From NCBI GenBank assembly GCA_051532055.1, contig JAOPTX010000044.1:34945-98944 (forward strand): a stretch of DNA of 64,000 bases. Reading direction: 5' to 3'. Within the stretch, counting starts at the first letter, position 1. Each line of letters opens with the position of its first letter. A model generated the notes under the pieces. The model saw only the letters and a list, made by a program, of their open reading frames with translations, made no database searches and was not told the DNA's origin. Shown piece by piece: positions 1 through 64,000 of the stretch. The position numbers and the translations under genes are program-made. Origin of the DNA: Fibrobacterales bacterium (GTDB lineage Bacteria; Fibrobacterota; Fibrobacteria; Fibrobacterales; JAOPTW01).

Positions 1-2032
1 CCTCAGGAGTAATTTTGACATCTTTCGATTCAATTACTTTTCCTTTCTCATTGAGCACTTGAAGGGTGAGGCTAAAAGGAGCAACACGAAGCTCGTTGAG
101 TAAAGTGAGATTAAAGTTAATTTCTGAACCTGTTTCCACAGCGCGGTCTAGATTATGCACAATGATTTGAGATACTGAGGTAACTTCTTTAAGGGGTGGA
201 ATACAACTTTTGGGCTGGTGTGTTAGATCAGCAAGACCATTCATTATCTGTTTAGTATCAGCCCAGCTATCAAGTATAAATCCACTCGATTGTTCATTCG
301 AGCGAATGGCATTTACTTTGTTGATAATTGCTTTTGTTGCGAGAGTATTTGCATCTGCAATAAAGTCTTCATGGGTATCCCATATAGTTTTAAATACTGG
401 TTCTGCAGCAAGGGCTTTAATCTCTTTCTCAAAAGAATAGAGCTTTTTGTAAACATCAGTACCTTTATGGGCTTTCAGATATTTGTATACTTCTTTAAAA
501 TCAGGAAAAAGTGTGTGGTTATTTGTAGTAACAAGAATTTTTCCTGTGAGTCCTTTGTACATTGTTTCGTAATGGTCATGGAAATCTTCGTCACCAAAAT
601 ATTTGTTAGGCACTTCAGTAATGTCACTTGCTTTATTACAGTATTCACTTAAAAAATGAGATTGCTTTTTGTTAACACTCATTTCTGGGTGAAGCTCATG
701 TGAATTATACAGTGATACTTTTTCGTTTGTAATTCCGAGTACTTTACCAGTATCAGAATCGTATTCACCTTCACCTGAGATGAAGACAGCGTTGAGGTTT
801 GAAAAAACAACCCGAGCTTCATCTATTTTATCAGTATGTTTGAGTAGCTTTGTTCCGTTTTCAAGCATAAGGGTGCCATTATCAGAACCAAGACTCCATG
901 CGATAACAGAGGGATGAGTTTTTTGGTAGTTAATGATTGCTTCAATAAAATCCCGTGCAAGTTCAAGCGCTTCTTTTGATGCTTTTTGTCTATGAATAGG
1001 CATCTCTTGAATAACAAAGAGTCCAAGCTCATCACAAATGGTTAAGGCAGCGTTACTCATAGGAGAACCACCACTTTTAATGAGGTTAAACCCGAGAGCT
1101 TTGATGGTCACTAATTCACTACGGAGCGATTTAGTGCTTTCAGGAAGGGCGCCAGTCAGTGCATAACTGTTTGTAAAGTTGACACCACGAATTTTTACAA
1201 TTTTATCATTGAGGTAAAAATCACCACGAAGTACATCTGACTTTCTTAATCCAAATTTCTTGGTTACACCAAATGACATCTCGAGGTATACTTCAATAAC
1301 ATAGAGTTCAGGTTCTTCAAGAGTCCAGAAAACAGGATCTTTGATATTGAATTGTGTTTTATGAATTGCATTTTCTTTATCAAGTTTTGTCTCAATAGTA
1401 TTCATGCCAATGGGCCCATCAGGTGCAGTGAGAACATAATGGATTTTTGCATTAAAGTTTTTTGAATTTGAAAAACGAGTTTCAACACGTATTTTTTTAC
1501 CGTCATAATCAGGGATAATATTGACGTCAAGAATACAGGCTTTTTTCCAGTAAACAAGTTGAGCTGATCCCCAAATCCCACCAAAGGGGCTTTGTTCAAA
1601 TAGGGCGCCATGTGCAACGTCACAACTTGCGTGACCTTCAAAATCAAGAGTACCATTGAGTGTTGATACACGAATACAGATTGTGTTCTCTTTTTCGATA
1701 TCAATAAATTTGGTAAGATTGATCTCTGCAGGCTTGTATCCACTGAGTACTTCTTGAACTAATACACCATTAGACCAGATTGAAAATTTCATAAAAACTT
1801 TTTCAAGTTTTAGAATTACTTTTTTAACGAGTGTTGGATCTTCAAAAGAAAATGTCTTGAAATAGAATCCTACATTGTCAGTAGACTTAAGTGTATTTTT
1901 TTTCCAGGTATGAGGAAGGGTAACAGTTTCAGTCCCTGAAGGGCTATTAACATGCCACCGCTTATCGAGCCCAATTCCATCGCCATCGAGACAAAATTGC
2001 CAATCCTGATTAAAATCCAATACAGCAGCCAT
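1..2032 (-). CDS. Glycoside hydrolase family 2-like protein (C-terminus runs off the window; absent from the ORF track)
   Basis: Manual translation from ATG at 2032 (AGGA RBS upstream): MAAVLDFNQDWQF...VTLPHTW...KIRGVNF...KALGFNLIKSGGSP...ICDELGLFVIQE...THPSVIAWSLGSD. This is the GH2 sugar-binding/Ig/TIM-barrel layout. Confidence 0.8.
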   Translation of the reverse strand, partial: MAAVLDFNQDWQFCLDGDGIGLDKRWHVNSPSGTETVTLPHTWKKNTLKSTDNVGFYFKTFSFEDPTLVKKVILKLEKVFMKFSIWSNGVLVQEVLSGYKPAEINLTKFIDIEKENTICIRVSTLNGTLDFEGHASCDVAHGALFEQSPFGGIWGSAQLVYWKKACILDVNIIPDYDGKKIRVETRFSNSKNFNAKIHYVLTAPDGPIGMNTIETKLDKENAIHKTQFNIKDPVFWTLEEPELYVIEVYLEMSFGVTKKFGLRKSDVLRGDFYLNDKIVKIRGVNFTNSYALTGALPESTKSLRSELVTIKALGFNLIKSGGSPMSNAALTICDELGLFVIQEMPIHRQKASKEALELARDFIEAIINYQKTHPSVIAWSLGSDNGTLMLENGTKLLKHTDKIDEARVVFSNLNAVFISGEGEYDSDTGKVLGITNEKVSLYNSHELHPEMSVNKKQSHFLSEYCNKASDITEVPNKYFGDEDFHDHYETMYKGLTGKILVTTNNHTLFPDFKEVYKYLKAHKGTDVYKKLYSFEKEIKALAAEPVFKTIWDTHEDFIADANTLATKAIINKVNAIRSNEQSSGFILDSWADTKQIMNGLADLTHQPKSCIPPLKEVTSVSQIIVHNLDRAVETGSEINFNLTLLNELRVAPFSLTLQVLNEKGKVIESKDVKITPE

Positions 2033-2127
2033 AGTAGTCCTATTAATAAGTAATTTGGCCTATAAGATAGTAAAAATAGAGGGATTTGTCAGGAATCATA
2101 TGAGTTCAATGGAGCTCATTCTGATGA

Positions 2128-2802
2128 TCACGAAATGTGTTGAAAAATGTAATTAGTCTCTTTGATGACGCCAAGACTCATAGAGGGGACATGTCCATAG
2201 TTATGGCCGCAATAAACCTCTAAAGTATCTGGCAAGGGGAGGATGATCTCTTTCAGGCTATTTAAGAGGGTGTCGACGTTACCACCTTCTAAATCTGTTC
2301 TGCCACAGCCTTCGTGGAAGAGGGTGTCGCCTACAATCAATGTATCATCAAATTGTATGCATATGCCACCAGGAGAATGGCCAGGAGTATGGTGGATTGT
2401 AAAAAGAGATTCACCAATAGAGAATGGTGAGTTATTGGTGATACTTTTAATGGACCGTTCTTCGATATCAGTTTTTTTGAGAATCCATGGCTTTTCTTGC
2501 GGGTGACAATAAAGCGGAATAGAGTGTTTTTTAATAAGTTCTAAAGCCCCTGGGACTTCTATACCATAAGCGTTTCCACCAATATGATCAAAATGGTGGT
2601 GTGTAGCAATTAAACCTGTAAGGGTGTAGCCATCTTGTGTAATGAGTTGGTGGAGTTCATCAGGAGCCCAAGTAGGGTCCACTAACATGCACTCTTTGCT
2701 TATGCTGCAGCCAATTGCGTATGAAAAATTTGCCATGCCACGGGCATTGGGGTCGTCAGAGGCATGGTCGGATCCTGAAAGAAATTGTCTAAAATAGGTC
2801 AC
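2128..2802 (-). CDS. MBL-fold metallo-hydrolase (glyoxalase II-like)
   Basis: THHHFDHIGG, HTPGHSPG, GDTLF, GRTDL and CGHNY motifs. Likely GTG start at 2802 overlaps the upstream gene's TAG. Confidence 0.85.
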   Translation of the reverse strand: MTYFRQFLSGSDHASDDPNARGMANFSYAIGCSISKECMLVDPTWAPDELHQLITQDGYTLTGLIATHHHFDHIGGNAYGIEVPGALELIKKHSIPLYCHPQEKPWILKKTDIEERSIKSITNNSPFSIGESLFTIHHTPGHSPGGICIQFDDTLIVGDTLFHEGCGRTDLEGGNVDTLLNSLKEIILPLPDTLEVYCGHNYGHVPSMSLGVIKETNYIFQHIS

Positions 2803-3734
2803 TAATAAAAGCCAAGGGTTACACTCATAAATGGTTGCATAAAAGTAGACCATTCATGCATAAATGTGTAGTCATTTTCTGTTAGTCCCGCTGTGCCTTT
2901 TATTTTTACTGGGTCTATGGCAAGCTTCCATATTTGATATGAGCTGCGTACTCCTCCAGAAATATGAATATTGTTCCATCCAATACGGACGCCCGCTCCA
3001 TAAGCATACCCCCAAAACTGTCCATTTTCAAAGTCGGTAGCACTTTGGTCAAGAAATGTTTTTCCTGTTATTCCGGAGCCATAGAGGTGTGGATAGATTG
3101 AGATGTTTGATTTGGTATTGGTGTACACCGGATACCCAATTTCGATTCCTGGTTGGATGATAAGGTTGAGCATTGAGATGTCACGATTGTGGGTTCCACT
3201 TTGAAGCGAGAGATTACTTTTTTGTCCTCCTATGACGAGTTGGATTCCAATGAGATTGTTGATAGGGAGGTTGCCTGATATGCCAAAAATAGTACCGTGA
3301 CTACTTGAGGTAAGGTCAAATGACGATGCGGTGCCTGATGTGTCATCTGTGGGGGTGTAATCAGTGTAGGAAACTTTTTGATAGTCCACATCCCCAAAAC
3401 TAATATAAAGCCCAATAGTTGGGGTTACTTCATACTCTTTTAACTCAAGGGTTTTGGCGTCATCAACAAAGGTTGGTGTTGCCCGGTCCACAGTATGGCC
3501 TTCAGAGGCTTCTCTCTCCTTTTTCCTTTTAAGTCGCTCAATTTCACGCTGGCGTTCTTCAGCAATTAATAGATTTTCTTTTTTTAAAAGATCAGCTTGG
3601 ACGATTTCAGCTTCCGAAATCATGATGTTTTTTGGGTTTGGGGGAGCAGGAAGAGCAGAGTGTAATTCCTGTGCGACACTGGCAGTCGCAGTGAGGGCAA
3701 TAACAGTAGTAAGTATTGATGCGAGCGATTTCAT
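2802..3734 (-). CDS. Secreted/outer-membrane beta-barrel-like protein
   Basis: Signal peptide, charged coiled linker, amphipathic beta-strands, aromatic C-terminus (VTLGFY). Confidence 0.55.
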   Translation of the reverse strand: MKSLASILTTVIALTATASVAQELHSALPAPPNPKNIMISEAEIVQADLLKKENLLIAEERQREIERLKRKKEREASEGHTVDRATPTFVDDAKTLELKEYEVTPTIGLYISFGDVDYQKVSYTDYTPTDDTSGTASSFDLTSSSHGTIFGISGNLPINNLIGIQLVIGGQKSNLSLQSGTHNRDISMLNLIIQPGIEIGYPVYTNTKSNISIYPHLYGSGITGKTFLDQSATDFENGQFWGYAYGAGVRIGWNNIHISGGVRSSYQIWKLAIDPVKIKGTAGLTENDYTFMHEWSTFMQPFMSVTLGFY

Positions 3735-3889
3735 ACTATCCTCAGAGGCTATGACAGATATATCCCGTTGTGTTAATCACAATAAGAGATTGTATAGGTC
3801 GTGTAATTGTTGCTTGTTTCATGCAAATTCATTTTTATTATATCATTATTTGATATATTTGTGAAGAATAAAATCATAGTGAGAGTAGA

Positions 3890-4414
3890 GTGAACAAGGC
3901 TATTTTACTTGACCGGGATGGCACACTCAATGTTGATCACGGGTATGTCTATCGGATAGAAGATTTTGAGTGGATTTCGGGGGTTCCTGAAGCGTTAAAA
4001 ATGCTCACCGATGCAGGGTATATGCTTATGGTCATCTCTAATCAATCGGGGATTTCTCGAGGATATTATTCTCACACAGACCTTGAAATTCTAGAGCATT
4101 CAATGGTTTCTAGGCTTAAAGAATATGGGGTCACAATTGATGGGTTTTATTATTGTCCACATCAAACAAGTGATAGATGTCAGTGTAGAAAACCCTTGCC
4201 ACAACTAGTAGAACGGGCCATGGCAGACTTTGACATTGATCCAGTATCTTCTTGGATGGTGGGTGACAGAGTACGTGATCTTCAATCAGCAGAAGAAGCT
4301 GGGTTTCAGCTTGCTGGTGTACATAATGATGAGCATAATGATGAGTTTGTGGGTACGGCCTATAAGGTGTATCCATCTCTGAAAGAATTTGTTTCGGATT
4401 TGTTAAAAATGTAA
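3890..4414 (+). CDS. gmhB: D-glycero-D-manno-heptose 1,7-bisphosphate phosphatase (HAD IIIA)
   Basis: LLDRDGTLN, SNQSGI, YYCPH...CQCRKP, MVGDR motifs. Confidence 0.85.
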   Translation: MNKAILLDRDGTLNVDHGYVYRIEDFEWISGVPEALKMLTDAGYMLMVISNQSGISRGYYSHTDLEILEHSMVSRLKEYGVTIDGFYYCPHQTSDRCQCRKPLPQLVERAMADFDIDPVSSWMVGDRVRDLQSAEEAGFQLAGVHNDEHNDEFVGTAYKVYPSLKEFVSDLLKM

Positions 4415-4426
4415 CTTCTCGGCCTT

Positions 4427-4972
4427 TTAACTTTTCGGCTTGATAGAAGAGACCACTGTTTGGTGTATATATCCTTCATACCCGTTAGCTTTAGCGTGAA
4501 ACCAATCATTCACCTTTTTAATCTTTAAGAGACGAGTCCCGTTTGGGAATGCTTTTATAGGGGTTGCGCCGGCTTTAGGTTCTGTCCTAAGAATGGCACC
4601 ATTCTTAGGCTTTATATAAATAGCATTTACCCGTCCTTCACTATTTGTGGGATGAACGAGTTGTTTGATTTTTGCAAAATGGTCGGGTGTCGTTGCTGCT
4701 GTTTTATAAATATAGCCTTGTGATCCATTGTAGCTAATGAGGTACCAGTCGTTATGCATGCTGATAAGCGATATTGTTTCTCCAAATGGCGCTTGATCAA
4801 TAAGGGAAGCATGTTGAGTGGGGGCGCTTCGGAGTGTTGCTTGAGAATCGATAATGACGAGGAATGTACCTTTGAGTGGCTCTTGTTTTTTGGAACGTCG
4901 GGCAAGGTTAGATGAGATTGTAGTCGACATTACCAAAAGTGCAATAAGAAGAGTAAGATATCTTTTTTTCAT
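4427..4972 (-). CDS. Secreted protein with two bacterial SH3 (SH3b) domains
   Basis: Signal peptide MKKRYLTLL; two repeats of the type LR.P....W.....G..GYI. Confidence 0.75.
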   Translation of the reverse strand: MKKRYLTLLIALLVMSTTISSNLARRSKKQEPLKGTFLVIIDSQATLRSAPTQHASLIDQAPFGETISLISMHNDWYLISYNGSQGYIYKTAATTPDHFAKIKQLVHPTNSEGRVNAIYIKPKNGAILRTEPKAGATPIKAFPNGTRLLKIKKVNDWFHAKANGYEGYIHQTVVSSIKPKS

Positions 4973-5132
4973 AGTATACATCAGGTTCAAAATCATGAGG
5001 TTGACCTTACTGTATCACTATTATAATGGAGATGCAACGTAAATCTGGGTAAAAAAGACAAAAAAAGCTAAAATATTGTAGTTATTTTAGCTTAATGCCT
5101 CTCTTTGGGAGGTAGATCTATTTTAGTAGAAG

Positions 5133-5339
5133 TTATTTCTTTTTGAGGTTTTCCTCAGCTTTGATAACTTCGGGATTTTTGCGCGCCTCTTTAACCATAT
5201 TTTTAATACGATCTTCAGGGTGCATTAATAATTTGCGCTGCATGGCAGGGCTCAGCATATCTGCAAGAGTACCCACTGAGTGAGTTGTTTCGGTAGGTTT
5301 TTTACCTTTATTTTTTCTTGCTTTTTTCTTGTTATCCAT
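5133..5339 (-). CDS. Small basic hypothetical protein
   Basis: 68-aa ORF with GGAG RBS, directly downstream of the deaminase gene. Confidence 0.55.
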   Translation of the reverse strand: MDNKKKARKNKGKKPTETTHSVGTLADMLSPAMQRKLLMHPEDRIKNMVKEARKNPEVIKAEENLKKK

Positions 5340-5354
5340 TCCTGCTCCCGTGTA

Positions 5355-5795
5355 TTAACTGTTATCAATATCTATACATTTGACTTCGGTAAAGTGAGAT
5401 GAGGCTTCTAACCAAATCTCTGCATACTGAAGTTGTTCATACGGTTTGGCATACACTACCCGCTTAACCCCTGCGTTTATCAGGTGTTGTAGGCACCGAT
5501 GACACGGCTGATACGTGCAGTAGAGCGTTGTACCTTGGGTGTCAAAGGGACAGTTCATGAGAGCGTTCATTTCGGCATGAATTACATATTCATACTTAAT
5601 AGGACGCTTCCATCGTTCGTCAGTCTCTTCCATTCCTCGCGAAAATCCATTGTACCCAAATGAAATCTGCCTATTATCTGGCGTAACTATCAGTGCTGCT
5701 ACTTGTGTCTTCGGATCTTTAGACAGAGTTGCTGGAACTCTGGCCATTTTAAGAAACATGACATCGAAATCAAACTGAGTGGGCATAAACATCAA
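5355..5795 (-). CDS. dCMP deaminase (ComEB family)
   Basis: SKDP..QV, GYNG, HAEMNA and PCHRC zinc motifs. Confidence 0.9.
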   Translation of the reverse strand: MMFMPTQFDFDVMFLKMARVPATLSKDPKTQVAALIVTPDNRQISFGYNGFSRGMEETDERWKRPIKYEYVIHAEMNALMNCPFDTQGTTLYCTYQPCHRCLQHLINAGVKRVVYAKPYEQLQYAEIWLEASSHFTEVKCIDIDNS

Positions 5796-5911
5796 CGGAT
5801 TTTGTAAACCGAGGTAATGATAGTTAAAGTTAGGGGAATGTTAAAGAGGGGGGGGGAGAGATGAATCAAAAAGAGTGGTAAAAAAGGGATATTTTCCCCT
5901 CAGGAGGGCCG

Positions 5912-6829
5912 TTATTTGAGCATTTTGCTATTCACACTCTGGCCAAGGGTGTGAAGACCCATTTCTGAACTCAGTTTTGCACTCTGTTGACAAATAGGGA
6001 GCATGGTGTTTGCATATTTATGGAGCTCATTACTTCGCCAAATACGTCCGAGAAACTCAATTTCAACGCTTAAATATTTTTCTACTATCTTAATAAATCC
6101 ACCAGTGTGACTATCTTTTTGCCCCCGTTCCATTTTATTTGAGATCAGAAACGGTTTAAAGGTGTTGAGCCATTCAATACATTTCTTACTTAATACAGGG
6201 TCGGCATCATGAACATACGCAATAAGCTCTTGGACACTTTTAAATGTTTTTTCGGAGCGTGGATCTGTCCCTTCACCGATAGTCTGAGCAAGCTCTTTAT
6301 TTGATTTGACAAGAGCAACAATATTTCGGTATACACAACTTTTTATAAACCCATAGGCGTTTTCGAAGGATGAAATACCCGGCTCAATGACAACGACTCC
6401 CACAGGAGAGATAATGAAGAAGTCTATCACATTTGGATAGGTACCCGCTCCAAGGTCGAGTAATATATAGTCCGCTTCTAAAGTGTTGATACTGCGAATA
6501 AGCTTCATTTTCTGGGTATATTTCGGATTTGAAAGAGAGAGAATGTCACTTGCACCGCAGATGATACTGAGATTAGGGATTTTTGTGGGGAGTATCACAT
6601 CTTGGATAGAATCAACACGTTTTTTAATGAAATCGTTCAGAGTATGAGATGGATGGGGGATACCAACGCTACTATGGAGATTGGCGCCACCGAGGTCTGC
6701 GTCAATTAAGATAACCTTTTTACCACTTTGAGCGAGCATTGTACCAATGTTGCTGGTCATGAAGGACTTGCCTACTCCGCCTTTTCCACCGCCAAAGGCG
6801 ATTATTTTATTGAAAAAATGGTTACTCAC
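5912..6829 (-). CDS. MinD/FlhG(FleN)-like ParA-family ATPase
   Basis: Deviant Walker A GGKGGVGKS, IDADLGGANLH, DLGAG. Confidence 0.85.
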   Translation of the reverse strand: MSNHFFNKIIAFGGGKGGVGKSFMTSNIGTMLAQSGKKVILIDADLGGANLHSSVGIPHPSHTLNDFIKKRVDSIQDVILPTKIPNLSIICGASDILSLSNPKYTQKMKLIRSINTLEADYILLDLGAGTYPNVIDFFIISPVGVVVIEPGISSFENAYGFIKSCVYRNIVALVKSNKELAQTIGEGTDPRSEKTFKSVQELIAYVHDADPVLSKKCIEWLNTFKPFLISNKMERGQKDSHTGGFIKIVEKYLSVEIEFLGRIWRSNELHKYANTMLPICQQSAKLSSEMGLHTLGQSVNSKMLK

Positions 6830-6830
6830 G

Positions 6831-7595
6831 TTAAAATACCTTCTTAATTAGTTTCCATGAAGGGGAAGAACCTCTGCAGGATTTCGTGTTACACGAGTCG
6901 AAAGGAAATCCTTTCATAAAATACTCTTTTGCAGCGCACTCTATGCACTCATACTCGCCAGAGAGGATGCAAATCTCAATATTTTTATTTTGATCAAAAT
7001 AACTGAAACTTACGTTGGAGTCAATGATTTCGGGAATTAGCAGGCGAGGAGATTCTTTTTTCTCTTCTGCCCTAACATCATGATGCTCATTTGGCTCTGG
7101 TGTTTCAGGATCTGTTGGTACCTCAGCTTCTTGATCCGCTTCTTGCCGAATACTTTCATTCTGCTCCTTATATTTTGAGGCATGGTGTAGAGCATACTGA
7201 GTAATGGTCGATTGCATTGCCCCATCAGTATCAGTTATTGTGACGCCAATTGAGGCACCTGTTTCGAGAAATATCTTACTGTCTGAATAGAGGTCTATCC
7301 CTGTGTTAGCATAGAGTTCATTAAATTCTTGAGTAAAAATAGTTGGTGGAGCACAAATACTGATTGATAAGCCTTGTGATTGCATCTCTGTAATAAGTGA
7401 AGAAAATGGAGTGAGGAGCATAATATCATAGTGGTTGATCTCTTGTAAATTAACCATGACATTGGTACTGGAATGGTAGACACAGAGAGCAAGGGCATAC
7501 TCTAGGGTGTCGAGTGACTTTTCACCCGTTTCACCAGGTAAAACGATAATCTCGATATACTGTCTGTCTGATAGATCCATACCCTGGTCTTTCAT
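6831..7595 (-). CDS. Hypothetical protein with STAS-like N-terminus, acidic linker and C-terminal Cys4 zinc-ribbon-like motif
   Basis: C-terminal YECIEC...CNTKSC; start moved to ATG 7595 to avoid overlap with the divergent gene; start uncertain. Confidence 0.5.
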   Translation of the reverse strand: MKDQGMDLSDRQYIEIIVLPGETGEKSLDTLEYALALCVYHSSTNVMVNLQEINHYDIMLLTPFSSLITEMQSQGLSISICAPPTIFTQEFNELYANTGIDLYSDSKIFLETGASIGVTITDTDGAMQSTITQYALHHASKYKEQNESIRQEADQEAEVPTDPETPEPNEHHDVRAEEKKESPRLLIPEIIDSNVSFSYFDQNKNIEICILSGEYECIECAAKEYFMKGFPFDSCNTKSCRGSSPSWKLIKKVF

Positions 7596-7662
7596 TAAAA
7601 TGTTATAATTGTGGTAATAATGATATTGTACCACATTTCTCTCCTCTGTGGGTAAAAAAGAT

Positions 7663-9792
7663 ATGGCAACTGTAGCTCTGTTCACTCCTCCATTCTCTCA
7701 ACTCAATACCCCTTATTCGGCAATGCCGTTTTTAGCGGGAACACTCCGTGAATATGGGCACAACCCACGTCAGTTTGATGTGGGTATTTCGATCTTTCTT
7801 AGGCTCTTCTGTTCAAAAGGGTTAGCACGTTTTTTTACCCTACTCCAGGACGATTTCGAGCTTGATACTGAATTATCTACACACTATCAGAGAACCATCG
7901 ATCAGGTAATCACTTATTTACAAGGCAAGTGGCCCGAAGGCAGTGCATCAATCAATGGTATGGGGTTTTTACCTGAGGGGCCTCGGTTCAATGCTTTAGA
8001 GGAACTCGGAGATATTTTCCTAGAGATGTCTATTGAAGACCAAGCCCATTATCGCGCTTCGCTCTATATAGATGATTTAACTGATCTAATGCAGCAAACT
8101 ATTTTACCTGGATTTGGTCTCTCAAAGTATAATGATCGATTAGGGATGAGTGCCCGAACGTTTGATGCCATTGAAGAGAGCCTTTCACAAAGTGATTTAA
8201 TTGATACGCTTATTGGTGAGTATCTTTCTGAAATGGATTTTGAAGGTTATGATCTTTGCGCTATAACGGTACCTTTCCCAGGGAATCTCTTTGGAGCACT
8301 CTCCATAGGACGATGGTTCAAAAAGAACTATTCAATGATTCCAGTGGTACTTGGAGGGGGATATGTAAATTCTGAGCTGCGTGAATTAACTGATACAAGG
8401 ATATTTGATTATTGCGACTACATTTGCTTTGATGATGGTGAACGTCCCCTTTTGCAACTTTTGGAGTACTTAAAAAGTGGTGACACTCATGCCCTCTATC
8501 GGACTATGGTGAAAGGTAATACAGGGGTTCAGTGGTGTAATAATACCAATATTACTGACATACACGTGAACGAAGTGGGGGTGCCTGATTATGGGGCCCT
8601 TGATCTCACTCAATATATTACTCTGTATGAATCATTTAACCCAATGCATACTCTATGGTCTCAGAAAGGGTGGCTTAAATTGAGGGCAGCCCATGGTTGT
8701 TATTGGAAAAAATGTTCATTCTGCGATGTCTCATTGGATTATATCGCGCGGTATCAGTCTGCTTCAATTGAGTATCTGGTGAATACCGTCGAAAGTATCG
8801 TAGCTGAGACGGGGTGTAGAACATTTCATTTTGTTGATGAGGCTTTTCCACCCAAAAGTGCAAAACTTTTTTCTCTCGAAGTGATTCGTCGAGGACTCGA
8901 TATAGAATGGTGGGGTAATATACGATTTGAAACAGCGTATACTCAAGATGTCGCCTTTTTAATGGCCCGTGCTGGATGTGTTGCAGTGACAGGAGGGCTC
9001 GAAGCGGTAACGAATAGTGTTCTTGATGCAATGAATAAAGGAGTGTCAACTGAGAGTGCTGCAACAACAGCAGGTAATTTTGCCCGTGCGGGTGTATTAA
9101 CTCATGCCTATCTCATTTATAGTTTTCCAGGGCAGGTTATTCAGGATGGTGTTGATGCATTAGAAATTATTCGCCAGATGTATAGCTGTGGTGTGATCGA
9201 CTCTACTTTTTGGCATCGATTTTCATTGACGACTCATAGTCCTGTAGCGAAGAATCCAGAGGTGTATGGTGTTGAATATGATGCGACTCCCGCACCTTTT
9301 GCCAATAATGACCTTCCGTATAGTGGGGGTGGGTCTATTGATGTATTGGCTGATGGTCTTAAAAAAGCGAATTATAATTTTATGTATGGCGCAGGTGTAG
9401 ATAATGAAATTGCGTCCTGGTTTGACTGTGAGGTCCCCAGTCCAACAGTAGCGAAAAATTTCATAGAGCAATCTCTAATGAAGCCATTGCTTCCACCAAA
9501 AGGAACGAAACGGGTGGTATGGTTAGGGGGGGCGGTACAGTATACAAAAAGTGGTTCGACTCAGGCACAGTTTACTTGTAAAGTAAATGGGGTGAAAACT
9601 GATTTTGCCATACCCTATACTGTTGCTGCATGGTGTAAGAAAGTATGCACCACTGGTGATATCAAAAAGCAGGAACAGCTCAGTTGGAATGAAGCGCTTT
9701 CGTGGTACCCTTCAGGAACCACTATTGTTGAGGATCTTATAGAGTCGGAATTTTGGTTTGTGTTGAAAAATGCTGGTTTAGTCGTTATATAA
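7663..9792 (+). CDS. B12-binding-domain radical SAM protein
   Basis: PPFSQLNTPY N-terminus, VVLGGGY, CYWKKCSFC (CxxxCxxC), FHFVDEA, GGLE. Confidence 0.85.
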   Translation: MATVALFTPPFSQLNTPYSAMPFLAGTLREYGHNPRQFDVGISIFLRLFCSKGLARFFTLLQDDFELDTELSTHYQRTIDQVITYLQGKWPEGSASINGMGFLPEGPRFNALEELGDIFLEMSIEDQAHYRASLYIDDLTDLMQQTILPGFGLSKYNDRLGMSARTFDAIEESLSQSDLIDTLIGEYLSEMDFEGYDLCAITVPFPGNLFGALSIGRWFKKNYSMIPVVLGGGYVNSELRELTDTRIFDYCDYICFDDGERPLLQLLEYLKSGDTHALYRTMVKGNTGVQWCNNTNITDIHVNEVGVPDYGALDLTQYITLYESFNPMHTLWSQKGWLKLRAAHGCYWKKCSFCDVSLDYIARYQSASIEYLVNTVESIVAETGCRTFHFVDEAFPPKSAKLFSLEVIRRGLDIEWWGNIRFETAYTQDVAFLMARAGCVAVTGGLEAVTNSVLDAMNKGVSTESAATTAGNFARAGVLTHAYLIYSFPGQVIQDGVDALEIIRQMYSCGVIDSTFWHRFSLTTHSPVAKNPEVYGVEYDATPAPFANNDLPYSGGGSIDVLADGLKKANYNFMYGAGVDNEIASWFDCEVPSPTVAKNFIEQSLMKPLLPPKGTKRVVWLGGAVQYTKSGSTQAQFTCKVNGVKTDFAIPYTVAAWCKKVCTTGDIKKQEQLSWNEALSWYPSGTTIVEDLIESEFWFVLKNAGLVVI

Positions 9793-9798
9793 GAATAT

Positions 9799-10386
9799 TT
9801 ACTTTACCACAAAGTGTGCAGTATCAGCTCCATAAAGGCCAGAGTTGTCACGAGCTCTTAATATTACGGGGAGTTGCGGAGTCGGTTTGTTTGGAGCGAT
9901 AAAGATTGTATCAGTCCGGTTCGTTTTAACGTAGGGACCATTGCCAATTTTCCATTCAAGTTGCGTAATCTCTCCAAGACCATCAGATGCTATAGCTATA
10001 ATCGAAATAGTATCCAGTGGTGCGATGGTGTCGCCCTCTCTAATTTCGACCATAGGGAAATCCATTTTTTGGTATGCATTGAGTTTTTGTATCGTTTTAG
10101 AGTCCATTTGTTTTAGGTACTGAGTATCATATTCACTTATGTGGCCATAAATATTGTCTGATTTTACCTGATACCACTCTTCAGTTTTTGAAATTACTTT
10201 AAATCGAGTCCCAAAGGGAAGTGCCGCTTTAATTGGGGCATTTTCATGAGGGCCTTCTCTGAGGTAGGCGTTCTCCTGGACTATAAAAATATAAGGAGGA
10301 AGTTTGGACTTTGGGCCTGCTCCAAGATGTGAAAGAAGCAGTACTGCAAGTGAGAGTAGGAGTGAAAGTGAGAGTCTGTGGGGCAT
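9799..10386 (-). CDS. Secreted SH3b-domain protein with C-terminal Ig/PKD-like segment
   Basis: Signal peptide; AYLREGP...PFG...WYQV...YGHI; C-terminal ILRARDNSG. Confidence 0.65.
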   Translation of the reverse strand: MPHRLSLSLLLSLAVLLLSHLGAGPKSKLPPYIFIVQENAYLREGPHENAPIKAALPFGTRFKVISKTEEWYQVKSDNIYGHISEYDTQYLKQMDSKTIQKLNAYQKMDFPMVEIREGDTIAPLDTISIIAIASDGLGEITQLEWKIGNGPYVKTNRTDTIFIAPNKPTPQLPVILRARDNSGLYGADTAHFVVK

Positions 10387-11336
10387 TACAACCTCCAGTT
10401 GAGTCCTGCAAAATGTGTTGGGTCCAAGGAAAACCGATGAAGTTCTAGAGCATAGTGTAGGTCAATAGTATTAAGAATAAGGGAGAAACCTCCCGTTGCA
10501 ATGGTGGTTTCTTGATTTGCATTGTCATAATTACTTGTTATCTCTTTGAGTGCATTATTGTCAATTGCATATCCAGCGTATATTTTTATCGCGGGGTGAA
10601 TAGCCGCCGCTATACTGGCGCCAATACGATAGGGGCTATTCATTAAATACTCACCTTCTAAATTTAAAGTAAGTATTTCAAGATCTGGATTGGTATAGGA
10701 ACCGCCAACTTTTAGAGAGCTGTTAAGGAGATCGGTCTCAGAATATTGAGTGTGTCCAGTAATTTGTTTCCCTAGGTTCATTATCGTGGTTGCAAAAACG
10801 AGCTCGGCGGGGATCATCGTATATCGGGCTCCCATGTCAAGGGCAACACCTTGTGCTGTTGTGCCATACTCTATAGAAGTGAGATACTCTGCAATGTATT
10901 TGCCGCTTGCCCCTATGGTTAATTTTTCTGATAAGCGATAAGCACCATGTGCAGCAAAAACATAATCATAGGGGTTGGTTTTCCCTATACTCGTGTTGGT
11001 CACATCAAGCATTTCAATTGATGAACTCTTGGTGTAGTGAAGGCTCAGAGCACCAGTTAGCCGTTTATTGAGTGTTTTTACCCCTGATAGAGATACTGCT
11101 TTATCACCGTCAATCCCGAACTGAGCACTGAGTGCTATTGCTGATGAAGCAGAGGTGAGGGGGAGGCCTGCTGGTGTTACTCCTAGGGATTGTGTTCCTG
11201 TTACATAAGAGGAAGATATGTTGTTGAGTGCTTTTGAAAGGGGAGAGGTGTGCGTACCTAAAAAATCAAAAGTATTTGCCACTTCGGCTGAAAAAAGTGA
11301 GAGAGTGAGTAGTAGGATGTATAAAATATATTTCAT
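10386..11336 (-). CDS. PorV/PorQ-family outer membrane beta-barrel protein
   Basis: Signal peptide; FDFL...S.ALN...PAGL N-terminal pattern; IGASGKYI, ALDMGARY, NLG strands typical of PorV/FadL-like barrels. Confidence 0.6.
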   Translation of the reverse strand: MKYILYILLLTLSLFSAEVANTFDFLGTHTSPLSKALNNISSSYVTGTQSLGVTPAGLPLTSASSAIALSAQFGIDGDKAVSLSGVKTLNKRLTGALSLHYTKSSSIEMLDVTNTSIGKTNPYDYVFAAHGAYRLSEKLTIGASGKYIAEYLTSIEYGTTAQGVALDMGARYTMIPAELVFATTIMNLGKQITGHTQYSETDLLNSSLKVGGSYTNPDLEILTLNLEGEYLMNSPYRIGASIAAAIHPAIKIYAGYAIDNNALKEITSNYDNANQETTIATGGFSLILNTIDLHYALELHRFSLDPTHFAGLNWRL

Positions 11337-11677
11337 AAATTATAATGTAGGATTTTAAAGAGGTGACTGTTTGCTTTTTTTGTGTTCAGTGAACCTTCTC
11401 TATAAATTGTAAAACGTAAAAAGTAAAATTTAGTGTATATGTAGATAGAGAAAGGAGGGAGTCTATATCTGGGAGGTGTCTAAACTAAATATAGGGTGAG
11501 TGTCACACAGGCAAAAGCTATGTATACCAGGAATGAAAAGGGTGTGTATTATAGGGGGAATATAATTTCACAATTTAAGAAAGAGAGAGGATATATCCGG
11601 AAAATTAAAGGGCTAAATATCAAAAATAAGTGACTCAAAAAAAAAATAAAAAAATGATAAAATTTTAATAAAAACCG

Positions 11678-11706
11678 TTGACGTATAAAAACGGTCTATG
11701 TATATT
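11678..11706 (+). promoter_or_regulatory. Sigma70-type promoter of tRNA-Lys
   Basis: TTGACG-17 bp-TATATT, preceded by an A-rich UP-like tract. Confidence 0.75.
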
Positions 11707-11747
11707 TGCTCTGCGCTTCTGAAGTGCACTTGTTTTAATAACAAGTT

Positions 11748-11820
11748 GGATTAGTAGCTCAGTTGGTAGAGCAACGCCCTTTTAAGGCGTGGGTCGAAGG
11801 TTCGAGCCCTTCCTGATTCA
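11748..11820 (+). tRNA. tRNA-Lys (anticodon UUU), CCA not encoded
   Basis: Cloverleaf: GGATTAG/CTGATTC acceptor, GCTC/GAGC D-arm, ACGCC-CTTTTAA-GGCGT anticodon arm, GAAGG-TTCGAGC-CCTTC T-arm. Confidence 0.95.
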
Positions 11821-11821
11821 T

Positions 11822-11850
11822 AAAAGCCGGCTTTTTAGTCGGCTTTTTTT
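11822..11850 (+). terminator. Intrinsic terminator after tRNA-Lys
   Basis: AGCCGGCT-TTTT-AGTCGGCT hairpin followed by a T run. Confidence 0.85.
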
Positions 11851-11946
11851 GTACCCTCTCATATATCTGAAAACTTCTATTTATTATATTGATTCATGTC
11901 TGAAATTCTGGTATACTAGATTGAGTATATTTAGGAATTGAATTAC

Positions 11947-12861
11947 ATGTCAATTGAAGCTCCATTTGATGCAACTATTCTCGTTGTTGATGATGTCTCA
12001 ATCAACACAAAAATATTAAAGAAAATTTTGGTGTTGAATGGATATCATGTTATAATCGCGTTAAACGCTGAGGATGCTGTTCGTATTGCTAATCAAACTC
12101 CCCCTGATTTGGTTATGCTCGATATTAATATGCCGGATGTTGACGGATATGAGTTGAGCATGCAGATGAAAACCAATAAGAGTCTCGAGGAAATTCCAAT
12201 AATTTTTATAAGTGCAAGTACTGATACCCATACTATAGTGAAAGCATTTGATTCGGGGGGTGTTGATTATGTGACAAAACCTATTGAACGTCGTGAGGTA
12301 CTTGCACGCGTAAAAGTGCATCTTGAATTACAAAAAATAAAACGCGAATTGCTCATTACAAATAAAAAGTTGCAACAATTGGCTATTACGGATGAATTAA
12401 CTCAAACGTATAATCGTCGTAATATGATTGATCGCCTTCGCGATGCCTTTAGTTACTCTGATAGGTACAAAACAGATGTTTCTGTTCTGATGGTTGATCT
12501 TGATTATTTTAAACGAGTTAATGACTCTTTTGGCCACAATGCTGGGGATGCAGTACTTTCAGATGTATCTAAAGTTATGAAAGAGATGGTACGTGACTCT
12601 GATGTGGTAGGGCGATGGGGGGGGGAAGAGTTTGTGTTGATCTTCCCGCATACGAATATTGATGGAGCACTAGAAGTCTCAGAAAAAATCCGTCGAGAAC
12701 TTGAAGAGCGCTCTTGGGCGATGACTCAAGCGGGGGTAACTATTAGTGGCGGTCTGGTACAGCATCAGCGGGGGGAGGCAATAGACGATTGCATAAACCG
12801 GGCTGATATACTTATGTATAAGGCTAAAGAAGCGGGTCGAAACCGTATCGTTTTAGAATAA
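11947..12861 (+). CDS. Response regulator-diguanylate cyclase (REC-GGDEF)
   Basis: ILVVDD, MLDINMP, KP receiver motifs; DLDYFKRVND..GH..GD, RDSD I-site and RWGGEEF. Confidence 0.92.
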   Translation: MSIEAPFDATILVVDDVSINTKILKKILVLNGYHVIIALNAEDAVRIANQTPPDLVMLDINMPDVDGYELSMQMKTNKSLEEIPIIFISASTDTHTIVKAFDSGGVDYVTKPIERREVLARVKVHLELQKIKRELLITNKKLQQLAITDELTQTYNRRNMIDRLRDAFSYSDRYKTDVSVLMVDLDYFKRVNDSFGHNAGDAVLSDVSKVMKEMVRDSDVVGRWGGEEFVLIFPHTNIDGALEVSEKIRRELEERSWAMTQAGVTISGGLVQHQRGEAIDDCINRADILMYKAKEAGRNRIVLE

Positions 12862-12960
12862 TCCTCAAGCTAGAGAAGCATTACTCAAAAGGTACTCGAA
12901 TGGTGAAAGAGTGGGGCGAACTGAACCACTATCAGTTTCATTTTGGTATATTTTGCCCTT

Positions 12961-15900
12961 ATGAAAGAGATACAAACTGTTATATCAGAAAAGCTATTCC
13001 CGAGTTTTGCATGTATTGAGACCAGTACTGATGCAAGCTTAGTTCCCCATTTATCGGGTTTTACCGATGTTTCAAAAGCAGCCTGTATTGCGCAAAATTA
13101 TTCGAGTCATCCTCGACGTTTTTTAGTGCTTTGTCCTGATGTGCGGAGTGCGGATTCTCTCGCAGACGATTTAGGTACTTTTGTCGGAGATGAACAGGTG
13201 GTACGGGTGCCAGAGCTAGAGCTGAATCCCTACGAATGGAGAACTCCCTTTACTAATGTAGTAGAGTCACGGCTTCATTTTTTAAATCGACTGAGTGATA
13301 CGTCACCATTTATTGCCGTTGCAACACTAAAGGCTGCTCTCGAAAAAATGGCTGACCCTGCACAGTTAAAGTCTACTATTGTGACCCTCTCTGTTGGAGG
13401 TGAAATAGAATTTGACGATCTGCGTGAGACCTTAATGATTATGGGGTTTAGTGAAGAGCCTATGGTAGAAAATATTGGTGAGTTTTCTATTCGTGGTTGT
13501 ATTGTTGATATTTATCCCTTTTTAGCTGACCACCCATTACGACTTGAATTTCTTGATACTGAGATTGAATCGATTCGAGAGTTCGATATTTTTAGCCAAC
13601 TTTCGCGGGGTAAAAAAGAACATGTAGTACTTATGCCTATGGAAGAATTTTGCTATTCTGCTGATATGCTCGATGAGGGTGTATTACAAATGATGGATGC
13701 TCATGATGGTGCTGATACCATCGAAGCGGTTCAGACTGCGATTATTGAGCAGCGAGATTTCACGGGTATTCACTGGATGCGCTCATTTTTTCAGCCACTG
13801 ACTCATTCGCTCTTTGAGGTGATGGGAGACGCAGTAACGCTTTTTTATACTGATAATGGGGAAATAGAATCTGCTGTTGATGCCTATCATGCCCAATTAG
13901 AAAAAGGATTTAGTGAAGCCCTAGAAAGTGGACATCTCCCTGCTCGACCGACCGACCTTTTTTATACAGGTACTGAACTTGATCGTTTGATACGGTCGAC
14001 TACACGGGCTTGTTTTACTCGGCTATCGTGGGAGGGCAAAAGTTCATTCGAATATACCATTACCGATCAGCAGCGGAGTTCTGCAGGTATACAGCAACTT
14101 GATGAAACCTCAGCAGAGCTAGAAGAACAGGGGTATAAGGTCTACCTCGTCTCCTCAAATCAAGGGCAGGCTGAACGACTGAAAAAACTCGTTTCAGATA
14201 TGGCTTTTTCTGAAGTACTCATTGGACACCTCTCCTCTGGCTTTATTGTCGAAGATGAGAAGGTGGCACTTTTTACTGATCACCAGATTTTTAACAAATT
14301 TAGTCGAAAGGTTAGGCAACAAAAATACAAAGGGGGAGTAGCGATCCCTTCATTTGAGGCCCTGACTCGGGGTGACTGTATTATTCACCAAGATTATGGA
14401 ATTGGTAAGTATATCGGTATTCAGAGAATCGAGATTAAAGGGGGTCATATTGACTGTATCCTTCTTGAGTACTCGGGTAAAGACCGCTTAACGGTTCCGG
14501 TTGAAGATCTACAAAAATTAGAGAAATATGTATCTAAAGATGGCCCTGAACCAAATCTTAATAAGTTAGGTACGAAGACTTGGGCGAGTTTAAAAGAGCG
14601 CGCCAAAAAGAAAGTGGTAAAAATTGCTAAGGAGCTTGTTGAACTCTATGCTAAGCGTCAATTGGCAAAAGGGCACTCCTTTACTGCTCATAATCCACTA
14701 CAGGTGGAGTTTGAACAGGCATTTGAATTTGAGCCAACTCCTGATCAACAGAGTGCTTCAGAGGCTTGTAAAAAAGACCTTGAGCGAACAATGCCTATGG
14801 ATCGTTTGGTGTGTGGTGATGTTGGGTTTGGTAAAACTGAAGTTGCCATGCGTGCTGCATTTAAGGTTGTGTGTGAGAAAAAGCAAGTAGCGATTCTGGT
14901 GCCGACTACCATTTTGGCAACACAGCATTTTAATAGTTTTGTTGAACGCCTGGCTTCATGGCCGGTTGAAATAGAGTTCCTCAATCGTTTTAAAAGCACC
15001 AAAGAGAAAAAAGAGGTGTATGAGAAGTTGAGTACCGGTAGAGTTGATATTGTTGTGGGTACCCACGCGCTTCTTTCTAAAGAGATCTCTTTTAAAGATC
15101 TGGGACTTATTATTGTTGATGAAGAACAGAAATTTGGAGTAAAGCAGAAAGAGCGCTTAATGGAATTGAAGCTTTCTGTTGATTTCCTCTGTATGAGTGC
15201 AACTCCTATTCCGAGAACACTTCACCTCTCTCTCGCAGGGGCTCGTGATGTCTCGCTTATTTCAACACCGCCTCGTAACCGTCTCCCTATTGAAACACGG
15301 GTGATGCATTTTGACAAAAAAGTAATTCAGAATGCCATTTATAATGAGATGAACCGAGGGGGTCAGGTATTTGTAGTAAATGATCGTGTACGTACCATAA
15401 TGGAAGTCGCTGAAGAGATTGAAGAGTTGGTTCCCGAGGCCCGTGTCTGTGTTGGCCATGGACAAATGAACGCCACAGATCTTGAACAGGTGATGGCAGC
15501 ATTTATCAATAGAGAATTTGATGTTTTGGTGAGTACCACTATTATTGAATCGGGCCTTGATATCCCGTCAGCCAATACAATGATTATAAATAATGCACAT
15601 AATTTTGGTGTGTCACAACTGTATCAATTACGTGGGCGTGTGGGTCGTTCAGGCCTTAAAGCATGGGCGTATCTCATTACTCCACACAATAAGGTGCTAT
15701 CTGATGATGCCGAAAAACGATTAAAAGCACTAGAAATGTTTACGGATCTGGGGTCTGGATATCAATTAGCCCTACGAGACCTTGAAATTAGAGGGGCGGG
15801 AAATCTATTAGGTACGCAACAGAGTGGTCATATTGCTGAGCTTGGCTATGAAACCTATGTGAAAATGATCCGGGAAGCAGTTAATGAACTTCGAGGGGAG

Positions 15901-16368
15901 CATGAAGAACCGGATATTTCTACTAAGGTAGAACTCTCAGTAGACTCCTTTATTCCTGAATCTTATGTTGAAGACGGCCTACAGAGAATATCTCTTTATC
16001 AGAAAATTGCTCGACTCGAAACGATGGATGAGGTTTATCGCTTAAAAAGTGAGTTTCAGGATCGATATGGTGATCTTCCTGCACCATGTGAAATGTTACT
16101 CGGTTCTGTTGAAATGCGAATAGCGGCTAAAAGTATGGGTGTTGAGAAGGTAGAAATTGAGAAACATCTACTGGTGCTCACCTTTTCGGAATTTTATAAG
16201 CCAAAACCTGAACAGTATGCGGTGATGATGGAGCGCTGTAATCGGCCAATTCGTCTAATATATGAGGAGCCGATACAGGCAGTTGTGGATCTTAATGGGA
16301 AAAATGAGACAGAGAAGTGCGCTCAGTCTCTAGAAATTATCAAAAAATTGGCAGGTGTGGACAAATAG
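12961..16368 (+). CDS. mfd: Transcription-repair coupling factor
   Basis: UvrB-like module, CarD-like domain (HQDYGIGKY), CGDVGFGKTEVA, DEEQKFGV, QLRGRVGR, C-terminal TRCF domain. Confidence 0.97.
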   Translation: MKEIQTVISEKLFPSFACIETSTDASLVPHLSGFTDVSKAACIAQNYSSHPRRFLVLCPDVRSADSLADDLGTFVGDEQVVRVPELELNPYEWRTPFTNVVESRLHFLNRLSDTSPFIAVATLKAALEKMADPAQLKSTIVTLSVGGEIEFDDLRETLMIMGFSEEPMVENIGEFSIRGCIVDIYPFLADHPLRLEFLDTEIESIREFDIFSQLSRGKKEHVVLMPMEEFCYSADMLDEGVLQMMDAHDGADTIEAVQTAIIEQRDFTGIHWMRSFFQPLTHSLFEVMGDAVTLFYTDNGEIESAVDAYHAQLEKGFSEALESGHLPARPTDLFYTGTELDRLIRSTTRACFTRLSWEGKSSFEYTITDQQRSSAGIQQLDETSAELEEQGYKVYLVSSNQGQAERLKKLVSDMAFSEVLIGHLSSGFIVEDEKVALFTDHQIFNKFSRKVRQQKYKGGVAIPSFEALTRGDCIIHQDYGIGKYIGIQRIEIKGGHIDCILLEYSGKDRLTVPVEDLQKLEKYVSKDGPEPNLNKLGTKTWASLKERAKKKVVKIAKELVELYAKRQLAKGHSFTAHNPLQVEFEQAFEFEPTPDQQSASEACKKDLERTMPMDRLVCGDVGFGKTEVAMRAAFKVVCEKKQVAILVPTTILATQHFNSFVERLASWPVEIEFLNRFKSTKEKKEVYEKLSTGRVDIVVGTHALLSKEISFKDLGLIIVDEEQKFGVKQKERLMELKLSVDFLCMSATPIPRTLHLSLAGARDVSLISTPPRNRLPIETRVMHFDKKVIQNAIYNEMNRGGQVFVVNDRVRTIMEVAEEIEELVPEARVCVGHGQMNATDLEQVMAAFINREFDVLVSTTIIESGLDIPSANTMIINNAHNFGVSQLYQLRGRVGRSGLKAWAYLITPHNKVLSDDAEKRLKALEMFTDLGSGYQLALRDLEIRGAGNLLGTQQSGHIAELGYETYVKMIREAVNELRGEHEEPDISTKVELSVDSFIPESYVEDGLQRISLYQKIARLETMDEVYRLKSEFQDRYGDLPAPCEMLLGSVEMRIAAKSMGVEKVEIEKHLLVLTFSEFYKPKPEQYAVMMERCNRPIRLIYEEPIQAVVDLNGKNETEKCAQSLEIIKKLAGVDK

Positions 16369-16484
16369 CTTTTCTCCTGCGTAAATATGAGTTTAAAAGT
16401 TCCCTTGATTGAATAAAATTGGGGAATTTAGTATTTTCTAGCAGAACGGCATAATATTCTGTTCATCACATTTTGGGAGTCCAA

Positions 16485-17321
16485 ATGAAAATATTCCTCG
16501 GTCTAGTTCTACTTGTTGTAGTTTCGTGTAAAACCACAGAAACAAAAAATATCGTCGCACAGGTAGGAGGAAGCGTTCTTACCCAAGATGATCTCAGTGC
16601 GCGAGTACCTAAAGAATACAGTGAGTTATTAAGTAGAGAACAGTATCTTGATATGGTACATCGTTGGATGGATACTGAAGTACTGTATACTATTGCTCTT
16701 GAAAGAAAACTTGATAACAAAGACAAATTTAAAAAGCAGATGATTGAGATTGAGAAGAAAATTCTCGTTGATAATGTGGTTGCTGATATTCTCAAAGAGA
16801 TTGAAGATCCTAACGACGAGCAAATCAAGAACTTTTTTAAGGAAAATGGTGATCTTTTCAAACGAAGTGAGGCCGTATATAAAACTCGCTTTATTGGCAC
16901 CCAAACAGTGACGGGCTCTTGGAAACTGCGCCAACGCATTACAGATCAACGGAGAGTGAATAAGAGTAAAACTCCCTATATGGATGTAGAACGTTCAGTT
17001 CGTCGTGAGAAGGGATTTACTGTTACCCTTAATGACTATAGGACCATCGGGGAATATCCGGAATGTTTTAGGAAAACTATTAGCACAATGCGTGTTGGTA
17101 CGACGAGTGTGCCAAATCGATGCGATGATCAAGTGGTCGTAGTACATCTCGAAGAGCGTGAACTTGAAGGGGCGACAAAGTTCTACCATGAGGTTGAAAA
17201 TGAAATTGCGCAAGTAATGAAAAAAGAAACCTTAAAAAATAAGTTAAACCAAATGATTGAACGCACAAAAGGCAGACTGCTCATTAGTGTGGACCTCGAA
17301 AATATTCCTCAAAAACAATAA
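16485..17321 (+). CDS. PpiC/PrsA-like foldase lipoprotein
   Basis: Lipobox VVVSC, IVAQVG..VLT N-terminus, position between mfd and surA; PPIase motif degenerate. Confidence 0.65.
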   Translation: MKIFLGLVLLVVVSCKTTETKNIVAQVGGSVLTQDDLSARVPKEYSELLSREQYLDMVHRWMDTEVLYTIALERKLDNKDKFKKQMIEIEKKILVDNVVADILKEIEDPNDEQIKNFFKENGDLFKRSEAVYKTRFIGTQTVTGSWKLRQRITDQRRVNKSKTPYMDVERSVRREKGFTVTLNDYRTIGEYPECFRKTISTMRVGTTSVPNRCDDQVVVVHLEERELEGATKFYHEVENEIAQVMKKETLKNKLNQMIERTKGRLLISVDLENIPQKQ

Positions 17322-17330
17322 AGAAATATT

Positions 17331-18644
17331 ATGAAAAAAATCTATGTATCTCTCGCACTGATAGTAGCGTCATTGATATCACCTGCTCTTGCAGCTAAAA
17401 AAGCTGAATCCTATGAACGAATCGTAGCGGTCGTTGATGGGAAGGTGATTCTCGAATCTGATATCATGGAAGCACTCTATCAATATAGTGCACTTCCAGA
17501 CTTTAGTACTCTCGATGGATTAGAACTTAAAGCGAAGGTACTTGATAAGCTGATTGATGAAAAAATTGTTCTTGCAAAAGCACGCCTTGATACTCTGCTT
17601 GTAGGCCCTGATGAACTTAATGAATTGGTGGATAACCACATTGCTAAGCTTGCGGTTAATATTCCTAATAAAGCACAATTGGCTCAAAGGATTCTTCAAG
17701 AAACGGGTATGACGATGACTAAATTTCGTGAGTATGTCGGAGGACAGTTATCGCAACAAGCGATTCTTAATAAAGTACGTGGAAAATATGTTGGCCGCCT
17801 CCTTCCAACCCCCAAAGATGTTGAACAGTTCTACATAGAAAATAAGGAGAAACTCCCTAAGCAGTATAACTGTTTTAAATTAAGGAAACTCACTCTAGAA
17901 ATTAAGCCTAATAGAGAGAGACTGGATTCAGTGCGGGCACTTGCAGATTCACTTATTAGTGAGCTCAATAAAGGTGTTGCATTTGATACTCTTGCAGATA
18001 CCTGGTCTCAGGACTTTACATCAGGAAGTGGTGGTGATCTGGGCTTTTTTAAGAAAGGGGCTCACGATCCAGAATTTGAGAGGTATGCATTTCGTACTCC
18101 AATTGGTCGGTATACTGAGTTCCCAATTCATACTAAAATAGGATATCACATTATAAAGGTCCTCCAAAGACAGGATAATGAAATCCAAGCTGCTCATATC
18201 CTGTTAAGGGTTGAGCCTAATAGTGCAGATACGTTAGAAGTTAAAAAAATGGCTGACTCGGTTGTAACTCTTATCGCGAAAGGAGAGTCATTTGCCACCC
18301 TCTCACAAAAATATTCAAGTGATAACGCAACCAATAAAAGAGGTGGGCTACTTGGGTGGTTTGAGCAGTCTCAGGTTGAACCCTCACTAACGCCAGCGCT
18401 TCAAGGACTTCAAGAGAAAAGTGCTTCTGAGCCCTTTCTTGTTGAGGACACCTGGAATGTACTCTATCTTGAACAAAAGCTAGCTGAACGTACTCTTACT
18501 ATAGGTGATGATTTTCCTCAGTTGGAGATGATGGCCATGAATGACCTTTCACAAAAAAAGTTGGAAGGGTATTTGAAGAAATGGCGCAGTCTGGTTTATG
18601 TCAATATACTTGATGAAAACCTTAAGAAATTAGTATTACCTTAA
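17331..18644 (+). CDS. surA: SurA-like periplasmic chaperone/PPIase
   Basis: ERIVAVVDGKVILESD N-domain and two parvulin domains (SQD...GGDLGFF; SSD...GGLLGWF). Confidence 0.85.
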   Translation: MKKIYVSLALIVASLISPALAAKKAESYERIVAVVDGKVILESDIMEALYQYSALPDFSTLDGLELKAKVLDKLIDEKIVLAKARLDTLLVGPDELNELVDNHIAKLAVNIPNKAQLAQRILQETGMTMTKFREYVGGQLSQQAILNKVRGKYVGRLLPTPKDVEQFYIENKEKLPKQYNCFKLRKLTLEIKPNRERLDSVRALADSLISELNKGVAFDTLADTWSQDFTSGSGGDLGFFKKGAHDPEFERYAFRTPIGRYTEFPIHTKIGYHIIKVLQRQDNEIQAAHILLRVEPNSADTLEVKKMADSVVTLIAKGESFATLSQKYSSDNATNKRGGLLGWFEQSQVEPSLTPALQGLQEKSASEPFLVEDTWNVLYLEQKLAERTLTIGDDFPQLEMMAMNDLSQKKLEGYLKKWRSLVYVNILDENLKKLVLP

Positions 18645-18658
18645 TCTGGTCGTTATAG

Positions 18659-19408
18659 ATGTGCACACAATCGTATAACTCTTATGTACATATAAGCTCA
18701 TGGTACGATCAAATTATGTGCCATGTAGACTATTCAGAGTGGTCACAGTATATTACTAAATTGCTAGAAAAACATAGTGTTGCACCAACAAAAATTCTTG
18801 AGCTTGGTGCGGGGACCTGTCAGCATGCGCGTTTTCTAGACTTTGGTTCAGATGCATATACGGTCTATACAGACCTTTCTGAAACAATGATTAAAAATGC
18901 ATGGAGTAAAGAACTACTGAACACTGCGTGTTGTGATATGAGAGCTCTTCCGTTTAAGCCTCATTTTGATTTTGTTATGATGCTTTATGATGCATTCAAT
19001 TATATGGTTACCGAGTATGAAGTTGAGGATATGTTCAAAGAGGTCTATCGAGTGTTAGAGCCGAAGGGCCATTTTCTATTTGATATGACAACTGAGTACA
19101 ATTCAGAGACTTACTTCATGGATGATACTTTTCATGAAGAATGTGGTGATTTTGAATATGTACGCAACTCTTGGTATGATCCCAATAATAATCTTCAACA
19201 TAATGACTTTATTTTTTATATCCAAACAGAGAATGGACTCTATGCGAAAATTGAAGAAGATCATATTCAAAAAGTCTATCCTTATAAGCAGGTTATTGCA
19301 CAGTGTAAAGCCGCTGGTTTTGTTGTAAAAGGTGCCTACTCTGAACAGACCTTTAAAAAGCCTAGTGGGAAATCACTCAGAATTCATCTTTTGGTGCAAA
19401 AGTCATGA
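18659..19408 (+). CDS. Class I SAM-dependent methyltransferase
   Basis: ILELGAGT, DLSETM, DMR, DAFNY, L.P.G.FLFD. Confidence 0.85.
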   Translation: MCTQSYNSYVHISSWYDQIMCHVDYSEWSQYITKLLEKHSVAPTKILELGAGTCQHARFLDFGSDAYTVYTDLSETMIKNAWSKELLNTACCDMRALPFKPHFDFVMMLYDAFNYMVTEYEVEDMFKEVYRVLEPKGHFLFDMTTEYNSETYFMDDTFHEECGDFEYVRNSWYDPNNNLQHNDFIFYIQTENGLYAKIEEDHIQKVYPYKQVIAQCKAAGFVVKGAYSEQTFKKPSGKSLRIHLLVQKS

Positions 19409-20088
19409 TCCATTTTCAACATGTCAGTAAAACGTTTGATGGTTATCGGGCTCTGGATGATGTCACATTGAAGATCAGTAAGGGAGAATTTGTTTTTCTT
19501 ACGGGAAGTTCAGGGGCAGGTAAAACAACGTTACTCAAACATATATACATGCAAGAGCGTCCAGACCCTAAGGGAGGGCAGGTGCTTATCTCTTATGGAC
19601 AAGAGAATGTGTATGACTCGAAAAATGCTTCACTCGCTCAGGTTCAGTTGTTTCGTCGCAAATTGGGCATCATATTTCAAGACTTTAAATTACTTACCGA
19701 TAGATCGGTCTTTGATAACATTGCGTTTACTCTACGCATTACCGGCTACCCGTCACATAAGATAAAAGAGCGGGTGCATGAGGTGATGAATTATCTGGGA
19801 ATTACTCACCGAAGATCATTGCATCCCTTGGCTCTCTCAGGTGGGGAACAACAGCGCGTTGCAATTGCACGAGCAATGGTACATAATCCTTCAGTTATTG
19901 TAGCTGATGAACCAACAGGTAACCTTGATCCAGAAAATGCACAACAGGTATTTGAAATTTTAAAAGATATTAACGCTCAAGGAACTACTATAGTCATGGC
20001 TACACATAATCCGGGCCTCTATGAATATAGTACTTTTAGACGTATTATTCTTGATCGAGGTCGAGTAATGAACCGGGATATGATTTAA
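19405..20088 (+). CDS. ftsE: Cell division ATP-binding protein FtsE-like ABC ATPase
   Basis: [41 protein letters not shown]. Confidence 0.8.
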
Positions 20089-20747
20089 TGTCCAAAAAAT
20101 ATCAATGGATATTATTTGATTGGAATGGTACTCTTCTCGATGATGTAGAGTATGGACTCGGTGTTGTAAATACCATCTGTAAACAGTATTCAGTACCCGA
20201 GATAACTCATGAGTGGTATTTAGACAATTTTGGATTTCCTCTTTTTGAGTTTTACGAAAAGCTTGGTTTTGATTTTAAAGAGTACTCTTTTGACGACCTT
20301 GCACAGGTTTTTATGAGTATTTATCACGCTGCTCTCGATACTGTTCCACTCCATACTGGTACTTTAGAAGTACTCGAAACCCTAGGTCAGGACTATTCAT
20401 TGGGTATAATTTCGGCGTATAAACAAGAACGTTTGGATGTTGCCGTTAAAGAGTATGGCGTTGACTCCTTTTTTACTGCGGTTTACGGAGTATCGGATGA
20501 TCGGGCTCATTCAAAAAGTCACTCTCTTAAAGAAATGCTCGACCGATACCAAATCGATCCTCAGCATACCCTTTTGGTTGGGGATACCTTACACGATTTT
20601 GAAGTAGCTCAAGAGAATGGTATCGATGCACTTCTTATCGAAGCAGGACATCAATCAATGAAGCAGTGGCACGCAATATTAGATGAGACACACTTATTAA
20701 AAGCCTTGCATGAACTACCTGCATGGCTCCGTTCTCAGGGTGACTAA
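20088..20747 (+). CDS. HAD-family phosphatase (phosphoglycolate phosphatase-like)
   Basis: LFDWNGTLLD and LVGDTLHD motifs. Confidence 0.85.
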   Translation: MSKKYQWILFDWNGTLLDDVEYGLGVVNTICKQYSVPEITHEWYLDNFGFPLFEFYEKLGFDFKEYSFDDLAQVFMSIYHAALDTVPLHTGTLEVLETLGQDYSLGIISAYKQERLDVAVKEYGVDSFFTAVYGVSDDRAHSKSHSLKEMLDRYQIDPQHTLLVGDTLHDFEVAQENGIDALLIEAGHQSMKQWHAILDETHLLKALHELPAWLRSQGD

Positions 20748-21679
20748 TGTCGGTTCCCCTATTAATTGTTGGTCTTAATCCATCATGGCAGCGTGTGATG
20801 CATGTACCTTCACTCATAATTGGAGAAGTTAATCGAGTGACGTCGGTACAGGAATTCCCATCGGGTAAGGGAATTAACTGTGCTATGGCGGCAAGGACTT
20901 GGGGAGCTCAGGTGACCCTTGCTCATGTTCTCTCAGGTTCTAAAGCAGGTGCAATTACTCAGTTTTTGACAGAAAATGCTATTGGATCTCTCATCTGTAG
21001 TGGTGAGGGAGAGGTTCGATTTTGTCACTCGCTTATAAGCGACGTTGATTCTGTAACTGAAATTATTGAACCTGGGTTAACTGTTACAGAGCAAGATATG
21101 GTAGCATTTGCTGATCAATTAGAAATGGAAGTATCAAGATATGCCTATGTCGCTTTTTGTGGAACCTACCCTCAAGGGACCCCTGACTACCTTTTCGATA
21201 CACTCTTTAAAAAAATGAAGGAGTGTCGAGTAGTTCTTGATGGCGTTAAAAAAGTCGAGCCTATATTAAAACATGGTGTCTGGCTTCTCAAGATAAATAA
21301 GGATGAGTTGTTAGAACTCGTTGCTACTGACGATGTAGTAGTTGGATGGCATAGACTTCAAAAAAAATATACCATAGAACAGATTGTGGTTACCGATGGT
21401 TCACGATCAACATGGTATTGTAATGGGGAAGAATTGCGAGAGTATCAACAGCCTGTACTTGACACTGTTGTGAATCCTATTGGAGCGGGTGATGTTTTCT
21501 TGGGGAGTCTTCTTGCGCAAATTACTGAAGGTGTATCATTACATGATGCAATGGCTGGTTCTCTGGGAGCAGCACAAGTGAAGTGTTCTTATGTTACTCC
21601 GTGGGGGTGGAGTAGGAATGAAGCAATCGAATGGGGCACTGAAATAACATCCCAAATAATGCCATGCTGTGATAAATAA
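20747..21679 (+). CDS. PfkB-family (1-phosphofructokinase-like) sugar kinase
   Basis: LNPS, SGKGIN, KINKDE, VNPIGAGD. Confidence 0.85.
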   Translation: MSVPLLIVGLNPSWQRVMHVPSLIIGEVNRVTSVQEFPSGKGINCAMAARTWGAQVTLAHVLSGSKAGAITQFLTENAIGSLICSGEGEVRFCHSLISDVDSVTEIIEPGLTVTEQDMVAFADQLEMEVSRYAYVAFCGTYPQGTPDYLFDTLFKKMKECRVVLDGVKKVEPILKHGVWLLKINKDELLELVATDDVVVGWHRLQKKYTIEQIVVTDGSRSTWYCNGEELREYQQPVLDTVVNPIGAGDVFLGSLLAQITEGVSLHDAMAGSLGAAQVKCSYVTPWGWSRNEAIEWGTEITSQIMPCCDK

Positions 21680-21710
21680 AAAAGCCCCAACTTAAGTAAG
21701 TTGGGGCTAA
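21678..21710. terminator. Terminator hairpin between convergent genes
   Basis: AGCCCCAACTT-AAGT-AAGTTGGGGCT with A tract on the left, giving a U tail for the minus-strand gene. Confidence 0.8.
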
Positions 21711-21729
21711 AATTTTTAATAGAGTAGTG

Positions 21730-22719
21730 TTACCACTCAGCACTCATATCGGGTTTATTCCCCAAAACTTCATCAATGGCTGTCATTATTTCTTCGGTAA
21801 GACTTTTTTTGATTTCAATAGCTTTCATATTTTCAGTAACCTGTTCAATGCGGCTCGCGCCAGTAATAACTGATGAAACATGAGGATTCTTGAGGCACCA
21901 TGCAAGAGCAAGTTGTGCTGTTGAACAGCCAAGGTCTTGAGCTATCTCGGTGATTTTCTTGATTTTTATAATAACCTCATCACCACTTAAGAAGCCCCCT
22001 TCATTTTGAAACATATCTCGAAGCCAATCAACTTGGGCGAGGCGTGAATCTTTAGGGATGCCATTATTATATTTACCGGTAAGAACACCACTGGCAAGGG
22101 GGCTCCAGATTGTTGTGCCGAGGCCATACTTTGCATAGAGAGGAGCAAACTCTCGTTCTACTTTGTCACGAACAAGCATGTTATATTGAGGCTGCTCCAT
22201 AGTTGGACGCATGAGACCAAGGCGGTCACATATATCAATAGCTTCTTGAATCTCTTTGGCAGTCCATTCTGAGGTTCCCCAATAAAAAGCATATCCTTTC
22301 TCAATACACCAGTTCATAGCTCTCACCGTTTCTTCAATAGGAGTATGAGGGTCTGGGCGATGACAATAGAGGAGGTCTACATAATCGAGGTCAAATCTTT
22401 TAAGAGCATTTTGAGTTCCCTCAATAATATGTTTTCGTGAAAGCCCCTCTTGGTTTGGTTTTTTTCCACCCCAGAAAATTTTTGTAGATATGACCAATTC
22501 ATCTCGATTGAATTCTTTGAGTGCTTCACCCATAACCACTTCGGCTTTACCACCGGCATAGGCTTCGGCGTTGTCAAAAAAGTTGACGCCTGCTTCAAAT
22601 GCAGCATGCATACATTTTTTGGCTTCAGCGATACCGAGCTGATCGTGAAAAGTTACCCATGAGCCAAAGGAGAGTTCACTCACCTGCAAGCCAGATGTTC
22701 CGAGTCGATTATATTGCAT
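21730..22719 (-). CDS. Aldo/keto reductase (Kv-beta-like)
   Basis: FFDNAEAY, ISTKIFWG, YCHRPD, WGTSEW, EQPQYN, WSPLASG. Confidence 0.92.
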   Translation of the reverse strand: MQYNRLGTSGLQVSELSFGSWVTFHDQLGIAEAKKCMHAAFEAGVNFFDNAEAYAGGKAEVVMGEALKEFNRDELVISTKIFWGGKKPNQEGLSRKHIIEGTQNALKRFDLDYVDLLYCHRPDPHTPIEETVRAMNWCIEKGYAFYWGTSEWTAKEIQEAIDICDRLGLMRPTMEQPQYNMLVRDKVEREFAPLYAKYGLGTTIWSPLASGVLTGKYNNGIPKDSRLAQVDWLRDMFQNEGGFLSGDEVIIKIKKITEIAQDLGCSTAQLALAWCLKNPHVSSVITGASRIEQVTENMKAIEIKKSLTEEIMTAIDEVLGNKPDMSAEW

Positions 22720-22737
22720 ATAAATCCTTAGTGGAGG

Positions 22738-23775
22738 TTATTTCGTTAAAGGGGTTACATTGTGTACAAGACCACTGCTGATACTCATCGAGTCATTGGC
22801 GGTGATAATTATTGCTTCGAGAGATTCTATTTTTTCTACCAGTGCTATTGCGGAGTCTACTGGGAGTATAAAGAGGTAAGTCGCCCAGAAATCTGTGGAC
22901 ATTCCACCTTGGCTCACCACAGAGACGCTTTTTTTATCGGTAATAGAATAACCGGTTTTGGGGTTAATAATATGGTGATGTTTAGTATCGGTTGCATCAA
23001 CAAAATATTTTTCGTACCCACCAGATGTTGCCATGCTGTTGAGTTTAGGGTGAGAAAGAGAGAGCGCAGCCTTGAGGCCATCGGGGGAGTTGGGGTCTTG
23101 TATGCCTACAGTCCAAGAACGGTTTTTAGGGTTCTGCCCTTTATAAATAATATCACCACCCACTTCCAGAAGATAGTGTTCAATATTAAAATGGGAGAAA
23201 ATTGATTCTGCAAGATCAAGAGCTTTGCCTTTAGAAAATGAACCGAGGGCAAAGTGTTCGCCAGTACGTTCAATAATCATTGATTGTGTTGCACTGTCTA
23301 ATCGATAAAAGGGAGTGCTCATTTTGTCGACTAAATAGTGTATCGATGAATCACTAGGGAGGTGCGGGGTCATGTTCCAGAGGAGACCATACTCTCTCAG
23401 TAAGTTTCCGATACCCACATTGATTGCACCGTCTGTTTGAGTAAAGGTAGTGAGGCCATAGGCAAAGAGTTCAAAGAGGACCGGGCTCAATGGGATTTGA
23501 GCACCAGAATCAGCATAAAACACCATAGAATCCAGAGAAGAGTTGGCTTGGACCTGTTCGGTAAAGGTTGTAAAGGTTGATACAAGTGAATCATAGACAA
23601 GACTGTCTGTTGATAACGATGTATGATGAGTAAGGTTTATTTGTGTATAGAGATTAGTAAAGTGGTGTTTATGCCACGTATATTCAGAAGGAAGGGGGCG
23701 TTGCGATCTGAAATAGTACTGCATTCCAATTATAGTGAGGAGGGCAATCCCAAGAATAGTGATTTTTTTGATCAT
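22738..23775 (-). CDS. apbE: FAD:protein FMN transferase (ApbE family)
   Basis: LGSFSKG, EVGGD, WTVGIQDP, ATSGGYE, HHIINPKTG. Confidence 0.85.
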   Translation of the reverse strand: MIKKITILGIALLTIIGMQYYFRSQRPLPSEYTWHKHHFTNLYTQINLTHHTSLSTDSLVYDSLVSTFTTFTEQVQANSSLDSMVFYADSGAQIPLSPVLFELFAYGLTTFTQTDGAINVGIGNLLREYGLLWNMTPHLPSDSSIHYLVDKMSTPFYRLDSATQSMIIERTGEHFALGSFSKGKALDLAESIFSHFNIEHYLLEVGGDIIYKGQNPKNRSWTVGIQDPNSPDGLKAALSLSHPKLNSMATSGGYEKYFVDATDTKHHHIINPKTGYSITDKKSVSVVSQGGMSTDFWATYLFILPVDSAIALVEKIESLEAIIITANDSMSISSGLVHNVTPLTK

Positions 23776-23973
23776 AAGAGGTGGTGGCTCGTTGTTTCAA
23801 TAAAGTATAGTAATTATGCTCACTGTTGGGCTGTTCAGAGCATAGAATGAGTATCCGTTTTACAATAGCGGTTTATTTTTAGAGATACCTATAACCGGTA
23901 TTCAAAGATTCTGTAATTTACATCGGCTCTCGATTAAGCTATTTTAATCATAATTATATTAGACGGTACACCA

Positions 23974-24693
23974 ATGTATCACAGTTTTCAATTTTCGCCT
24001 ACAGAAGAGGAAGAAGAACTCATTCTTAAGGGGACGCTACTCAATGATTGGCTTAATAAGCTTGATCCTGAAATGATTGTTCAGGGCCTTAATTTTCAAT
24101 CGGCAGATTTTATCCAAAAAAAAGACGCTAAGCATTTACTCTTTTTGAAGCTTGATTGTGATGCGGTCGATGAGCAAGGCAGAAGAATTAATGGTATTGT
24201 GATGCTTCGCGGTGGGGCTGTCGGTTGTTTCATTGTTTTACATTGTGACGATGAAAAATATGTACTGTATGTTGAGCAGTCTCGGATCGGCATTGGAATG
24301 CGTCGTTGTCCTGAAATTCCAGCAGGTATGCTCGATCATAGCAGTGATTATGAGACTGTAATGCGTACTGAGCTTGAAGAAGAGGCCGCCCTTAAAACGG
24401 AGCCGGGAGAACTTATTGACTTGACCAAAGAGGTGCTTAAGATGGAGTCAAATGGCATCTATTGTTCTGTGGGGGGGATGGATGAGTTCTTACGAATTTT
24501 TCTTTTAGAGCGCACAGTAGATCGAGCATTTATTAATGAATATCATAATAAGCATCGCATTCATGATGATGAAGATGAAGTGATACAGATAAAAATTGCA
24601 CCGTATATCGAAGCGCGGAGAACGCTGGCTATTGATGCAAAAAATATTTGTGCATTTTACCTGTATGAAGAGTGGAGCAAGCGTCATGACTAG
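23974..24693 (+). CDS. Nudix-fold hydrolase (ADP-sugar pyrophosphatase-like)
   Basis: RGGAV, EQSR, EIPAGMLD...ELEEEA, S.GGMDE, DAK. Confidence 0.75.
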   Translation: MYHSFQFSPTEEEEELILKGTLLNDWLNKLDPEMIVQGLNFQSADFIQKKDAKHLLFLKLDCDAVDEQGRRINGIVMLRGGAVGCFIVLHCDDEKYVLYVEQSRIGIGMRRCPEIPAGMLDHSSDYETVMRTELEEEAALKTEPGELIDLTKEVLKMESNGIYCSVGGMDEFLRIFLLERTVDRAFINEYHNKHRIHDDEDEVIQIKIAPYIEARRTLAIDAKNICAFYLYEEWSKRHD

Positions 24694-26584
24694 TTCAGCA
24701 TTAAAAATAGCCATTGGACAAATTGAAGTGGAACCAGGGCGCCCTGACCTTAATTTTATAACGATAGAGAAGAGTGTTGCAGAGGCCGTTGCTAAAAGTG
24801 CAGATATTATTGTCTTTCCAGAGTTTTGCCTTTCGGGGTATCTTATTGGTGACCTTTGGGAAGAGCGTTCCTTTGTTCAGGATTGTTTAACTTATGGCGA
24901 TATGGTTCGTCGGCTTTCTCGTGAAATCTGCATTGTATTTGGTAATGTTGCGGTAGATGAAATAGCTCTTGGGACCGACGGCAGGCGGATGAAATACAAT
25001 GGACTCTATGTTGCTTATCAGCGAAAGTTTGTTCGATCAGAAAAGCTTGACCTTAAATTCCAACCCAAAACGTTGTTACCCAATTATCGGGAGTTTGAAG
25101 AGAATCGACATTTTTCTGACCTCCAAGTACTTGCCCACACTCGCGGTACGACTGTAGCAGATCTTCTTGAACCATTTGTCGTTCCCTTTGAGGAAGCGCC
25201 TGTGCGCCTTGGTTGTATGCTTTGTGAAGATGGATGGGGCGATGACTATAGTCTTAACCTTGTTGATATACTTGCACAGAAAGGAGTTGATATACTCCTT
25301 AACCTGAGTAGCTCTCCTTTTACCCTTGGTAAAAGTGATAAACGTGATCGTGTGTTTGCTGCACACGCTAAACGATCTGAAGTTCCTCTACTGTATGTCA
25401 ATAATACTGGTATTCAGAATAATGCCAAAACAATATACTCCTTTGACGGACAAAGTACTCTCTATGATTCAGAGGGGGGGACTGTTGTAAAGCTCCCCGC
25501 GTATCTTTCAACGGTATTTACTTGTTCTTTGAATATGACTGAATCCTATTTGAAAATTGATCAAAAAGATGATGAGATACGGAGTGCAGAAATTGCACAA
25601 TCGCTTCTCTACTCTGCTGAAAAATACATGAAGCAATGCGGATTAAAAAGAGTAGTCATAGGAGTTTCAGGTGGGATCGATTCTGCTGTAGCTGCAGCTC
25701 TGTATGGGCTGATTGTAGATTCTCACGACCTTCTTTTGGTTAATATGCCCAGTCAGTATAACTCTCAAACTACAAAAAACCTAGCGCGGGAGCTTGCAGA
25801 AAATATCGGCTGTTTTTATACTGATATTTCTATTGAGTCCTCAGTTGCGTTAACAGAAAAACAAATTAATACTCTAACCCTTCATGCACCTGATGGAGCA
25901 TCAGAAGTTCTTTCTCTCTCTGATTTTCATCTCGAAAATGTACAAGCACGTGATCGATCTTCCCGTATATTGGCAGCACTCTCATCTGCTTTTGGTGGGG
26001 TGTTTACCTGTAATGCTAATAAGGCCGAGACAACAGTTGGGTATTCTACTCTCTATGGCGATCATGGTGGTTTTCTTGCACTTATCGCTGACCTTTGGAA
26101 AGAGCAAGTGTATGATTTGGGACGCTATTTAAATAATGAAAAATGGGGACGAGCGATTATTCCCGAAGGTACCTTTACTATTGTTCCTTCTGCAGAATTG
26201 AGTGACACTCAAGATGTTGATGCGGATAAAGGGGACCCAATGGTTTACTGGTATCACGACAGGCTTTTTCATTCCTGGATGCAACGATGGAATCGAGTGA
26301 CACCTGAAGAGGTTCTCCAGTGGTACCACAAGGGAACACTGAATGATGAACTCAACCTTCCTTATGATATTAAGTCGATTTTCCCTGAGGTTGCAGGTTT
26401 TGTAGATGATCTTGAGCGGTGGTGGAATTTATATAAAGGAATGGGCGTTGCAAAGCGAGTACAAGCGCCACCTGTTGTCGCGGTATCTCGACGTGCATTT
26501 GGGTTTGATTATCGAGAATCACTTATGAAGCCCTATTACACAATGACATATAAAAAGTTAAAAAGTAGACTTGGACTGGTGTAA
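24686..26584 (+). CDS. nadE: Glutamine-dependent NAD+ synthetase
   Basis: Nitrilase domain (FPE, K.LLPNY..F.E.RHF, CED) plus SGGIDS, ENVQAR, GYSTLYGD, PSAEL. Start at 24686 overlaps the Nudix stop. Confidence 0.93.
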   Translation: MTSSALKIAIGQIEVEPGRPDLNFITIEKSVAEAVAKSADIIVFPEFCLSGYLIGDLWEERSFVQDCLTYGDMVRRLSREICIVFGNVAVDEIALGTDGRRMKYNGLYVAYQRKFVRSEKLDLKFQPKTLLPNYREFEENRHFSDLQVLAHTRGTTVADLLEPFVVPFEEAPVRLGCMLCEDGWGDDYSLNLVDILAQKGVDILLNLSSSPFTLGKSDKRDRVFAAHAKRSEVPLLYVNNTGIQNNAKTIYSFDGQSTLYDSEGGTVVKLPAYLSTVFTCSLNMTESYLKIDQKDDEIRSAEIAQSLLYSAEKYMKQCGLKRVVIGVSGGIDSAVAAALYGLIVDSHDLLLVNMPSQYNSQTTKNLARELAENIGCFYTDISIESSVALTEKQINTLTLHAPDGASEVLSLSDFHLENVQARDRSSRILAALSSAFGGVFTCNANKAETTVGYSTLYGDHGGFLALIADLWKEQVYDLGRYLNNEKWGRAIIPEGTFTIVPSAELSDTQDVDADKGDPMVYWYHDRLFHSWMQRWNRVTPEEVLQWYHKGTLNDELNLPYDIKSIFPEVAGFVDDLERWWNLYKGMGVAKRVQAPPVVAVSRRAFGFDYRESLMKPYYTMTYKKLKSRLGLV

Positions 26585-26586
26585 GA

Positions 26587-26970
26587 TTATTTTTGCAGGT
26601 TATTAATTTCGATAACCTTTTCAATTTTTTCTTCAATTACTTTGGGCTCAAATGGTTTAACTACATAACTTGAAGCACCTGCTTGAATCGCTTCCATAAT
26701 CTTATCTTTTGAAGATTCAGAAGTAACCATGATTACTGGTATATGCTTGAATGAATCGGCTGACTTGATTGCTTTGAGGGCGGTAATACCATCCATATTA
26801 GGCATATTCCAATCCATCAGTACCAGACTTACATCTGAGTGCTGTCCGAGCATATCGAGGCACAATTGTCCATCACCTGCTTCAACAATATTATCGTAAC
26901 CAATTCGACCTAGGGTATTTTTTTGGATTCTTCTCATAGTAGAGGAATCATCAACAAGCATAATTTTCAT
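26587..26970 (-). CDS. CheY-like single-domain response regulator
   Basis: VDD, MDWNMP, MVT, YVVKPF; all receiver residues present. Confidence 0.9.
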   Translation of the reverse strand: MKIMLVDDSSTMRRIQKNTLGRIGYDNIVEAGDGQLCLDMLGQHSDVSLVLMDWNMPNMDGITALKAIKSADSFKHIPVIMVTSESSKDKIMEAIQAGASSYVVKPFEPKVIEEKIEKVIEINNLQK

Positions 26971-27190
26971 AATCGTTCACTAGTAAATAGCATCGTTAAA
27001 CAGTACCACACTAATCTTAAAAAAGGTATAACAAAATGGAAGATTATATAATTATGAAAACATCAGAACATTACTTTTTGATTGAGCTCTTTTCAATTAC
27101 CCAATAGAATAATGGGTTTAAACGAGCTAATATGAGTACTTTTTAGGTAATTTTGATGATTCAGTTATTTGTTAGTATTTGTTGGTGGCC

Positions 27191-27574
27191 TTATGTCGGG
27201 ACCATGGAAGTACTTAAAATGGACTTAATTTTATTGATATAGTCTTTGGCATTAAAAGGCACCATAATATACCCGTTCACGCCAGCTTGAATCGCTTCCA
27301 TCACTTTAAAACGGTCTTTTTGACTTGTTACCATAACAACGGGTGTATTTTGGTGAAGTGGATTTGACTTTATTGATTTTAAGGCAGAGAGCCCACTCAT
27401 TGTAGGCATTTCCCAGTCGAGTAATACCAGACCAATCGTTGGATCTTCATCGAGCTTTTGTAGTGCCTCAGCACCATTGCGGGCCTCGACTATTTCGCTA
27501 CATCCCATACTGTTGAGTGTATTTTTTTGCATTTTACGCATGATGAACGTATCGTCTACTAAAAGTATTCTCAT
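27191..27574 (-). CDS. CheY-like response regulator paralogue lacking the conserved Lys
   Basis: VDD, LDWEMP, MVT, but YIMVPF in place of YxxKPF. Confidence 0.85.
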   Translation of the reverse strand: MRILLVDDTFIMRKMQKNTLNSMGCSEIVEARNGAEALQKLDEDPTIGLVLLDWEMPTMSGLSALKSIKSNPLHQNTPVVMVTSQKDRFKVMEAIQAGVNGYIMVPFNAKDYINKIKSILSTSMVPT

Positions 27575-27826
27575 AAATTCTCACAGCTTATTTGTATTCG
27601 TGTTTCTAAAAGATATCCTAATTGGATACAGCTAGTTTACAAAAGTTTACAATTGTGGCTTGATACCATACAATGGGGGTCAAATTTATTCTTTTGTACA
27701 AAAAACCCAACTTTTAGAATAGTGAATAAAGACAAAATGCTCAAATTTAGCAATGAAAGGGAGGGGACAAATCTCTCTAATTTACGTATTATTGTGGCAT
27801 AATAATTTATTAGATGTGAGGACATT

Positions 27827-29488
27827 GTGAGTGTATTGACCGAGAGTAAAGAGTGGGAAACCCTCGTTGACCATTATAATGAAACCCTTGACTGGCACAT
27901 GCGTGATATGTTTGCTGCTGATAGTGACCGTGCAGAAAAATTTTCAAAAGAAGCGTGCGGAATTTTTCTTGATTATTCAAAGAATATCATTTCTGAGGAT
28001 ACTGTTAAGGGTCTGATAGATCTTTTAAAATCAAGTAAATATGAAGAACTTAAAGAGCAGATGTTTTCTGGTGGTATCGTTAATACTACAGAAAAACGTT
28101 CTGTACTCCACGTTGCACTTCGTAATTGTTCAAATTCACCTATTGAGGTTGACGGCGCAGATGTAATGCCTGGAATAAATGATGTCCTTGCAAAAATCGA
28201 AGCATTTACCAATAAGGTAAATAGCGGTGAGTGGAAAGGCCACACTGGAAAAGAGATTAAAACAATAGTAAATATTGGTATTGGTGGTTCTGACCTCGGT
28301 CCCGTAATGGTCTACGAAGCACTCAAGTCTTTTAAACCTGAAAATACTCCTGAAGTACTCTTTGTATCAAATGTAGATGGAACACACATCGCAGAGACAC
28401 TTAAAAAAGTGAATATCGAAGAGACGCTTTTTCTTGTTGCTTCAAAAACATTTACGACTCAAGAAACAATGACCAATGCACAGTCAGCAAAAGATGCGGT
28501 ACTTGCAGCATTTGATGGTGATGAGACTTCAGTTGCGAAACACTTTGCGGCTCTTTCAACTAATGCTGAAGCAGTTTCAAAATTTGGTATTGATACTAAA
28601 AATATGTTTGAATTCTGGAACTGGGTTGGTGGTCGTTATTCCCTCTCATCAGCAATTGGTACTCCTCTTGCACTGGGACTTGGTTGGGATAACTTTGCAC
28701 AACTTCTCGAGGGTATGCACGAAATGGATAACCATTTCAAAACTGCGGCACCTGAAGAAAACCTTCCGGTAATTCTTGCACTTCTTGGTATTTGGTATAA
28801 TAACTTTTATGGCGCAGAGTCATATACGATTCTTCCTTATGATCAATACATGCACCGTTTTGCAGCATACTTCCAACAGGCAGATATGGAGTCAAATGGC
28901 AAATCAGTAGATCGTGAATCAAATGTTGTTGATTATGAAACAGGGCCTATTCTTTGGGGCGAACCTGGTACTAATGGGCAACACGCCTTTTATCAGTTGA
29001 TCCACCAAGGTACAAAATTGATTCCTTGTGATTTTATTGCTCCTGCAAATTCGCAAAACCCTATTGGTGATCATCATCGTAAACTACTGGCAAACTTTTT
29101 TGCACAGCCTGAAGCGCTTATGAATGGTAAAACGTACGAAGAAGCTGCAACTGAGTTAAAAGCTTCGGGTATGAGTGCAGAAGAGATCGAATTTCTTGCA
29201 CCACATAAAGTATTCGAAGGCAATCGTCCTTCTAACGCACTTATGTTCAAAGAGCTCGATCCAAAAACTCTGGGTAGTTTGATAGCAATGTATGAACATA
29301 AAATCTTTGTTCAAGGCGCTGTGTGGAATGTTAACTCATACGACCAATGGGGCGTTGAGCTTGGTAAACAACTTGCAAAAGTTATTCTTCCTGAGCTTGA
29401 AGCGGGAGATGCCGATGCAGATGTTGCACTTAGTCATGATAGCTCGACTAACGGTCTTATTCGTTACTATTTAAAAAACAAAAAATAG
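27827..29488 (+). CDS. pgi: Glucose-6-phosphate isomerase
   Basis: [51 protein letters not shown]. Confidence 0.98.
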
Positions 29489-29517
29489 ATTTCAGATCAA
29501 TCTGATTTTGAAATAAT

Positions 29518-29554
29518 AAAAAAGCCACACTTCAATTTGACGTGTGGCTTTTTT
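29518..29554. terminator. Bidirectional intrinsic terminator
   Basis: AAAAAAGCCACAC...GTGTGGCTTTTTT between convergent pgi and the ankyrin gene. Confidence 0.85.
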
Positions 29555-29579
29555 GATTTTCTAATGGAATGATAAGTGC

Positions 29580-31082
29580 CTATTTACTATTGATTGGCGA
29601 ATTATCCGCGCCTGCTTCTATAAGTAAACGGGTAATATCTGGTTGGAGTGTTTTTTCTGCTAAAGTTACCGCATTCATCTTCTCATTATCACAGTGGTTG
29701 AGGTCAACCCCTTTTTCAATCAGGAGTTTAACAGCGGTAATTTGTTTATGGTATACCGCATAGAGGAGTGCTGAAATTCCTTTTTCATTTGCATGGTTTA
29801 GATCACCATTATTTTCAATAATGAATTTGACAACATGAATGTGCCCTTTTTCAACAGCTCTCATAAGGGGGGTACTCCCATCTTTGGCAATCTCATTTAA
29901 TGATAGACCTTTTTCAAAAAAGAACGTGACCACTTCGAGGTGGCCACAATAGGCGGCCCAACTCAGAGCATTGCCATTGAATTTTTCTTGTGCCGTAAGA
30001 ATTGCCCCTTTTTCAAAAAGAAGCTTAACAATATCGAGATCACCTTTCATGGCAGCCCAAATGATTGCAGAGCCACCGTTTGCATCGACTGCATTAATAT
30101 CGGCGCCACTATTAAGAACTTTTTTGACCACATCAATTTGTTGACCCTGTACGGCCCACATAAGAGTGGAGCGTTGTTTGTCATCACAAAGTGTTGGATC
30201 AGCTCCTTTTGATATGAGGAGATCTGCTGTGGTAAGGTGTCCAGCGCTGCAAGCGCGCATAAGAGCAGTGACTCTATCATGAGAGGTGAGGGTTAGATCT
30301 GCATTTGATTCAAGGAGTATTTTTATAATAGCGTTGTGCCCATGATATGACGCGAGCATTAGGGTTGTATTTCCTGATTTTTCTTGAAGATTCACTGTTG
30401 CACCGTGAGAAAGTAATTCTGTAACGAGTCCTGTGTTGCCATCTTTAGAAGCGAGCATTAAGGGTGTGATACCATCATTATTGGCTCGATTGCAATCAGC
30501 ATCCTGATCCAGTAAGTAACGTACGGTATCATTCTTCTTCTGAATGATTGCAAGGGCGAGTGCAGTCCAACCTGAGGCCTCTTGTTCGTCAATTCCTGCT
30601 CCTTGATCAACGAGGTAGCGTACCGTATCACTGTTCTCTCTGTAGAGTGCACGCATGAGCGGGGTAAACCCTTTTGCATCCTTTTGATTGAGTTCTTGTC
30701 CATTGTCTAAACAAAATTGAACAGTCTCGGTACTGCCTCCATAGGCGGCCCAGGTGAGTACAGAACCACCAGATGCTTCAGTAGCAGTAATGTCGGCGCC
30801 ATTGGCAAGGAGTTTTAAAAATATGTCATGATTACCGGTGCGTGCAGCCCAGAGAAGTGGTGTTGCTCCTTTTGCGTCGCTGGCATTTATATCGGCTCCA
30901 TGAATAATGAGAAGCTCAACAACCTCAAGATTATTGGAGCTAACTGCCCAAATGAGTGGTGTCCGTTGCTCATGATCGACTTCATTAACACAATCATTTT
31001 GATCAAGAATTGTTTTAATAGTCTCTATCTTGTTTTCTGATATGGCTTTATGGATATCTGGAATAGAAATAGTTGTTTTCAT
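29580..31082 (-). CDS. Ankyrin repeat protein (~14 repeats)
   Basis: Tandem 33-aa G.TPL..A...G....V..LL..GAD.N units over nearly the whole length. Confidence 0.93.
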   Translation of the reverse strand: MKTTISIPDIHKAISENKIETIKTILDQNDCVNEVDHEQRTPLIWAVSSNNLEVVELLIIHGADINASDAKGATPLLWAARTGNHDIFLKLLANGADITATEASGGSVLTWAAYGGSTETVQFCLDNGQELNQKDAKGFTPLMRALYRENSDTVRYLVDQGAGIDEQEASGWTALALAIIQKKNDTVRYLLDQDADCNRANNDGITPLMLASKDGNTGLVTELLSHGATVNLQEKSGNTTLMLASYHGHNAIIKILLESNADLTLTSHDRVTALMRACSAGHLTTADLLISKGADPTLCDDKQRSTLMWAVQGQQIDVVKKVLNSGADINAVDANGGSAIIWAAMKGDLDIVKLLFEKGAILTAQEKFNGNALSWAAYCGHLEVVTFFFEKGLSLNEIAKDGSTPLMRAVEKGHIHVVKFIIENNGDLNHANEKGISALLYAVYHKQITAVKLLIEKGVDLNHCDNEKMNAVTLAEKTLQPDITRLLIEAGADNSPINSK

Positions 31083-31276
31083 AGGGCGGCTTTATTGGGG
31101 CTAATCTTTGTTGTAATGTAATATAGCATTAATCGGTAGTTTGGGTTTTGTCAATTGAGTAATTAAGAATGAATCAAGCGTAAAATCGAAATTGTAATTG
31201 AATCATTTAGAAAGCTTAAAATCTCCTTACATGGAAAACCAAATATATTACTATTGCACTATACCTTCCAACTCAG

Positions 31277-33913
31277 ATGTCCATGATCCTACTTGTTGCA
31301 GAAAAACCATCAGTCGCTACACAACATTATCGCCCCATGCTCGAACGCTGTGAAGGGGAGTCATTTGTGAAAAGAGATGGGTATCTGGAAGGTAAGAATT
31401 ACACCATCACTTGGTGTGTCGGTCATTTGGTCACACTCTCGACTTTTGATGAGTATGAGGGGTATGATGGGATGTGGAAGCTCGATAATCTTCCATTGAT
31501 TCCCCCACAGTTTAAACTCAAAGCGATTGAGGGAACTAAAAAACAGCTTCAAATTGTAACGCGCCTCATGGAACAGAGTGATGTGCTTATTAATGGTGCG
31601 GATGCTGGGCGTGAAGGTAATCTCATTTTTGATTTGGTTATTGATTATAATCCTCAACTCAGAGAAAAAGAGATTAAACGACTCTGGGTGAACTCATTTG
31701 TGGCAAAAGATCTCGACCCCGCGTTTAAAAAGCTTGAGTCAGCACAGCATCGTATTAACCTCTCTTACGCAGCACGCCTTCGTCAGAGAGCAGATTGGTT
31801 AGTCGGCTTGAATTCTACTCGTGCTTATACCCTTACTGCTGGTCATGGTTCACTCCTTTCGGTTGGTCGGGTGCAAACACCCACTTTAAACCTCGTGGTT
31901 AAACGAGATAATGAAGTTGAGACATTCCAGGAACTTTTTACCTATGGTGTTGTGGGCCAATGGCGTGGGTATAAAGCGCAGTGGTGTCGAGAAGATAAAA
32001 TTGTTTTCTTTGAAGAAGATGGATTGCCTCAATCGGTGGTGGACAAGTGTAAAGGTGAGAGGGCCGGGATTCGAGAAATTGATGTTGTCGATAAAAAGGC
32101 ATTTCCTCCGAAGCCATTCGATTTGACCGAACTGCAGAAAGAAGCAAATAAACGATTTAAAATTAAAGTGGCTCGTGTGTTAGAAGTGGCACAGCAACTC
32201 TATGAAAAAAGATACATCACTTACCCCCGGACTGACTCTCAGTATTTAAATGATGCCATGAAAGGGGAGTCCTACACTCTTGCACAGCAACTTATCGACG
32301 ATGGATCTAGAGAACTAATGCGCCCCGAGAGTGATCATTTTGTTTTTATTAACTCAAAGAAGGTGACGGATCACTACGCTATAATCCCTACTGTTGAGCG
32401 CCCGGTAAATCTGAGTGCTGAAGAACAAAAAGTATACTCACTCATCGTAGAGCGCTTTGTGACCGCATGGCAAAAACCACACCTCTGGAAAGAATACACC
32501 GTTCAGCTTAAATGTGTTGATGAATTTTTTAGAATAAAATTAAAGCTTGATATTGACCTGGGCTTCAAGAAAAAACAGAAAGATGATGAGAAAAAAGATG
32601 ACGATGAGATAAGTAACCGTCTGGAAAATGAACTTACTTGGCAGGTAGGAGAGAGTGATCCTTGGGAAAATCTTGAGGTCCATAAAAAGAAAAAATCAAA
32701 GCCGAAATATTTTACAGAAGCAACACTCCTTGCGGCTATGAAAACAGCAGGTAAAAATATTACCGATGAATCCCTTGCCGAAGCGATGAAGGATCGGGGA
32801 CTTGGAACACCAGCGACTCAGGCGGGAATTATTGAAACCCTTAAGCGTAGGGAGTTTTTACAAGAAGATAAAGGTAAAATTATTTCAGGCCCTAAAGGTC
32901 GGCAGCTTATTGCGAAAGTAGATGATCGAGTGAAATCTGCAGAAATGACGGGTGAGTGGGAGTACAAGTTGACTCAGGTCGAGAAGGGCAATTATGCTCC
33001 TGATCAGTTTCGAGATGATATCATCGAATTTGTAACAAGTATCTTTGAAAGGCTTCGTGAAGACTATGTGAATGATTTTGAACGAAAAGACCTTGGGGGA
33101 ACTCTTGGTTGCCCTAAATGTAAAAAACAGAAACTAAACGGAGTGAGCTGGGGGTATGTGTGCCCTGATGAGCAGTGTCTTTTTAAATTGGGTCATGCGG
33201 TGGCGCAGCGGAGCTTGAGTACCGAAGAGATCTTGTCTCTGGTGAATAATGGCATTACCGAAGAACTTAGTGGTTTTAAATCAAAGCGCGGGTTTGAATT
33301 TTCAGCAAAGCTAAAAATAGATGAAAAGTTTGAAGTAACCTTTGAATTCTCAGAAGAGCGGAGTAAAACCGAGGCTTTCAAGGGGAAATGCGCAAAATGT
33401 AAAAAAGAGAACCTGCGTGAAAGCGAAAAGGTTGTTTATTGCGATACTGATGGATGTGAGCTCGTGATTTTTAAACTCGTCGCAGGGCTTACTTTAGAGA
33501 AGAAGTATATAACTCAATTACTCAAGAAAAAGAAGTGCGACCAGATTGAGGGCTTCACCTCTCGGAAGGGAACTCAGTTTTCGGCACCATTAAAGTTGAA
33601 TGATGAGTGGAAGGTCGTTTTTGATTTTGAGGGTTCAGGTGGTGGTGGCGGTAAAGACCTTGGGAAAGCCTGCCCTGCATGTGGAGACAAGCTTAAACAC
33701 AGTGATAAAGTTATTTTTTGTAGCAAAGAGAAGTGTAATGTCACTATTTGGAAAGAAACTGGTGGTATTGCACTGACAGATGAGCATGTGACACAACTTA
33801 TAGAGAAACGAAAAACCGTACTTATTCGTGGTTTTAAATCCAAAAAAGGGAACCTTTTTGACGCTTACCTTGTATTAGATGTCAACTGGAAGTCGAGCTA
33901 CTCATTCGATTAA
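31277..33913 (+). CDS. topB: DNA topoisomerase III (type IA) with C-terminal Zn/repeat modules
   Basis: AEKPSV, DAGREG, GRVQTPTL, ITYPRTDS, GLGTPAT; three CxxC...GF.SK.G..F.A.L repeats. Confidence 0.9.
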   Translation: MSMILLVAEKPSVATQHYRPMLERCEGESFVKRDGYLEGKNYTITWCVGHLVTLSTFDEYEGYDGMWKLDNLPLIPPQFKLKAIEGTKKQLQIVTRLMEQSDVLINGADAGREGNLIFDLVIDYNPQLREKEIKRLWVNSFVAKDLDPAFKKLESAQHRINLSYAARLRQRADWLVGLNSTRAYTLTAGHGSLLSVGRVQTPTLNLVVKRDNEVETFQELFTYGVVGQWRGYKAQWCREDKIVFFEEDGLPQSVVDKCKGERAGIREIDVVDKKAFPPKPFDLTELQKEANKRFKIKVARVLEVAQQLYEKRYITYPRTDSQYLNDAMKGESYTLAQQLIDDGSRELMRPESDHFVFINSKKVTDHYAIIPTVERPVNLSAEEQKVYSLIVERFVTAWQKPHLWKEYTVQLKCVDEFFRIKLKLDIDLGFKKKQKDDEKKDDDEISNRLENELTWQVGESDPWENLEVHKKKKSKPKYFTEATLLAAMKTAGKNITDESLAEAMKDRGLGTPATQAGIIETLKRREFLQEDKGKIISGPKGRQLIAKVDDRVKSAEMTGEWEYKLTQVEKGNYAPDQFRDDIIEFVTSIFERLREDYVNDFERKDLGGTLGCPKCKKQKLNGVSWGYVCPDEQCLFKLGHAVAQRSLSTEEILSLVNNGITEELSGFKSKRGFEFSAKLKIDEKFEVTFEFSEERSKTEAFKGKCAKCKKENLRESEKVVYCDTDGCELVIFKLVAGLTLEKKYITQLLKKKKCDQIEGFTSRKGTQFSAPLKLNDEWKVVFDFEGSGGGGGKDLGKACPACGDKLKHSDKVIFCSKEKCNVTIWKETGGIALTDEHVTQLIEKRKTVLIRGFKSKKGNLFDAYLVLDVNWKSSYSFD

Positions 33914-34011
33914 CACCACCTTTTTTATATCAACATATGTGACCAGTATCAAATTTTTTAGTTGCGAAACTTATGTAAATATATAGTTTACAGTGTACGC
34001 AGGCATTATGA

Positions 34012-34416
34012 GTGGGAGAAAAAGTGGTCGAATTTGTCTACAATGACCGTGATGATATTTTATTCATTACCTATAAAGGGAACGTACATCTACAAGATAT
34101 GTACGAGATGGTGCAATATCACATGGAATATCCCGACTTGCCCGAACAGCTTCGTGTGTTTCTCGATTCAAGAAAGGGAAACTATGCTTTTCCCATCAAT
34201 GAGTTTACCTTGGGTAATTTAGGGCTCGATCGTTTGCAAGACCGTTTTGAGTCTATTTCTATAGCAGTGGTGGGAAATAGTGATATTAGCTCAAATGAGT
34301 CATACTTTTACACGTTTTGTGAAAAGATGGGCATTTCTGTATCGTTGTTTCACGATGAGAGTAAAGCGTGGTATCACCTGAAGAAAATGCATTTACTCAC
34401 AGACACTCCGGTATAA
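34012..34416 (+). CDS. Small STAS/SpoIIAA-like alpha/beta protein
   Basis: I.Y.G.V.L.D...V..D.RKG.Y.F pattern shared with 36146..36538. Confidence 0.5.
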   Translation: MGEKVVEFVYNDRDDILFITYKGNVHLQDMYEMVQYHMEYPDLPEQLRVFLDSRKGNYAFPINEFTLGNLGLDRLQDRFESISIAVVGNSDISSNESYFYTFCEKMGISVSLFHDESKAWYHLKKMHLLTDTPV

Positions 34417-34425
34417 TATTTTTTT

Positions 34426-34468
34426 CTGACATGGATTGAGTTAAATAGTATATTTGCACATATGTGCA
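34426..34468 (+). promoter_or_regulatory. dinB promoter with palindromic LexA-type operator
   Basis: CTGACA(34426)-17 bp-TATATT(34449), then TGCAC-ATAT-GTGCA at 34455-34468. Confidence 0.75.
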
Positions 34469-35565
34469 GTACTCAAAAGAAGATTATTCATGTGGATATG
34501 GACTCATTTTATGCGTCTGTTGAAATGCGTGATAATCCAAAATTAAGGGATAAACCAATTGCTGTTGGAGGGCCTGCGGAAAAGAGGGGGGTACTCTGTA
34601 CTTGTAACTATCTCGCTCGAGAATTTGGAGTTCGCTCAGCAATGGCAACAGGGTATGCCCAAAAACTCTGCCCGCAGTTAGTGTTGGTTCCGGTGAATAT
34701 GGACAAGTACAAAACGGAGTCCGAAAGAATACATGTTATTTTTAAGGAGTATACCGAACTCATTCAGCCACTTTCTCTTGATGAAGCGTATCTTGATGTA
34801 ACAGACAGCACTCAGTGCATGGGAAGTGCAACGCTTATTGCCGAAGAGATTCGCAGAAAAATATTTGAAGCAACCGGGCTGACTGCTTCGGCAGGGGTGG
34901 CTCCGAACAAATTTCTTGCTAAGATTGCGAGTGACCTTAATAAACCTAATGGGCAGTATGTGGTTACCCCTGATGCCATTGATCAATTTATGCTCCCACT
35001 CCCTGTTGAGAAAATATTTGGTGTGGGAAAGGTGGCCCAAAAGCGTCTCAAACAGTTGGGTATTGATACCTGTGGCGATCTTCAACAGCTTTCTCTCGAA
35101 GAGCTTCATAGTAAGTTGGGAAATTGGGGAGCAAACCTGTATAATCTTTCACGAGGTATTGGTTCGGCAAAAGTTGAGACCCATAGAAACCGTAAGTCGA
35201 TTAGTCAAGAACGGACCTTTCACAAAGATATGGAGGGACAGCTTTCACTACTTCGACCTTCAGTCGAGAAGGTGTATGAAATTCTCACCTCTTATATTTT
35301 ACACTATCAAGAGCGGCAGAGTGTACCGGTTAAAATGAGAAAGTCTTCAATTAAAATAAAATTTTCGGACTTCACCCAAACGACCGTTGAGCGAGATTTT
35401 GGATCTTATTCTCTTGAAAACTTTCTTGAGCTGATGCAAGAGGGACTCGGACGAAAGAGCTTGGATATCCGATTGATAGGTCTTGGAGTGAAGGTTGACT
35501 CTGATCTTGATCAGATAGAGTATGCCCAGGTAGATATGTTCGAAGGAAGTGATGTTGTATTGTAG
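34462..35565 (+). CDS. dinB: DNA polymerase IV
   Basis: IHVDMDSFYASVE, NYLAREFGVRSAM, SLDEAYLD, NKFLAKIASD.NKPNG. Confidence 0.95.
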   Translation: MCSTQKKIIHVDMDSFYASVEMRDNPKLRDKPIAVGGPAEKRGVLCTCNYLAREFGVRSAMATGYAQKLCPQLVLVPVNMDKYKTESERIHVIFKEYTELIQPLSLDEAYLDVTDSTQCMGSATLIAEEIRRKIFEATGLTASAGVAPNKFLAKIASDLNKPNGQYVVTPDAIDQFMLPLPVEKIFGVGKVAQKRLKQLGIDTCGDLQQLSLEELHSKLGNWGANLYNLSRGIGSAKVETHRNRKSISQERTFHKDMEGQLSLLRPSVEKVYEILTSYILHYQERQSVPVKMRKSSIKIKFSDFTQTTVERDFGSYSLENFLELMQEGLGRKSLDIRLIGLGVKVDSDLDQIEYAQVDMFEGSDVVL

Positions 35566-35656
35566 TGTGAACTGTGCCCATAATATTCACTGTTAAAATG
35601 TGTTCTTCTCATTCTATACTTTACTACCTTACATTGTGGACTTAATTAGGTAGGGT

Positions 35657-35992
35657 ATGGAACAGAAACAGCGGGAAGAAATACGGGTGACCATTGAGAG
35701 CGAATTGATTACTCTTGAAAGAACTATAGCCGACCTAAAAGAAAAAACTAAGCCTATTGCTCCAGACAATGCCATCGGTCGAATTAGTCGTATGGATGCC
35801 ATAAATAATAAATCAATTAATGATGCTGCATTGGTGAATGCTCAAAATAAATATGGGGCCCTTACTCATGCCCTTTCGAATATTGAAAGCCCTGATTTTG
35901 GTATATGCAGTGCCTGTGGTCATGTGATTCCCGCTGCCCGAATCATGCACCTGCCTCATACGAGACGTTGTATGGGGTGCGTGAGTAAATAG
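35657..35992 (+). CDS. TraR/DksA C4 zinc-finger protein
   Basis: PDNAIGRISRMDAI coiled-coil tip, FGICSACG..I...R....P....CMGC. Confidence 0.85.
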   Translation: MEQKQREEIRVTIESELITLERTIADLKEKTKPIAPDNAIGRISRMDAINNKSINDAALVNAQNKYGALTHALSNIESPDFGICSACGHVIPAARIMHLPHTRRCMGCVSK

Positions 35993-36145
35993 ATAGCACT
36001 TGAGTTTTTATAGCTCTGAATATCCCTTTTATCTAAAAATTTGACCATTATCTTAGGATATCATAAATGACGTGCCTATTGTAAGTATTAAGTTTACAAT
36101 AGGGGTAGGTGTATATATTTTCAATAATATCTATGGGGAGGATTT

Positions 36146-36538
36146 ATGCTTACGATCTCATATACTCAAGAAAAACGGTTACTTTCAATTATTTATGATG
36201 GTCCCGTTTCATTATCTGATCTTGGGTCTATTATTGTTTTTGCTCAGAAGAATCAAGCTCTTTTTTCCAAAGATATTAATGTTCTTTTTGATATCCGGAA
36301 GGGTTTTTACGAGTTTGAGGTGAGTGAAATTGCTGAAATCAGTATTGAATTTGATAAAGTGCTCGAGGCGTTTAGTTCTGTTCGTGTCGTTGCTCTGCGT
36401 TCCAGAGATAATGACCCTACATACACTGAATTCTTTCACATGTTGAGTAAACAAGAGGGAGTTGAATTTTTTGTCTTTGATGAAGACGAAAAGGGAGCTC
36501 GACAATGCCTCGAAGAGAAGCAGAGCGTCCGTATATAA
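36146..36538 (+). CDS. Small STAS/SpoIIAA-like protein (paralogue of 34012..34416)
   Basis: GGAGG RBS; shares the motif pattern with 34012..34416. Confidence 0.5.
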   Translation: MLTISYTQEKRLLSIIYDGPVSLSDLGSIIVFAQKNQALFSKDINVLFDIRKGFYEFEVSEIAEISIEFDKVLEAFSSVRVVALRSRDNDPTYTEFFHMLSKQEGVEFFVFDEDEKGARQCLEEKQSVRI

Positions 36539-36643
36539 TGACCATGATCTTTTGGCTAAAACATCGCTTTCCTGCTTCGGTTTCATACTATTTTAAGTAT
36601 CTTTTTCTCAATCAAGGGTACTATTTTGAAAGGGTAGATTAGC

Positions 36644-38476
36644 TTGGCTATAGTGAAACGACATTTACTACTTCTTATTTTGGTTTTGACTTTTTCGCAA
36701 GGGTTTAGCAGCTCTTCTGCGGTAAAAAAAGTTATTGGCGGTTGGCGTTTTTATGCTGATGGCAAACCTTTTGTACTTAAAGGTATTCACTTCTCAATGG
36801 ATGCCGATACTAATACTATTGGGGCCTATCTTCGCGATCTCAACTATATGGGTACCAATATTATTACGTTGTCACATCAGAGTGATCAACTGCACGCACT
36901 TCTTGATAGTTGTGCAGAATATCGAATTAAGGTAATGATTCAGTTTTCTCTTCCTCTGGGTGATACACCTGGAGCACTTCCTATTATAGATGGGCAGTTT
37001 GTCGAACGTGACCTTTCACGGTATCTTGATTCTATAGCACGGCAAGTACAAGAACTCAAAGAGACTGCTCCCGTATTGCTTTGGAGTATTGGTAATGAAG
37101 GAACGGGGGGTTTTAAAAGAAATTCTGAGTGGCGTCTCTACGCTGGACTCGTTGAGTTAATTATTCAGACTATTAAACAGAATGATGGAACGCGCGTTGT
37201 TACTGCAGTCTCAAGAGGGGTTGAATCGTGGAGGTGGTGGAAGAAGCTGACCCCCTCCCTTGATATTTATGGTATTGATACTTATGGACGTACCGCAAGT
37301 GTCATTCCCAAGCAGAGAAGAGAGTTTGGTGTCTCACAACCCTATCTTGTCACCCGTTTTGGAATCGATGACTGGAATGGTGTTCCCGAAGATTTTTTAG
37401 GAGTGTTAAAAGAGCCTGATGATGAAAAGAAATTTGAAATGGTTGTTTCAGGCTATACCAAATGGGTTGAAAAAAGAAAGTATTGTATTGGCGGGTTTCT
37501 TTCAGAATACGGGCGAGGCAAAACTTACGACGCTCACTGGATGAATTTCTATTTTGGTAATTACCGGCGACCTCAGTATTGGGCCGCTCGGAAACTTTTT
37601 ACTGGAAAACGTCCCTTTAATGCTATACCCGAGATTATCGAGTTTACGGTTCCTAATAAAAAGAAGTATCAGACGGGGGACTGGATTCCTGTTACTGCAC
37701 AGTATCGCGATAATGAGGGCGACTTTGTAAAGGTTGAGTTCTATTATAACATTCAAAATGGCTCTGATAAAAAACAAGCAGCAATTACCCCATTAGAGTT
37801 TGTTGAATTAGGCTCTGGAGAATATAAGGTTCGTGCTCCCGAAGAGTATGGGGTGATAAAAATCTACTTCTTCGCAAAAGATGCAAATTTTAATTTAGGG
37901 AGTGCAACAAGCTCAATTGAAGTTATTGGTCTCCCTGGGGGTACTAAGGGTTCTGATGGTAAATTGTTTGGACTCAAGACGCAACTCCCTTTTTATCTCT
38001 ATAAAGATTATGAAGAGGAACTGCCCTATTCGCCATCTGGCCTGGTGGGGAATGTCGAAGAGGTGACTCTTTCTCTCAATGAAACAGAAGATATATACAG
38101 TGGAACGAGTGCGTTACGGATTGATTATGGTGATGATGAGGGGTGGTTTGCACTCTCTTTTCAGGACCCTGCTGGTGATTGGTGGAGTCGACCAGGAGGA
38201 TATAATCTCAATGGTGCGACACAACTCTCATTTTGGGCAAAGGCGACCGAAAACGAGGTTACCATTACCTGTCGCGTTGGTCTGTATAATGATTCTCGTC
38301 CATTTCACGACACCGGCCTTATTGCCTCGAAAGTACTTCTTACTACAGAATGGAGACATTATTCCATCGATCTTACAAAAATAGATCTTTCAAACATCAA
38401 GACTGGCTTGACAATTATTGGTCATGGTATTGATGACGATTATAGTATCTATATGGATGAAGTCGTCTTTAAGTAA
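36644..38476 (+). CDS. Secreted GH-A clan (GH2-like TIM barrel) glycoside hydrolase with C-terminal carbohydrate-binding-like module
   Basis: Signal peptide, DGKPFVLKG, LWSIGNE, GIDTYG; C-terminal YSG...LSFWAK...LTTEW..Y.IDL...IYMDEV.F. Confidence 0.7.
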   Translation: MAIVKRHLLLLILVLTFSQGFSSSSAVKKVIGGWRFYADGKPFVLKGIHFSMDADTNTIGAYLRDLNYMGTNIITLSHQSDQLHALLDSCAEYRIKVMIQFSLPLGDTPGALPIIDGQFVERDLSRYLDSIARQVQELKETAPVLLWSIGNEGTGGFKRNSEWRLYAGLVELIIQTIKQNDGTRVVTAVSRGVESWRWWKKLTPSLDIYGIDTYGRTASVIPKQRREFGVSQPYLVTRFGIDDWNGVPEDFLGVLKEPDDEKKFEMVVSGYTKWVEKRKYCIGGFLSEYGRGKTYDAHWMNFYFGNYRRPQYWAARKLFTGKRPFNAIPEIIEFTVPNKKKYQTGDWIPVTAQYRDNEGDFVKVEFYYNIQNGSDKKQAAITPLEFVELGSGEYKVRAPEEYGVIKIYFFAKDANFNLGSATSSIEVIGLPGGTKGSDGKLFGLKTQLPFYLYKDYEEELPYSPSGLVGNVEEVTLSLNETEDIYSGTSALRIDYGDDEGWFALSFQDPAGDWWSRPGGYNLNGATQLSFWAKATENEVTITCRVGLYNDSRPFHDTGLIASKVLLTTEWRHYSIDLTKIDLSNIKTGLTIIGHGIDDDYSIYMDEVVFK

Positions 38477-38500
38477 CAATTGACTTTATGTAATAAGTTC

Positions 38501-38529
38501 TTGCAATTTGCTCAAATGTGCACTATATT
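38501..38529 (+). promoter_or_regulatory. SRAP-umuDC promoter with LexA-type operator in the spacer
   Basis: TTGCAA(38501)-17 bp-TATATT(38524), with TGCTC-AAAT-GTGCA at 38509-38522. Confidence 0.75.
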
Positions 38530-38582
38530 TAGCTTTGTGGTAATCACGCTTCTCGTGGTATACTATTTATGGAGGTATGGGT

Positions 38583-39281
38583 ATGTGTGGTCGATTTGCT
38601 CTTACATCATCACCGGCAGAACTTGCCCGTCAGTTTAATTGTCTCGCAGAACTTTCTGCAAATCCTCAGTATGCTATTAGTCCAATGGATCATGTTGCGG
38701 TGGTAAAAAATGGTGTGCAACCGTTGGATAGAGTTCTGACGACAATGCAGTGGTGGTTAGTGCCCTCATTTGTGAAAGGAGAGCCCGAGTATCGGCACGC
38801 AATGTTTAATGCCCGTGCAGAGACCCTTTCAGTGAAGGCATCATATAGAAGTAACTATCAGAAAAGGCGATGTATTATTCCGGCAGATGCTTTTTATGAG
38901 TGGAAAAATGGACAACCCTATGCCTTCCGTATGGCAGATCATACCCCTTTTGGTATGGCGGGTCTGTGGGATGAGTGGCAGGGGAGTGATGGCACTACTC
39001 TAACGAGTTGCACTATTATTACGACTGAGGCAAATACTATAGTAAAACCTATTCATGATAAACAGAGGATGCCGGTTATTCTCGACCCGCGTGAGTATGA
39101 TATTTGGCTTAACCCAATGAGTGATCAATACGAACAGCTCGATTCACTTCTCGATCCTTTCGAGAGTGATCGTATGGAGTGTTATCCTGTTATCAGAGAT
39201 TTAAAGTTGAATAGCGCCGTTTGCCTTGAACCGCTCCTAGCGCGTGCACAAGATGGCGAACAACTCGGGCTTTTCGGGTAG
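38583..39281 (+). CDS. SOS response-associated peptidase (SRAP/YedK/HMCES family)
   Basis: MCGRF N-terminus (ATG 38583, 7 nt after GGAGG, leaves catalytic Cys at position 2), FNARAET, FYEW, H..RMPVIL. Confidence 0.93.
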   Translation: MCGRFALTSSPAELARQFNCLAELSANPQYAISPMDHVAVVKNGVQPLDRVLTTMQWWLVPSFVKGEPEYRHAMFNARAETLSVKASYRSNYQKRRCIIPADAFYEWKNGQPYAFRMADHTPFGMAGLWDEWQGSDGTTLTSCTIITTEANTIVKPIHDKQRMPVILDPREYDIWLNPMSDQYEQLDSLLDPFESDRMECYPVIRDLKLNSAVCLEPLLARAQDGEQLGLFG

Positions 39282-39288
39282 GTGCTAT

Positions 39289-39711
39289 ATGGAGTGTTTT
39301 AAACCACTAAGGCGATCAACAGTTCGCCACCCGTTACTGCTCTCTGCGGTGCAGGCGGGGTTCCCGAGCCCCGCTGATGACTATATTGAAAAACGTCTCG
39401 ATCTCAATGACTATCTCATGGCCAATCCAACGGCAACCTACTACATGCGTGTATCGGGAGACTCAATGGAAGATGCGGGGATCCACCATGATGATCTTCT
39501 TGTAGTGGACTGCTCTTTAAAACCACGAAATCGCGATATTGTAGTGGCGGTACTCAATGGAGAATTTACGGTTAAGCGCTTGCGCATCTACCGACAGCGC
39601 TATAGCCTGGTCCCAGAAAACCCTGCCTACCCTGTTATTCAAATTACCGAAGAGATGGAGTTTAGAATTTGGGGGGTGGTGAGTCATGTCGTACACGCTA
39701 CCCGCTCGTGA
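39289..39711 (+). CDS. umuD: DNA polymerase V subunit UmuD
   Basis: VQAGFPSPADDY cleavage site, VSGDSM, FTVKRL. Confidence 0.93.
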   Translation: MECFKPLRRSTVRHPLLLSAVQAGFPSPADDYIEKRLDLNDYLMANPTATYYMRVSGDSMEDAGIHHDDLLVVDCSLKPRNRDIVVAVLNGEFTVKRLRIYRQRYSLVPENPAYPVIQITEEMEFRIWGVVSHVVHATRS

Positions 39712-41008
39712 GCGCCTCTTTGCTCTTGTTGATGTTAATAATTTTTATGTGAGTTGCGAGCGGGCCTTTCAACCAGAGTTATGGAATTGCCCCGTAGTGG
39801 TGATGTCAAATAATGATGGCTGCGCCATTGCCCGTTCTCAAGAGGCCAAAGACCTTGGGGTCTCCATGGGCGTTCCCATTTTTAAAATTCAGCACCTGAT
39901 TAAGAAACATGGTATGGTATTGCGTTCGAGTAATTATGCACTGTACGGCGATATGAGTGAGCGGTTCAGTCAAGTGCTCTCTGCTTTTTCTCCCGCCGTT
40001 GAACAGTACTCCATTGATGAATGCTTTATTGAACTGACGGGCCGCTCGACGGAACAGACTATAGCCACTACTCTTGGTCAGGTCATAAAAGATGCAGTGC
40101 AGCACCAGGTACATTTACCGGTTTGTGTGGGGATCGGAAGAACGAAAACTCAGGCAAAATTGGCGAACAATCTTGCGAAGCCGGCTCATGGGGGGAGTGG
40201 GGTCTATGTTTTGGGCGAGACGTATCCCCGTTCACTCTACCAGTCGCTGAGTATCACAGATATTTGGGGGATTGGAAAGGCGGGTCAAGAGAAGTTGCGA
40301 GCCGGTGGCTGTAGAACGATTGCCGACTTTTGTGCAAAACCAGTTGAGTGGGTACATAAGAGTTTAAGTATTGTGGGTGCTCGGACCCAGAAGGAACTGC
40401 AAGGAGTGTCGTGTCTTGAACTCGATGAAGTGGTACAAGATAAAAAAGAGATCATGTGCTCTCGTGCTTTTGGTACCCTCATTACTTGTCAAGATGCGCT
40501 CCACCAAGCGGTTGCGACCTATGCCTCAAAGGCCGTTGAGAAACTGTGGCGCCAAAATCTTTATGCTGGTACGGTAACGGTTTTTCTACGTACTGACCCT
40601 TTTAATCAACGAGATCCACAGTACCTGAATGCAATCCCTATCTCATTTGATGTTGCGTCGAATGATGTAACTGAAATTACGAGTGCGGCTATTGAGGCAT
40701 TTAATAAAATCTTTAAAAAGGGTATCCGTTATAAAAAAGCAGGGGTGATGTTGCACGATCTTGTAGATAAAGACAATGTACAACTTTCACTCTTTGCCAC
40801 ACCCCGAGAGGCACCGGATGCTGTGCGAAAACTTTTTGAGACTATTCGTGACAAAAAAGGGGCGGGCCATATTCATATTGCCTCGACGATTTCTTCGCCG
40901 GGGGATAGTGGTGTTAACTGGCGAACAAAAAGTGATCACCTCTCTAATCGTTTTACGACAAGATGGGGGGAGGTGCCGGTTGTTATTGCTGCGAAAGGCT
41001 TTGAGTAA
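39686..41008 (+). CDS. umuC: DNA polymerase V subunit UmuC
   Basis: ALVDVNNFYVSCER, SNNDGC, SSNYALYGDMS, YSIDECF, QLSLF, S.RFTTRW. Confidence 0.95.
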   Translation: MSYTLPARERLFALVDVNNFYVSCERAFQPELWNCPVVVMSNNDGCAIARSQEAKDLGVSMGVPIFKIQHLIKKHGMVLRSSNYALYGDMSERFSQVLSAFSPAVEQYSIDECFIELTGRSTEQTIATTLGQVIKDAVQHQVHLPVCVGIGRTKTQAKLANNLAKPAHGGSGVYVLGETYPRSLYQSLSITDIWGIGKAGQEKLRAGGCRTIADFCAKPVEWVHKSLSIVGARTQKELQGVSCLELDEVVQDKKEIMCSRAFGTLITCQDALHQAVATYASKAVEKLWRQNLYAGTVTVFLRTDPFNQRDPQYLNAIPISFDVASNDVTEITSAAIEAFNKIFKKGIRYKKAGVMLHDLVDKDNVQLSLFATPREAPDAVRKLFETIRDKKGAGHIHIASTISSPGDSGVNWRTKSDHLSNRFTTRWGEVPVVIAAKGFE

Positions 41009-41110
41009 TTTGAACTCAATGATTAATTGTATGCTTTTTCTAAAAACTCATTGATTGAGTGCACAAGTATGCGTTACCATCCGTCTAATACCCGTATTAA
41101 TAACTATTAG

Positions 41111-42355
41111 ATGAGAACAATGAAATATTTACTTATACTCCTCCTTTTGATCGGTATCGGCTGTGATGGAACTGGATCAACTACCACCCTCGATTCAAAT
41201 CAAACGTCACTTGCCCTAAAAGTATCTGACACTACAATTGTAGCAGATAGTCTCAAGCTTATTATCATCAAAGGGGGGATGGTACTTATGAATGAAGTAA
41301 GTCCTTGGAACAGTGATGAATCATTGGTTCACTTTAAGGATATTCCCTGGGGAGATGATCTTCAGATCGAGTGTTCACTACTCGATGCACAGGGGGTGGT
41401 GCGCTATACTGGAATGGTGGTCACGACTATTGCACAGGGGGAAATACATGAGGTAGAGATACGGTTTAACCCTCATTTTGTAACAGTACATATTGATGTC
41501 CCTGTTGGCCTACGTAATGAACTTGAGATTGCAACAGGACATTTAAATGTACAAGGACTGACACAATACACTACCGTACTTGAAGGGGTGGCCCCAAACC
41601 GATATTTACATATTGATGCTGTTGACTTTGGTGAATATACCGTCATGATTGCACTGTGTAATAGTGAAGGTGATACACTCTATGGGTATGAATCAATGCT
41701 CACCGTAGATGCTGGAACAGAACCTAACCTTTCTATAACAATGCAATCCTTAGTCACTCACTTAAAGGCATCAGTTTCCTTTGAAGAGCCTACGCTCTAC
41801 TCTGGGGGATTGATATTCCCCCAGAGTACCTTGCGCACTCCAACTGAATTTCAGGATGTTGTGATCACCGAATTAATGCCGAACCCTAAAACATCGGGTA
41901 ATGAATATGAGTGGATCGAGCTCTTTAACACGGGAATCGATACTCTTGATCTTACTGGATGTTCCCTCAAAAAGAGTATCAATTCTGAGAGTGCAACAAC
42001 TTCGTTGCCGCTAGAGGAACGGCTCCTTTTACCACCGTCTGCATTTGTGGTACTTAGTCGAGATAGTGTTTCATTTGCCGATTATCACTATGACTCTTTT
42101 ACTCTTTCCAATACTGCGCAAGCGCTTATCCTTAGTTGTGAAAATGGCATAATCGATTCACTTTTTTATAAGAGTGAATCAGATTCTCTTAATCCTTTCC
42201 CCTCTCAAGAAGGTCACTCGTTGGAGTATGGCTTGAAGGATATTGCCCATAGAGGAGATGGTGCGGTGTGGTGTAGTGGGACAAACCCTCTGGTATATAC
42301 CACCGGTCTTGAGAACTTCGGCTCTCCTCATGGTTTTGGGGAGTGTAATGAGTAG
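41111..42355 (+). CDS. Lipoprotein with C-terminal lamin-tail domain
   Basis: Lipobox IGIGC; VVITELMPNP...EWIELFN...LSN...GSP. Confidence 0.7.
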   Translation: MRTMKYLLILLLLIGIGCDGTGSTTTLDSNQTSLALKVSDTTIVADSLKLIIIKGGMVLMNEVSPWNSDESLVHFKDIPWGDDLQIECSLLDAQGVVRYTGMVVTTIAQGEIHEVEIRFNPHFVTVHIDVPVGLRNELEIATGHLNVQGLTQYTTVLEGVAPNRYLHIDAVDFGEYTVMIALCNSEGDTLYGYESMLTVDAGTEPNLSITMQSLVTHLKASVSFEEPTLYSGGLIFPQSTLRTPTEFQDVVITELMPNPKTSGNEYEWIELFNTGIDTLDLTGCSLKKSINSESATTSLPLEERLLLPPSAFVVLSRDSVSFADYHYDSFTLSNTAQALILSCENGIIDSLFYKSESDSLNPFPSQEGHSLEYGLKDIAHRGDGAVWCSGTNPLVYTTGLENFGSPHGFGECNE

Positions 42356-42401
42356 CGAGAACTAAACAATGGCTCTGGGATAATTTACTACATTTTTATC
42401 C

Positions 42402-43853
42402 ATGGCCGAATCAAAATCTTACTCAGTAACGCAATATTGTACCAGCATTCAAAAACTGCTTAAACAACGTGTACCCGAAATATGGGTGCATGGCGTGATC
42501 TCTCAGCTCAATATTCGGGGGCGAGTGGTGTATCTACAAATGGCTGAGTATAAAGAAGATGATTCCAGGCCGGTTTCTACGTTAAGCCTCATGATGTTTA
42601 CCTCTGATTTTGAAGCGATGAATACGCGACTCAGTAAAGAAGTACAGCCCTTTAGGCTTGAAGTCGACCTCAAGGTGTCACTTCTTCTAGAGGCAGATTT
42701 TTATGTGCCTTCAGGGAAGTTTCAAGCACGGATAAAAGATATCGACCCGAACTTTACCTTGGGTGAGCTTGCGGTCACAAGAAAAAAAATTCTCGAAATG
42801 CTGAAGGGCAAAGGGCTTTTTGATAAAAATCGTGAGCATGTACTCTCTATTACTCCTTTAAAGTTGGGACTCATAACTGCAGAAGGATCTGCGGCTCATA
42901 ATGACTTTATGGAGATAATCAATCAGTCAGATTATGCTTTTGATATCCAAGTGGTATCGGCAAAAATGCAAGGGACCGAAACAGAGCCAACGGTATTGAA
43001 AGCGCTCCGGAAATTGGCAAAACAGGACCTTGACGTGGTCTGTATCTGCCGTGGAGGTGGATCAAAAACTGATCTCGTCTATTTTGATAGTGAGGCACTC
43101 TGTGTGGAAATCGCGAACTACCCAATGCCTGTGTTAACCGGGATTGGTCACCAGATTGATACGAGCCTTGTTGACCTTGTGGCGTGGGATAATAAAATTA
43201 CCCCTACGGCATGTGCGCGATTTTTAGTTGAGCAATTAGATGCACAGTGGCAAAAGCTTGTAGAGATAAAACGTGAACTTCGTTATTCTTGGGAGGTGAT
43301 ACTCCAAAGCCAGAGTGATGCAATATATACCGTTGGTAAAGGAATATTGACTCGTGCTCCACAATTAGTGACTCTTGAACGAGAAAAAATTAAACGGCAC
43401 ACTATTGGATTACAGCGGGGGCCTATTAAGCTCATTACGCACCATCAGATTAATTTTGAGTCCGTCCGTTCCAATCTTCACCATACATGGAATAACTTTT
43501 ATCAAACGACTCTTGCTTCTCTTAAAGGGCTTGGGGTGAGCTTGACTCACCAGGTTGATAATCGAATAAAAGAAGAACAGCGGGCTATCATTGGTCATAA
43601 AAGTGATGTTACCAGACGATGGGATCGTGAACGTGATATTAGACAACAAGATTTGAAGGGGAAAGGGGCGCTTTTGCGGTCACTTGATCCCAAAAGAACC
43701 CTTGAACGAGGGTATTCAATTTCAAAAATAGAGAAAAAAGATGGAAAGAGCGCATTAGCCCACTTTTCAGGGCTTAGTGAGGGGGATATCCTTGTCACGG
43801 AGTTTAAAGATGGGGCAGTTTTTTCTAAAATTACCGGCAAAGGGGTGAGTTAA
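42402..43853 (+). CDS. xseA: Exodeoxyribonuclease VII large subunit
   Basis: OB fold, LITA..SAA..D, RGGGS..DL..FD, TGIGH..D, L.RGYS. Confidence 0.93.
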   Translation: MAESKSYSVTQYCTSIQKLLKQRVPEIWVHGVISQLNIRGRVVYLQMAEYKEDDSRPVSTLSLMMFTSDFEAMNTRLSKEVQPFRLEVDLKVSLLLEADFYVPSGKFQARIKDIDPNFTLGELAVTRKKILEMLKGKGLFDKNREHVLSITPLKLGLITAEGSAAHNDFMEIINQSDYAFDIQVVSAKMQGTETEPTVLKALRKLAKQDLDVVCICRGGGSKTDLVYFDSEALCVEIANYPMPVLTGIGHQIDTSLVDLVAWDNKITPTACARFLVEQLDAQWQKLVEIKRELRYSWEVILQSQSDAIYTVGKGILTRAPQLVTLEREKIKRHTIGLQRGPIKLITHHQINFESVRSNLHHTWNNFYQTTLASLKGLGVSLTHQVDNRIKEEQRAIIGHKSDVTRRWDRERDIRQQDLKGKGALLRSLDPKRTLERGYSISKIEKKDGKSALAHFSGLSEGDILVTEFKDGAVFSKITGKGVS

Positions 43854-44068
43854 TGGCTAAAAAAGTAACGTATCAGGAATCAATGGAGCGTCTCGAAGAG
43901 ATCCTCGAAACTATTGATTCATCAGAGGTCAATGTTGATGAACTTGCCGAGCAAGTATCTGAAGCGGCAAACTTGCTCAAGACCTGTAAACAGATTTTAA
44001 CCAAGACCGAGAAAGACGTAACGGCGGCTCTTGAAACCCTCGATGAAGAATTCGACGAAAGTGAGTAA
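43853..44068 (+). CDS. xseB: Exodeoxyribonuclease VII small subunit
   Basis: YQESMERLEEI...L...C...L...E; overlaps the xseA stop. Confidence 0.9.
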   Translation: MAKKVTYQESMERLEEILETIDSSEVNVDELAEQVSEAANLLKTCKQILTKTEKDVTAALETLDEEFDESE

Positions 44069-44071
44069 TAG

Positions 44072-45283
44072 ATGTTAAGTGCAAAAGAACAACTTGAAAT
44101 TTTAAAACGCGGTGTTATTGAGATTGTACCAGAAGATGCATTTGTAAAAAAACTGGAAAAATCTGTTGAAACGGGTAAACCACTCAATATTAAACTCGGT
44201 ATCGATCCAACGTCTCCGGATATTCATCTTGGGTTTACTGTTGTTATGCGCAAGTTGGCAAAATTTCAAGAATTGGGACATCAAGTAACCCTAATTATTG
44301 GTGACTATACGGCAACAATTGGTGATCCGTCAGGAAAAAACAAGACGCGTCCCCGTATTTCTCATGCAGAGGTTATGGAGCTGGCTGAGACGTATAAACA
44401 GCAGTTTTTTAAAATTGTCGATGAAGACAAAACTAATGTTGTATATAATGGTGACTGGTTTCGTGAGCTTAAATTTGATAAAGTAGCAGAACTCATGTCA
44501 CAAATTACTGTTGCTCAAATGCTTGAACGTCAGGACTTTCAAAATCGTTATAAAAATGGCCAACCAATCTCTCTTCACGAGTTCATGTATCCAATGATGC
44601 AAGGGTATGATTCAGTGGTTATAAAGTCTGATGTTGAAATTGGCGGGACTGATCAAAAATTTAATGTCCTACGTGGACGTGAACTACAGGCAGCGCGGGA
44701 CGAAGAACCACAGGTAGGCCTCTTTATGCCTATTTTACTTGGTACATGCGGACGTGAGAAAATGTCGAAAAGTCTCGGTAACTATGTCGGGATTAATGAG
44801 TCTCCTCAGACAATGTACCATAAAATTTATAACATCCCTGATGCACTGATTGAAAATTGGTATGAATTATTAACCGATCAATCAATTGAAGATATCAAAG
44901 CTATGATGAGGGGTATCGAAGATGGTTCAGTAAATCCGAATCAAGCGAAAATTGACCTTGCCATTGATATTGTCTCCCAGTATTATGGTGTTGATGCGGC
45001 TAAAGAGGCGCAAGAGGCTGAGAAAAAAATTCATAGTGGAAGTGCCATCCCTGATGATGCACCTGAATTTCAATTCCCCGCCGGTGATATGGGGCTTCTC
45101 GCTCTCCTTCTTGAGGTGAAAGCGTTTAATTCTAAAGGTGAAGCACGTCGAATGATTCAGAATGGCGGAGTTAAATTTAACGGAGAAAAATTGACTGATC
45201 CTGGATCAACGGTTGTTATCGTTGAAGGAATGGCACTCGTTATTCAGGTAGGGAAACGTAAGTTTTTTAAAGTGAATCACTAG
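44072..45283 (+). CDS. tyrS: Tyrosine--tRNA ligase
   Basis: GIDPT..DIHLG, YPMMQGYDS, GGTDQ, KMSKS, C-terminal S4 domain. Confidence 0.97.
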   Translation: MLSAKEQLEILKRGVIEIVPEDAFVKKLEKSVETGKPLNIKLGIDPTSPDIHLGFTVVMRKLAKFQELGHQVTLIIGDYTATIGDPSGKNKTRPRISHAEVMELAETYKQQFFKIVDEDKTNVVYNGDWFRELKFDKVAELMSQITVAQMLERQDFQNRYKNGQPISLHEFMYPMMQGYDSVVIKSDVEIGGTDQKFNVLRGRELQAARDEEPQVGLFMPILLGTCGREKMSKSLGNYVGINESPQTMYHKIYNIPDALIENWYELLTDQSIEDIKAMMRGIEDGSVNPNQAKIDLAIDIVSQYYGVDAAKEAQEAEKKIHSGSAIPDDAPEFQFPAGDMGLLALLLEVKAFNSKGEARRMIQNGGVKFNGEKLTDPGSTVVIVEGMALVIQVGKRKFFKVNH

Positions 45284-45307
45284 ATAACTTAACTATCTAT
45301 CTATTTG

Positions 45308-45339
45308 AAAAGAGTCTACTTCGGTAGGCTCTTTTTTTT
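45308..45339 (+). terminator. Intrinsic terminator after tyrS
   Basis: AGAGTCTAC-TTCG-GTAGGCTCT followed by a T run. Confidence 0.9.
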
Positions 45340-45519
45340 ATGGATACTTATTCTGGAAATATGTTAAAACGGACTTAAATACAGTAAAAAAGAGCTTTTA
45401 TATTGAAGCTAAATACACGTTTGGTATTAAAGAATATGACAACAAATATTGAATTTAGACCCAATGTCGCAATTCTAATTTTCCTATATTGTTTTATGAA
45501 AATAATATAAGGATTAGTA

Positions 45520-46179
45520 ATGAAATTCATTTTTGCCATAGCCATACTCTCACTTGTCATTGTCGGATGTAAAGAAGAAAAAATCAGAACATACACTGAA
45601 AAACCTGCATCAATGGCACCACAGCCACCAACTGATCAGAAGGATATGCCAAAGATGCCTGCAGGGCACCCACCTATAGATCAAAATAGCCCGAGTATGG
45701 GCGCCGCCCCCCAAGGAGCGCCTACTAGAACAGCCAATGATACACGTCCAAAATTTAGTTGGAAACTCCCTAAAGGGTGGTTGGTTCAAGAAGGTGGCGG
45801 TATGATCACAGCAACCTATTTTCCAGACGATGGGACAAACAGTTTCAAAGCAACTCTTATAATTTTAGGGGGGATGGCAGGAGGAGTCGATGCTAATCTT
45901 GAACGATGGCTTGGACAAATTGGACTCCCTTCTGATCCTGGGACTATTGCAAAAGTAAAAAATGGGGCTACTCAGGTAGCAGGGGTTAATGTTAAAGGAA
46001 GTCTTTATGATCTTACCTTACAGGCAACTCAAGAAAAAACCTTTCTCGTAACGATTCTTCCAGTTGAGGAGTATTCGGTATTTGTCAAGTTCATGGCTGC
46101 ACCTGATGTGGCAAAAGCTCAAAAACAGAATTTCACCGCACTACTTAACTCACTGGAGTATACTGCAAATGGCAATTAG
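45520..46179 (+). CDS. Lipoprotein heading the cytochrome c maturation operon
   Basis: Lipobox IVGC, Met/Pro-rich MPKMPAGHPP linker, WKLPKGW and GGVDANLERWLGQIGL motifs. Confidence 0.7.
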   Translation: MKFIFAIAILSLVIVGCKEEKIRTYTEKPASMAPQPPTDQKDMPKMPAGHPPIDQNSPSMGAAPQGAPTRTANDTRPKFSWKLPKGWLVQEGGGMITATYFPDDGTNSFKATLIILGGMAGGVDANLERWLGQIGLPSDPGTIAKVKNGATQVAGVNVKGSLYDLTLQATQEKTFLVTILPVEEYSVFVKFMAAPDVAKAQKQNFTALLNSLEYTANGN

Positions 46180-47344
46180 CACCCTCCGGACTAAAATTAG
46201 AAGAAACAAAGTAATGAAAGTATTAACATCACTCTCCTTAACGACTGTGTGTTTAATACTGCTGCTGATTCTCACTTTTTTTGGAACCCTGTATCAGACT
46301 GATAATGGGCTCTATAGAGCCCAACAGGTCTTTTTTAACTCGTGGTTTCTCTTTTTTCCTTTTCCAGGGGCAAAGCTTGTATTGATGATACTCGGAGTAA
46401 ACTTATTAAGTGTACTCCTCCTCGTATTAAAATACAGTTGGAAAAAGTCTGGTCTAGTCTTGATGCACTGGGGGCTTACGCTTCTGGTAGTTGGGTCTGG
46501 CATTACGTACTATTTTGCACAAGAGTCGATCCTCACTCTTTCTGAAGGTGAAGTTAAGACGTCTTCGGTTATTAATAGTATATGGGAACTTAAGGTATCT
46601 CAGGAGCGCAATGGTGAAAAAATAACAACAGCTGTAAGCGTTGACCTTCTAAAGCCAGGAACACCCATTGCCCTAGAAGCCCAAGGAGTGACGGTAGTAC
46701 CCGAAGTCTATTATATAAATGCTGGAGCCTTTCAAGATACTACTGGCTGGCAACAGCGTGAAGGTGTATTGCCTGTAAATTTAAATGCACAAAAAAAATA
46801 TATAAATGGGTCGGGAATTACCTCTATCAGAGAGCGGGAGCCTGTTCCTGAAATTTCACAGAATATTCCCGGAATGCTTTTTTTGACTGGCACTCTTGAT
46901 AACAGTGGCACGAAGGAAAAAGTACTCTTGTCGGGATATGAAACTGAACCAACAATGGTAACGATTGGGAGTAAGGACTATTGGTTTCATCTTTCAAGAA
47001 CAACGGTACCACTTCCTATTGCAATAAAGCTTATTGATTTCGTGAAAACTGATCATCCGGGAATCTCAATGGCAAAAGCCTATGAGAGTACTGTGGCTAT
47101 CGAAGAGAACGGAATTCAACGTGAGCTTAAAATTTCTATGAATGAACCACTGAGAACTCATGGATTTACTTTTTTCCAATCATCATTTTCTAAAGATGGT
47201 ATGGGGCGTGAAGTCTCTATTTTTCAAGTAGTTGAGAATCCAGGACGAGTAATTCCCTATCTATCGAGTATAATAATCGGATTTGGTTTGTTACTTCACT
47301 TTATTTTACTCTTGATTAACCGCCTTAAAAAGGAGCGAGTATGA
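46169..47344 (+). CDS. ResB/CcsB-like cytochrome c biogenesis protein
   Basis: Three N-terminal TM helices (GTLYQ, HWG), LP..IKL.DF, ISMNEPL...G..FFQSSF, C-terminal TM. Confidence 0.85.
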   Translation: MAISTLRTKIRRNKVMKVLTSLSLTTVCLILLLILTFFGTLYQTDNGLYRAQQVFFNSWFLFFPFPGAKLVLMILGVNLLSVLLLVLKYSWKKSGLVLMHWGLTLLVVGSGITYYFAQESILTLSEGEVKTSSVINSIWELKVSQERNGEKITTAVSVDLLKPGTPIALEAQGVTVVPEVYYINAGAFQDTTGWQQREGVLPVNLNAQKKYINGSGITSIREREPVPEISQNIPGMLFLTGTLDNSGTKEKVLLSGYETEPTMVTIGSKDYWFHLSRTTVPLPIAIKLIDFVKTDHPGISMAKAYESTVAIEENGIQRELKISMNEPLRTHGFTFFQSSFSKDGMGREVSIFQVVENPGRVIPYLSSIIIGFGLLLHFILLLINRLKKERV

Positions 47345-49197
47345 AATTAATACTATTACTCAGCTTATTTATTTCAGTTACTTTTGCACAGTTTCCTCAA
47401 TTTGATTATAGCAGCTATGGTAATCTTCTCATTCAGAATGAAGGGCGGTATAAACCACTTGACTCCTATGCACGACATATGCTTTTGGAGTATTCGGGTA
47501 AGAGTACTATCAAGATTGAAGGTGAAAAATATTCAGCCCTTGATTGGATGAATATGGTGATTTTTAATCACCCATTGGCGAGTAGTGCTCAATGCTTTCT
47601 CATTAATAATCCTCAGGTAGTTGATGCCTATGGGGTAAAGAGGAATACGCATCGAACGTACTCATATACAGATCTACTCCCGGCTCAGCAGCGCATTACT
47701 GAGCTTGCTCAAGCAGTGATGCAGGTGGATTCAAAAAAGCGAAGTGATGTAGAGCGAGAGTTCTTACGGGTCTATTCACTCTTTCAAAAACTCCAAGAGC
47801 ATAGTGCAGCATTTACTTTTGCACAAAAGCATGAGACTTTTCGTGTCAAAACACAGGAGACCGCAAACCTGTTAGCTCTTGATACGGGGCTCTATAGTTA
47901 TTTAGAGATACGAGAGAAGGCCGATACATTGTCACGACTTATTGAGAGTATTTCAAAAAAAACGGTTGAGAATTGGACTACTTCTGATAGCACGTTGTCA
48001 CTTTTCTCTTATGCTCTGTATGAGTGGACTGAGTTTTATAAGGGAAATCAATTTGGAGTAATACCAGCCTTATTGGATAAAGAGTATTGGCTGAGTCCAT
48101 GGGCAATCATTGGTCATAGATTAACCGATCGTAAAGAGCTTTTGAGTGCATTAGAACAGTGGACAGCTTTGGCTCAAAGCTTTAATAGAGGGGATGCCGC
48201 TGCTTTTGCAGAGGCTTCACTTACAGCAGTAACTGCAGAACGAGGTCGGTATCCTGATATACGTTACTCGGCAATTGATCTCGAAGTCACTTACAATAGT
48301 TGGGATTTCTTTTATAAAGCTAAAATACTCTTTGGCTTTGGATTGCTCCTTGCGCTTCTTGCCCTTGTAGTAAAAGCTAAGGTATGTAATAGACTAAGCT
48401 TTTGGCTGCTGTTCTCTGGTACCGTTTTTGGAATAGTTGGTATTGGTTTTAGAATGTATATTAGTCAACGTCCACCAGTGACGAATCTTTTTGAGACCTT
48501 TATATTCACGGGTACCGTTACGGCACTTATTGGTATTCTTGTTGAGAAGTATCAAAAGAATGGTAATGGGAATTTAATTGGAACACTCACCGCATTGATA
48601 CTTTTCCTCATTTCGGGTAAGTATAGTTCGCAGGGTGATACCATGGGTGTACTTGTTGCAGTTCTTGATTCAAACTTTTGGCTTGCCACTCATGTGATAA
48701 CCATTTCACTTGGGTATGCAGGGTGTGTTGCTGCAGGGGTTATGGGGCATGTATATCTTATGCAACGGCTTTTTGGAAAATCAAAAGAGGATCTGACCAA
48801 AACCTATAAAACTCTTTTTGGAATTTTGGGATTTGGCCTCACTCTCTCATTTATCGGTACGGTTCTTGGCGGTATCTGGGCAGATCAATCCTGGGGTAGA
48901 TTTTGGGGTTGGGATCCAAAAGAAAATGGTGCACTGCTTATTGTTCTTTGGAGTGCGATAATTTTTCACATGCGTATTGCGGGTTGGGTTAAAGAACTTG
49001 GAGTTGCTATAGCGTCAGTCATTGGTATTATTATGGTGATGCTTGCATGGTTTGGTATCAATCTCCTTGGTGTTGGTCTCCATTCTTATGGCTTTACCAC
49101 CGGAATCGCTTTTAATCTCATACTCTATATTAGTCTTCAGGTTGTATTTCTTTTGGTGGTAGTACCATTGATTATACGGAAAGAACGGAAAGCTTAA
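47341..49197 (+). CDS. ccsA: Cytochrome c synthase CcsA/ResC (system II) with large periplasmic N-domain
   Basis: GRYKPLDS, RPPVTNLFE, FWLATHV, WWD domain WADQSWGRFWGWDPKE, GLHSYG. Confidence 0.92.
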   Translation: MKLILLLSLFISVTFAQFPQFDYSSYGNLLIQNEGRYKPLDSYARHMLLEYSGKSTIKIEGEKYSALDWMNMVIFNHPLASSAQCFLINNPQVVDAYGVKRNTHRTYSYTDLLPAQQRITELAQAVMQVDSKKRSDVEREFLRVYSLFQKLQEHSAAFTFAQKHETFRVKTQETANLLALDTGLYSYLEIREKADTLSRLIESISKKTVENWTTSDSTLSLFSYALYEWTEFYKGNQFGVIPALLDKEYWLSPWAIIGHRLTDRKELLSALEQWTALAQSFNRGDAAAFAEASLTAVTAERGRYPDIRYSAIDLEVTYNSWDFFYKAKILFGFGLLLALLALVVKAKVCNRLSFWLLFSGTVFGIVGIGFRMYISQRPPVTNLFETFIFTGTVTALIGILVEKYQKNGNGNLIGTLTALILFLISGKYSSQGDTMGVLVAVLDSNFWLATHVITISLGYAGCVAAGVMGHVYLMQRLFGKSKEDLTKTYKTLFGILGFGLTLSFIGTVLGGIWADQSWGRFWGWDPKENGALLIVLWSAIIFHMRIAGWVKELGVAIASVIGIIMVMLAWFGINLLGVGLHSYGFTTGIAFNLILYISLQVVFLLVVVPLIIRKERKA

Positions 49198-49218
49198 TCT
49201 ACTCAAAACAAATATTAG

Positions 49219-49247
49219 AAGCACTTCATTTTTGGAGTGCTTTTTTT
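49219..49247 (+). terminator. Intrinsic terminator after ccsA
   Basis: AAGCACTTCA...TGGAGTGCTT followed by a T run. Confidence 0.75.
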
Positions 49248-49380
49248 GTCTCTTAAGTTATGTATCTAATATGGTGTGGATATGAGATAGGGAGAGTTGT
49301 TCTTCCTGTTGTATGTCATACCTATACTCGTTCCGTATAAGGGTAGGAGAGGATACTTATTATGTGAAAAGAGGAGATAT

Positions 49381-49413
49381 AAAAAAAGGGTGATCAACGA
49401 TCACCCTTTTTTT
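49381..49413. terminator. Bidirectional terminator ending the hexaheme cytochrome gene
   Basis: AAAAAAAGGGTGATC-AAC-GATCACCCTTTTTTT. Confidence 0.9.
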
Positions 49414-49427
49414 GAGTTCTTATCTAA

Positions 49428-50573
49428 TTAAGGATTAAGTGCTTTGATTGTGTTATTCAACACACTTCTTATAAAAGTAGGATTGTGAACACCTTTCGAT
49501 TGGTCTTCTATGATTAATTTGTAGTTCCAAACTGCACCAGCTTCTGTGCCGATAACTTTTTTGCTCACTGCTTTTGCTGTGATCACACCAGTATCAGAAG
49601 TGTCTGCCGTGGCTAACCCTTTACCTATTAGAAGAGTTTCAACTGAATCTATGAGTGTTTGAATGTCAGTTTGAAGTGCCGTAATTTTTAAACTGAGGGT
49701 ATCAGCATCAGTATGACATGTTGCACAGCCAACAAGGTTCATAGTTGTATCTGTATTGAGCATGCCAAATTGGTGTCCACCAGATTCAGTTGAGTTTCTG
49801 TCTGCTTCATTTGCCATGTGACATGTTACACAAGCATTTGGTATGTTTGCATGGCTATATGCTGCTTTTGCAATGGTGTCACCGGTAAAGAGGAATGATG
49901 CAACTGAGTTAAGAGTTGCTGATTGTGGTCCGTGGTGTGGTCCATAATATGCACTGATTGAAACTGAATCTGTTGCAACCGGTACGGTTTTTCGTGGTTG
50001 ATGGCATGATGCACATACATTTGCAGTACCGTAGGTATATTTAGTTTGATTGAGGACCATGAGTACGCTATCAGTTGGAATTATAGTAAGAGCCCAGTCT
50101 GTACTATCATATGCATTGTGAATATTGTGACAAGTACGACAGTTTGGCTGTGTTGGAATTTCAAAAGCGGCAACAGTGCCTTCAACGGTAGTTCCTGCAG
50201 AATCGATAACTTCTTTATACCCTTCGTGAGTGTGACAACCAGCGCAGCTCGTTCTATTGCCATAAACGGCATGTCCACCTGTTGCATGAGTAGACATTGC
50301 ATACTGCTGTTGACGGGCAATGAGTTCGGTACCATCATTATGACAGGTCTTACATTGAGTTGCGTCAACTCCATCGGTACCGTTTGTACCATTCGTACCA
50401 TTAGTGCCATTACTAATGACGGTGGTGTCTGTCCCACAAATGACCGAAACAGTGAGGCTATCTGCATTATCAATGGTGATACAACCTGTACCGGCTGTTC
50501 CTATTTCACCTTCTAGACACCCTAACAAAAGGATTGCAGTGGCAAAAACCAAGATGACTAATTTTATATTCAT
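49428..50573 (-). CDS. Hexaheme c-type cytochrome lipoprotein
   Basis: Lipobox LLLGC; CKTCH, CAGCH, CRTCH, CASCH, CVTCH, CATCH; C-terminal helices with DQSKGVHNP. Confidence 0.9.
   Translation of the reverse strand: MNIKLVILVFATAILLLGCLEGEIGTAGTGCITIDNADSLTVSVICGTDTTVISNGTNGTNGTNGTDGVDATQCKTCHNDGTELIARQQQYAMSTHATGGHAVYGNRTSCAGCHTHEGYKEVIDSAGTTVEGTVAAFEIPTQPNCRTCHNIHNAYDSTDWALTIIPTDSVLMVLNQTKYTYGTANVCASCHQPRKTVPVATDSVSISAYYGPHHGPQSATLNSVASFLFTGDTIAKAAYSHANIPNACVTCHMANEADRNSTESGGHQFGMLNTDTTMNLVGCATCHTDADTLSLKITALQTDIQTLIDSVETLLIGKGLATADTSDTGVITAKAVSKKVIGTEAGAVWNYKLIIEDQSKGVHNPTFIRSVLNNTIKALNP
50371..50411 (-). repeat. Gly-Thr-Asn triplet (collagen-like) repeat in the cytochrome linker
   Basis: Encodes NGTNGTNGTNGTDG. 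Confidence 0.75.
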
Positions 50574-50617
50574 GATAATTCCTTTATAGTATTCTTATGT
50601 ATATACATGTTATATAA

Positions 50618-50633
50618 AGCAAAATACGTACCT
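50618..50633 (-). promoter_or_regulatory. Sigma54 (-24/-12) promoter of the hexaheme cytochrome gene
   Basis: Minus strand reads AGGTACG-TATT-TTGCT (GG-N10-GC). Confidence 0.75.
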
Positions 50634-50691
50634 AAAATTAGACTTGAAAGGGGGCAATTGTTACTTAGTTAATACCATAATTGAGTAACAA

Positions 50692-50705
50692 CACCATATT
50701 TGGTG
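50692..50705. promoter_or_regulatory. Putative upstream activator site
   Basis: CACCA-TATT-TGGTG palindrome, same core as at 52921-52948. Confidence 0.65.
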
Positions 50706-50863
50706 ACAAATGGAGAGCCTGTGTTGTCTTAAGAGAATTAAGGAGTGGATACTCAAATACTATTTAATTCAAAGGTATTATGTCAATTGTTGTATTTTAA
50801 GAATTTAGTGCTATACTAATAGTTAATGGCTATTTGATATGCTTTCCTTACGAAAGGTTAATT

Positions 50864-51238
50864 ATGAAAATCATTACAGTAATTGCCCCAATTGTTTTAT
50901 TGGGAATTATATCATGTTCAGACGATGTAACAATAAACCCATCAATAAGTTCTAACCAAGAACAGCGGTTTTCAAGTACTGCACTTCCAGAATCGAAATT
51001 TTATAGTTGTTTGACAAATGATAGTCTTGGGAAGTTATCGAGTTGTATCTATTATACTAGTTTTCCTCAATTTTTATTCCATTCTGTCGAGGAAGCTTGT
51101 TCTGGGACCTTTGCTGTAAGTGAATGTCCTGCTGATGCAGTAATTACCTGTAAAAAAGTGAGTGAGGAGTGGCTTGATAAGCAAGTATTTTTTTACTCGT
51201 CAACATTCAGCAATGAAGATTGCCCAGCTGATCATTAG
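50864..51238 (+). CDS. Small Cys-rich lipoprotein, no heme motif
   Basis: Lipobox IISC; six further Cys; AAAGG RBS. Confidence 0.55.
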   Translation: MKIITVIAPIVLLGIISCSDDVTINPSISSNQEQRFSSTALPESKFYSCLTNDSLGKLSSCIYYTSFPQFLFHSVEEACSGTFAVSECPADAVITCKKVSEEWLDKQVFFYSSTFSNEDCPADH

Positions 51239-51476
51239 TATAATATTACCATTCTTTAGACCTACTTTGGTATCCTTTAAGGAGGCTTCTAAATAAGAGC
51301 TTATACTTAAGGCTGGCTTATAGGTTTCAATCACATAATAGTAAATCTTCAAATATACTTTATATGACTAGCTGAGTCTATTAGCTAAACTTTGTATTAC
51401 TCGTACTAAGCGCATTGCTCACTTGTAGAAGAGGGAGTAGGGGGGCTGGATAACCTATATAGTATGTATAGATAAT

Positions 51477-51506
51477 AAAAAAGGCTACCTCGATAGAGGC
51501 AGCCTG
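51477..51506 (-). terminator. Terminator of the octaheme cytochrome gene
   Basis: AGGCTACCTC-GATA-GAGGCAGCCT hairpin with A tract on the left. Confidence 0.7.
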
Positions 51507-51534
51507 TATGTTGTGAATTTGATAACTCGAATAA

Positions 51535-52800
51535 TTATGGATGAACTGGTGTTGTAATCAACATCGCCGCTGCTGCTGCACCTGTGGTTGGGCCAGCTCC
51601 TCCCACTCCGTGACAAGTCATACAGCTGTAATCGACTGGAATTGAAATAGCATTTGTAGTACCGTCAAGATCAGCAGCAACAAAGTTTGTATCTGATATT
51701 GATGAGAGGGAAAGAATGTGAGACCTCATATCACCAGTTTTACCACCAGGGATACCAAGGGCGGTAACTCCAGTAACATAAGTCGCTGTGGATGTTGTAG
51801 CAGATTTTACAATTTTTGGCATGTGACAACTTGTACAGTTGTGACCTGTGTATGCTGCATTCACTGTAATTGGTTTTGTTGATGTCTCGTTGTGACATAC
51901 AGAGCAATCTTTGGTAACACCTTGTCCTGATGCTTGTGCATCAAATTTTACTGATGAATGAGGGTCGTGACACGTTACACAACCATGTGCTGCTCCGCCT
52001 TTACCAACAAGAAGTTCATGAGATTGTTCATGGTGTTTGATGAGGCCACTAGAAACTTTAACCACTTTTGCTTTATCTCCACGGACGTGGCAAACTGCAC
52101 AAACGGTATTTGCTTTGTGTGTTGCACCTAGAGCTCCAAATTCAGCTACTGCCCCTTGAACATCACTTGAGTTTTGAGCGTTAATCGCTGTAAATGTTTT
52201 TGTATTGTGCCCAGGGCCTGCGACCACATTATCACCGTGACATCTTTGACAGGTTATGGCGTCATACTGCATGTTTCCTGCCATGAGTGGTGCATCGGGG
52301 TTGGTTGCAGTGGGGTCCCAGCCGGTAGCATGACAAGAGCCACAAGCATATGCTGAGTGAGCTTCTCCATCATGATATGCCGAAAATTCACCTGAAGCAA
52401 AATTGTATTGTGCATTCGCACCGTGTATTATTAAGCCACTGGTATCAATATATCGGGCCTTCCAGCCATAGCCACCAACAATATATCCGGTTGTTGCGAG
52501 GGACATTTGAGCATCGGGAACTTCAGCAAGAGAATTGGTTACTGTATTGGGGAACATTGCTGCTATATCAGTAAAAGGGAACGCTGGTATAGAATCGCCA
52601 ACAACTTTATTAAGTTTGAATGCGTGGCCAGATTCTTTCCAGTTTGCAAATTGAGTTGCATGGCAAGAAGCGCAATCACTTGCTCCTTCATGTCTATCAT
52701 AAGATGCATCTTGATCAACTATCGGAGCGGTCGCAGAATCCTCTGTACAGCCAATAAAAGCTGAGGATATAATCGCAGTCATGATGAGTAACTTTTTCAT
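51535..52800 (-). CDS. Octaheme c-type cytochrome lipoprotein
   Basis: Start MKKLLIMTAIISSAFIGC (AAGGA RBS, lipobox); CASCH, CGSCH, CQRCH, CAVCH, CVTCH, CSVCH, CTSCH, CMTCH. Confidence 0.9.
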   Translation of the reverse strand: MKKLLIMTAIISSAFIGCTEDSATAPIVDQDASYDRHEGASDCASCHATQFANWKESGHAFKLNKVVGDSIPAFPFTDIAAMFPNTVTNSLAEVPDAQMSLATTGYIVGGYGWKARYIDTSGLIIHGANAQYNFASGEFSAYHDGEAHSAYACGSCHATGWDPTATNPDAPLMAGNMQYDAITCQRCHGDNVVAGPGHNTKTFTAINAQNSSDVQGAVAEFGALGATHKANTVCAVCHVRGDKAKVVKVSSGLIKHHEQSHELLVGKGGAAHGCVTCHDPHSSVKFDAQASGQGVTKDCSVCHNETSTKPITVNAAYTGHNCTSCHMPKIVKSATTSTATYVTGVTALGIPGGKTGDMRSHILSLSSISDTNFVAADLDGTTNAISIPVDYSCMTCHGVGGAGPTTGAAAAAMLITTPVHP

Positions 52801-52850
52801 TGTGGTTCCTTTGTTTGAAATAAGTATACGTGTGTTTGGTATTATGATAA

Positions 52851-52866
52851 AGCAAAGATCATGCCT
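52851..52866 (-). promoter_or_regulatory. Sigma54 (-24/-12) promoter of the octaheme cytochrome gene
   Basis: Minus strand reads AGGCATG-ATCT-TTGCT (GG-N10-GC). Confidence 0.8.
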
Positions 52867-52915
52867 AATAATAGTCAGGATATCGTTTGAAATAAGAGGA
52901 ATGTACCCAAGAGGC

Positions 52916-52960
52916 ATTTGGTAATAACACCAGATTTGGTGTTATTACTTATATTTGGTG
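52916..52960. promoter_or_regulatory. Putative upstream activator sites
   Basis: Perfect inverted repeat GTAATAACACCA-GATT-TGGTGTTATTAC (52921-52948); ATTTGGT recurs at 52916, 52934 and 52953. Confidence 0.65.
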
Positions 52961-52999
52961 ATGTTTTTGGTTTGTTAAATCAAAAAGAGTAGTGGTAAT

Positions 53000-54364
53000 T
53001 CAATTGATGGAATGCTTGTCGAGTTTGTTTCGAAAGGTTGAATAAGGCAGCTTTAATAGCTTGGAGGCTGTTTTTTGATTGCCATCACTTTTATTGAGTG
53101 CATGAGTTAAAATATTTTTTTCAACATCCTTAATTATTGATTCAAAACTTGAATGCTCACCAAAAGTGAATAGAGGAGGGTGGTTCTCGGGTGTTTTTTC
53201 TGTATCGGATTCAAAGTATTCCCGGGGAAGGTCTTCAGGAGTGATACAAGTAGCTGCGTTAGTAAGGCAGAGTCTTTGAACAAGGTGTTCAAGCTGTCTT
53301 ACATTTCCGGGCCATGTATAATTCATGAGTTTCTGTAGTGCCGCATCCTCTATGGTTATCTCCTTACCTGATGAAAATTTATCAGCAAAATGTTTGATAA
53401 GCAAGGGTAAATCCGTTATTCGATTTTTCAATGATGGTATGTGAATGGGAAGTACATTTAAACGATAATAGAGGTCTTCTCTAAATGACCCAGCTTTAAC
53501 CAAATCAGCGAGGTTTGCTTTGGTTGCAACGATAATTCGAACATCGGATGAAAGTAACTTTTCGCCACCAACTCGTTCAAAGGTCCTTTCTTGTAAAAAC
53601 CTGAGGAGCTTAACCTGGACATCGAAGTCAAGATCATCAATTTCGTCTAAAAAGAGTGTTCCTCCCTGAGCTTGTTCAATTCTACCAATTTTCTGTTTAT
53701 GGGCTCCGGTAAATGCACCTTTTTCGTGACCGAATAGTTCGCTCTCTAGCAGAGTTTTAGTAAATACGGCGCAGGTTACTTTAATTATAGGTTTCTTTTT
53801 TCGATCACTGTGAAGGTGTATGGCCTCAGCTACCAGTTCTTTTCCAGTACCGGTTTCACCTTCTATAAGTACGGTTGCATCAGAGGGCGCAATAGTTTCA
53901 ATGTTTTTGAATAGAGAAAACATGAGTTCATGGTTTCCAATAAGGTTTTGGAATTGTGTATGAGATTGAAGAGTCCGCTTCATTTGTTTGTTGGCGATTT
54001 TCAAATCAACAAAATCTTTAATTTTATTGAGAGTATGGTTGATATCACTGATTTCAAATGGCTTGGTGATAAAATCGAAAGCACCCGCTTTGAGACATTC
54101 AACGGCTAATTCTATATTTCCAAATGCGGTAATCATGATAACTATTGCAGAGGATTCGAGTTCCTTGATTTTTTTTAAGGTATCGAGCCCATTTAATTGG
54201 GGCATGTTGTAATCGCAGAGCACGCAATCAGGTTCAAGCTCGGTATATGAGTGGAGGGCAGTGAGAGGGTTTTCAAAATCATAAATGGTATGACCTGCTT
54301 CACGGAGGTCATCGCCGATACCGATACGTATACTCGCATCATCATCTATGAGAAATATTTTCAT
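53000..54364 (-). CDS. Sigma54-dependent response regulator (NtrC family)
   Basis: Receiver domain, GETGTGKE, ELFGHEKGAFTGA, FLDEID, WPGNVRQL, Fis-type HTH. Confidence 0.95.
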   Translation of the reverse strand: MKIFLIDDDASIRIGIGDDLREAGHTIYDFENPLTALHSYTELEPDCVLCDYNMPQLNGLDTLKKIKELESSAIVIMITAFGNIELAVECLKAGAFDFITKPFEISDINHTLNKIKDFVDLKIANKQMKRTLQSHTQFQNLIGNHELMFSLFKNIETIAPSDATVLIEGETGTGKELVAEAIHLHSDRKKKPIIKVTCAVFTKTLLESELFGHEKGAFTGAHKQKIGRIEQAQGGTLFLDEIDDLDFDVQVKLLRFLQERTFERVGGEKLLSSDVRIIVATKANLADLVKAGSFREDLYYRLNVLPIHIPSLKNRITDLPLLIKHFADKFSSGKEITIEDAALQKLMNYTWPGNVRQLEHLVQRLCLTNAATCITPEDLPREYFESDTEKTPENHPPLFTFGEHSSFESIIKDVEKNILTHALNKSDGNQKTASKLLKLPYSTFRNKLDKHSIN

Positions 54365-55842
54365 GTTCGGTCCTCTGATAAAAGGGGGAGAGTTATAGTA
54401 AAAGTTGTGCCTTTCTGTGGCTCTGATATTACAGATACGCTCCCTTGGTGAGCATCTATAATATTTCTACATACAGCGAGCCCAAGTCCTGTACCTTTAC
54501 CTTGTGCTTTTGTTGTAAAGAAAGGATTAAATATTTTATGAATAATGTCTGTTGGAATTCCTGGACCGTTGTCATGTATATGAAGTAAGAGAATATTTTT
54601 TTTTCTAAAGCCAGAAATCGTAATAGATCCATTATCTGAGTTGATTGCATAAATTGCATTCAAAACAAGATTCATTATGACTTGTTTAAGTGCATTGATA
54701 TCCCAAGTACCGCAATATTGATTTTCGGGAAGATCAACGACAAGTGATATTTTTTTTTGTTCTAATTGAGAAGAAACTACTTGCTCAACTTGAGTTAAGA
54801 CATCAAAGATTGAAACTGGTTCGAATAGATAATTACGTACTTTAGAATAATCTAGCAGTCCAGCCACAGCTTTTTTTATGTGGACTATAGATTGGTCAAC
54901 AGGCTCAATATATCGCAGTGCTTTTTCTTGATGTTCACACAGTTTTTTTAAATGAGCCATACACGATTGCATACCAGTAATAGGATTATTTATCTCATGT
55001 GCGACACCAGCTGCCAGTGTTCCAATGGTGACAAGTTTGTCCGTTTGCATGAGACTTAATTGTATGCGCTTTTCTTCGTGGTGATGATTCTCTAGGTGTT
55101 CAAGAAGTTCTTGAAAGAGTAATTCAAGTTGTCCGAATTCATTGAGTTTAGTTGCGCTACGGACGGTGTTATCCTGGCCGGGAAAAGAGCGTTTTATTGC
55201 TCGAGTCATTTTTTTAAGGGGTTGAATCATTTTTTTGGCGACGACAAATGCGAGAAATACAATGATAAAAATATAAGTGATGGCAATATAGATGAGTGGC
55301 TGGATAAGGTTTGTCTGAACCGCTTCAAAATGTCGTTTCAAGGTGAACATTGTCGTTAAGAAATAGGTTCTATCCTTAATATTCATTGGCATGGTAATGA
55401 CCATCAGTGATTTATCTATAACAAAGACTGGACTCTTTTGGAAAGTATCAAAATTGATATGATTGAGGGCTGTTGGTAATTGTTGGGATGTAGCAAGGAG
55501 TACTTGTTGATGCTGGTCGTGAATAAAAATTGCTTTCAGCTGATCAAAATTTGCTGTTTGAATTTCATTCAGAAACGGTTGAATAATGGGTTGAAATTTT
55601 TCATTATGCTCAGTACTATGACGAAAAAGGTGTTGAAGAGGAATATTAATAGAAACAGTTTTCGAATAGAACTCTTTTTCTGCAACTCTCAGAACTCCTT
55701 TTTTGTGTAAGAAGTATATACCGAAACAGCTAAGGGTGACGATAATGGTGGTAATAAGAAAGACGACAAATACAAACCGAAGTTCTAGGTTGATCGATTT
55801 TGAATGTTTTGAGGGTGGGGGATTTGAAGAGCGTATAGCCAT
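54361..55842 (-). CDS. Membrane sensor histidine kinase
   Basis: Two TM helices, periplasmic domain, HAMP-like linker, AHEINNP, NLVLNA, DNGPG, FFTTK, GTGLGL. Confidence 0.95.
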   Translation of the reverse strand: MAIRSSNPPPSKHSKSINLELRFVFVVFLITTIIVTLSCFGIYFLHKKGVLRVAEKEFYSKTVSINIPLQHLFRHSTEHNEKFQPIIQPFLNEIQTANFDQLKAIFIHDQHQQVLLATSQQLPTALNHINFDTFQKSPVFVIDKSLMVITMPMNIKDRTYFLTTMFTLKRHFEAVQTNLIQPLIYIAITYIFIIVFLAFVVAKKMIQPLKKMTRAIKRSFPGQDNTVRSATKLNEFGQLELLFQELLEHLENHHHEEKRIQLSLMQTDKLVTIGTLAAGVAHEINNPITGMQSCMAHLKKLCEHQEKALRYIEPVDQSIVHIKKAVAGLLDYSKVRNYLFEPVSIFDVLTQVEQVVSSQLEQKKISLVVDLPENQYCGTWDINALKQVIMNLVLNAIYAINSDNGSITISGFRKKNILLLHIHDNGPGIPTDIIHKIFNPFFTTKAQGKGTGLGLAVCRNIIDAHQGSVSVISEPQKGTTFTITLPLLSEDRT

Positions 55843-55853
55843 ACATTCCTGAA

Positions 55854-57125
55854 TTATATTTCGAGTCCAAAAAGCTCTTTGGCCCAGAGTGAGGCAGATT
55901 GAGCGCGACCATCATTACACATCTCTTTCAAGGCACTGGAGGGGGTATGGAGTATTTTGTTGGTCAATGAGTTAATCGTTTTTTTTACTAAATCATACTC
56001 TTTATCACACAAGTGGGACTCGAGTGGCTTGAGCTCATTTTGGGCAATGGTTTGAATATGAGATCTCATTGCCTTGAGTACGGGAACAATTTCTTGGGCA
56101 TTATACCATGCGTAAAATTCGGTTAATTCTTTCGCAATTATTTCTTCTACTTCAGAGATCGCACTGGAACGCTTGTCAATATTTGAATCGACAATTGAAT
56201 TAAGTGTATCGATGTCAAACAAAGTTATTTCATCAAATTGGGTAACATCAGCAGCAATATTGCGAGGTGCAGCTATATCAACACAAGTGAGTGGTGTTTT
56301 GCTATTGCGTTTTTGAATGATTTGTTTTGTTATTAATGGTTCGCACGATGAGGCACATGTTATTATAATATCAAGAGAATCGAGAGCTTCTGGGAGTAAT
56401 TCTAATGGCCAAGCAGTTCCATTATATTCCTGAGCCATCTTCTCCGCTTTTGCAAAAGTCCGATTGATAAAATGGATAGAATCAACGCCTGAGTCTAATA
56501 AATTTTTGACAGCAAGTTCACCCATTTTACCCGTACCTAAAATGCCAATACGGGCTTTTTTTAATGTGGGGCAGTGTTTACGAAGGAGCTCGACCGCTGC
56601 AAAACTAATAGATACAGCCCCCTTCCCAATTTCTGTTTCATGACGTACTCGCTTGCCCAATTTAATAGATTCTTGAAAAAGGCGATTAAGATACGATCCG
56701 GTTGTTCCTTGTTCTTTAGCAAAGTGGTAGGCGTTTTTAATTTGCCCTAGAATTTGTACTTCTCCAACTATCAGACTGTCCAGTGAACAGGTAACGCGGA
56801 AAAGGTGTTGTATGGCGTATTCATGAGCAATAAAAAAGAGTGCAGTATCAAGATCACGGTTTTTGATCCCTTTTAGGTTATACCACGTTGCACGAAGTTG
56901 TGGAAGAAACTTATGAGGTTCATCATTTACAACCATATAGAGCTCGGTTCTATTGCAGGTCGCAATGAGAATAACTTCTTCGATACCGGGAATAGCTGAG
57001 AATGTTTCGAGTGCCAAGCCTTGTTCACCTTGGGTGAATACTAGTTGGTCACGTTCATTGATTGCCGCAGATTTGTGATTTACACCGAGAATACAAGTAT
57101 GCTGTCTAGTTTGGGAATGTACCAT
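55854..57125 (-). CDS. hemA: Glutamyl-tRNA reductase
   Basis: TCNRTE, LDSLIVGEVQILGQ, GTGKMG, NRT, DIAAPRNI. Confidence 0.95.
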   Translation of the reverse strand: MVHSQTRQHTCILGVNHKSAAINERDQLVFTQGEQGLALETFSAIPGIEEVILIATCNRTELYMVVNDEPHKFLPQLRATWYNLKGIKNRDLDTALFFIAHEYAIQHLFRVTCSLDSLIVGEVQILGQIKNAYHFAKEQGTTGSYLNRLFQESIKLGKRVRHETEIGKGAVSISFAAVELLRKHCPTLKKARIGILGTGKMGELAVKNLLDSGVDSIHFINRTFAKAEKMAQEYNGTAWPLELLPEALDSLDIIITCASSCEPLITKQIIQKRNSKTPLTCVDIAAPRNIAADVTQFDEITLFDIDTLNSIVDSNIDKRSSAISEVEEIIAKELTEFYAWYNAQEIVPVLKAMRSHIQTIAQNELKPLESHLCDKEYDLVKKTINSLTNKILHTPSSALKEMCNDGRAQSASLWAKELFGLEI

Positions 57126-57321
57126 AAATATTTAAGAGACCCTTATGCGTACTGCGGTGAATAACTCTGTAAACATTATATAAAATATTTGTTTACAATT
57201 GGTCTCATTTTTAAGGCGAGTGATTTATAATTTTTCATGTGAATAATTAACAGTTGAGGGGGTGGCATTTTGTGAGATATATGTGATATACTCATACTCA
57301 TACCAATAATATGGGTTATCC

Positions 57322-58791
57322 ATGAAAAAATACACGAATAACTACTTTTCATTTACCGGAATGATTTTACTCGTGATTTTTGTTGTTATCGAAGTACCTC
57401 TTGTGCTCTGGGAATCATTTGGATCGACCGATGTATTTATAGGCCTCATCACTTATACGGTTATGCCGGTAGTACTCTTCTTTGGGGTAGGGCTCTATGT
57501 ATATGGAATGTGGTTGAATAAAGTTTCAGAAAAAAAACATGAGCCTACTAGTGCTCACATTGTACTTGACCTTTCGAATCCGAAACATTTAAAAAGCCTA
57601 TTTATTGTAATAATTGTAGTGGTATGCTTTTTTCTTGCCTCATTCATAGGCTCATATAAAGTGTATCACTATACGGAGAGTAATGAGTTTTGTGGAACTG
57701 TGTGTCATGATATAATGCATCCAGAATATACTACTTTTCAAGAATCACCTCATGCTCGGGTAAAATGTGCAGAATGTCACATTGGTGAAGGAGCGGGGTG
57801 GTATGTTCAGTCAAAATTGTCGGGAGCACGGCAAATATATCATGCAATTGTAGGAGATTACCCGAGGCCTATTGCAACTCCTATTGAAAACCTACGACCA
57901 GCAAAAGAGACTTGTGGGCAGTGTCACTGGCCTAAAAAGTTTTTTGGGGCCATAGAGCAAAAACACAATTATTTCCCTGAAGAAATGGAAAATCAAGCAT
58001 GGCGCCTAAAATTACTCATCAAAGTCGGAGGGGGTGGTGTTGGCAAAGAGGGGATTCATGCTCATATGTTTGAGGATAATGAAATTTTCTATGTCGCTGA
58101 AGATAGAAGGCGGCAGAATATTCCATGGGTAAAGGTCGTTTCTTCGACAGGAGTAACAAAAATTTACAATAGTGAAGATTCCCCGTATAAGGAGGCCGCA
58201 CCGCCAGTGGATAAAGTGAGAAAGATGGACTGTATTGATTGTCATAATCGGCCATCCCATAGATATAAGGCCCCGTATCGGGCTTTGAATGAAGGACTCA
58301 ATTTTGGCTCAATTTCGTGGGAAATACCTGAAATTAAACAGAAAACAATAGAATTGTTCGAAAAAGAATATGAAACTCAGGATAAAGCTATAGTAAGTAT
58401 TAAGAAGTCATTGGTCGAGTATTACACAGAAAACCATAGTGAGATACTTGAAAATAAAAGACAACAGTTTGATAGTGCACTTGTGACCATTGAAAAGATG
58501 TATCGAGGGTCAATATTTCCAGAAATGAAAGCACGGTGGGATGCGTATCCTGATAATATTGGACATTTGATCTCTGATGGCTGTTTCCGGTGTCATGATA
58601 ATAAGCATGTTGCTTCTAAGGGTGAGGTGATAACGAGAGACTGTAACACCTGTCATTTGATCATAGAACAGGGACTTAGTGATGCTTTAGAGACAAATAC
58701 TCAAGGGCTCCCTTTTCGTCATCCGGTAGATATCGATGAAGAATGGAAAAGTGAGAACTGCTCAGAATGTCACACAGGTGGAACTATTTAG
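57322..58791 (+). CDS. ImcH-like inner-membrane heptaheme cytochrome (NapC/NirT-related)
   Basis: Three N-terminal TM helices; CGTVCH (CX3CH), CAECH, CGQCH, CIDCH, CFRCH, CNTCH, CSECH. Confidence 0.8.
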   Translation: MKKYTNNYFSFTGMILLVIFVVIEVPLVLWESFGSTDVFIGLITYTVMPVVLFFGVGLYVYGMWLNKVSEKKHEPTSAHIVLDLSNPKHLKSLFIVIIVVVCFFLASFIGSYKVYHYTESNEFCGTVCHDIMHPEYTTFQESPHARVKCAECHIGEGAGWYVQSKLSGARQIYHAIVGDYPRPIATPIENLRPAKETCGQCHWPKKFFGAIEQKHNYFPEEMENQAWRLKLLIKVGGGGVGKEGIHAHMFEDNEIFYVAEDRRRQNIPWVKVVSSTGVTKIYNSEDSPYKEAAPPVDKVRKMDCIDCHNRPSHRYKAPYRALNEGLNFGSISWEIPEIKQKTIELFEKEYETQDKAIVSIKKSLVEYYTENHSEILENKRQQFDSALVTIEKMYRGSIFPEMKARWDAYPDNIGHLISDGCFRCHDNKHVASKGEVITRDCNTCHLIIEQGLSDALETNTQGLPFRHPVDIDEEWKSENCSECHTGGTI

Positions 58792-58840
58792 AATATATTT
58801 CATATACATAACAAAGTTGTAAAAAGGTGGGTGCTATAAA

Positions 58841-60772
58841 GTGCAGATTAAAAATATTTTTATTCAGTTGATACTTATCGTTGTTATTACTGGAGTAAAT
58901 TCTCTTGCTACCGAAGATGACTTTGATTATGAAGGGGCCTCTGCAGTCTGTGCTGAGTGCCATGATGGAAATAAAAGTGATGCTCCTGTTGCATTACAAG
59001 ATACCATTGATATGTCAATACATGAAGGAACATACTGTCTTGAGTGTCATGTTGACCTACAACATGAAGTGTATGATTCTACAGTAAGTAAAGGACATAT
59101 CCAAAAAGTACAATCTGTTCAGTGTGGAGAATGTCATGATGAAGAAGCTGAGGTGTATACCACTCATGGTATTGCCAAGCCAGGAAGTGATTCATTAGTA
59201 CCAACTTGTGCAAGTTGCCATGGGAGCCATTCAATAAAAGAGGTTGCAGATAGTAATGCATTGGTACATGAAAATAATTTAGCGAAGACTTGTGCACGGT
59301 GTCATGAAAATTTTGATGCAATGGAAAAATATGGAATTTTAAATAATACTGTTATTAGCAAGTATCAAAATAGCATTCACGGAATAACCCTTTCAAATGA
59401 TTCAATACAACCTGCCCGGTGTAAAGATTGCCATTTTACCGATGGCACTGCACATAAAATTTATTCACCGGGGAACCCGGTATCAAAAATTAATCATTTT
59501 CTCATACCGCAAACCTGTGGTAAATGTCATGAAGAAGAAGAGAAAAAATATTGGGATGGTATTCATGGTAAACTTACAGCAAGGGGCGAAACTGATGCGC
59601 CAGTCTGTACCAGTTGTCATGGTGAGCATTCTATTCTCTCTACTAAAAGTGGAAAATCATTTGTCAGTCACGAAAATCTTGCAGTGGCAACCTGTACACC
59701 CTGTCATAATTCTGCAACATTGTCAGCTAAATACGGATTAGATAACCATGGTAATGTGTCATACATTGATGATTATCATGGGCGTAAATCAAGTCTAGGG
59801 GATACTACTGCGGCAAACTGTGCATCATGTCATAATGCCCATGATATACGAACTCAAAAGGACCCACTCTCAAAAACAAATAAAGTAAATATTCTTAAAA
59901 CGTGTATTCAATGTCATGATGACATAACCCAAGAAATCGCAGAAACACCCATACACTTTGTAAATAGAGAAGGGTCGACCTCGTTTTGGGAACAACTTTT
60001 TACGGTCATCTATATTGTAATAATCCTTGCAACTATAGGGGGAATGATCTTTTATATTGTTCTAGATCTTGTACATGCAGTACGTAAATCAAAAAAAGAA
60101 AAACAAGTGAAGCGAATGAATGGTGTTGAACGCCTACAGCATATGTTTCTTGCAATTTCATTTACCGTACTGGTCGTTACCGGGTTTGCCCTGAGATATT
60201 CAGACTCATGGTGGGCCGATATTATGTTTGGTCGTAGTGGTGGTTTTTGGATTCGCCATCAAATTCATATTGTATCTGCTGTAATTATTATTGTAACATG
60301 CTTTTGGCACCTAGTGTATTTGAAAACAAAACGAGGCACGGCCTTTATTGTCAGTATTTTTCCTCGAGTAAAAGATGCAAAAGATGCATTTCAAATGGTT
60401 CTGTATAATTTAAGAATTTCAAAAAGTAAACCAGAATTTGATCGATTCACTTTTGCTGAAAAATTTGAATACTGGGCACTTGTTTGGGGAATGATTGTTA
60501 TGACCGTGACGGGGTTTGCCCTTTGGTTTGATTATGTATTAGTGCAATATATCCCCAAAGAAGCGATTAATGTTATGAGAATTATACACTATTACGAAGC
60601 ATGGTTGGCGGCACTGGCTATACTTATTTGGCATATGTATGGGACGGTATTTAACCCGCATGTATACCCAATGAATCCCTCATGGTTTACAGGGCATATG
60701 CTTAAAAAACAGTATGAACATGAGCATAGCGCTGATAAAGACTTTGAAGAGGTTGAAGAGAATGAAAAATAG
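58841..60772 (+). CDS. CbcL-like protein: 11-heme c-type domain fused to an FdnI/HydC-type cytochrome b
   Basis: Signal peptide; 11 CxxCH; C-terminal TM helices with ERLQH, HIVSA, WHLVY, EKFEYWA, IHYYEA, IWHMY. Confidence 0.85.
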   Translation: MQIKNIFIQLILIVVITGVNSLATEDDFDYEGASAVCAECHDGNKSDAPVALQDTIDMSIHEGTYCLECHVDLQHEVYDSTVSKGHIQKVQSVQCGECHDEEAEVYTTHGIAKPGSDSLVPTCASCHGSHSIKEVADSNALVHENNLAKTCARCHENFDAMEKYGILNNTVISKYQNSIHGITLSNDSIQPARCKDCHFTDGTAHKIYSPGNPVSKINHFLIPQTCGKCHEEEEKKYWDGIHGKLTARGETDAPVCTSCHGEHSILSTKSGKSFVSHENLAVATCTPCHNSATLSAKYGLDNHGNVSYIDDYHGRKSSLGDTTAANCASCHNAHDIRTQKDPLSKTNKVNILKTCIQCHDDITQEIAETPIHFVNREGSTSFWEQLFTVIYIVIILATIGGMIFYIVLDLVHAVRKSKKEKQVKRMNGVERLQHMFLAISFTVLVVTGFALRYSDSWWADIMFGRSGGFWIRHQIHIVSAVIIIVTCFWHLVYLKTKRGTAFIVSIFPRVKDAKDAFQMVLYNLRISKSKPEFDRFTFAEKFEYWALVWGMIVMTVTGFALWFDYVLVQYIPKEAINVMRIIHYYEAWLAALAILIWHMYGTVFNPHVYPMNPSWFTGHMLKKQYEHEHSADKDFEEVEENEK

Positions 60773-60807
60773 AACCACAAGAATACACTCTCGTGTAAAA
60801 GGGGCAT

Positions 60808-62040
60808 ATGAATAACTTATCGAGAATTATACTCACGTTACTTGTGGCTTCAGGTAGCGTGTATGCAGATTACATATCTGCTCGAGTAAAAGCAGGTGCG
60901 TATTATCTGGAAAGTAAAGATGAATCAGTTGATCAAAATATTTTTCAATATCATGCGCTGAACTCATCATTTGAAAAAAGCGGTGTATTCGCATTACTAT
61001 CAGGGAGTTACTCTGATATATATAAAAACCGGGGGTCGGAGTATACTAATGACTATCGGTTATCACTTGCAAAGGCTGGGTATACAACACCATCGGGAAA
61101 TGTTACCGGTGCAGTCGGTCGTATGTATAACACTTTTATAGATAGAAGTGTTTGGCTGGATGGGCTTGACTTGCAGTACACCATTAAAAATATGCTGACG
61201 CTACAGGCTTATGGTGGGTACGTTGTTCCGACAGCCTATGATGATGATTTCATACATACGGATTCTGAATTTTTGACCACTGGTGGAAGCATTGAATTCA
61301 CCGGACTGAAGAATATAGTTCTGCTGGCTGATTATGTAAAAGCATCGAAGGATGATAAAGGAACTGTCGGTCTGGGGGCCAATGTGATACTCCAAGAAAA
61401 ATATGACCTGTTTACGAACGGGGTTTGGGATTTTGAAACGTCATCTCTCGATCATGCTAATGTTTCGGGACGGATTAATGTAAGGAACAATGACCAATTA
61501 CTGCTCTCTTATACCTTTGATGATGCAGAGCAGGATACCACTCGGTACTTTGATTTGTTAGACCACCCCACTAGCAACTTGATTCAGGGAGGGTACCTAT
61601 ATAATGTAAATCAAAAATTGCACATGACTCTGAATTATGGATTATTACTCTATGAAGATGAAACAGCTCGGGAACCTGAGGATGTTATTGCCCATATGAT
61701 CGATGCACGGGTTACTGGCTACGGTGCCTATGTGAGCTTTACCAAAGAGTTTGATAGTGACACCGAAATGCAGGAGGCGACAGCAGGGTATGAATACAAA
61801 ATATTGGATAACCTGTTAGCCGGGGTAAATGCTGGATTCATGAGGTATAAATGGAGCGATGATAAGGGGGAGAGCAAAAAGGAGTTTAAGAATTCTAAAT
61901 TTGTTGCAGTGGTATGTGAATATGCCGTTATCAAAAATCTATGGCTGAATCTAGAGTATGAATTTTTGAGTAATCGAGAGTATTCTCAGGATCATCGAGT
62001 GTTTGCTGGACTTAACTATTCATTCATGAAGGGGCTGTAA
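60808..62040 (+). CDS. Outer-membrane beta-barrel (putative porin of a porin-cytochrome conduit)
   Basis: Signal peptide, many alternating amphipathic strands, terminal strand RVFAGLNYSF; lies among cytochrome genes. Confidence 0.7.
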   Translation: MNNLSRIILTLLVASGSVYADYISARVKAGAYYLESKDESVDQNIFQYHALNSSFEKSGVFALLSGSYSDIYKNRGSEYTNDYRLSLAKAGYTTPSGNVTGAVGRMYNTFIDRSVWLDGLDLQYTIKNMLTLQAYGGYVVPTAYDDDFIHTDSEFLTTGGSIEFTGLKNIVLLADYVKASKDDKGTVGLGANVILQEKYDLFTNGVWDFETSSLDHANVSGRINVRNNDQLLLSYTFDDAEQDTTRYFDLLDHPTSNLIQGGYLYNVNQKLHMTLNYGLLLYEDETAREPEDVIAHMIDARVTGYGAYVSFTKEFDSDTEMQEATAGYEYKILDNLLAGVNAGFMRYKWSDDKGESKKEFKNSKFVAVVCEYAVIKNLWLNLEYEFLSNREYSQDHRVFAGLNYSFMKGL

Positions 62041-62041
62041 C

Positions 62042-62839
62042 ATGAGCATTAAAATATTTATAACAAGCCTGATGATTGTAATAGGTGTGTATGGCACGGG
62101 AAGTGCACAGAACTTTTTGAAAGACAATACATTTTCTCACACTTACCATGTTGTTGAAGAAGAAGTGGGCTGTACTGACTGCCATACAGAAATTAATGCT
62201 GCTGGTTCTATTGGCGCAATACAGAGTGTTAAGGCGTCAGTATGTACTGATTGTCATGAAGATGATATTACAGAGGAACAAATACTGGAAGTGACTTTTG
62301 ATGATAAAAGTTTTCAGTTGTTTAAAAAGAGGTTACCAGGTGAATTGTTCTTCTCTCATGAAAGTCATATTAAAAGGGATACGAGCAGTAGCGAAAATAA
62401 AAAATGTTCGAGTTGTCATGGAGATATAACTCCAAAAGGGGAAACTCCTACAGCACTCCCTACCATGGCAAGTTGTGTTACCTGTCATACGGAGCAGCAA
62501 GCAAGTATCACATGTGCAACATGCCATCCAACGGCTGTTCGTCCCGTATCGCAGAAAACGGCACCGACTACATTTCTACCAAGTTCACACAAATCAGGTG
62601 TATGGCTCAGTGGAGATTTTCATGGTCGTGATGCGCAATTCAAAAAACAGGATTGCAGTATGTGCCACAAAGATGAAAGTACTTGTACTGATTGCCACCT
62701 TGGGCTAAATGGGAAAAAAGTACATGGATTGAATTATGAGTATACCCATGGTATGGATGTTAAATTTAAAAGAAAAAACTGCTCTACCTGTCATGTGCCG
62801 GTTGAACAATTCTGTGGCGATTGTCACTTTTCAAAGTAG
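62042..62839 (+). CDS. Periplasmic nonaheme c-type cytochrome (c3/c7-like modules)
   Basis: Signal peptide; FSH..H motifs; nine CxxCH in 265 aa. Confidence 0.9.
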   Translation: MSIKIFITSLMIVIGVYGTGSAQNFLKDNTFSHTYHVVEEEVGCTDCHTEINAAGSIGAIQSVKASVCTDCHEDDITEEQILEVTFDDKSFQLFKKRLPGELFFSHESHIKRDTSSSENKKCSSCHGDITPKGETPTALPTMASCVTCHTEQQASITCATCHPTAVRPVSQKTAPTTFLPSSHKSGVWLSGDFHGRDAQFKKQDCSMCHKDESTCTDCHLGLNGKKVHGLNYEYTHGMDVKFKRKNCSTCHVPVEQFCGDCHFSK

Positions 62840-62849
62840 GGAGTGAAGT

Positions 62850-63404
62850 ATGAACATAAAGATATTTCTTGTAATAGTACTTGTTCTCTGGTTTGTTGGA
62901 TGTAGTAAACTTGATTCTGATGGTTCTGCTGAATTAGAAAAAGATACTTGTGCATCATGCCATGGATTACCACCAGAATCAGGGATTCATAGTCTCGCTC
63001 AATCAAATAGTTATGGGTATAGCTGTGGTGAATGCCATAAAGGGTATAGAGTAGATAGTGTTTTAGCGACTAATGCTCTCCTTCATACAAATGGAGTAGT
63101 GAATGTCGAATATAACTCTCTTCCTGGTATGAGGAAAACAATGGTAGGGGTGACCTGCTCAAATATTGCATGCCATGGTGCGGAAATGAGTAATAATTCA
63201 GGAATTGTGTGGAATAGTAGTTCTAATTTGGGTGATACCGTTGGATGTCAAACATGTCATAGTACAGGGGTCGGTTTAGTAACAGGACATAGAGGCGGGA
63301 ATGGCGCATGCTTTGGCTGTCATAGTACTGTTGTAGAGGGCACGATTGATGCTATGACCATTAAGGATTACACAAAACATATTAACGGACAAGTGGATTT
63401 TTAA
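62850..63404 (+). CDS. Lipoprotein multiheme cytochrome with CxxxxCH...CxxCH module
   Basis: Lipobox FVGC; CASCH, CGECH, CSNIACH, CQTCH, CFGCH; H.NG motifs. Confidence 0.85.
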   Translation: MNIKIFLVIVLVLWFVGCSKLDSDGSAELEKDTCASCHGLPPESGIHSLAQSNSYGYSCGECHKGYRVDSVLATNALLHTNGVVNVEYNSLPGMRKTMVGVTCSNIACHGAEMSNNSGIVWNSSSNLGDTVGCQTCHSTGVGLVTGHRGGNGACFGCHSTVVEGTIDAMTIKDYTKHINGQVDF

Positions 63405-63423
63405 AATCAAACAAGGAGATACA

Positions 63424-63966
63424 ATGAAAGTTAGTGTAATAAGTCTCGTATTTATTCTAGGAATATTTTGGGTAGGTACAGTACAGGCTGCAGACCCAGC
63501 ACATAAGTTTGTCGGTGCTGGTAAATGTAAAACATGCCATAAAAAGAAGAAGGATGGTGAACAATATCAGCAATGGCAGAAATCCGGTCATGCTCAAGCA
63601 TATAAAACCTTAGGAACTGCCGAGGCTAAAGAAGTTGCGAAAAAGAATGGCGTCACCGGTGATCCTCAAAAAGCACCGCAGTGTTTGAAGTGCCATGTTA
63701 CGGCATATGGTGTTGATGCAAAATATTTAGATAAGAGCTACAAAATGGAGGATGGCGTACAATGTGAAAGTTGCCATGGGCCGGGAAAAGATTACAAAAA
63801 GAAAAAGGTTATGAAAGACCATGCGAAATCAATTGCAGCAGGAATGATTGTTCCCGATGAAAAAATGTGTAAGACTTGTCATAATAAAGAGTCGCCAACC
63901 TACAAACCTTTTGATTATAAGAAGAAGTATAAAAAGGTTGATCATCCCATACCAGGGAAAAAGTAA
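63424..63966 (+). CDS. Periplasmic tetraheme cytochrome (c554-like), Lys-rich
   Basis: Signal peptide; FVGAGKCKTCH, W..S.HA, CLKCH, GVQCESCHGPG, CKTCH. Confidence 0.9.
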   Translation: MKVSVISLVFILGIFWVGTVQAADPAHKFVGAGKCKTCHKKKKDGEQYQQWQKSGHAQAYKTLGTAEAKEVAKKNGVTGDPQKAPQCLKCHVTAYGVDAKYLDKSYKMEDGVQCESCHGPGKDYKKKKVMKDHAKSIAAGMIVPDEKMCKTCHNKESPTYKPFDYKKKYKKVDHPIPGKK

Positions 63967-64000
63967 ACGATTAGCTATGATAGACATTTCAACAGAAAAG

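What the first reader, a model, noticed from the sequence alone, without database searches (positions are those of the whole stretch)
45520..64000. Self-contained candidate extracellular electron transfer locus in a Fibrobacterota-like genome
Seen: directly after the tyrS terminator, ~18.5 kb is devoted almost entirely to heme proteins. It covers heme precursor supply (hemA), system II maturation (ResB/CcsA), a two-component sigma54 activator, seven multiheme cytochromes (48 CxxCH + 1 CX3CH + 1 CX4CH by my count) and a beta-barrel. Known: quinol oxidase -> periplasmic cytochrome -> porin-cytochrome -> surface lipoprotein cytochrome is the architecture of Geobacter and Shewanella metal/electrode respiration. 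Inference: every layer of such a chain is encoded here together with its biogenesis and regulation. The host appears Fibrobacterota-like, a group mainly known for fermenting polysaccharides, so this could be an undescribed respiratory or electron-exchange system. Direction of electron flow cannot be read from sequence.
Basis: partly seen in the sequence, partly recalled or inferred. Interest (0 to 1): 0.92.

Follow-up and report, generated by a model that had tools for sequence, protein, structure and literature searches.

The report
Geobacter-type electron conduit in marine Fibrobacterales
A marine polysaccharide-degrading bacterium, from a phylum known mainly for gut fermenters, carries a full gene set related to the one Geobacter uses to pass respiratory electrons through its cell envelope to minerals outside, so it may breathe solids while digesting plant-type polymers; the kind of system is known and its activity here is untested.

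Summary
In detail: seven cytochromes with 48 CxxCH, one CX3CH and one CX4CH, ResB/CcsA, hemA, a sigma54 two-component pair and a barrel. The host is a marine Fibrobacterales with 27 GH5 matches. The system is not undescribed in kind. It is a member of the Geobacter porin-cytochrome (Pcc) family: a 22-strand plug-less barrel, a nonaheme and a hexaheme lipoprotein are profile homologues of OmbB-, OmaB- and OmcB-like proteins, fed by an ImcH and a CbcL-like quinol oxidase. It most likely exports electrons to extracellular acceptors (about 0.65); direction and substrate are not shown. 'Self-contained' is overstated: six transcription units, with a second ResB/CcsA and hemA elsewhere, and the sigma54 pair seems to control only two lipoprotein cytochromes. 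New here: barrel homologues occur in 30 of 296 Fibrobacterota genomes but 0 of 151 of the large family in the same order, with interchangeable inner modules (ImcH/CbcL, ACIII/Qrc-like, or hydrogenase). My paper searches found no description of Pcc in this phylum. The scan noted an ImcH-Pcc operon and a hydrogenase-Pcc operon before on other DNA.

The parts
45520..46179 (+). 219-aa lipoprotein of no known family; always directly upstream of this long-form resB-ccsA; candidate maturation accessory
   Evidence: lipobox; no Pfam/NCBIfam hit; upstream of resB in 9 fetched loci
46214..47344 (+). resB-like, system II cytochrome c maturation
   Evidence: PF05140 E 1.4e-11
47341..49197 (+). ccsA-like heme channel/synthase with a long periplasmic N-terminal domain
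   Evidence: PF01578 E 7e-24; TIGR03144 below cut-off
49428..50573 (-). hexaheme lipoprotein with NrfA/OcwA-type C-terminal module; homologue of the C-terminal half of OmcB-like proteins; candidate surface terminal reductase
   Evidence: lipobox, 6 CxxCH, no CxxCK; profile hits NrfA, OcwA 6I5B, OmhA 6QVM; OmcB-like 94 bits vs own NrfA 48 bits
50619..50632 (-). candidate sigma54 -24/-12 site (GG-N10-GC) of the hexaheme gene
   Evidence: GG and GC kept in G001
50685..50705 (-). candidate activator site shared with the octaheme gene
   Evidence: only here and at 52921-52948 in the 5.17 Mb assembly; kept in G001
50864..51238 (+). 124-aa lipoprotein, no family, no heme motif; role unknown
   Evidence: 77% identical in G001
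51535..52800 (-). octaheme lipoprotein; its module is fused, in two copies, to the hexaheme module in Pcc lipoproteins of two other genomes
   Evidence: 8 CxxCH, lipobox; blastp E 1e-54 to 5e-45 (G242 22-heme) and 8e-56 to 2e-50 (G321 24-heme); no PDB hit
52852..52865 (-). candidate sigma54 -24/-12 site of the octaheme gene
   Evidence: kept in G001
52921..52948 (.). palindrome, candidate activator site (could also terminate the regulator transcript)
53000..54364 (-). NtrC-type sigma54 response regulator
   Evidence: PF00158, PF00072, PF02954; rpoN motif on C7
54361..55842 (-). membrane sensor histidine kinase, two TM helices
   Evidence: PF00512, PF02518; hydropathy
55854..57125 (-). hemA, glutamyl-tRNA reductase (one of two copies)
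   Evidence: PF05201 E 3e-47; paralogue 60% on C7
57322..58791 (+). ImcH-family inner-membrane heptaheme quinol oxidase
   Evidence: 3 TM, CX3CH, 6 CxxCH; NapC/NirT domain; definition in PMC6295460
58841..60772 (+). CbcL/MtrH-like bc-type cytochrome: 11 c-hemes plus cytochrome b domain
   Evidence: PF01292 E 3e-16, FdnI-like; His 434, 476, 490, 583, 598 in the membrane part
60808..62040 (+). Pcc-family outer-membrane barrel, 22 strands, no plug
   Evidence: model pLDDT 85; fold searches; OmbB-like 73 bits, ExtB-like 40 bits
62042..62839 (+). periplasmic nonaheme: N-terminal c7-type modules plus OmaB-like C-terminal part; candidate barrel-filling wire
   Evidence: 29 aa per heme; 3OV0 E 2e-26 for profile positions 20-157; OmaB-like 50 bits vs decoys up to 31
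62850..63404 (+). lipoprotein with 4 CxxCH + 1 CX4CH; candidate outer-face cytochrome
   Evidence: TIGR01904 at cut-off; lipobox; follows barrel and multiheme across the phylum
63424..63966 (+). basic tetraheme c554-like protein; candidate periplasmic shuttle
   Evidence: PF13435 E 9e-22; 1BVB E 4e-10; next to ImcH in G240, G242, G243

Best explanation
The locus encodes a Geobacter-type (Pcc) pathway that exports respiratory electrons. Inferred flow: sugar oxidation reduces menaquinone; the ImcH protein and the CbcL-like bc cytochrome oxidise menaquinol (in Geobacter ImcH serves high-potential acceptors); the basic tetraheme and the c7 modules of the nonaheme carry electrons across the periplasm; the nonaheme's C-terminal hemes sit in the 22-strand barrel and meet the pentaheme lipoprotein; the octaheme and hexaheme lipoproteins, a split form of an OmcB-like surface cytochrome switched on by the adjacent sigma54 two-component pair, hand electrons to Fe(III)/Mn(IV) oxides, humics or other solids when oxygen and nitrate run out. 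Shown here: genes, motifs, homologies, barrel fold, conserved gene order, candidate promoter sites. Inferred: complex formation, surface exposure, direction, acceptor and regulation.
For: Pcc complexes of G. sulfurreducens move electrons across liposomes to ferrihydrite (PMC4282303). ImcH definition met; ImcH needed for high-potential extracellular acceptors (PMC4251993 abstract) and reported only from Fe(III) reducers among metal-cycling bacteria (PMC6295460). Barrel sits next to a cytochrome of 4 or more hemes in 26 of 28 fetched Fibrobacterota loci, the other two ending at a contig edge. Octaheme and hexaheme modules are fused in Pcc lipoproteins of G242 and G321. Barrel lumen has no plug. 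Host is a heterotroph with 27 GH5 and 2 GH9 matches, futalosine pathway and Nqr/Rnf, no RuBisCO found. Two secretins, one in a Gsp-like cluster, could export lipoproteins. Full synteny in G001 at 72-98% identity.
Against: No activity, localisation or direction data. Identities are low (barrel profile only; nonaheme 30% over 139 aa). The hexaheme keeps the NrfA fold and a His pair like the one distal to OcwA's five-coordinate heme, so it may be a catalyst. ImcH homologues are very widespread (7633 hits of 8000 candidates scored), many without a barrel nearby, and in G240, G242, G243 ImcH sits with the tetraheme and maturation genes away from the barrel. CbcL/MtrH/MtoC proteins occur in both reducers and oxidisers.
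Confidence: 0.65

Rival explanations
1. The conduit exports electrons but mainly to partner cells or conductive particles (direct interspecies transfer, or an electron sink for fermentation) rather than to minerals as a respiratory end point.
For: Same hardware as the best explanation; host degrades particulate polysaccharide; relatives wire a Tat-exported hydrogenase straight to the barrel, which shows the module serves different electron budgets.
Against: Two quinol oxidases of the types that cover different potentials in Geobacter, and a full aerobic and nitrate respiratory set, fit a versatile respirer; no partner data.
Confidence: 0.13
2. The lipoprotein cytochromes are enzymes for soluble compounds (NO, hydroxylamine, nitrite, sulfur oxyanions or chelated metals); ImcH/CbcL feed them, and the barrel complex has a secondary role.
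For: Hexaheme profile hits NrfA and octaheme nitrite reductases; all members of that fold show nitrite or NO reductase activity in vitro (PMC9250108); the two lipoproteins have their own candidate sigma54 control, apart from the barrel operon.
Against: No CxxCK and Arg in place of the NrfA Tyr position; the genome has a separate NrfHA with its own ResB/CcsA; OmcB-like proteins score twice as high as NrfA; both modules are fused in Pcc lipoproteins elsewhere.
Confidence: 0.12
3. The conduit takes electrons in (from Fe(II), FeS or reduced humics) to reduce quinone and support oxygen or nitrate respiration.
For: CbcL/MtoC family also occurs in Fe(II) oxidisers; high-potential sinks (two heme-copper oxidases, Nap, Nrf) are present.
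Against: ImcH reported only from reducers; menaquinone is a poor acceptor for Fe(II) electrons (established knowledge); no RuBisCO found; abundant organic donors.
Confidence: 0.07

Closest known systems
[quoted passage not shown]
   Same: Barrel of 18-22 strands, periplasmic cytochrome of 5-14 hemes, lipoprotein cytochrome with atypical motif; profile homology of barrel, periplasmic cytochrome and the NrfA-fold lipoprotein module.
   Different: Nine hemes with extra c7 modules; a small pentaheme lipoprotein follows it; the OmcB-like module is a separate hexaheme gene under candidate sigma54 control; quinol oxidases share the operon.
ExtABCD of G. sulfurreducens (PMC6148476, PMC8357294)
   Same: Parts list: periplasmic multiheme, barrel, pentaheme and hexaheme lipoproteins.
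ImcH (GSU3259) and CbcL/MtrH/MtoC quinol oxidoreductases (PMC4251993, PMC6295460)
   Same: ImcH: 3 TM + CX3CH + 6 CxxCH. CbcL-like: multiheme c domain + FdnI-like cytochrome b.
   Different: 11 c-hemes and about five membrane helices against 9 and six in CbcL; both genes adjacent and co-oriented with the barrel. No named Geobacter sequence aligned.
Pcc cluster of Ignavibacterium album (IALB_1837-1839) and related Ignavibacteria/Bacteroidota cassettes
   Same: CbcL-like, ImcH, c554-like, barrel, 12-14-heme cytochrome, CX4CH lipoprotein and hexaheme-like gene in one cluster; barrel profiles align at probability 99.8.
   Different: Separate barrel clade; shorter periplasmic cytochrome; maturation genes and sigma54 pair included.
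OcwA (6I5B) and OmhA (6QVM), cell-surface terminal reductases of Gram-positive Fe(III) reducers
   Same: NrfA-type C-terminal module without the Lys ligand, His pair near the open heme.
   Different: Six hemes, lipid anchor and short Gly-rich spacer; diderm host.
MtrCAB of Shewanella; PCC3 and PCC4 (PMC5566968)
   Same: Porin-cytochrome principle; MtrB is one of many barrels matched by fold (Z 15.2, rmsd 6.7).
   Different: No MtrB/MtrA family hit above cut-off; heme counts and inner-membrane protein differ from PCC3/PCC4.

Membership tests
Pcc (OmbB-OmaB-OmcB family) | Outer-membrane barrel of 18-22 strands | tested here: met
   22 strands in the model, pLDDT 85; range from PMC4245776
Pcc (OmbB-OmaB-OmcB family) | Barrel homologous to OmbB | tested here: met
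   Profile A2 hits barrels of a tandem barrel/8-heme/12-heme cluster at E about 1e-21; genome unnamed, OmbB label inferred from layout
Pcc (OmbB-OmaB-OmcB family) | Adjacent periplasmic c-cytochrome of 5-14 hemes homologous to OmaB | tested here: met
   9 hemes, 1 bp after the barrel stop; profile A5 50 bits on OmaB-like vs at most 31 on other multihemes of G000
Pcc (OmbB-OmaB-OmcB family) | Lipoprotein cytochrome in the cluster, often with CX3-4CH | tested here: met
   184-aa lipoprotein with CX4CH; OmcB-like hexaheme 10 kb away
Pcc (OmbB-OmaB-OmcB family) | Proteins form a complex that moves electrons across the membrane | not testable with these tools
ExtABCD | Sequence orthology to ExtA, B, C, D | tested here: inconclusive
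ImcH | Three N-terminal TM helices, CX3CH next to them, six CxxCH, NapC/NirT-like region | tested here: met
ImcH | Quinol oxidation for high-potential extracellular acceptors | not testable with these tools
   Needs genetics or biochemistry
CbcL/MtrH/MtoC | Multiheme c domain (3-23 hemes) fused to HydC/FdnI-like cytochrome b with His ligands | tested here: met
   11 hemes, PF01292, five membrane-region His
CbcL/MtrH/MtoC | Orthology to CbcL itself rather than CbcA/B-type paralogues | not tested
   No named reference aligned
NrfA nitrite reductase (hexaheme) | CxxCK active-site heme and catalytic Tyr | tested here: not met
   All six motifs CxxCH; invariant Arg at the position after heme 4 where NrfA has Tyr (NrfA residue roles recalled)
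MtrCAB | 28-strand-class MtrB barrel and decaheme MtrA | tested here: not met
   410 aa, 22 strands; nine hemes; TIGR03508 far below cut-off
PCC3 / PCC4 | Very large cytochromes (PCC3) or 4/5/10-heme set without extracellular cytochrome (PCC4), with a five-helix IMP | tested here: not met
   Heme counts and inner-membrane proteins differ from the descriptions read

The most novel reading that the evidence does not exclude
A Pcc conduit is an old, vertically inherited trait of free-living Fibrobacterota that the gut fermenters lost. Its outer module is constant while the inner electron source is swapped between lineages (ImcH plus CbcL here, an ACIII/Qrc-like complex, or a periplasmic hydrogenase). 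This marine genus would then couple breakdown of insoluble polysaccharide directly to reduction of insoluble acceptors in one cell, with a dedicated sensor switching on the surface cytochromes, and the 219-aa lipoprotein would be an unrecognised cytochrome c maturation factor.
Probability: 0.4. Interest if true: 0.72.

Novelty: new member of a known kind. Interest (0 to 1): 0.52.

Why it matters
Polymer breakdown and metal respiration in sediments are usually assigned to different guilds. A cellulase-rich Fibrobacterales with a complete Pcc pathway could do both, and would be missed by surveys that treat the phylum as fermentative. The phylogenomic survey of the phylum found no electron transport chain in Fibrobacteraceae and Chitinivibrionia and left the ancestry of respiration open (PMC4704652); the 30 of 296 distribution bears on that question. 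The compact operon with both quinol oxidase types, and the natural swaps of the inner module, give a tractable set for testing how Pcc barrels are fed.

Tried and rejected
Named Geobacter ext sequences: two primer scans of metagenome contigs gave 0 and 11 matches, none with multiheme ORFs; ExtABCD orthology, my first guess from heme counts, was then weakened by profile scores. Complex prediction of barrel plus nonaheme was not available, so binding is untested. The hexaheme model had not finished when the session ended. Sequence searches of the PDB with the barrel profile, the single hexaheme and the octaheme found nothing; no Pcc structure appeared in the fold lists, which does not exclude one. 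NCBIfam gave no barrel family; the Atlas gave unnamed clusters. Sigma70 scan was at chance level (63 vs 57 +/- 7); a window-wide sigma54 consensus scan was also at chance (6 vs 7.6), so the two sigma54 sites rest on position and conservation, and the shared activator motif was defined from these two sites (its chance figure is post hoc). No sigma54-like site was found upstream of imcH, hemA or the 219-aa gene. RNA contigs of one small metatranscriptome from the same sample cover parts of the hexaheme, octaheme, barrel, resB, ccsA, 219-aa and tyrS genes; contigs cannot rank genes, DNA carry-over was not excluded and uncovered parts prove nothing, so this is a hint only. Recent horizontal acquisition: GC matches the genome and G001 is syntenic. 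Trees were quick searches with SH-aLRT only, no AU test, and rows were chosen by similarity to the window. Complex I 49-kDa subunit, CcmE, RuBisCO and [NiFe]-hydrogenase were not found in this 94% complete assembly.

Full report
Observation. The window is G000:C44:34945-98944 of a 5.17 Mb, 94% complete assembly. Between 45520 and 63966 lie fifteen genes. Seven encode c-type cytochromes with 6, 8, 6, 11, 9, 4 and 4 CxxCH motifs, 48 in all, plus one CX3CH and one CX4CH; the rate elsewhere is 0.038 per 1000 aa. Pfam names ResB, CcsA, HemA, a histidine kinase and a sigma54 response regulator. Cytochrome ORFs fill 42% of the span and the genes form six transcription units on both strands.

Host. 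The genome shares its order with a family of 151 genomes and its genus with G001. G001's orthologue of the 219-aa gene is labelled Fibrobacterales, a same-class genome's ImcH is labelled Fibrobacteria, and the DNA is held by a marine metagenome. The genome has 27 GH5 and 2 GH9 matches, two futalosine-pathway genes, two Nqr/Rnf subunits, two heme-copper oxidases, and genes I read as napA, nrfHA and an octaheme reductase with a cytochrome b partner (names inferred from motifs and neighbours). It looks like a facultatively respiring polysaccharide degrader.

Inner membrane. 57322-58791 has three N-terminal helices, CX3CH and six CxxCH, the published definition of ImcH (PMC6295460, first of six parts and passages read). 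The family is large: 7633 of 8000 scored candidates passed. 58841-60772 has eleven hemes and an FdnI-like cytochrome b with five His in the membrane part, the CbcL/MtrH/MtoC plan. In G. sulfurreducens ImcH is required for acceptors above about 0.1 V (PMC4251993, abstract); that CbcL serves low potentials is recalled.

Outer membrane. The 410-aa protein models as a 22-strand barrel with no plug (pLDDT 85, pTM 0.74, 19-row alignment); all listed fold matches are membrane barrels, best Z 18.4 with 343 residues aligned to the FyuA wall. Its profile (A2) matched 31 of 301 genomes drawn from the phylum of a deltaproteobacterial genome; 26 of 29 small loci had a cytochrome of three or more hemes beside the hit. 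[quoted passage not shown] Against such proteins the barrel profile scores 73 bits (Ext-like barrel 40), the nonaheme profile 49-50 bits (ExtA-like 15; best of twelve other multihemes of G000 31), and the hexaheme profile 94 bits (own NrfA 48). The Pcc family allows 18-22 strands, 5-14 periplasmic hemes and atypical motifs in the outer cytochrome, and includes Ignavibacterium album (PMC4245776, passages). The same cassette of CbcL-like, ImcH, c554-like, barrel, 12-14-heme cytochrome and CX4CH lipoprotein recurs in Ignavibacteria and Bacteroidota among 80 ImcH loci (34 with a CbcL-like hit over half its length, 13 with a nonaheme-like hit), and their barrels align with ours at probability 99.8. 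The locus is therefore a Pcc member. My first guess, ExtABCD (12/18 strands/5/6; PMC8357294 and PMC6148476, passages), fits by heme counts but less by sequence.

The two stand-alone lipoproteins. The hexaheme has the NrfA-type C-terminal module and hits OcwA and OmhA. It lacks CxxCK and keeps a His pair, as OcwA does distal to its five-coordinate heme (PMC9250108, passages). The octaheme module occurs twice, fused to a hexaheme-type module, in Pcc lipoproteins of G242 (22 hemes) and G321 (24 hemes), so the two genes are probably a split surface cytochrome. Each has a GG-N10-GC site, preceded 52-55 bases upstream by a shared motif found nowhere else in the assembly and kept in G001. I infer that the adjacent sigma54 pair controls these two genes; no such site precedes imcH. 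G242 also has this kinase-regulator pair next to its fused cytochrome.

Self-contained? Only partly. A second ResB/CcsA lies beside nrfHA, a second hemA on C7, and hemE/hemN-like genes elsewhere. Past the window end comes a convergent DUF2271, diheme lipoprotein, DUF4266, DUF3570, thioredoxin cassette with flavinylation motifs, a type described in PMC8238504 (passages); apbE is at 22738-23775. No soluble terminal reductase follows.

Distribution. G001 has the whole locus in order. ImcH was found in 5 of 296 Fibrobacterota genomes at E 1e-20. Of 29 other genomes with a hit I fetched 28; in 26 a cytochrome of four or more hemes is adjacent, and two end at a contig edge. The inner module varies: pentaheme, molybdopterin-fold, Fe-S and NrfD genes in four f7 genomes; a [NiFe]-hydrogenase directly upstream of the barrel in six genomes of three families; other cytochrome b types in G244 and G105. 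In a quick tree the 17 Fibrobacterota barrels form one clade (SH-aLRT 99) and Fibrobacteria ImcH proteins one group (90) beside Omnitrophota; both are suggestive only.

Mechanism. Most likely menaquinol is oxidised by ImcH or the CbcL-like protein, electrons pass through the tetraheme and nonaheme, cross in the barrel to the pentaheme lipoprotein, and reach solids through the octaheme and hexaheme. I give this 0.65, transfer to partner cells 0.13, soluble-substrate catalysis 0.12, uptake 0.07. RNA contigs from the same sample cover parts of several genes but do not prove transcription.

Novelty. The kind is known. Ten full-text searches (five with a Fibrobacter-type term: 11, 30, 62, 96, 130) listed no paper describing Pcc or ImcH in Fibrobacterota. 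The word stem had 0 occurrences in the main texts of PMC6295460, PMC4245776, PMC7399161, PMC12133095, PMC8238504, 10.1101/2020.04.01.018762 and PMC12545173, and in three readable supplements of the last. Other supplements, subscription journals and PMC11495043 (search listing only: it holds all three terms) were not seen and could list such genomes. PMC4704652 (passages) found no respiratory chain in Fibrobacteraceae or Chitinivibrionia; PMC11653725 (passages) already treats UBA5070 Fibrobacterota as denitrifying lignocellulose degraders; PMC5566968 (passages) defines PCC3/4, which differ. Earlier scan notes report an ImcH-Pcc operon and a hydrogenase-Pcc operon on other DNA. Verdict: real, a new member of the Pcc/ImcH/CbcL kind in an unexpected phylum; interest 0.52.

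Noticed in passing
L119:6558-12263, L120, L121, L122, L182:536-5881, L184:5874-11395 (G104, G107, G106, G102, G051, G114): [NiFe]-hydrogenase small and large subunit genes run directly into barrel, 10-11-heme cytochrome and lipoprotein cytochrome, with no cytochrome b between; six genomes in three families. Could link H2 to extracellular electrons without quinone. An earlier scan note (e1-7211371) reports the same kind.
   Followed up: partly
L109, L110, L111, L113 (G263, G248, G274, G273): The same barrel-nonaheme-lipoprotein-hexaheme-resB-ccsA block sits next to a pentaheme, molybdopterin-fold, Fe-S, NrfD set (ACIII/Qrc-like) in place of ImcH/CbcL.
   Followed up: partly
window 45520-46179: Unknown lipoprotein directly upstream of long-form resB-ccsA in the window and 9 fetched loci, including a Verrucomicrobiota locus (L079); candidate maturation accessory.
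   Followed up: partly
G000:C44:98981-102396 (L178:982-4397; just past window end) and window 22738-23775: DUF2271 lipoprotein, diheme+CX4CH lipoprotein, DUF4266, DUF3570 and thioredoxin-like genes with flavinylation motifs, convergent on the cytochrome operon and syntenic in G001; the only apbE match lies 22 kb upstream. A cytochrome inside this cassette type did not appear in the passages read.
   Followed up: partly
G000:C23:61190-66411 (L180): Octaheme (PF11783) plus heptaheme-cytochrome b fusion plus two YeeE/YedE-like membrane proteins (label recalled): candidate sulfur-oxyanion reductase module.
   Followed up: partly
G000:C67:108-3255 and C27:113-2982: Tetraheme, Fe-S and NrfD-like genes and a Tat molybdoenzyme read as NapA with a tetraheme, on two contig ends; probably one Nap system with an NrfCD-type quinol oxidase. 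A similar set follows ImcH in G242.
   Followed up: no
L108:1-10513 (G242), L185:5722-11275 (G090), L114:2291-10637 (G244): Larger Pcc variants: two barrels in tandem with a 22-heme lipoprotein; a 27-heme protein; a 25-heme protein with an NHL-repeat partner.
   Followed up: partly
window 38577-41008: Three co-oriented genes that read as SRAP peptidase, umuD and umuC (labels from sequence recall), an SOS mutagenesis cassette; a second Y-family polymerase-like gene at 34462-35565.
   Followed up: no
window 41111-42355: Lipoprotein with a C-terminal lamin-tail domain (PF00932), upstream of xseA.
   Followed up: no
window 57158-57187: Inverted repeat in the divergent hemA/imcH promoter region, nearly conserved in G001; candidate operator of an unknown regulator.
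   Followed up: partly
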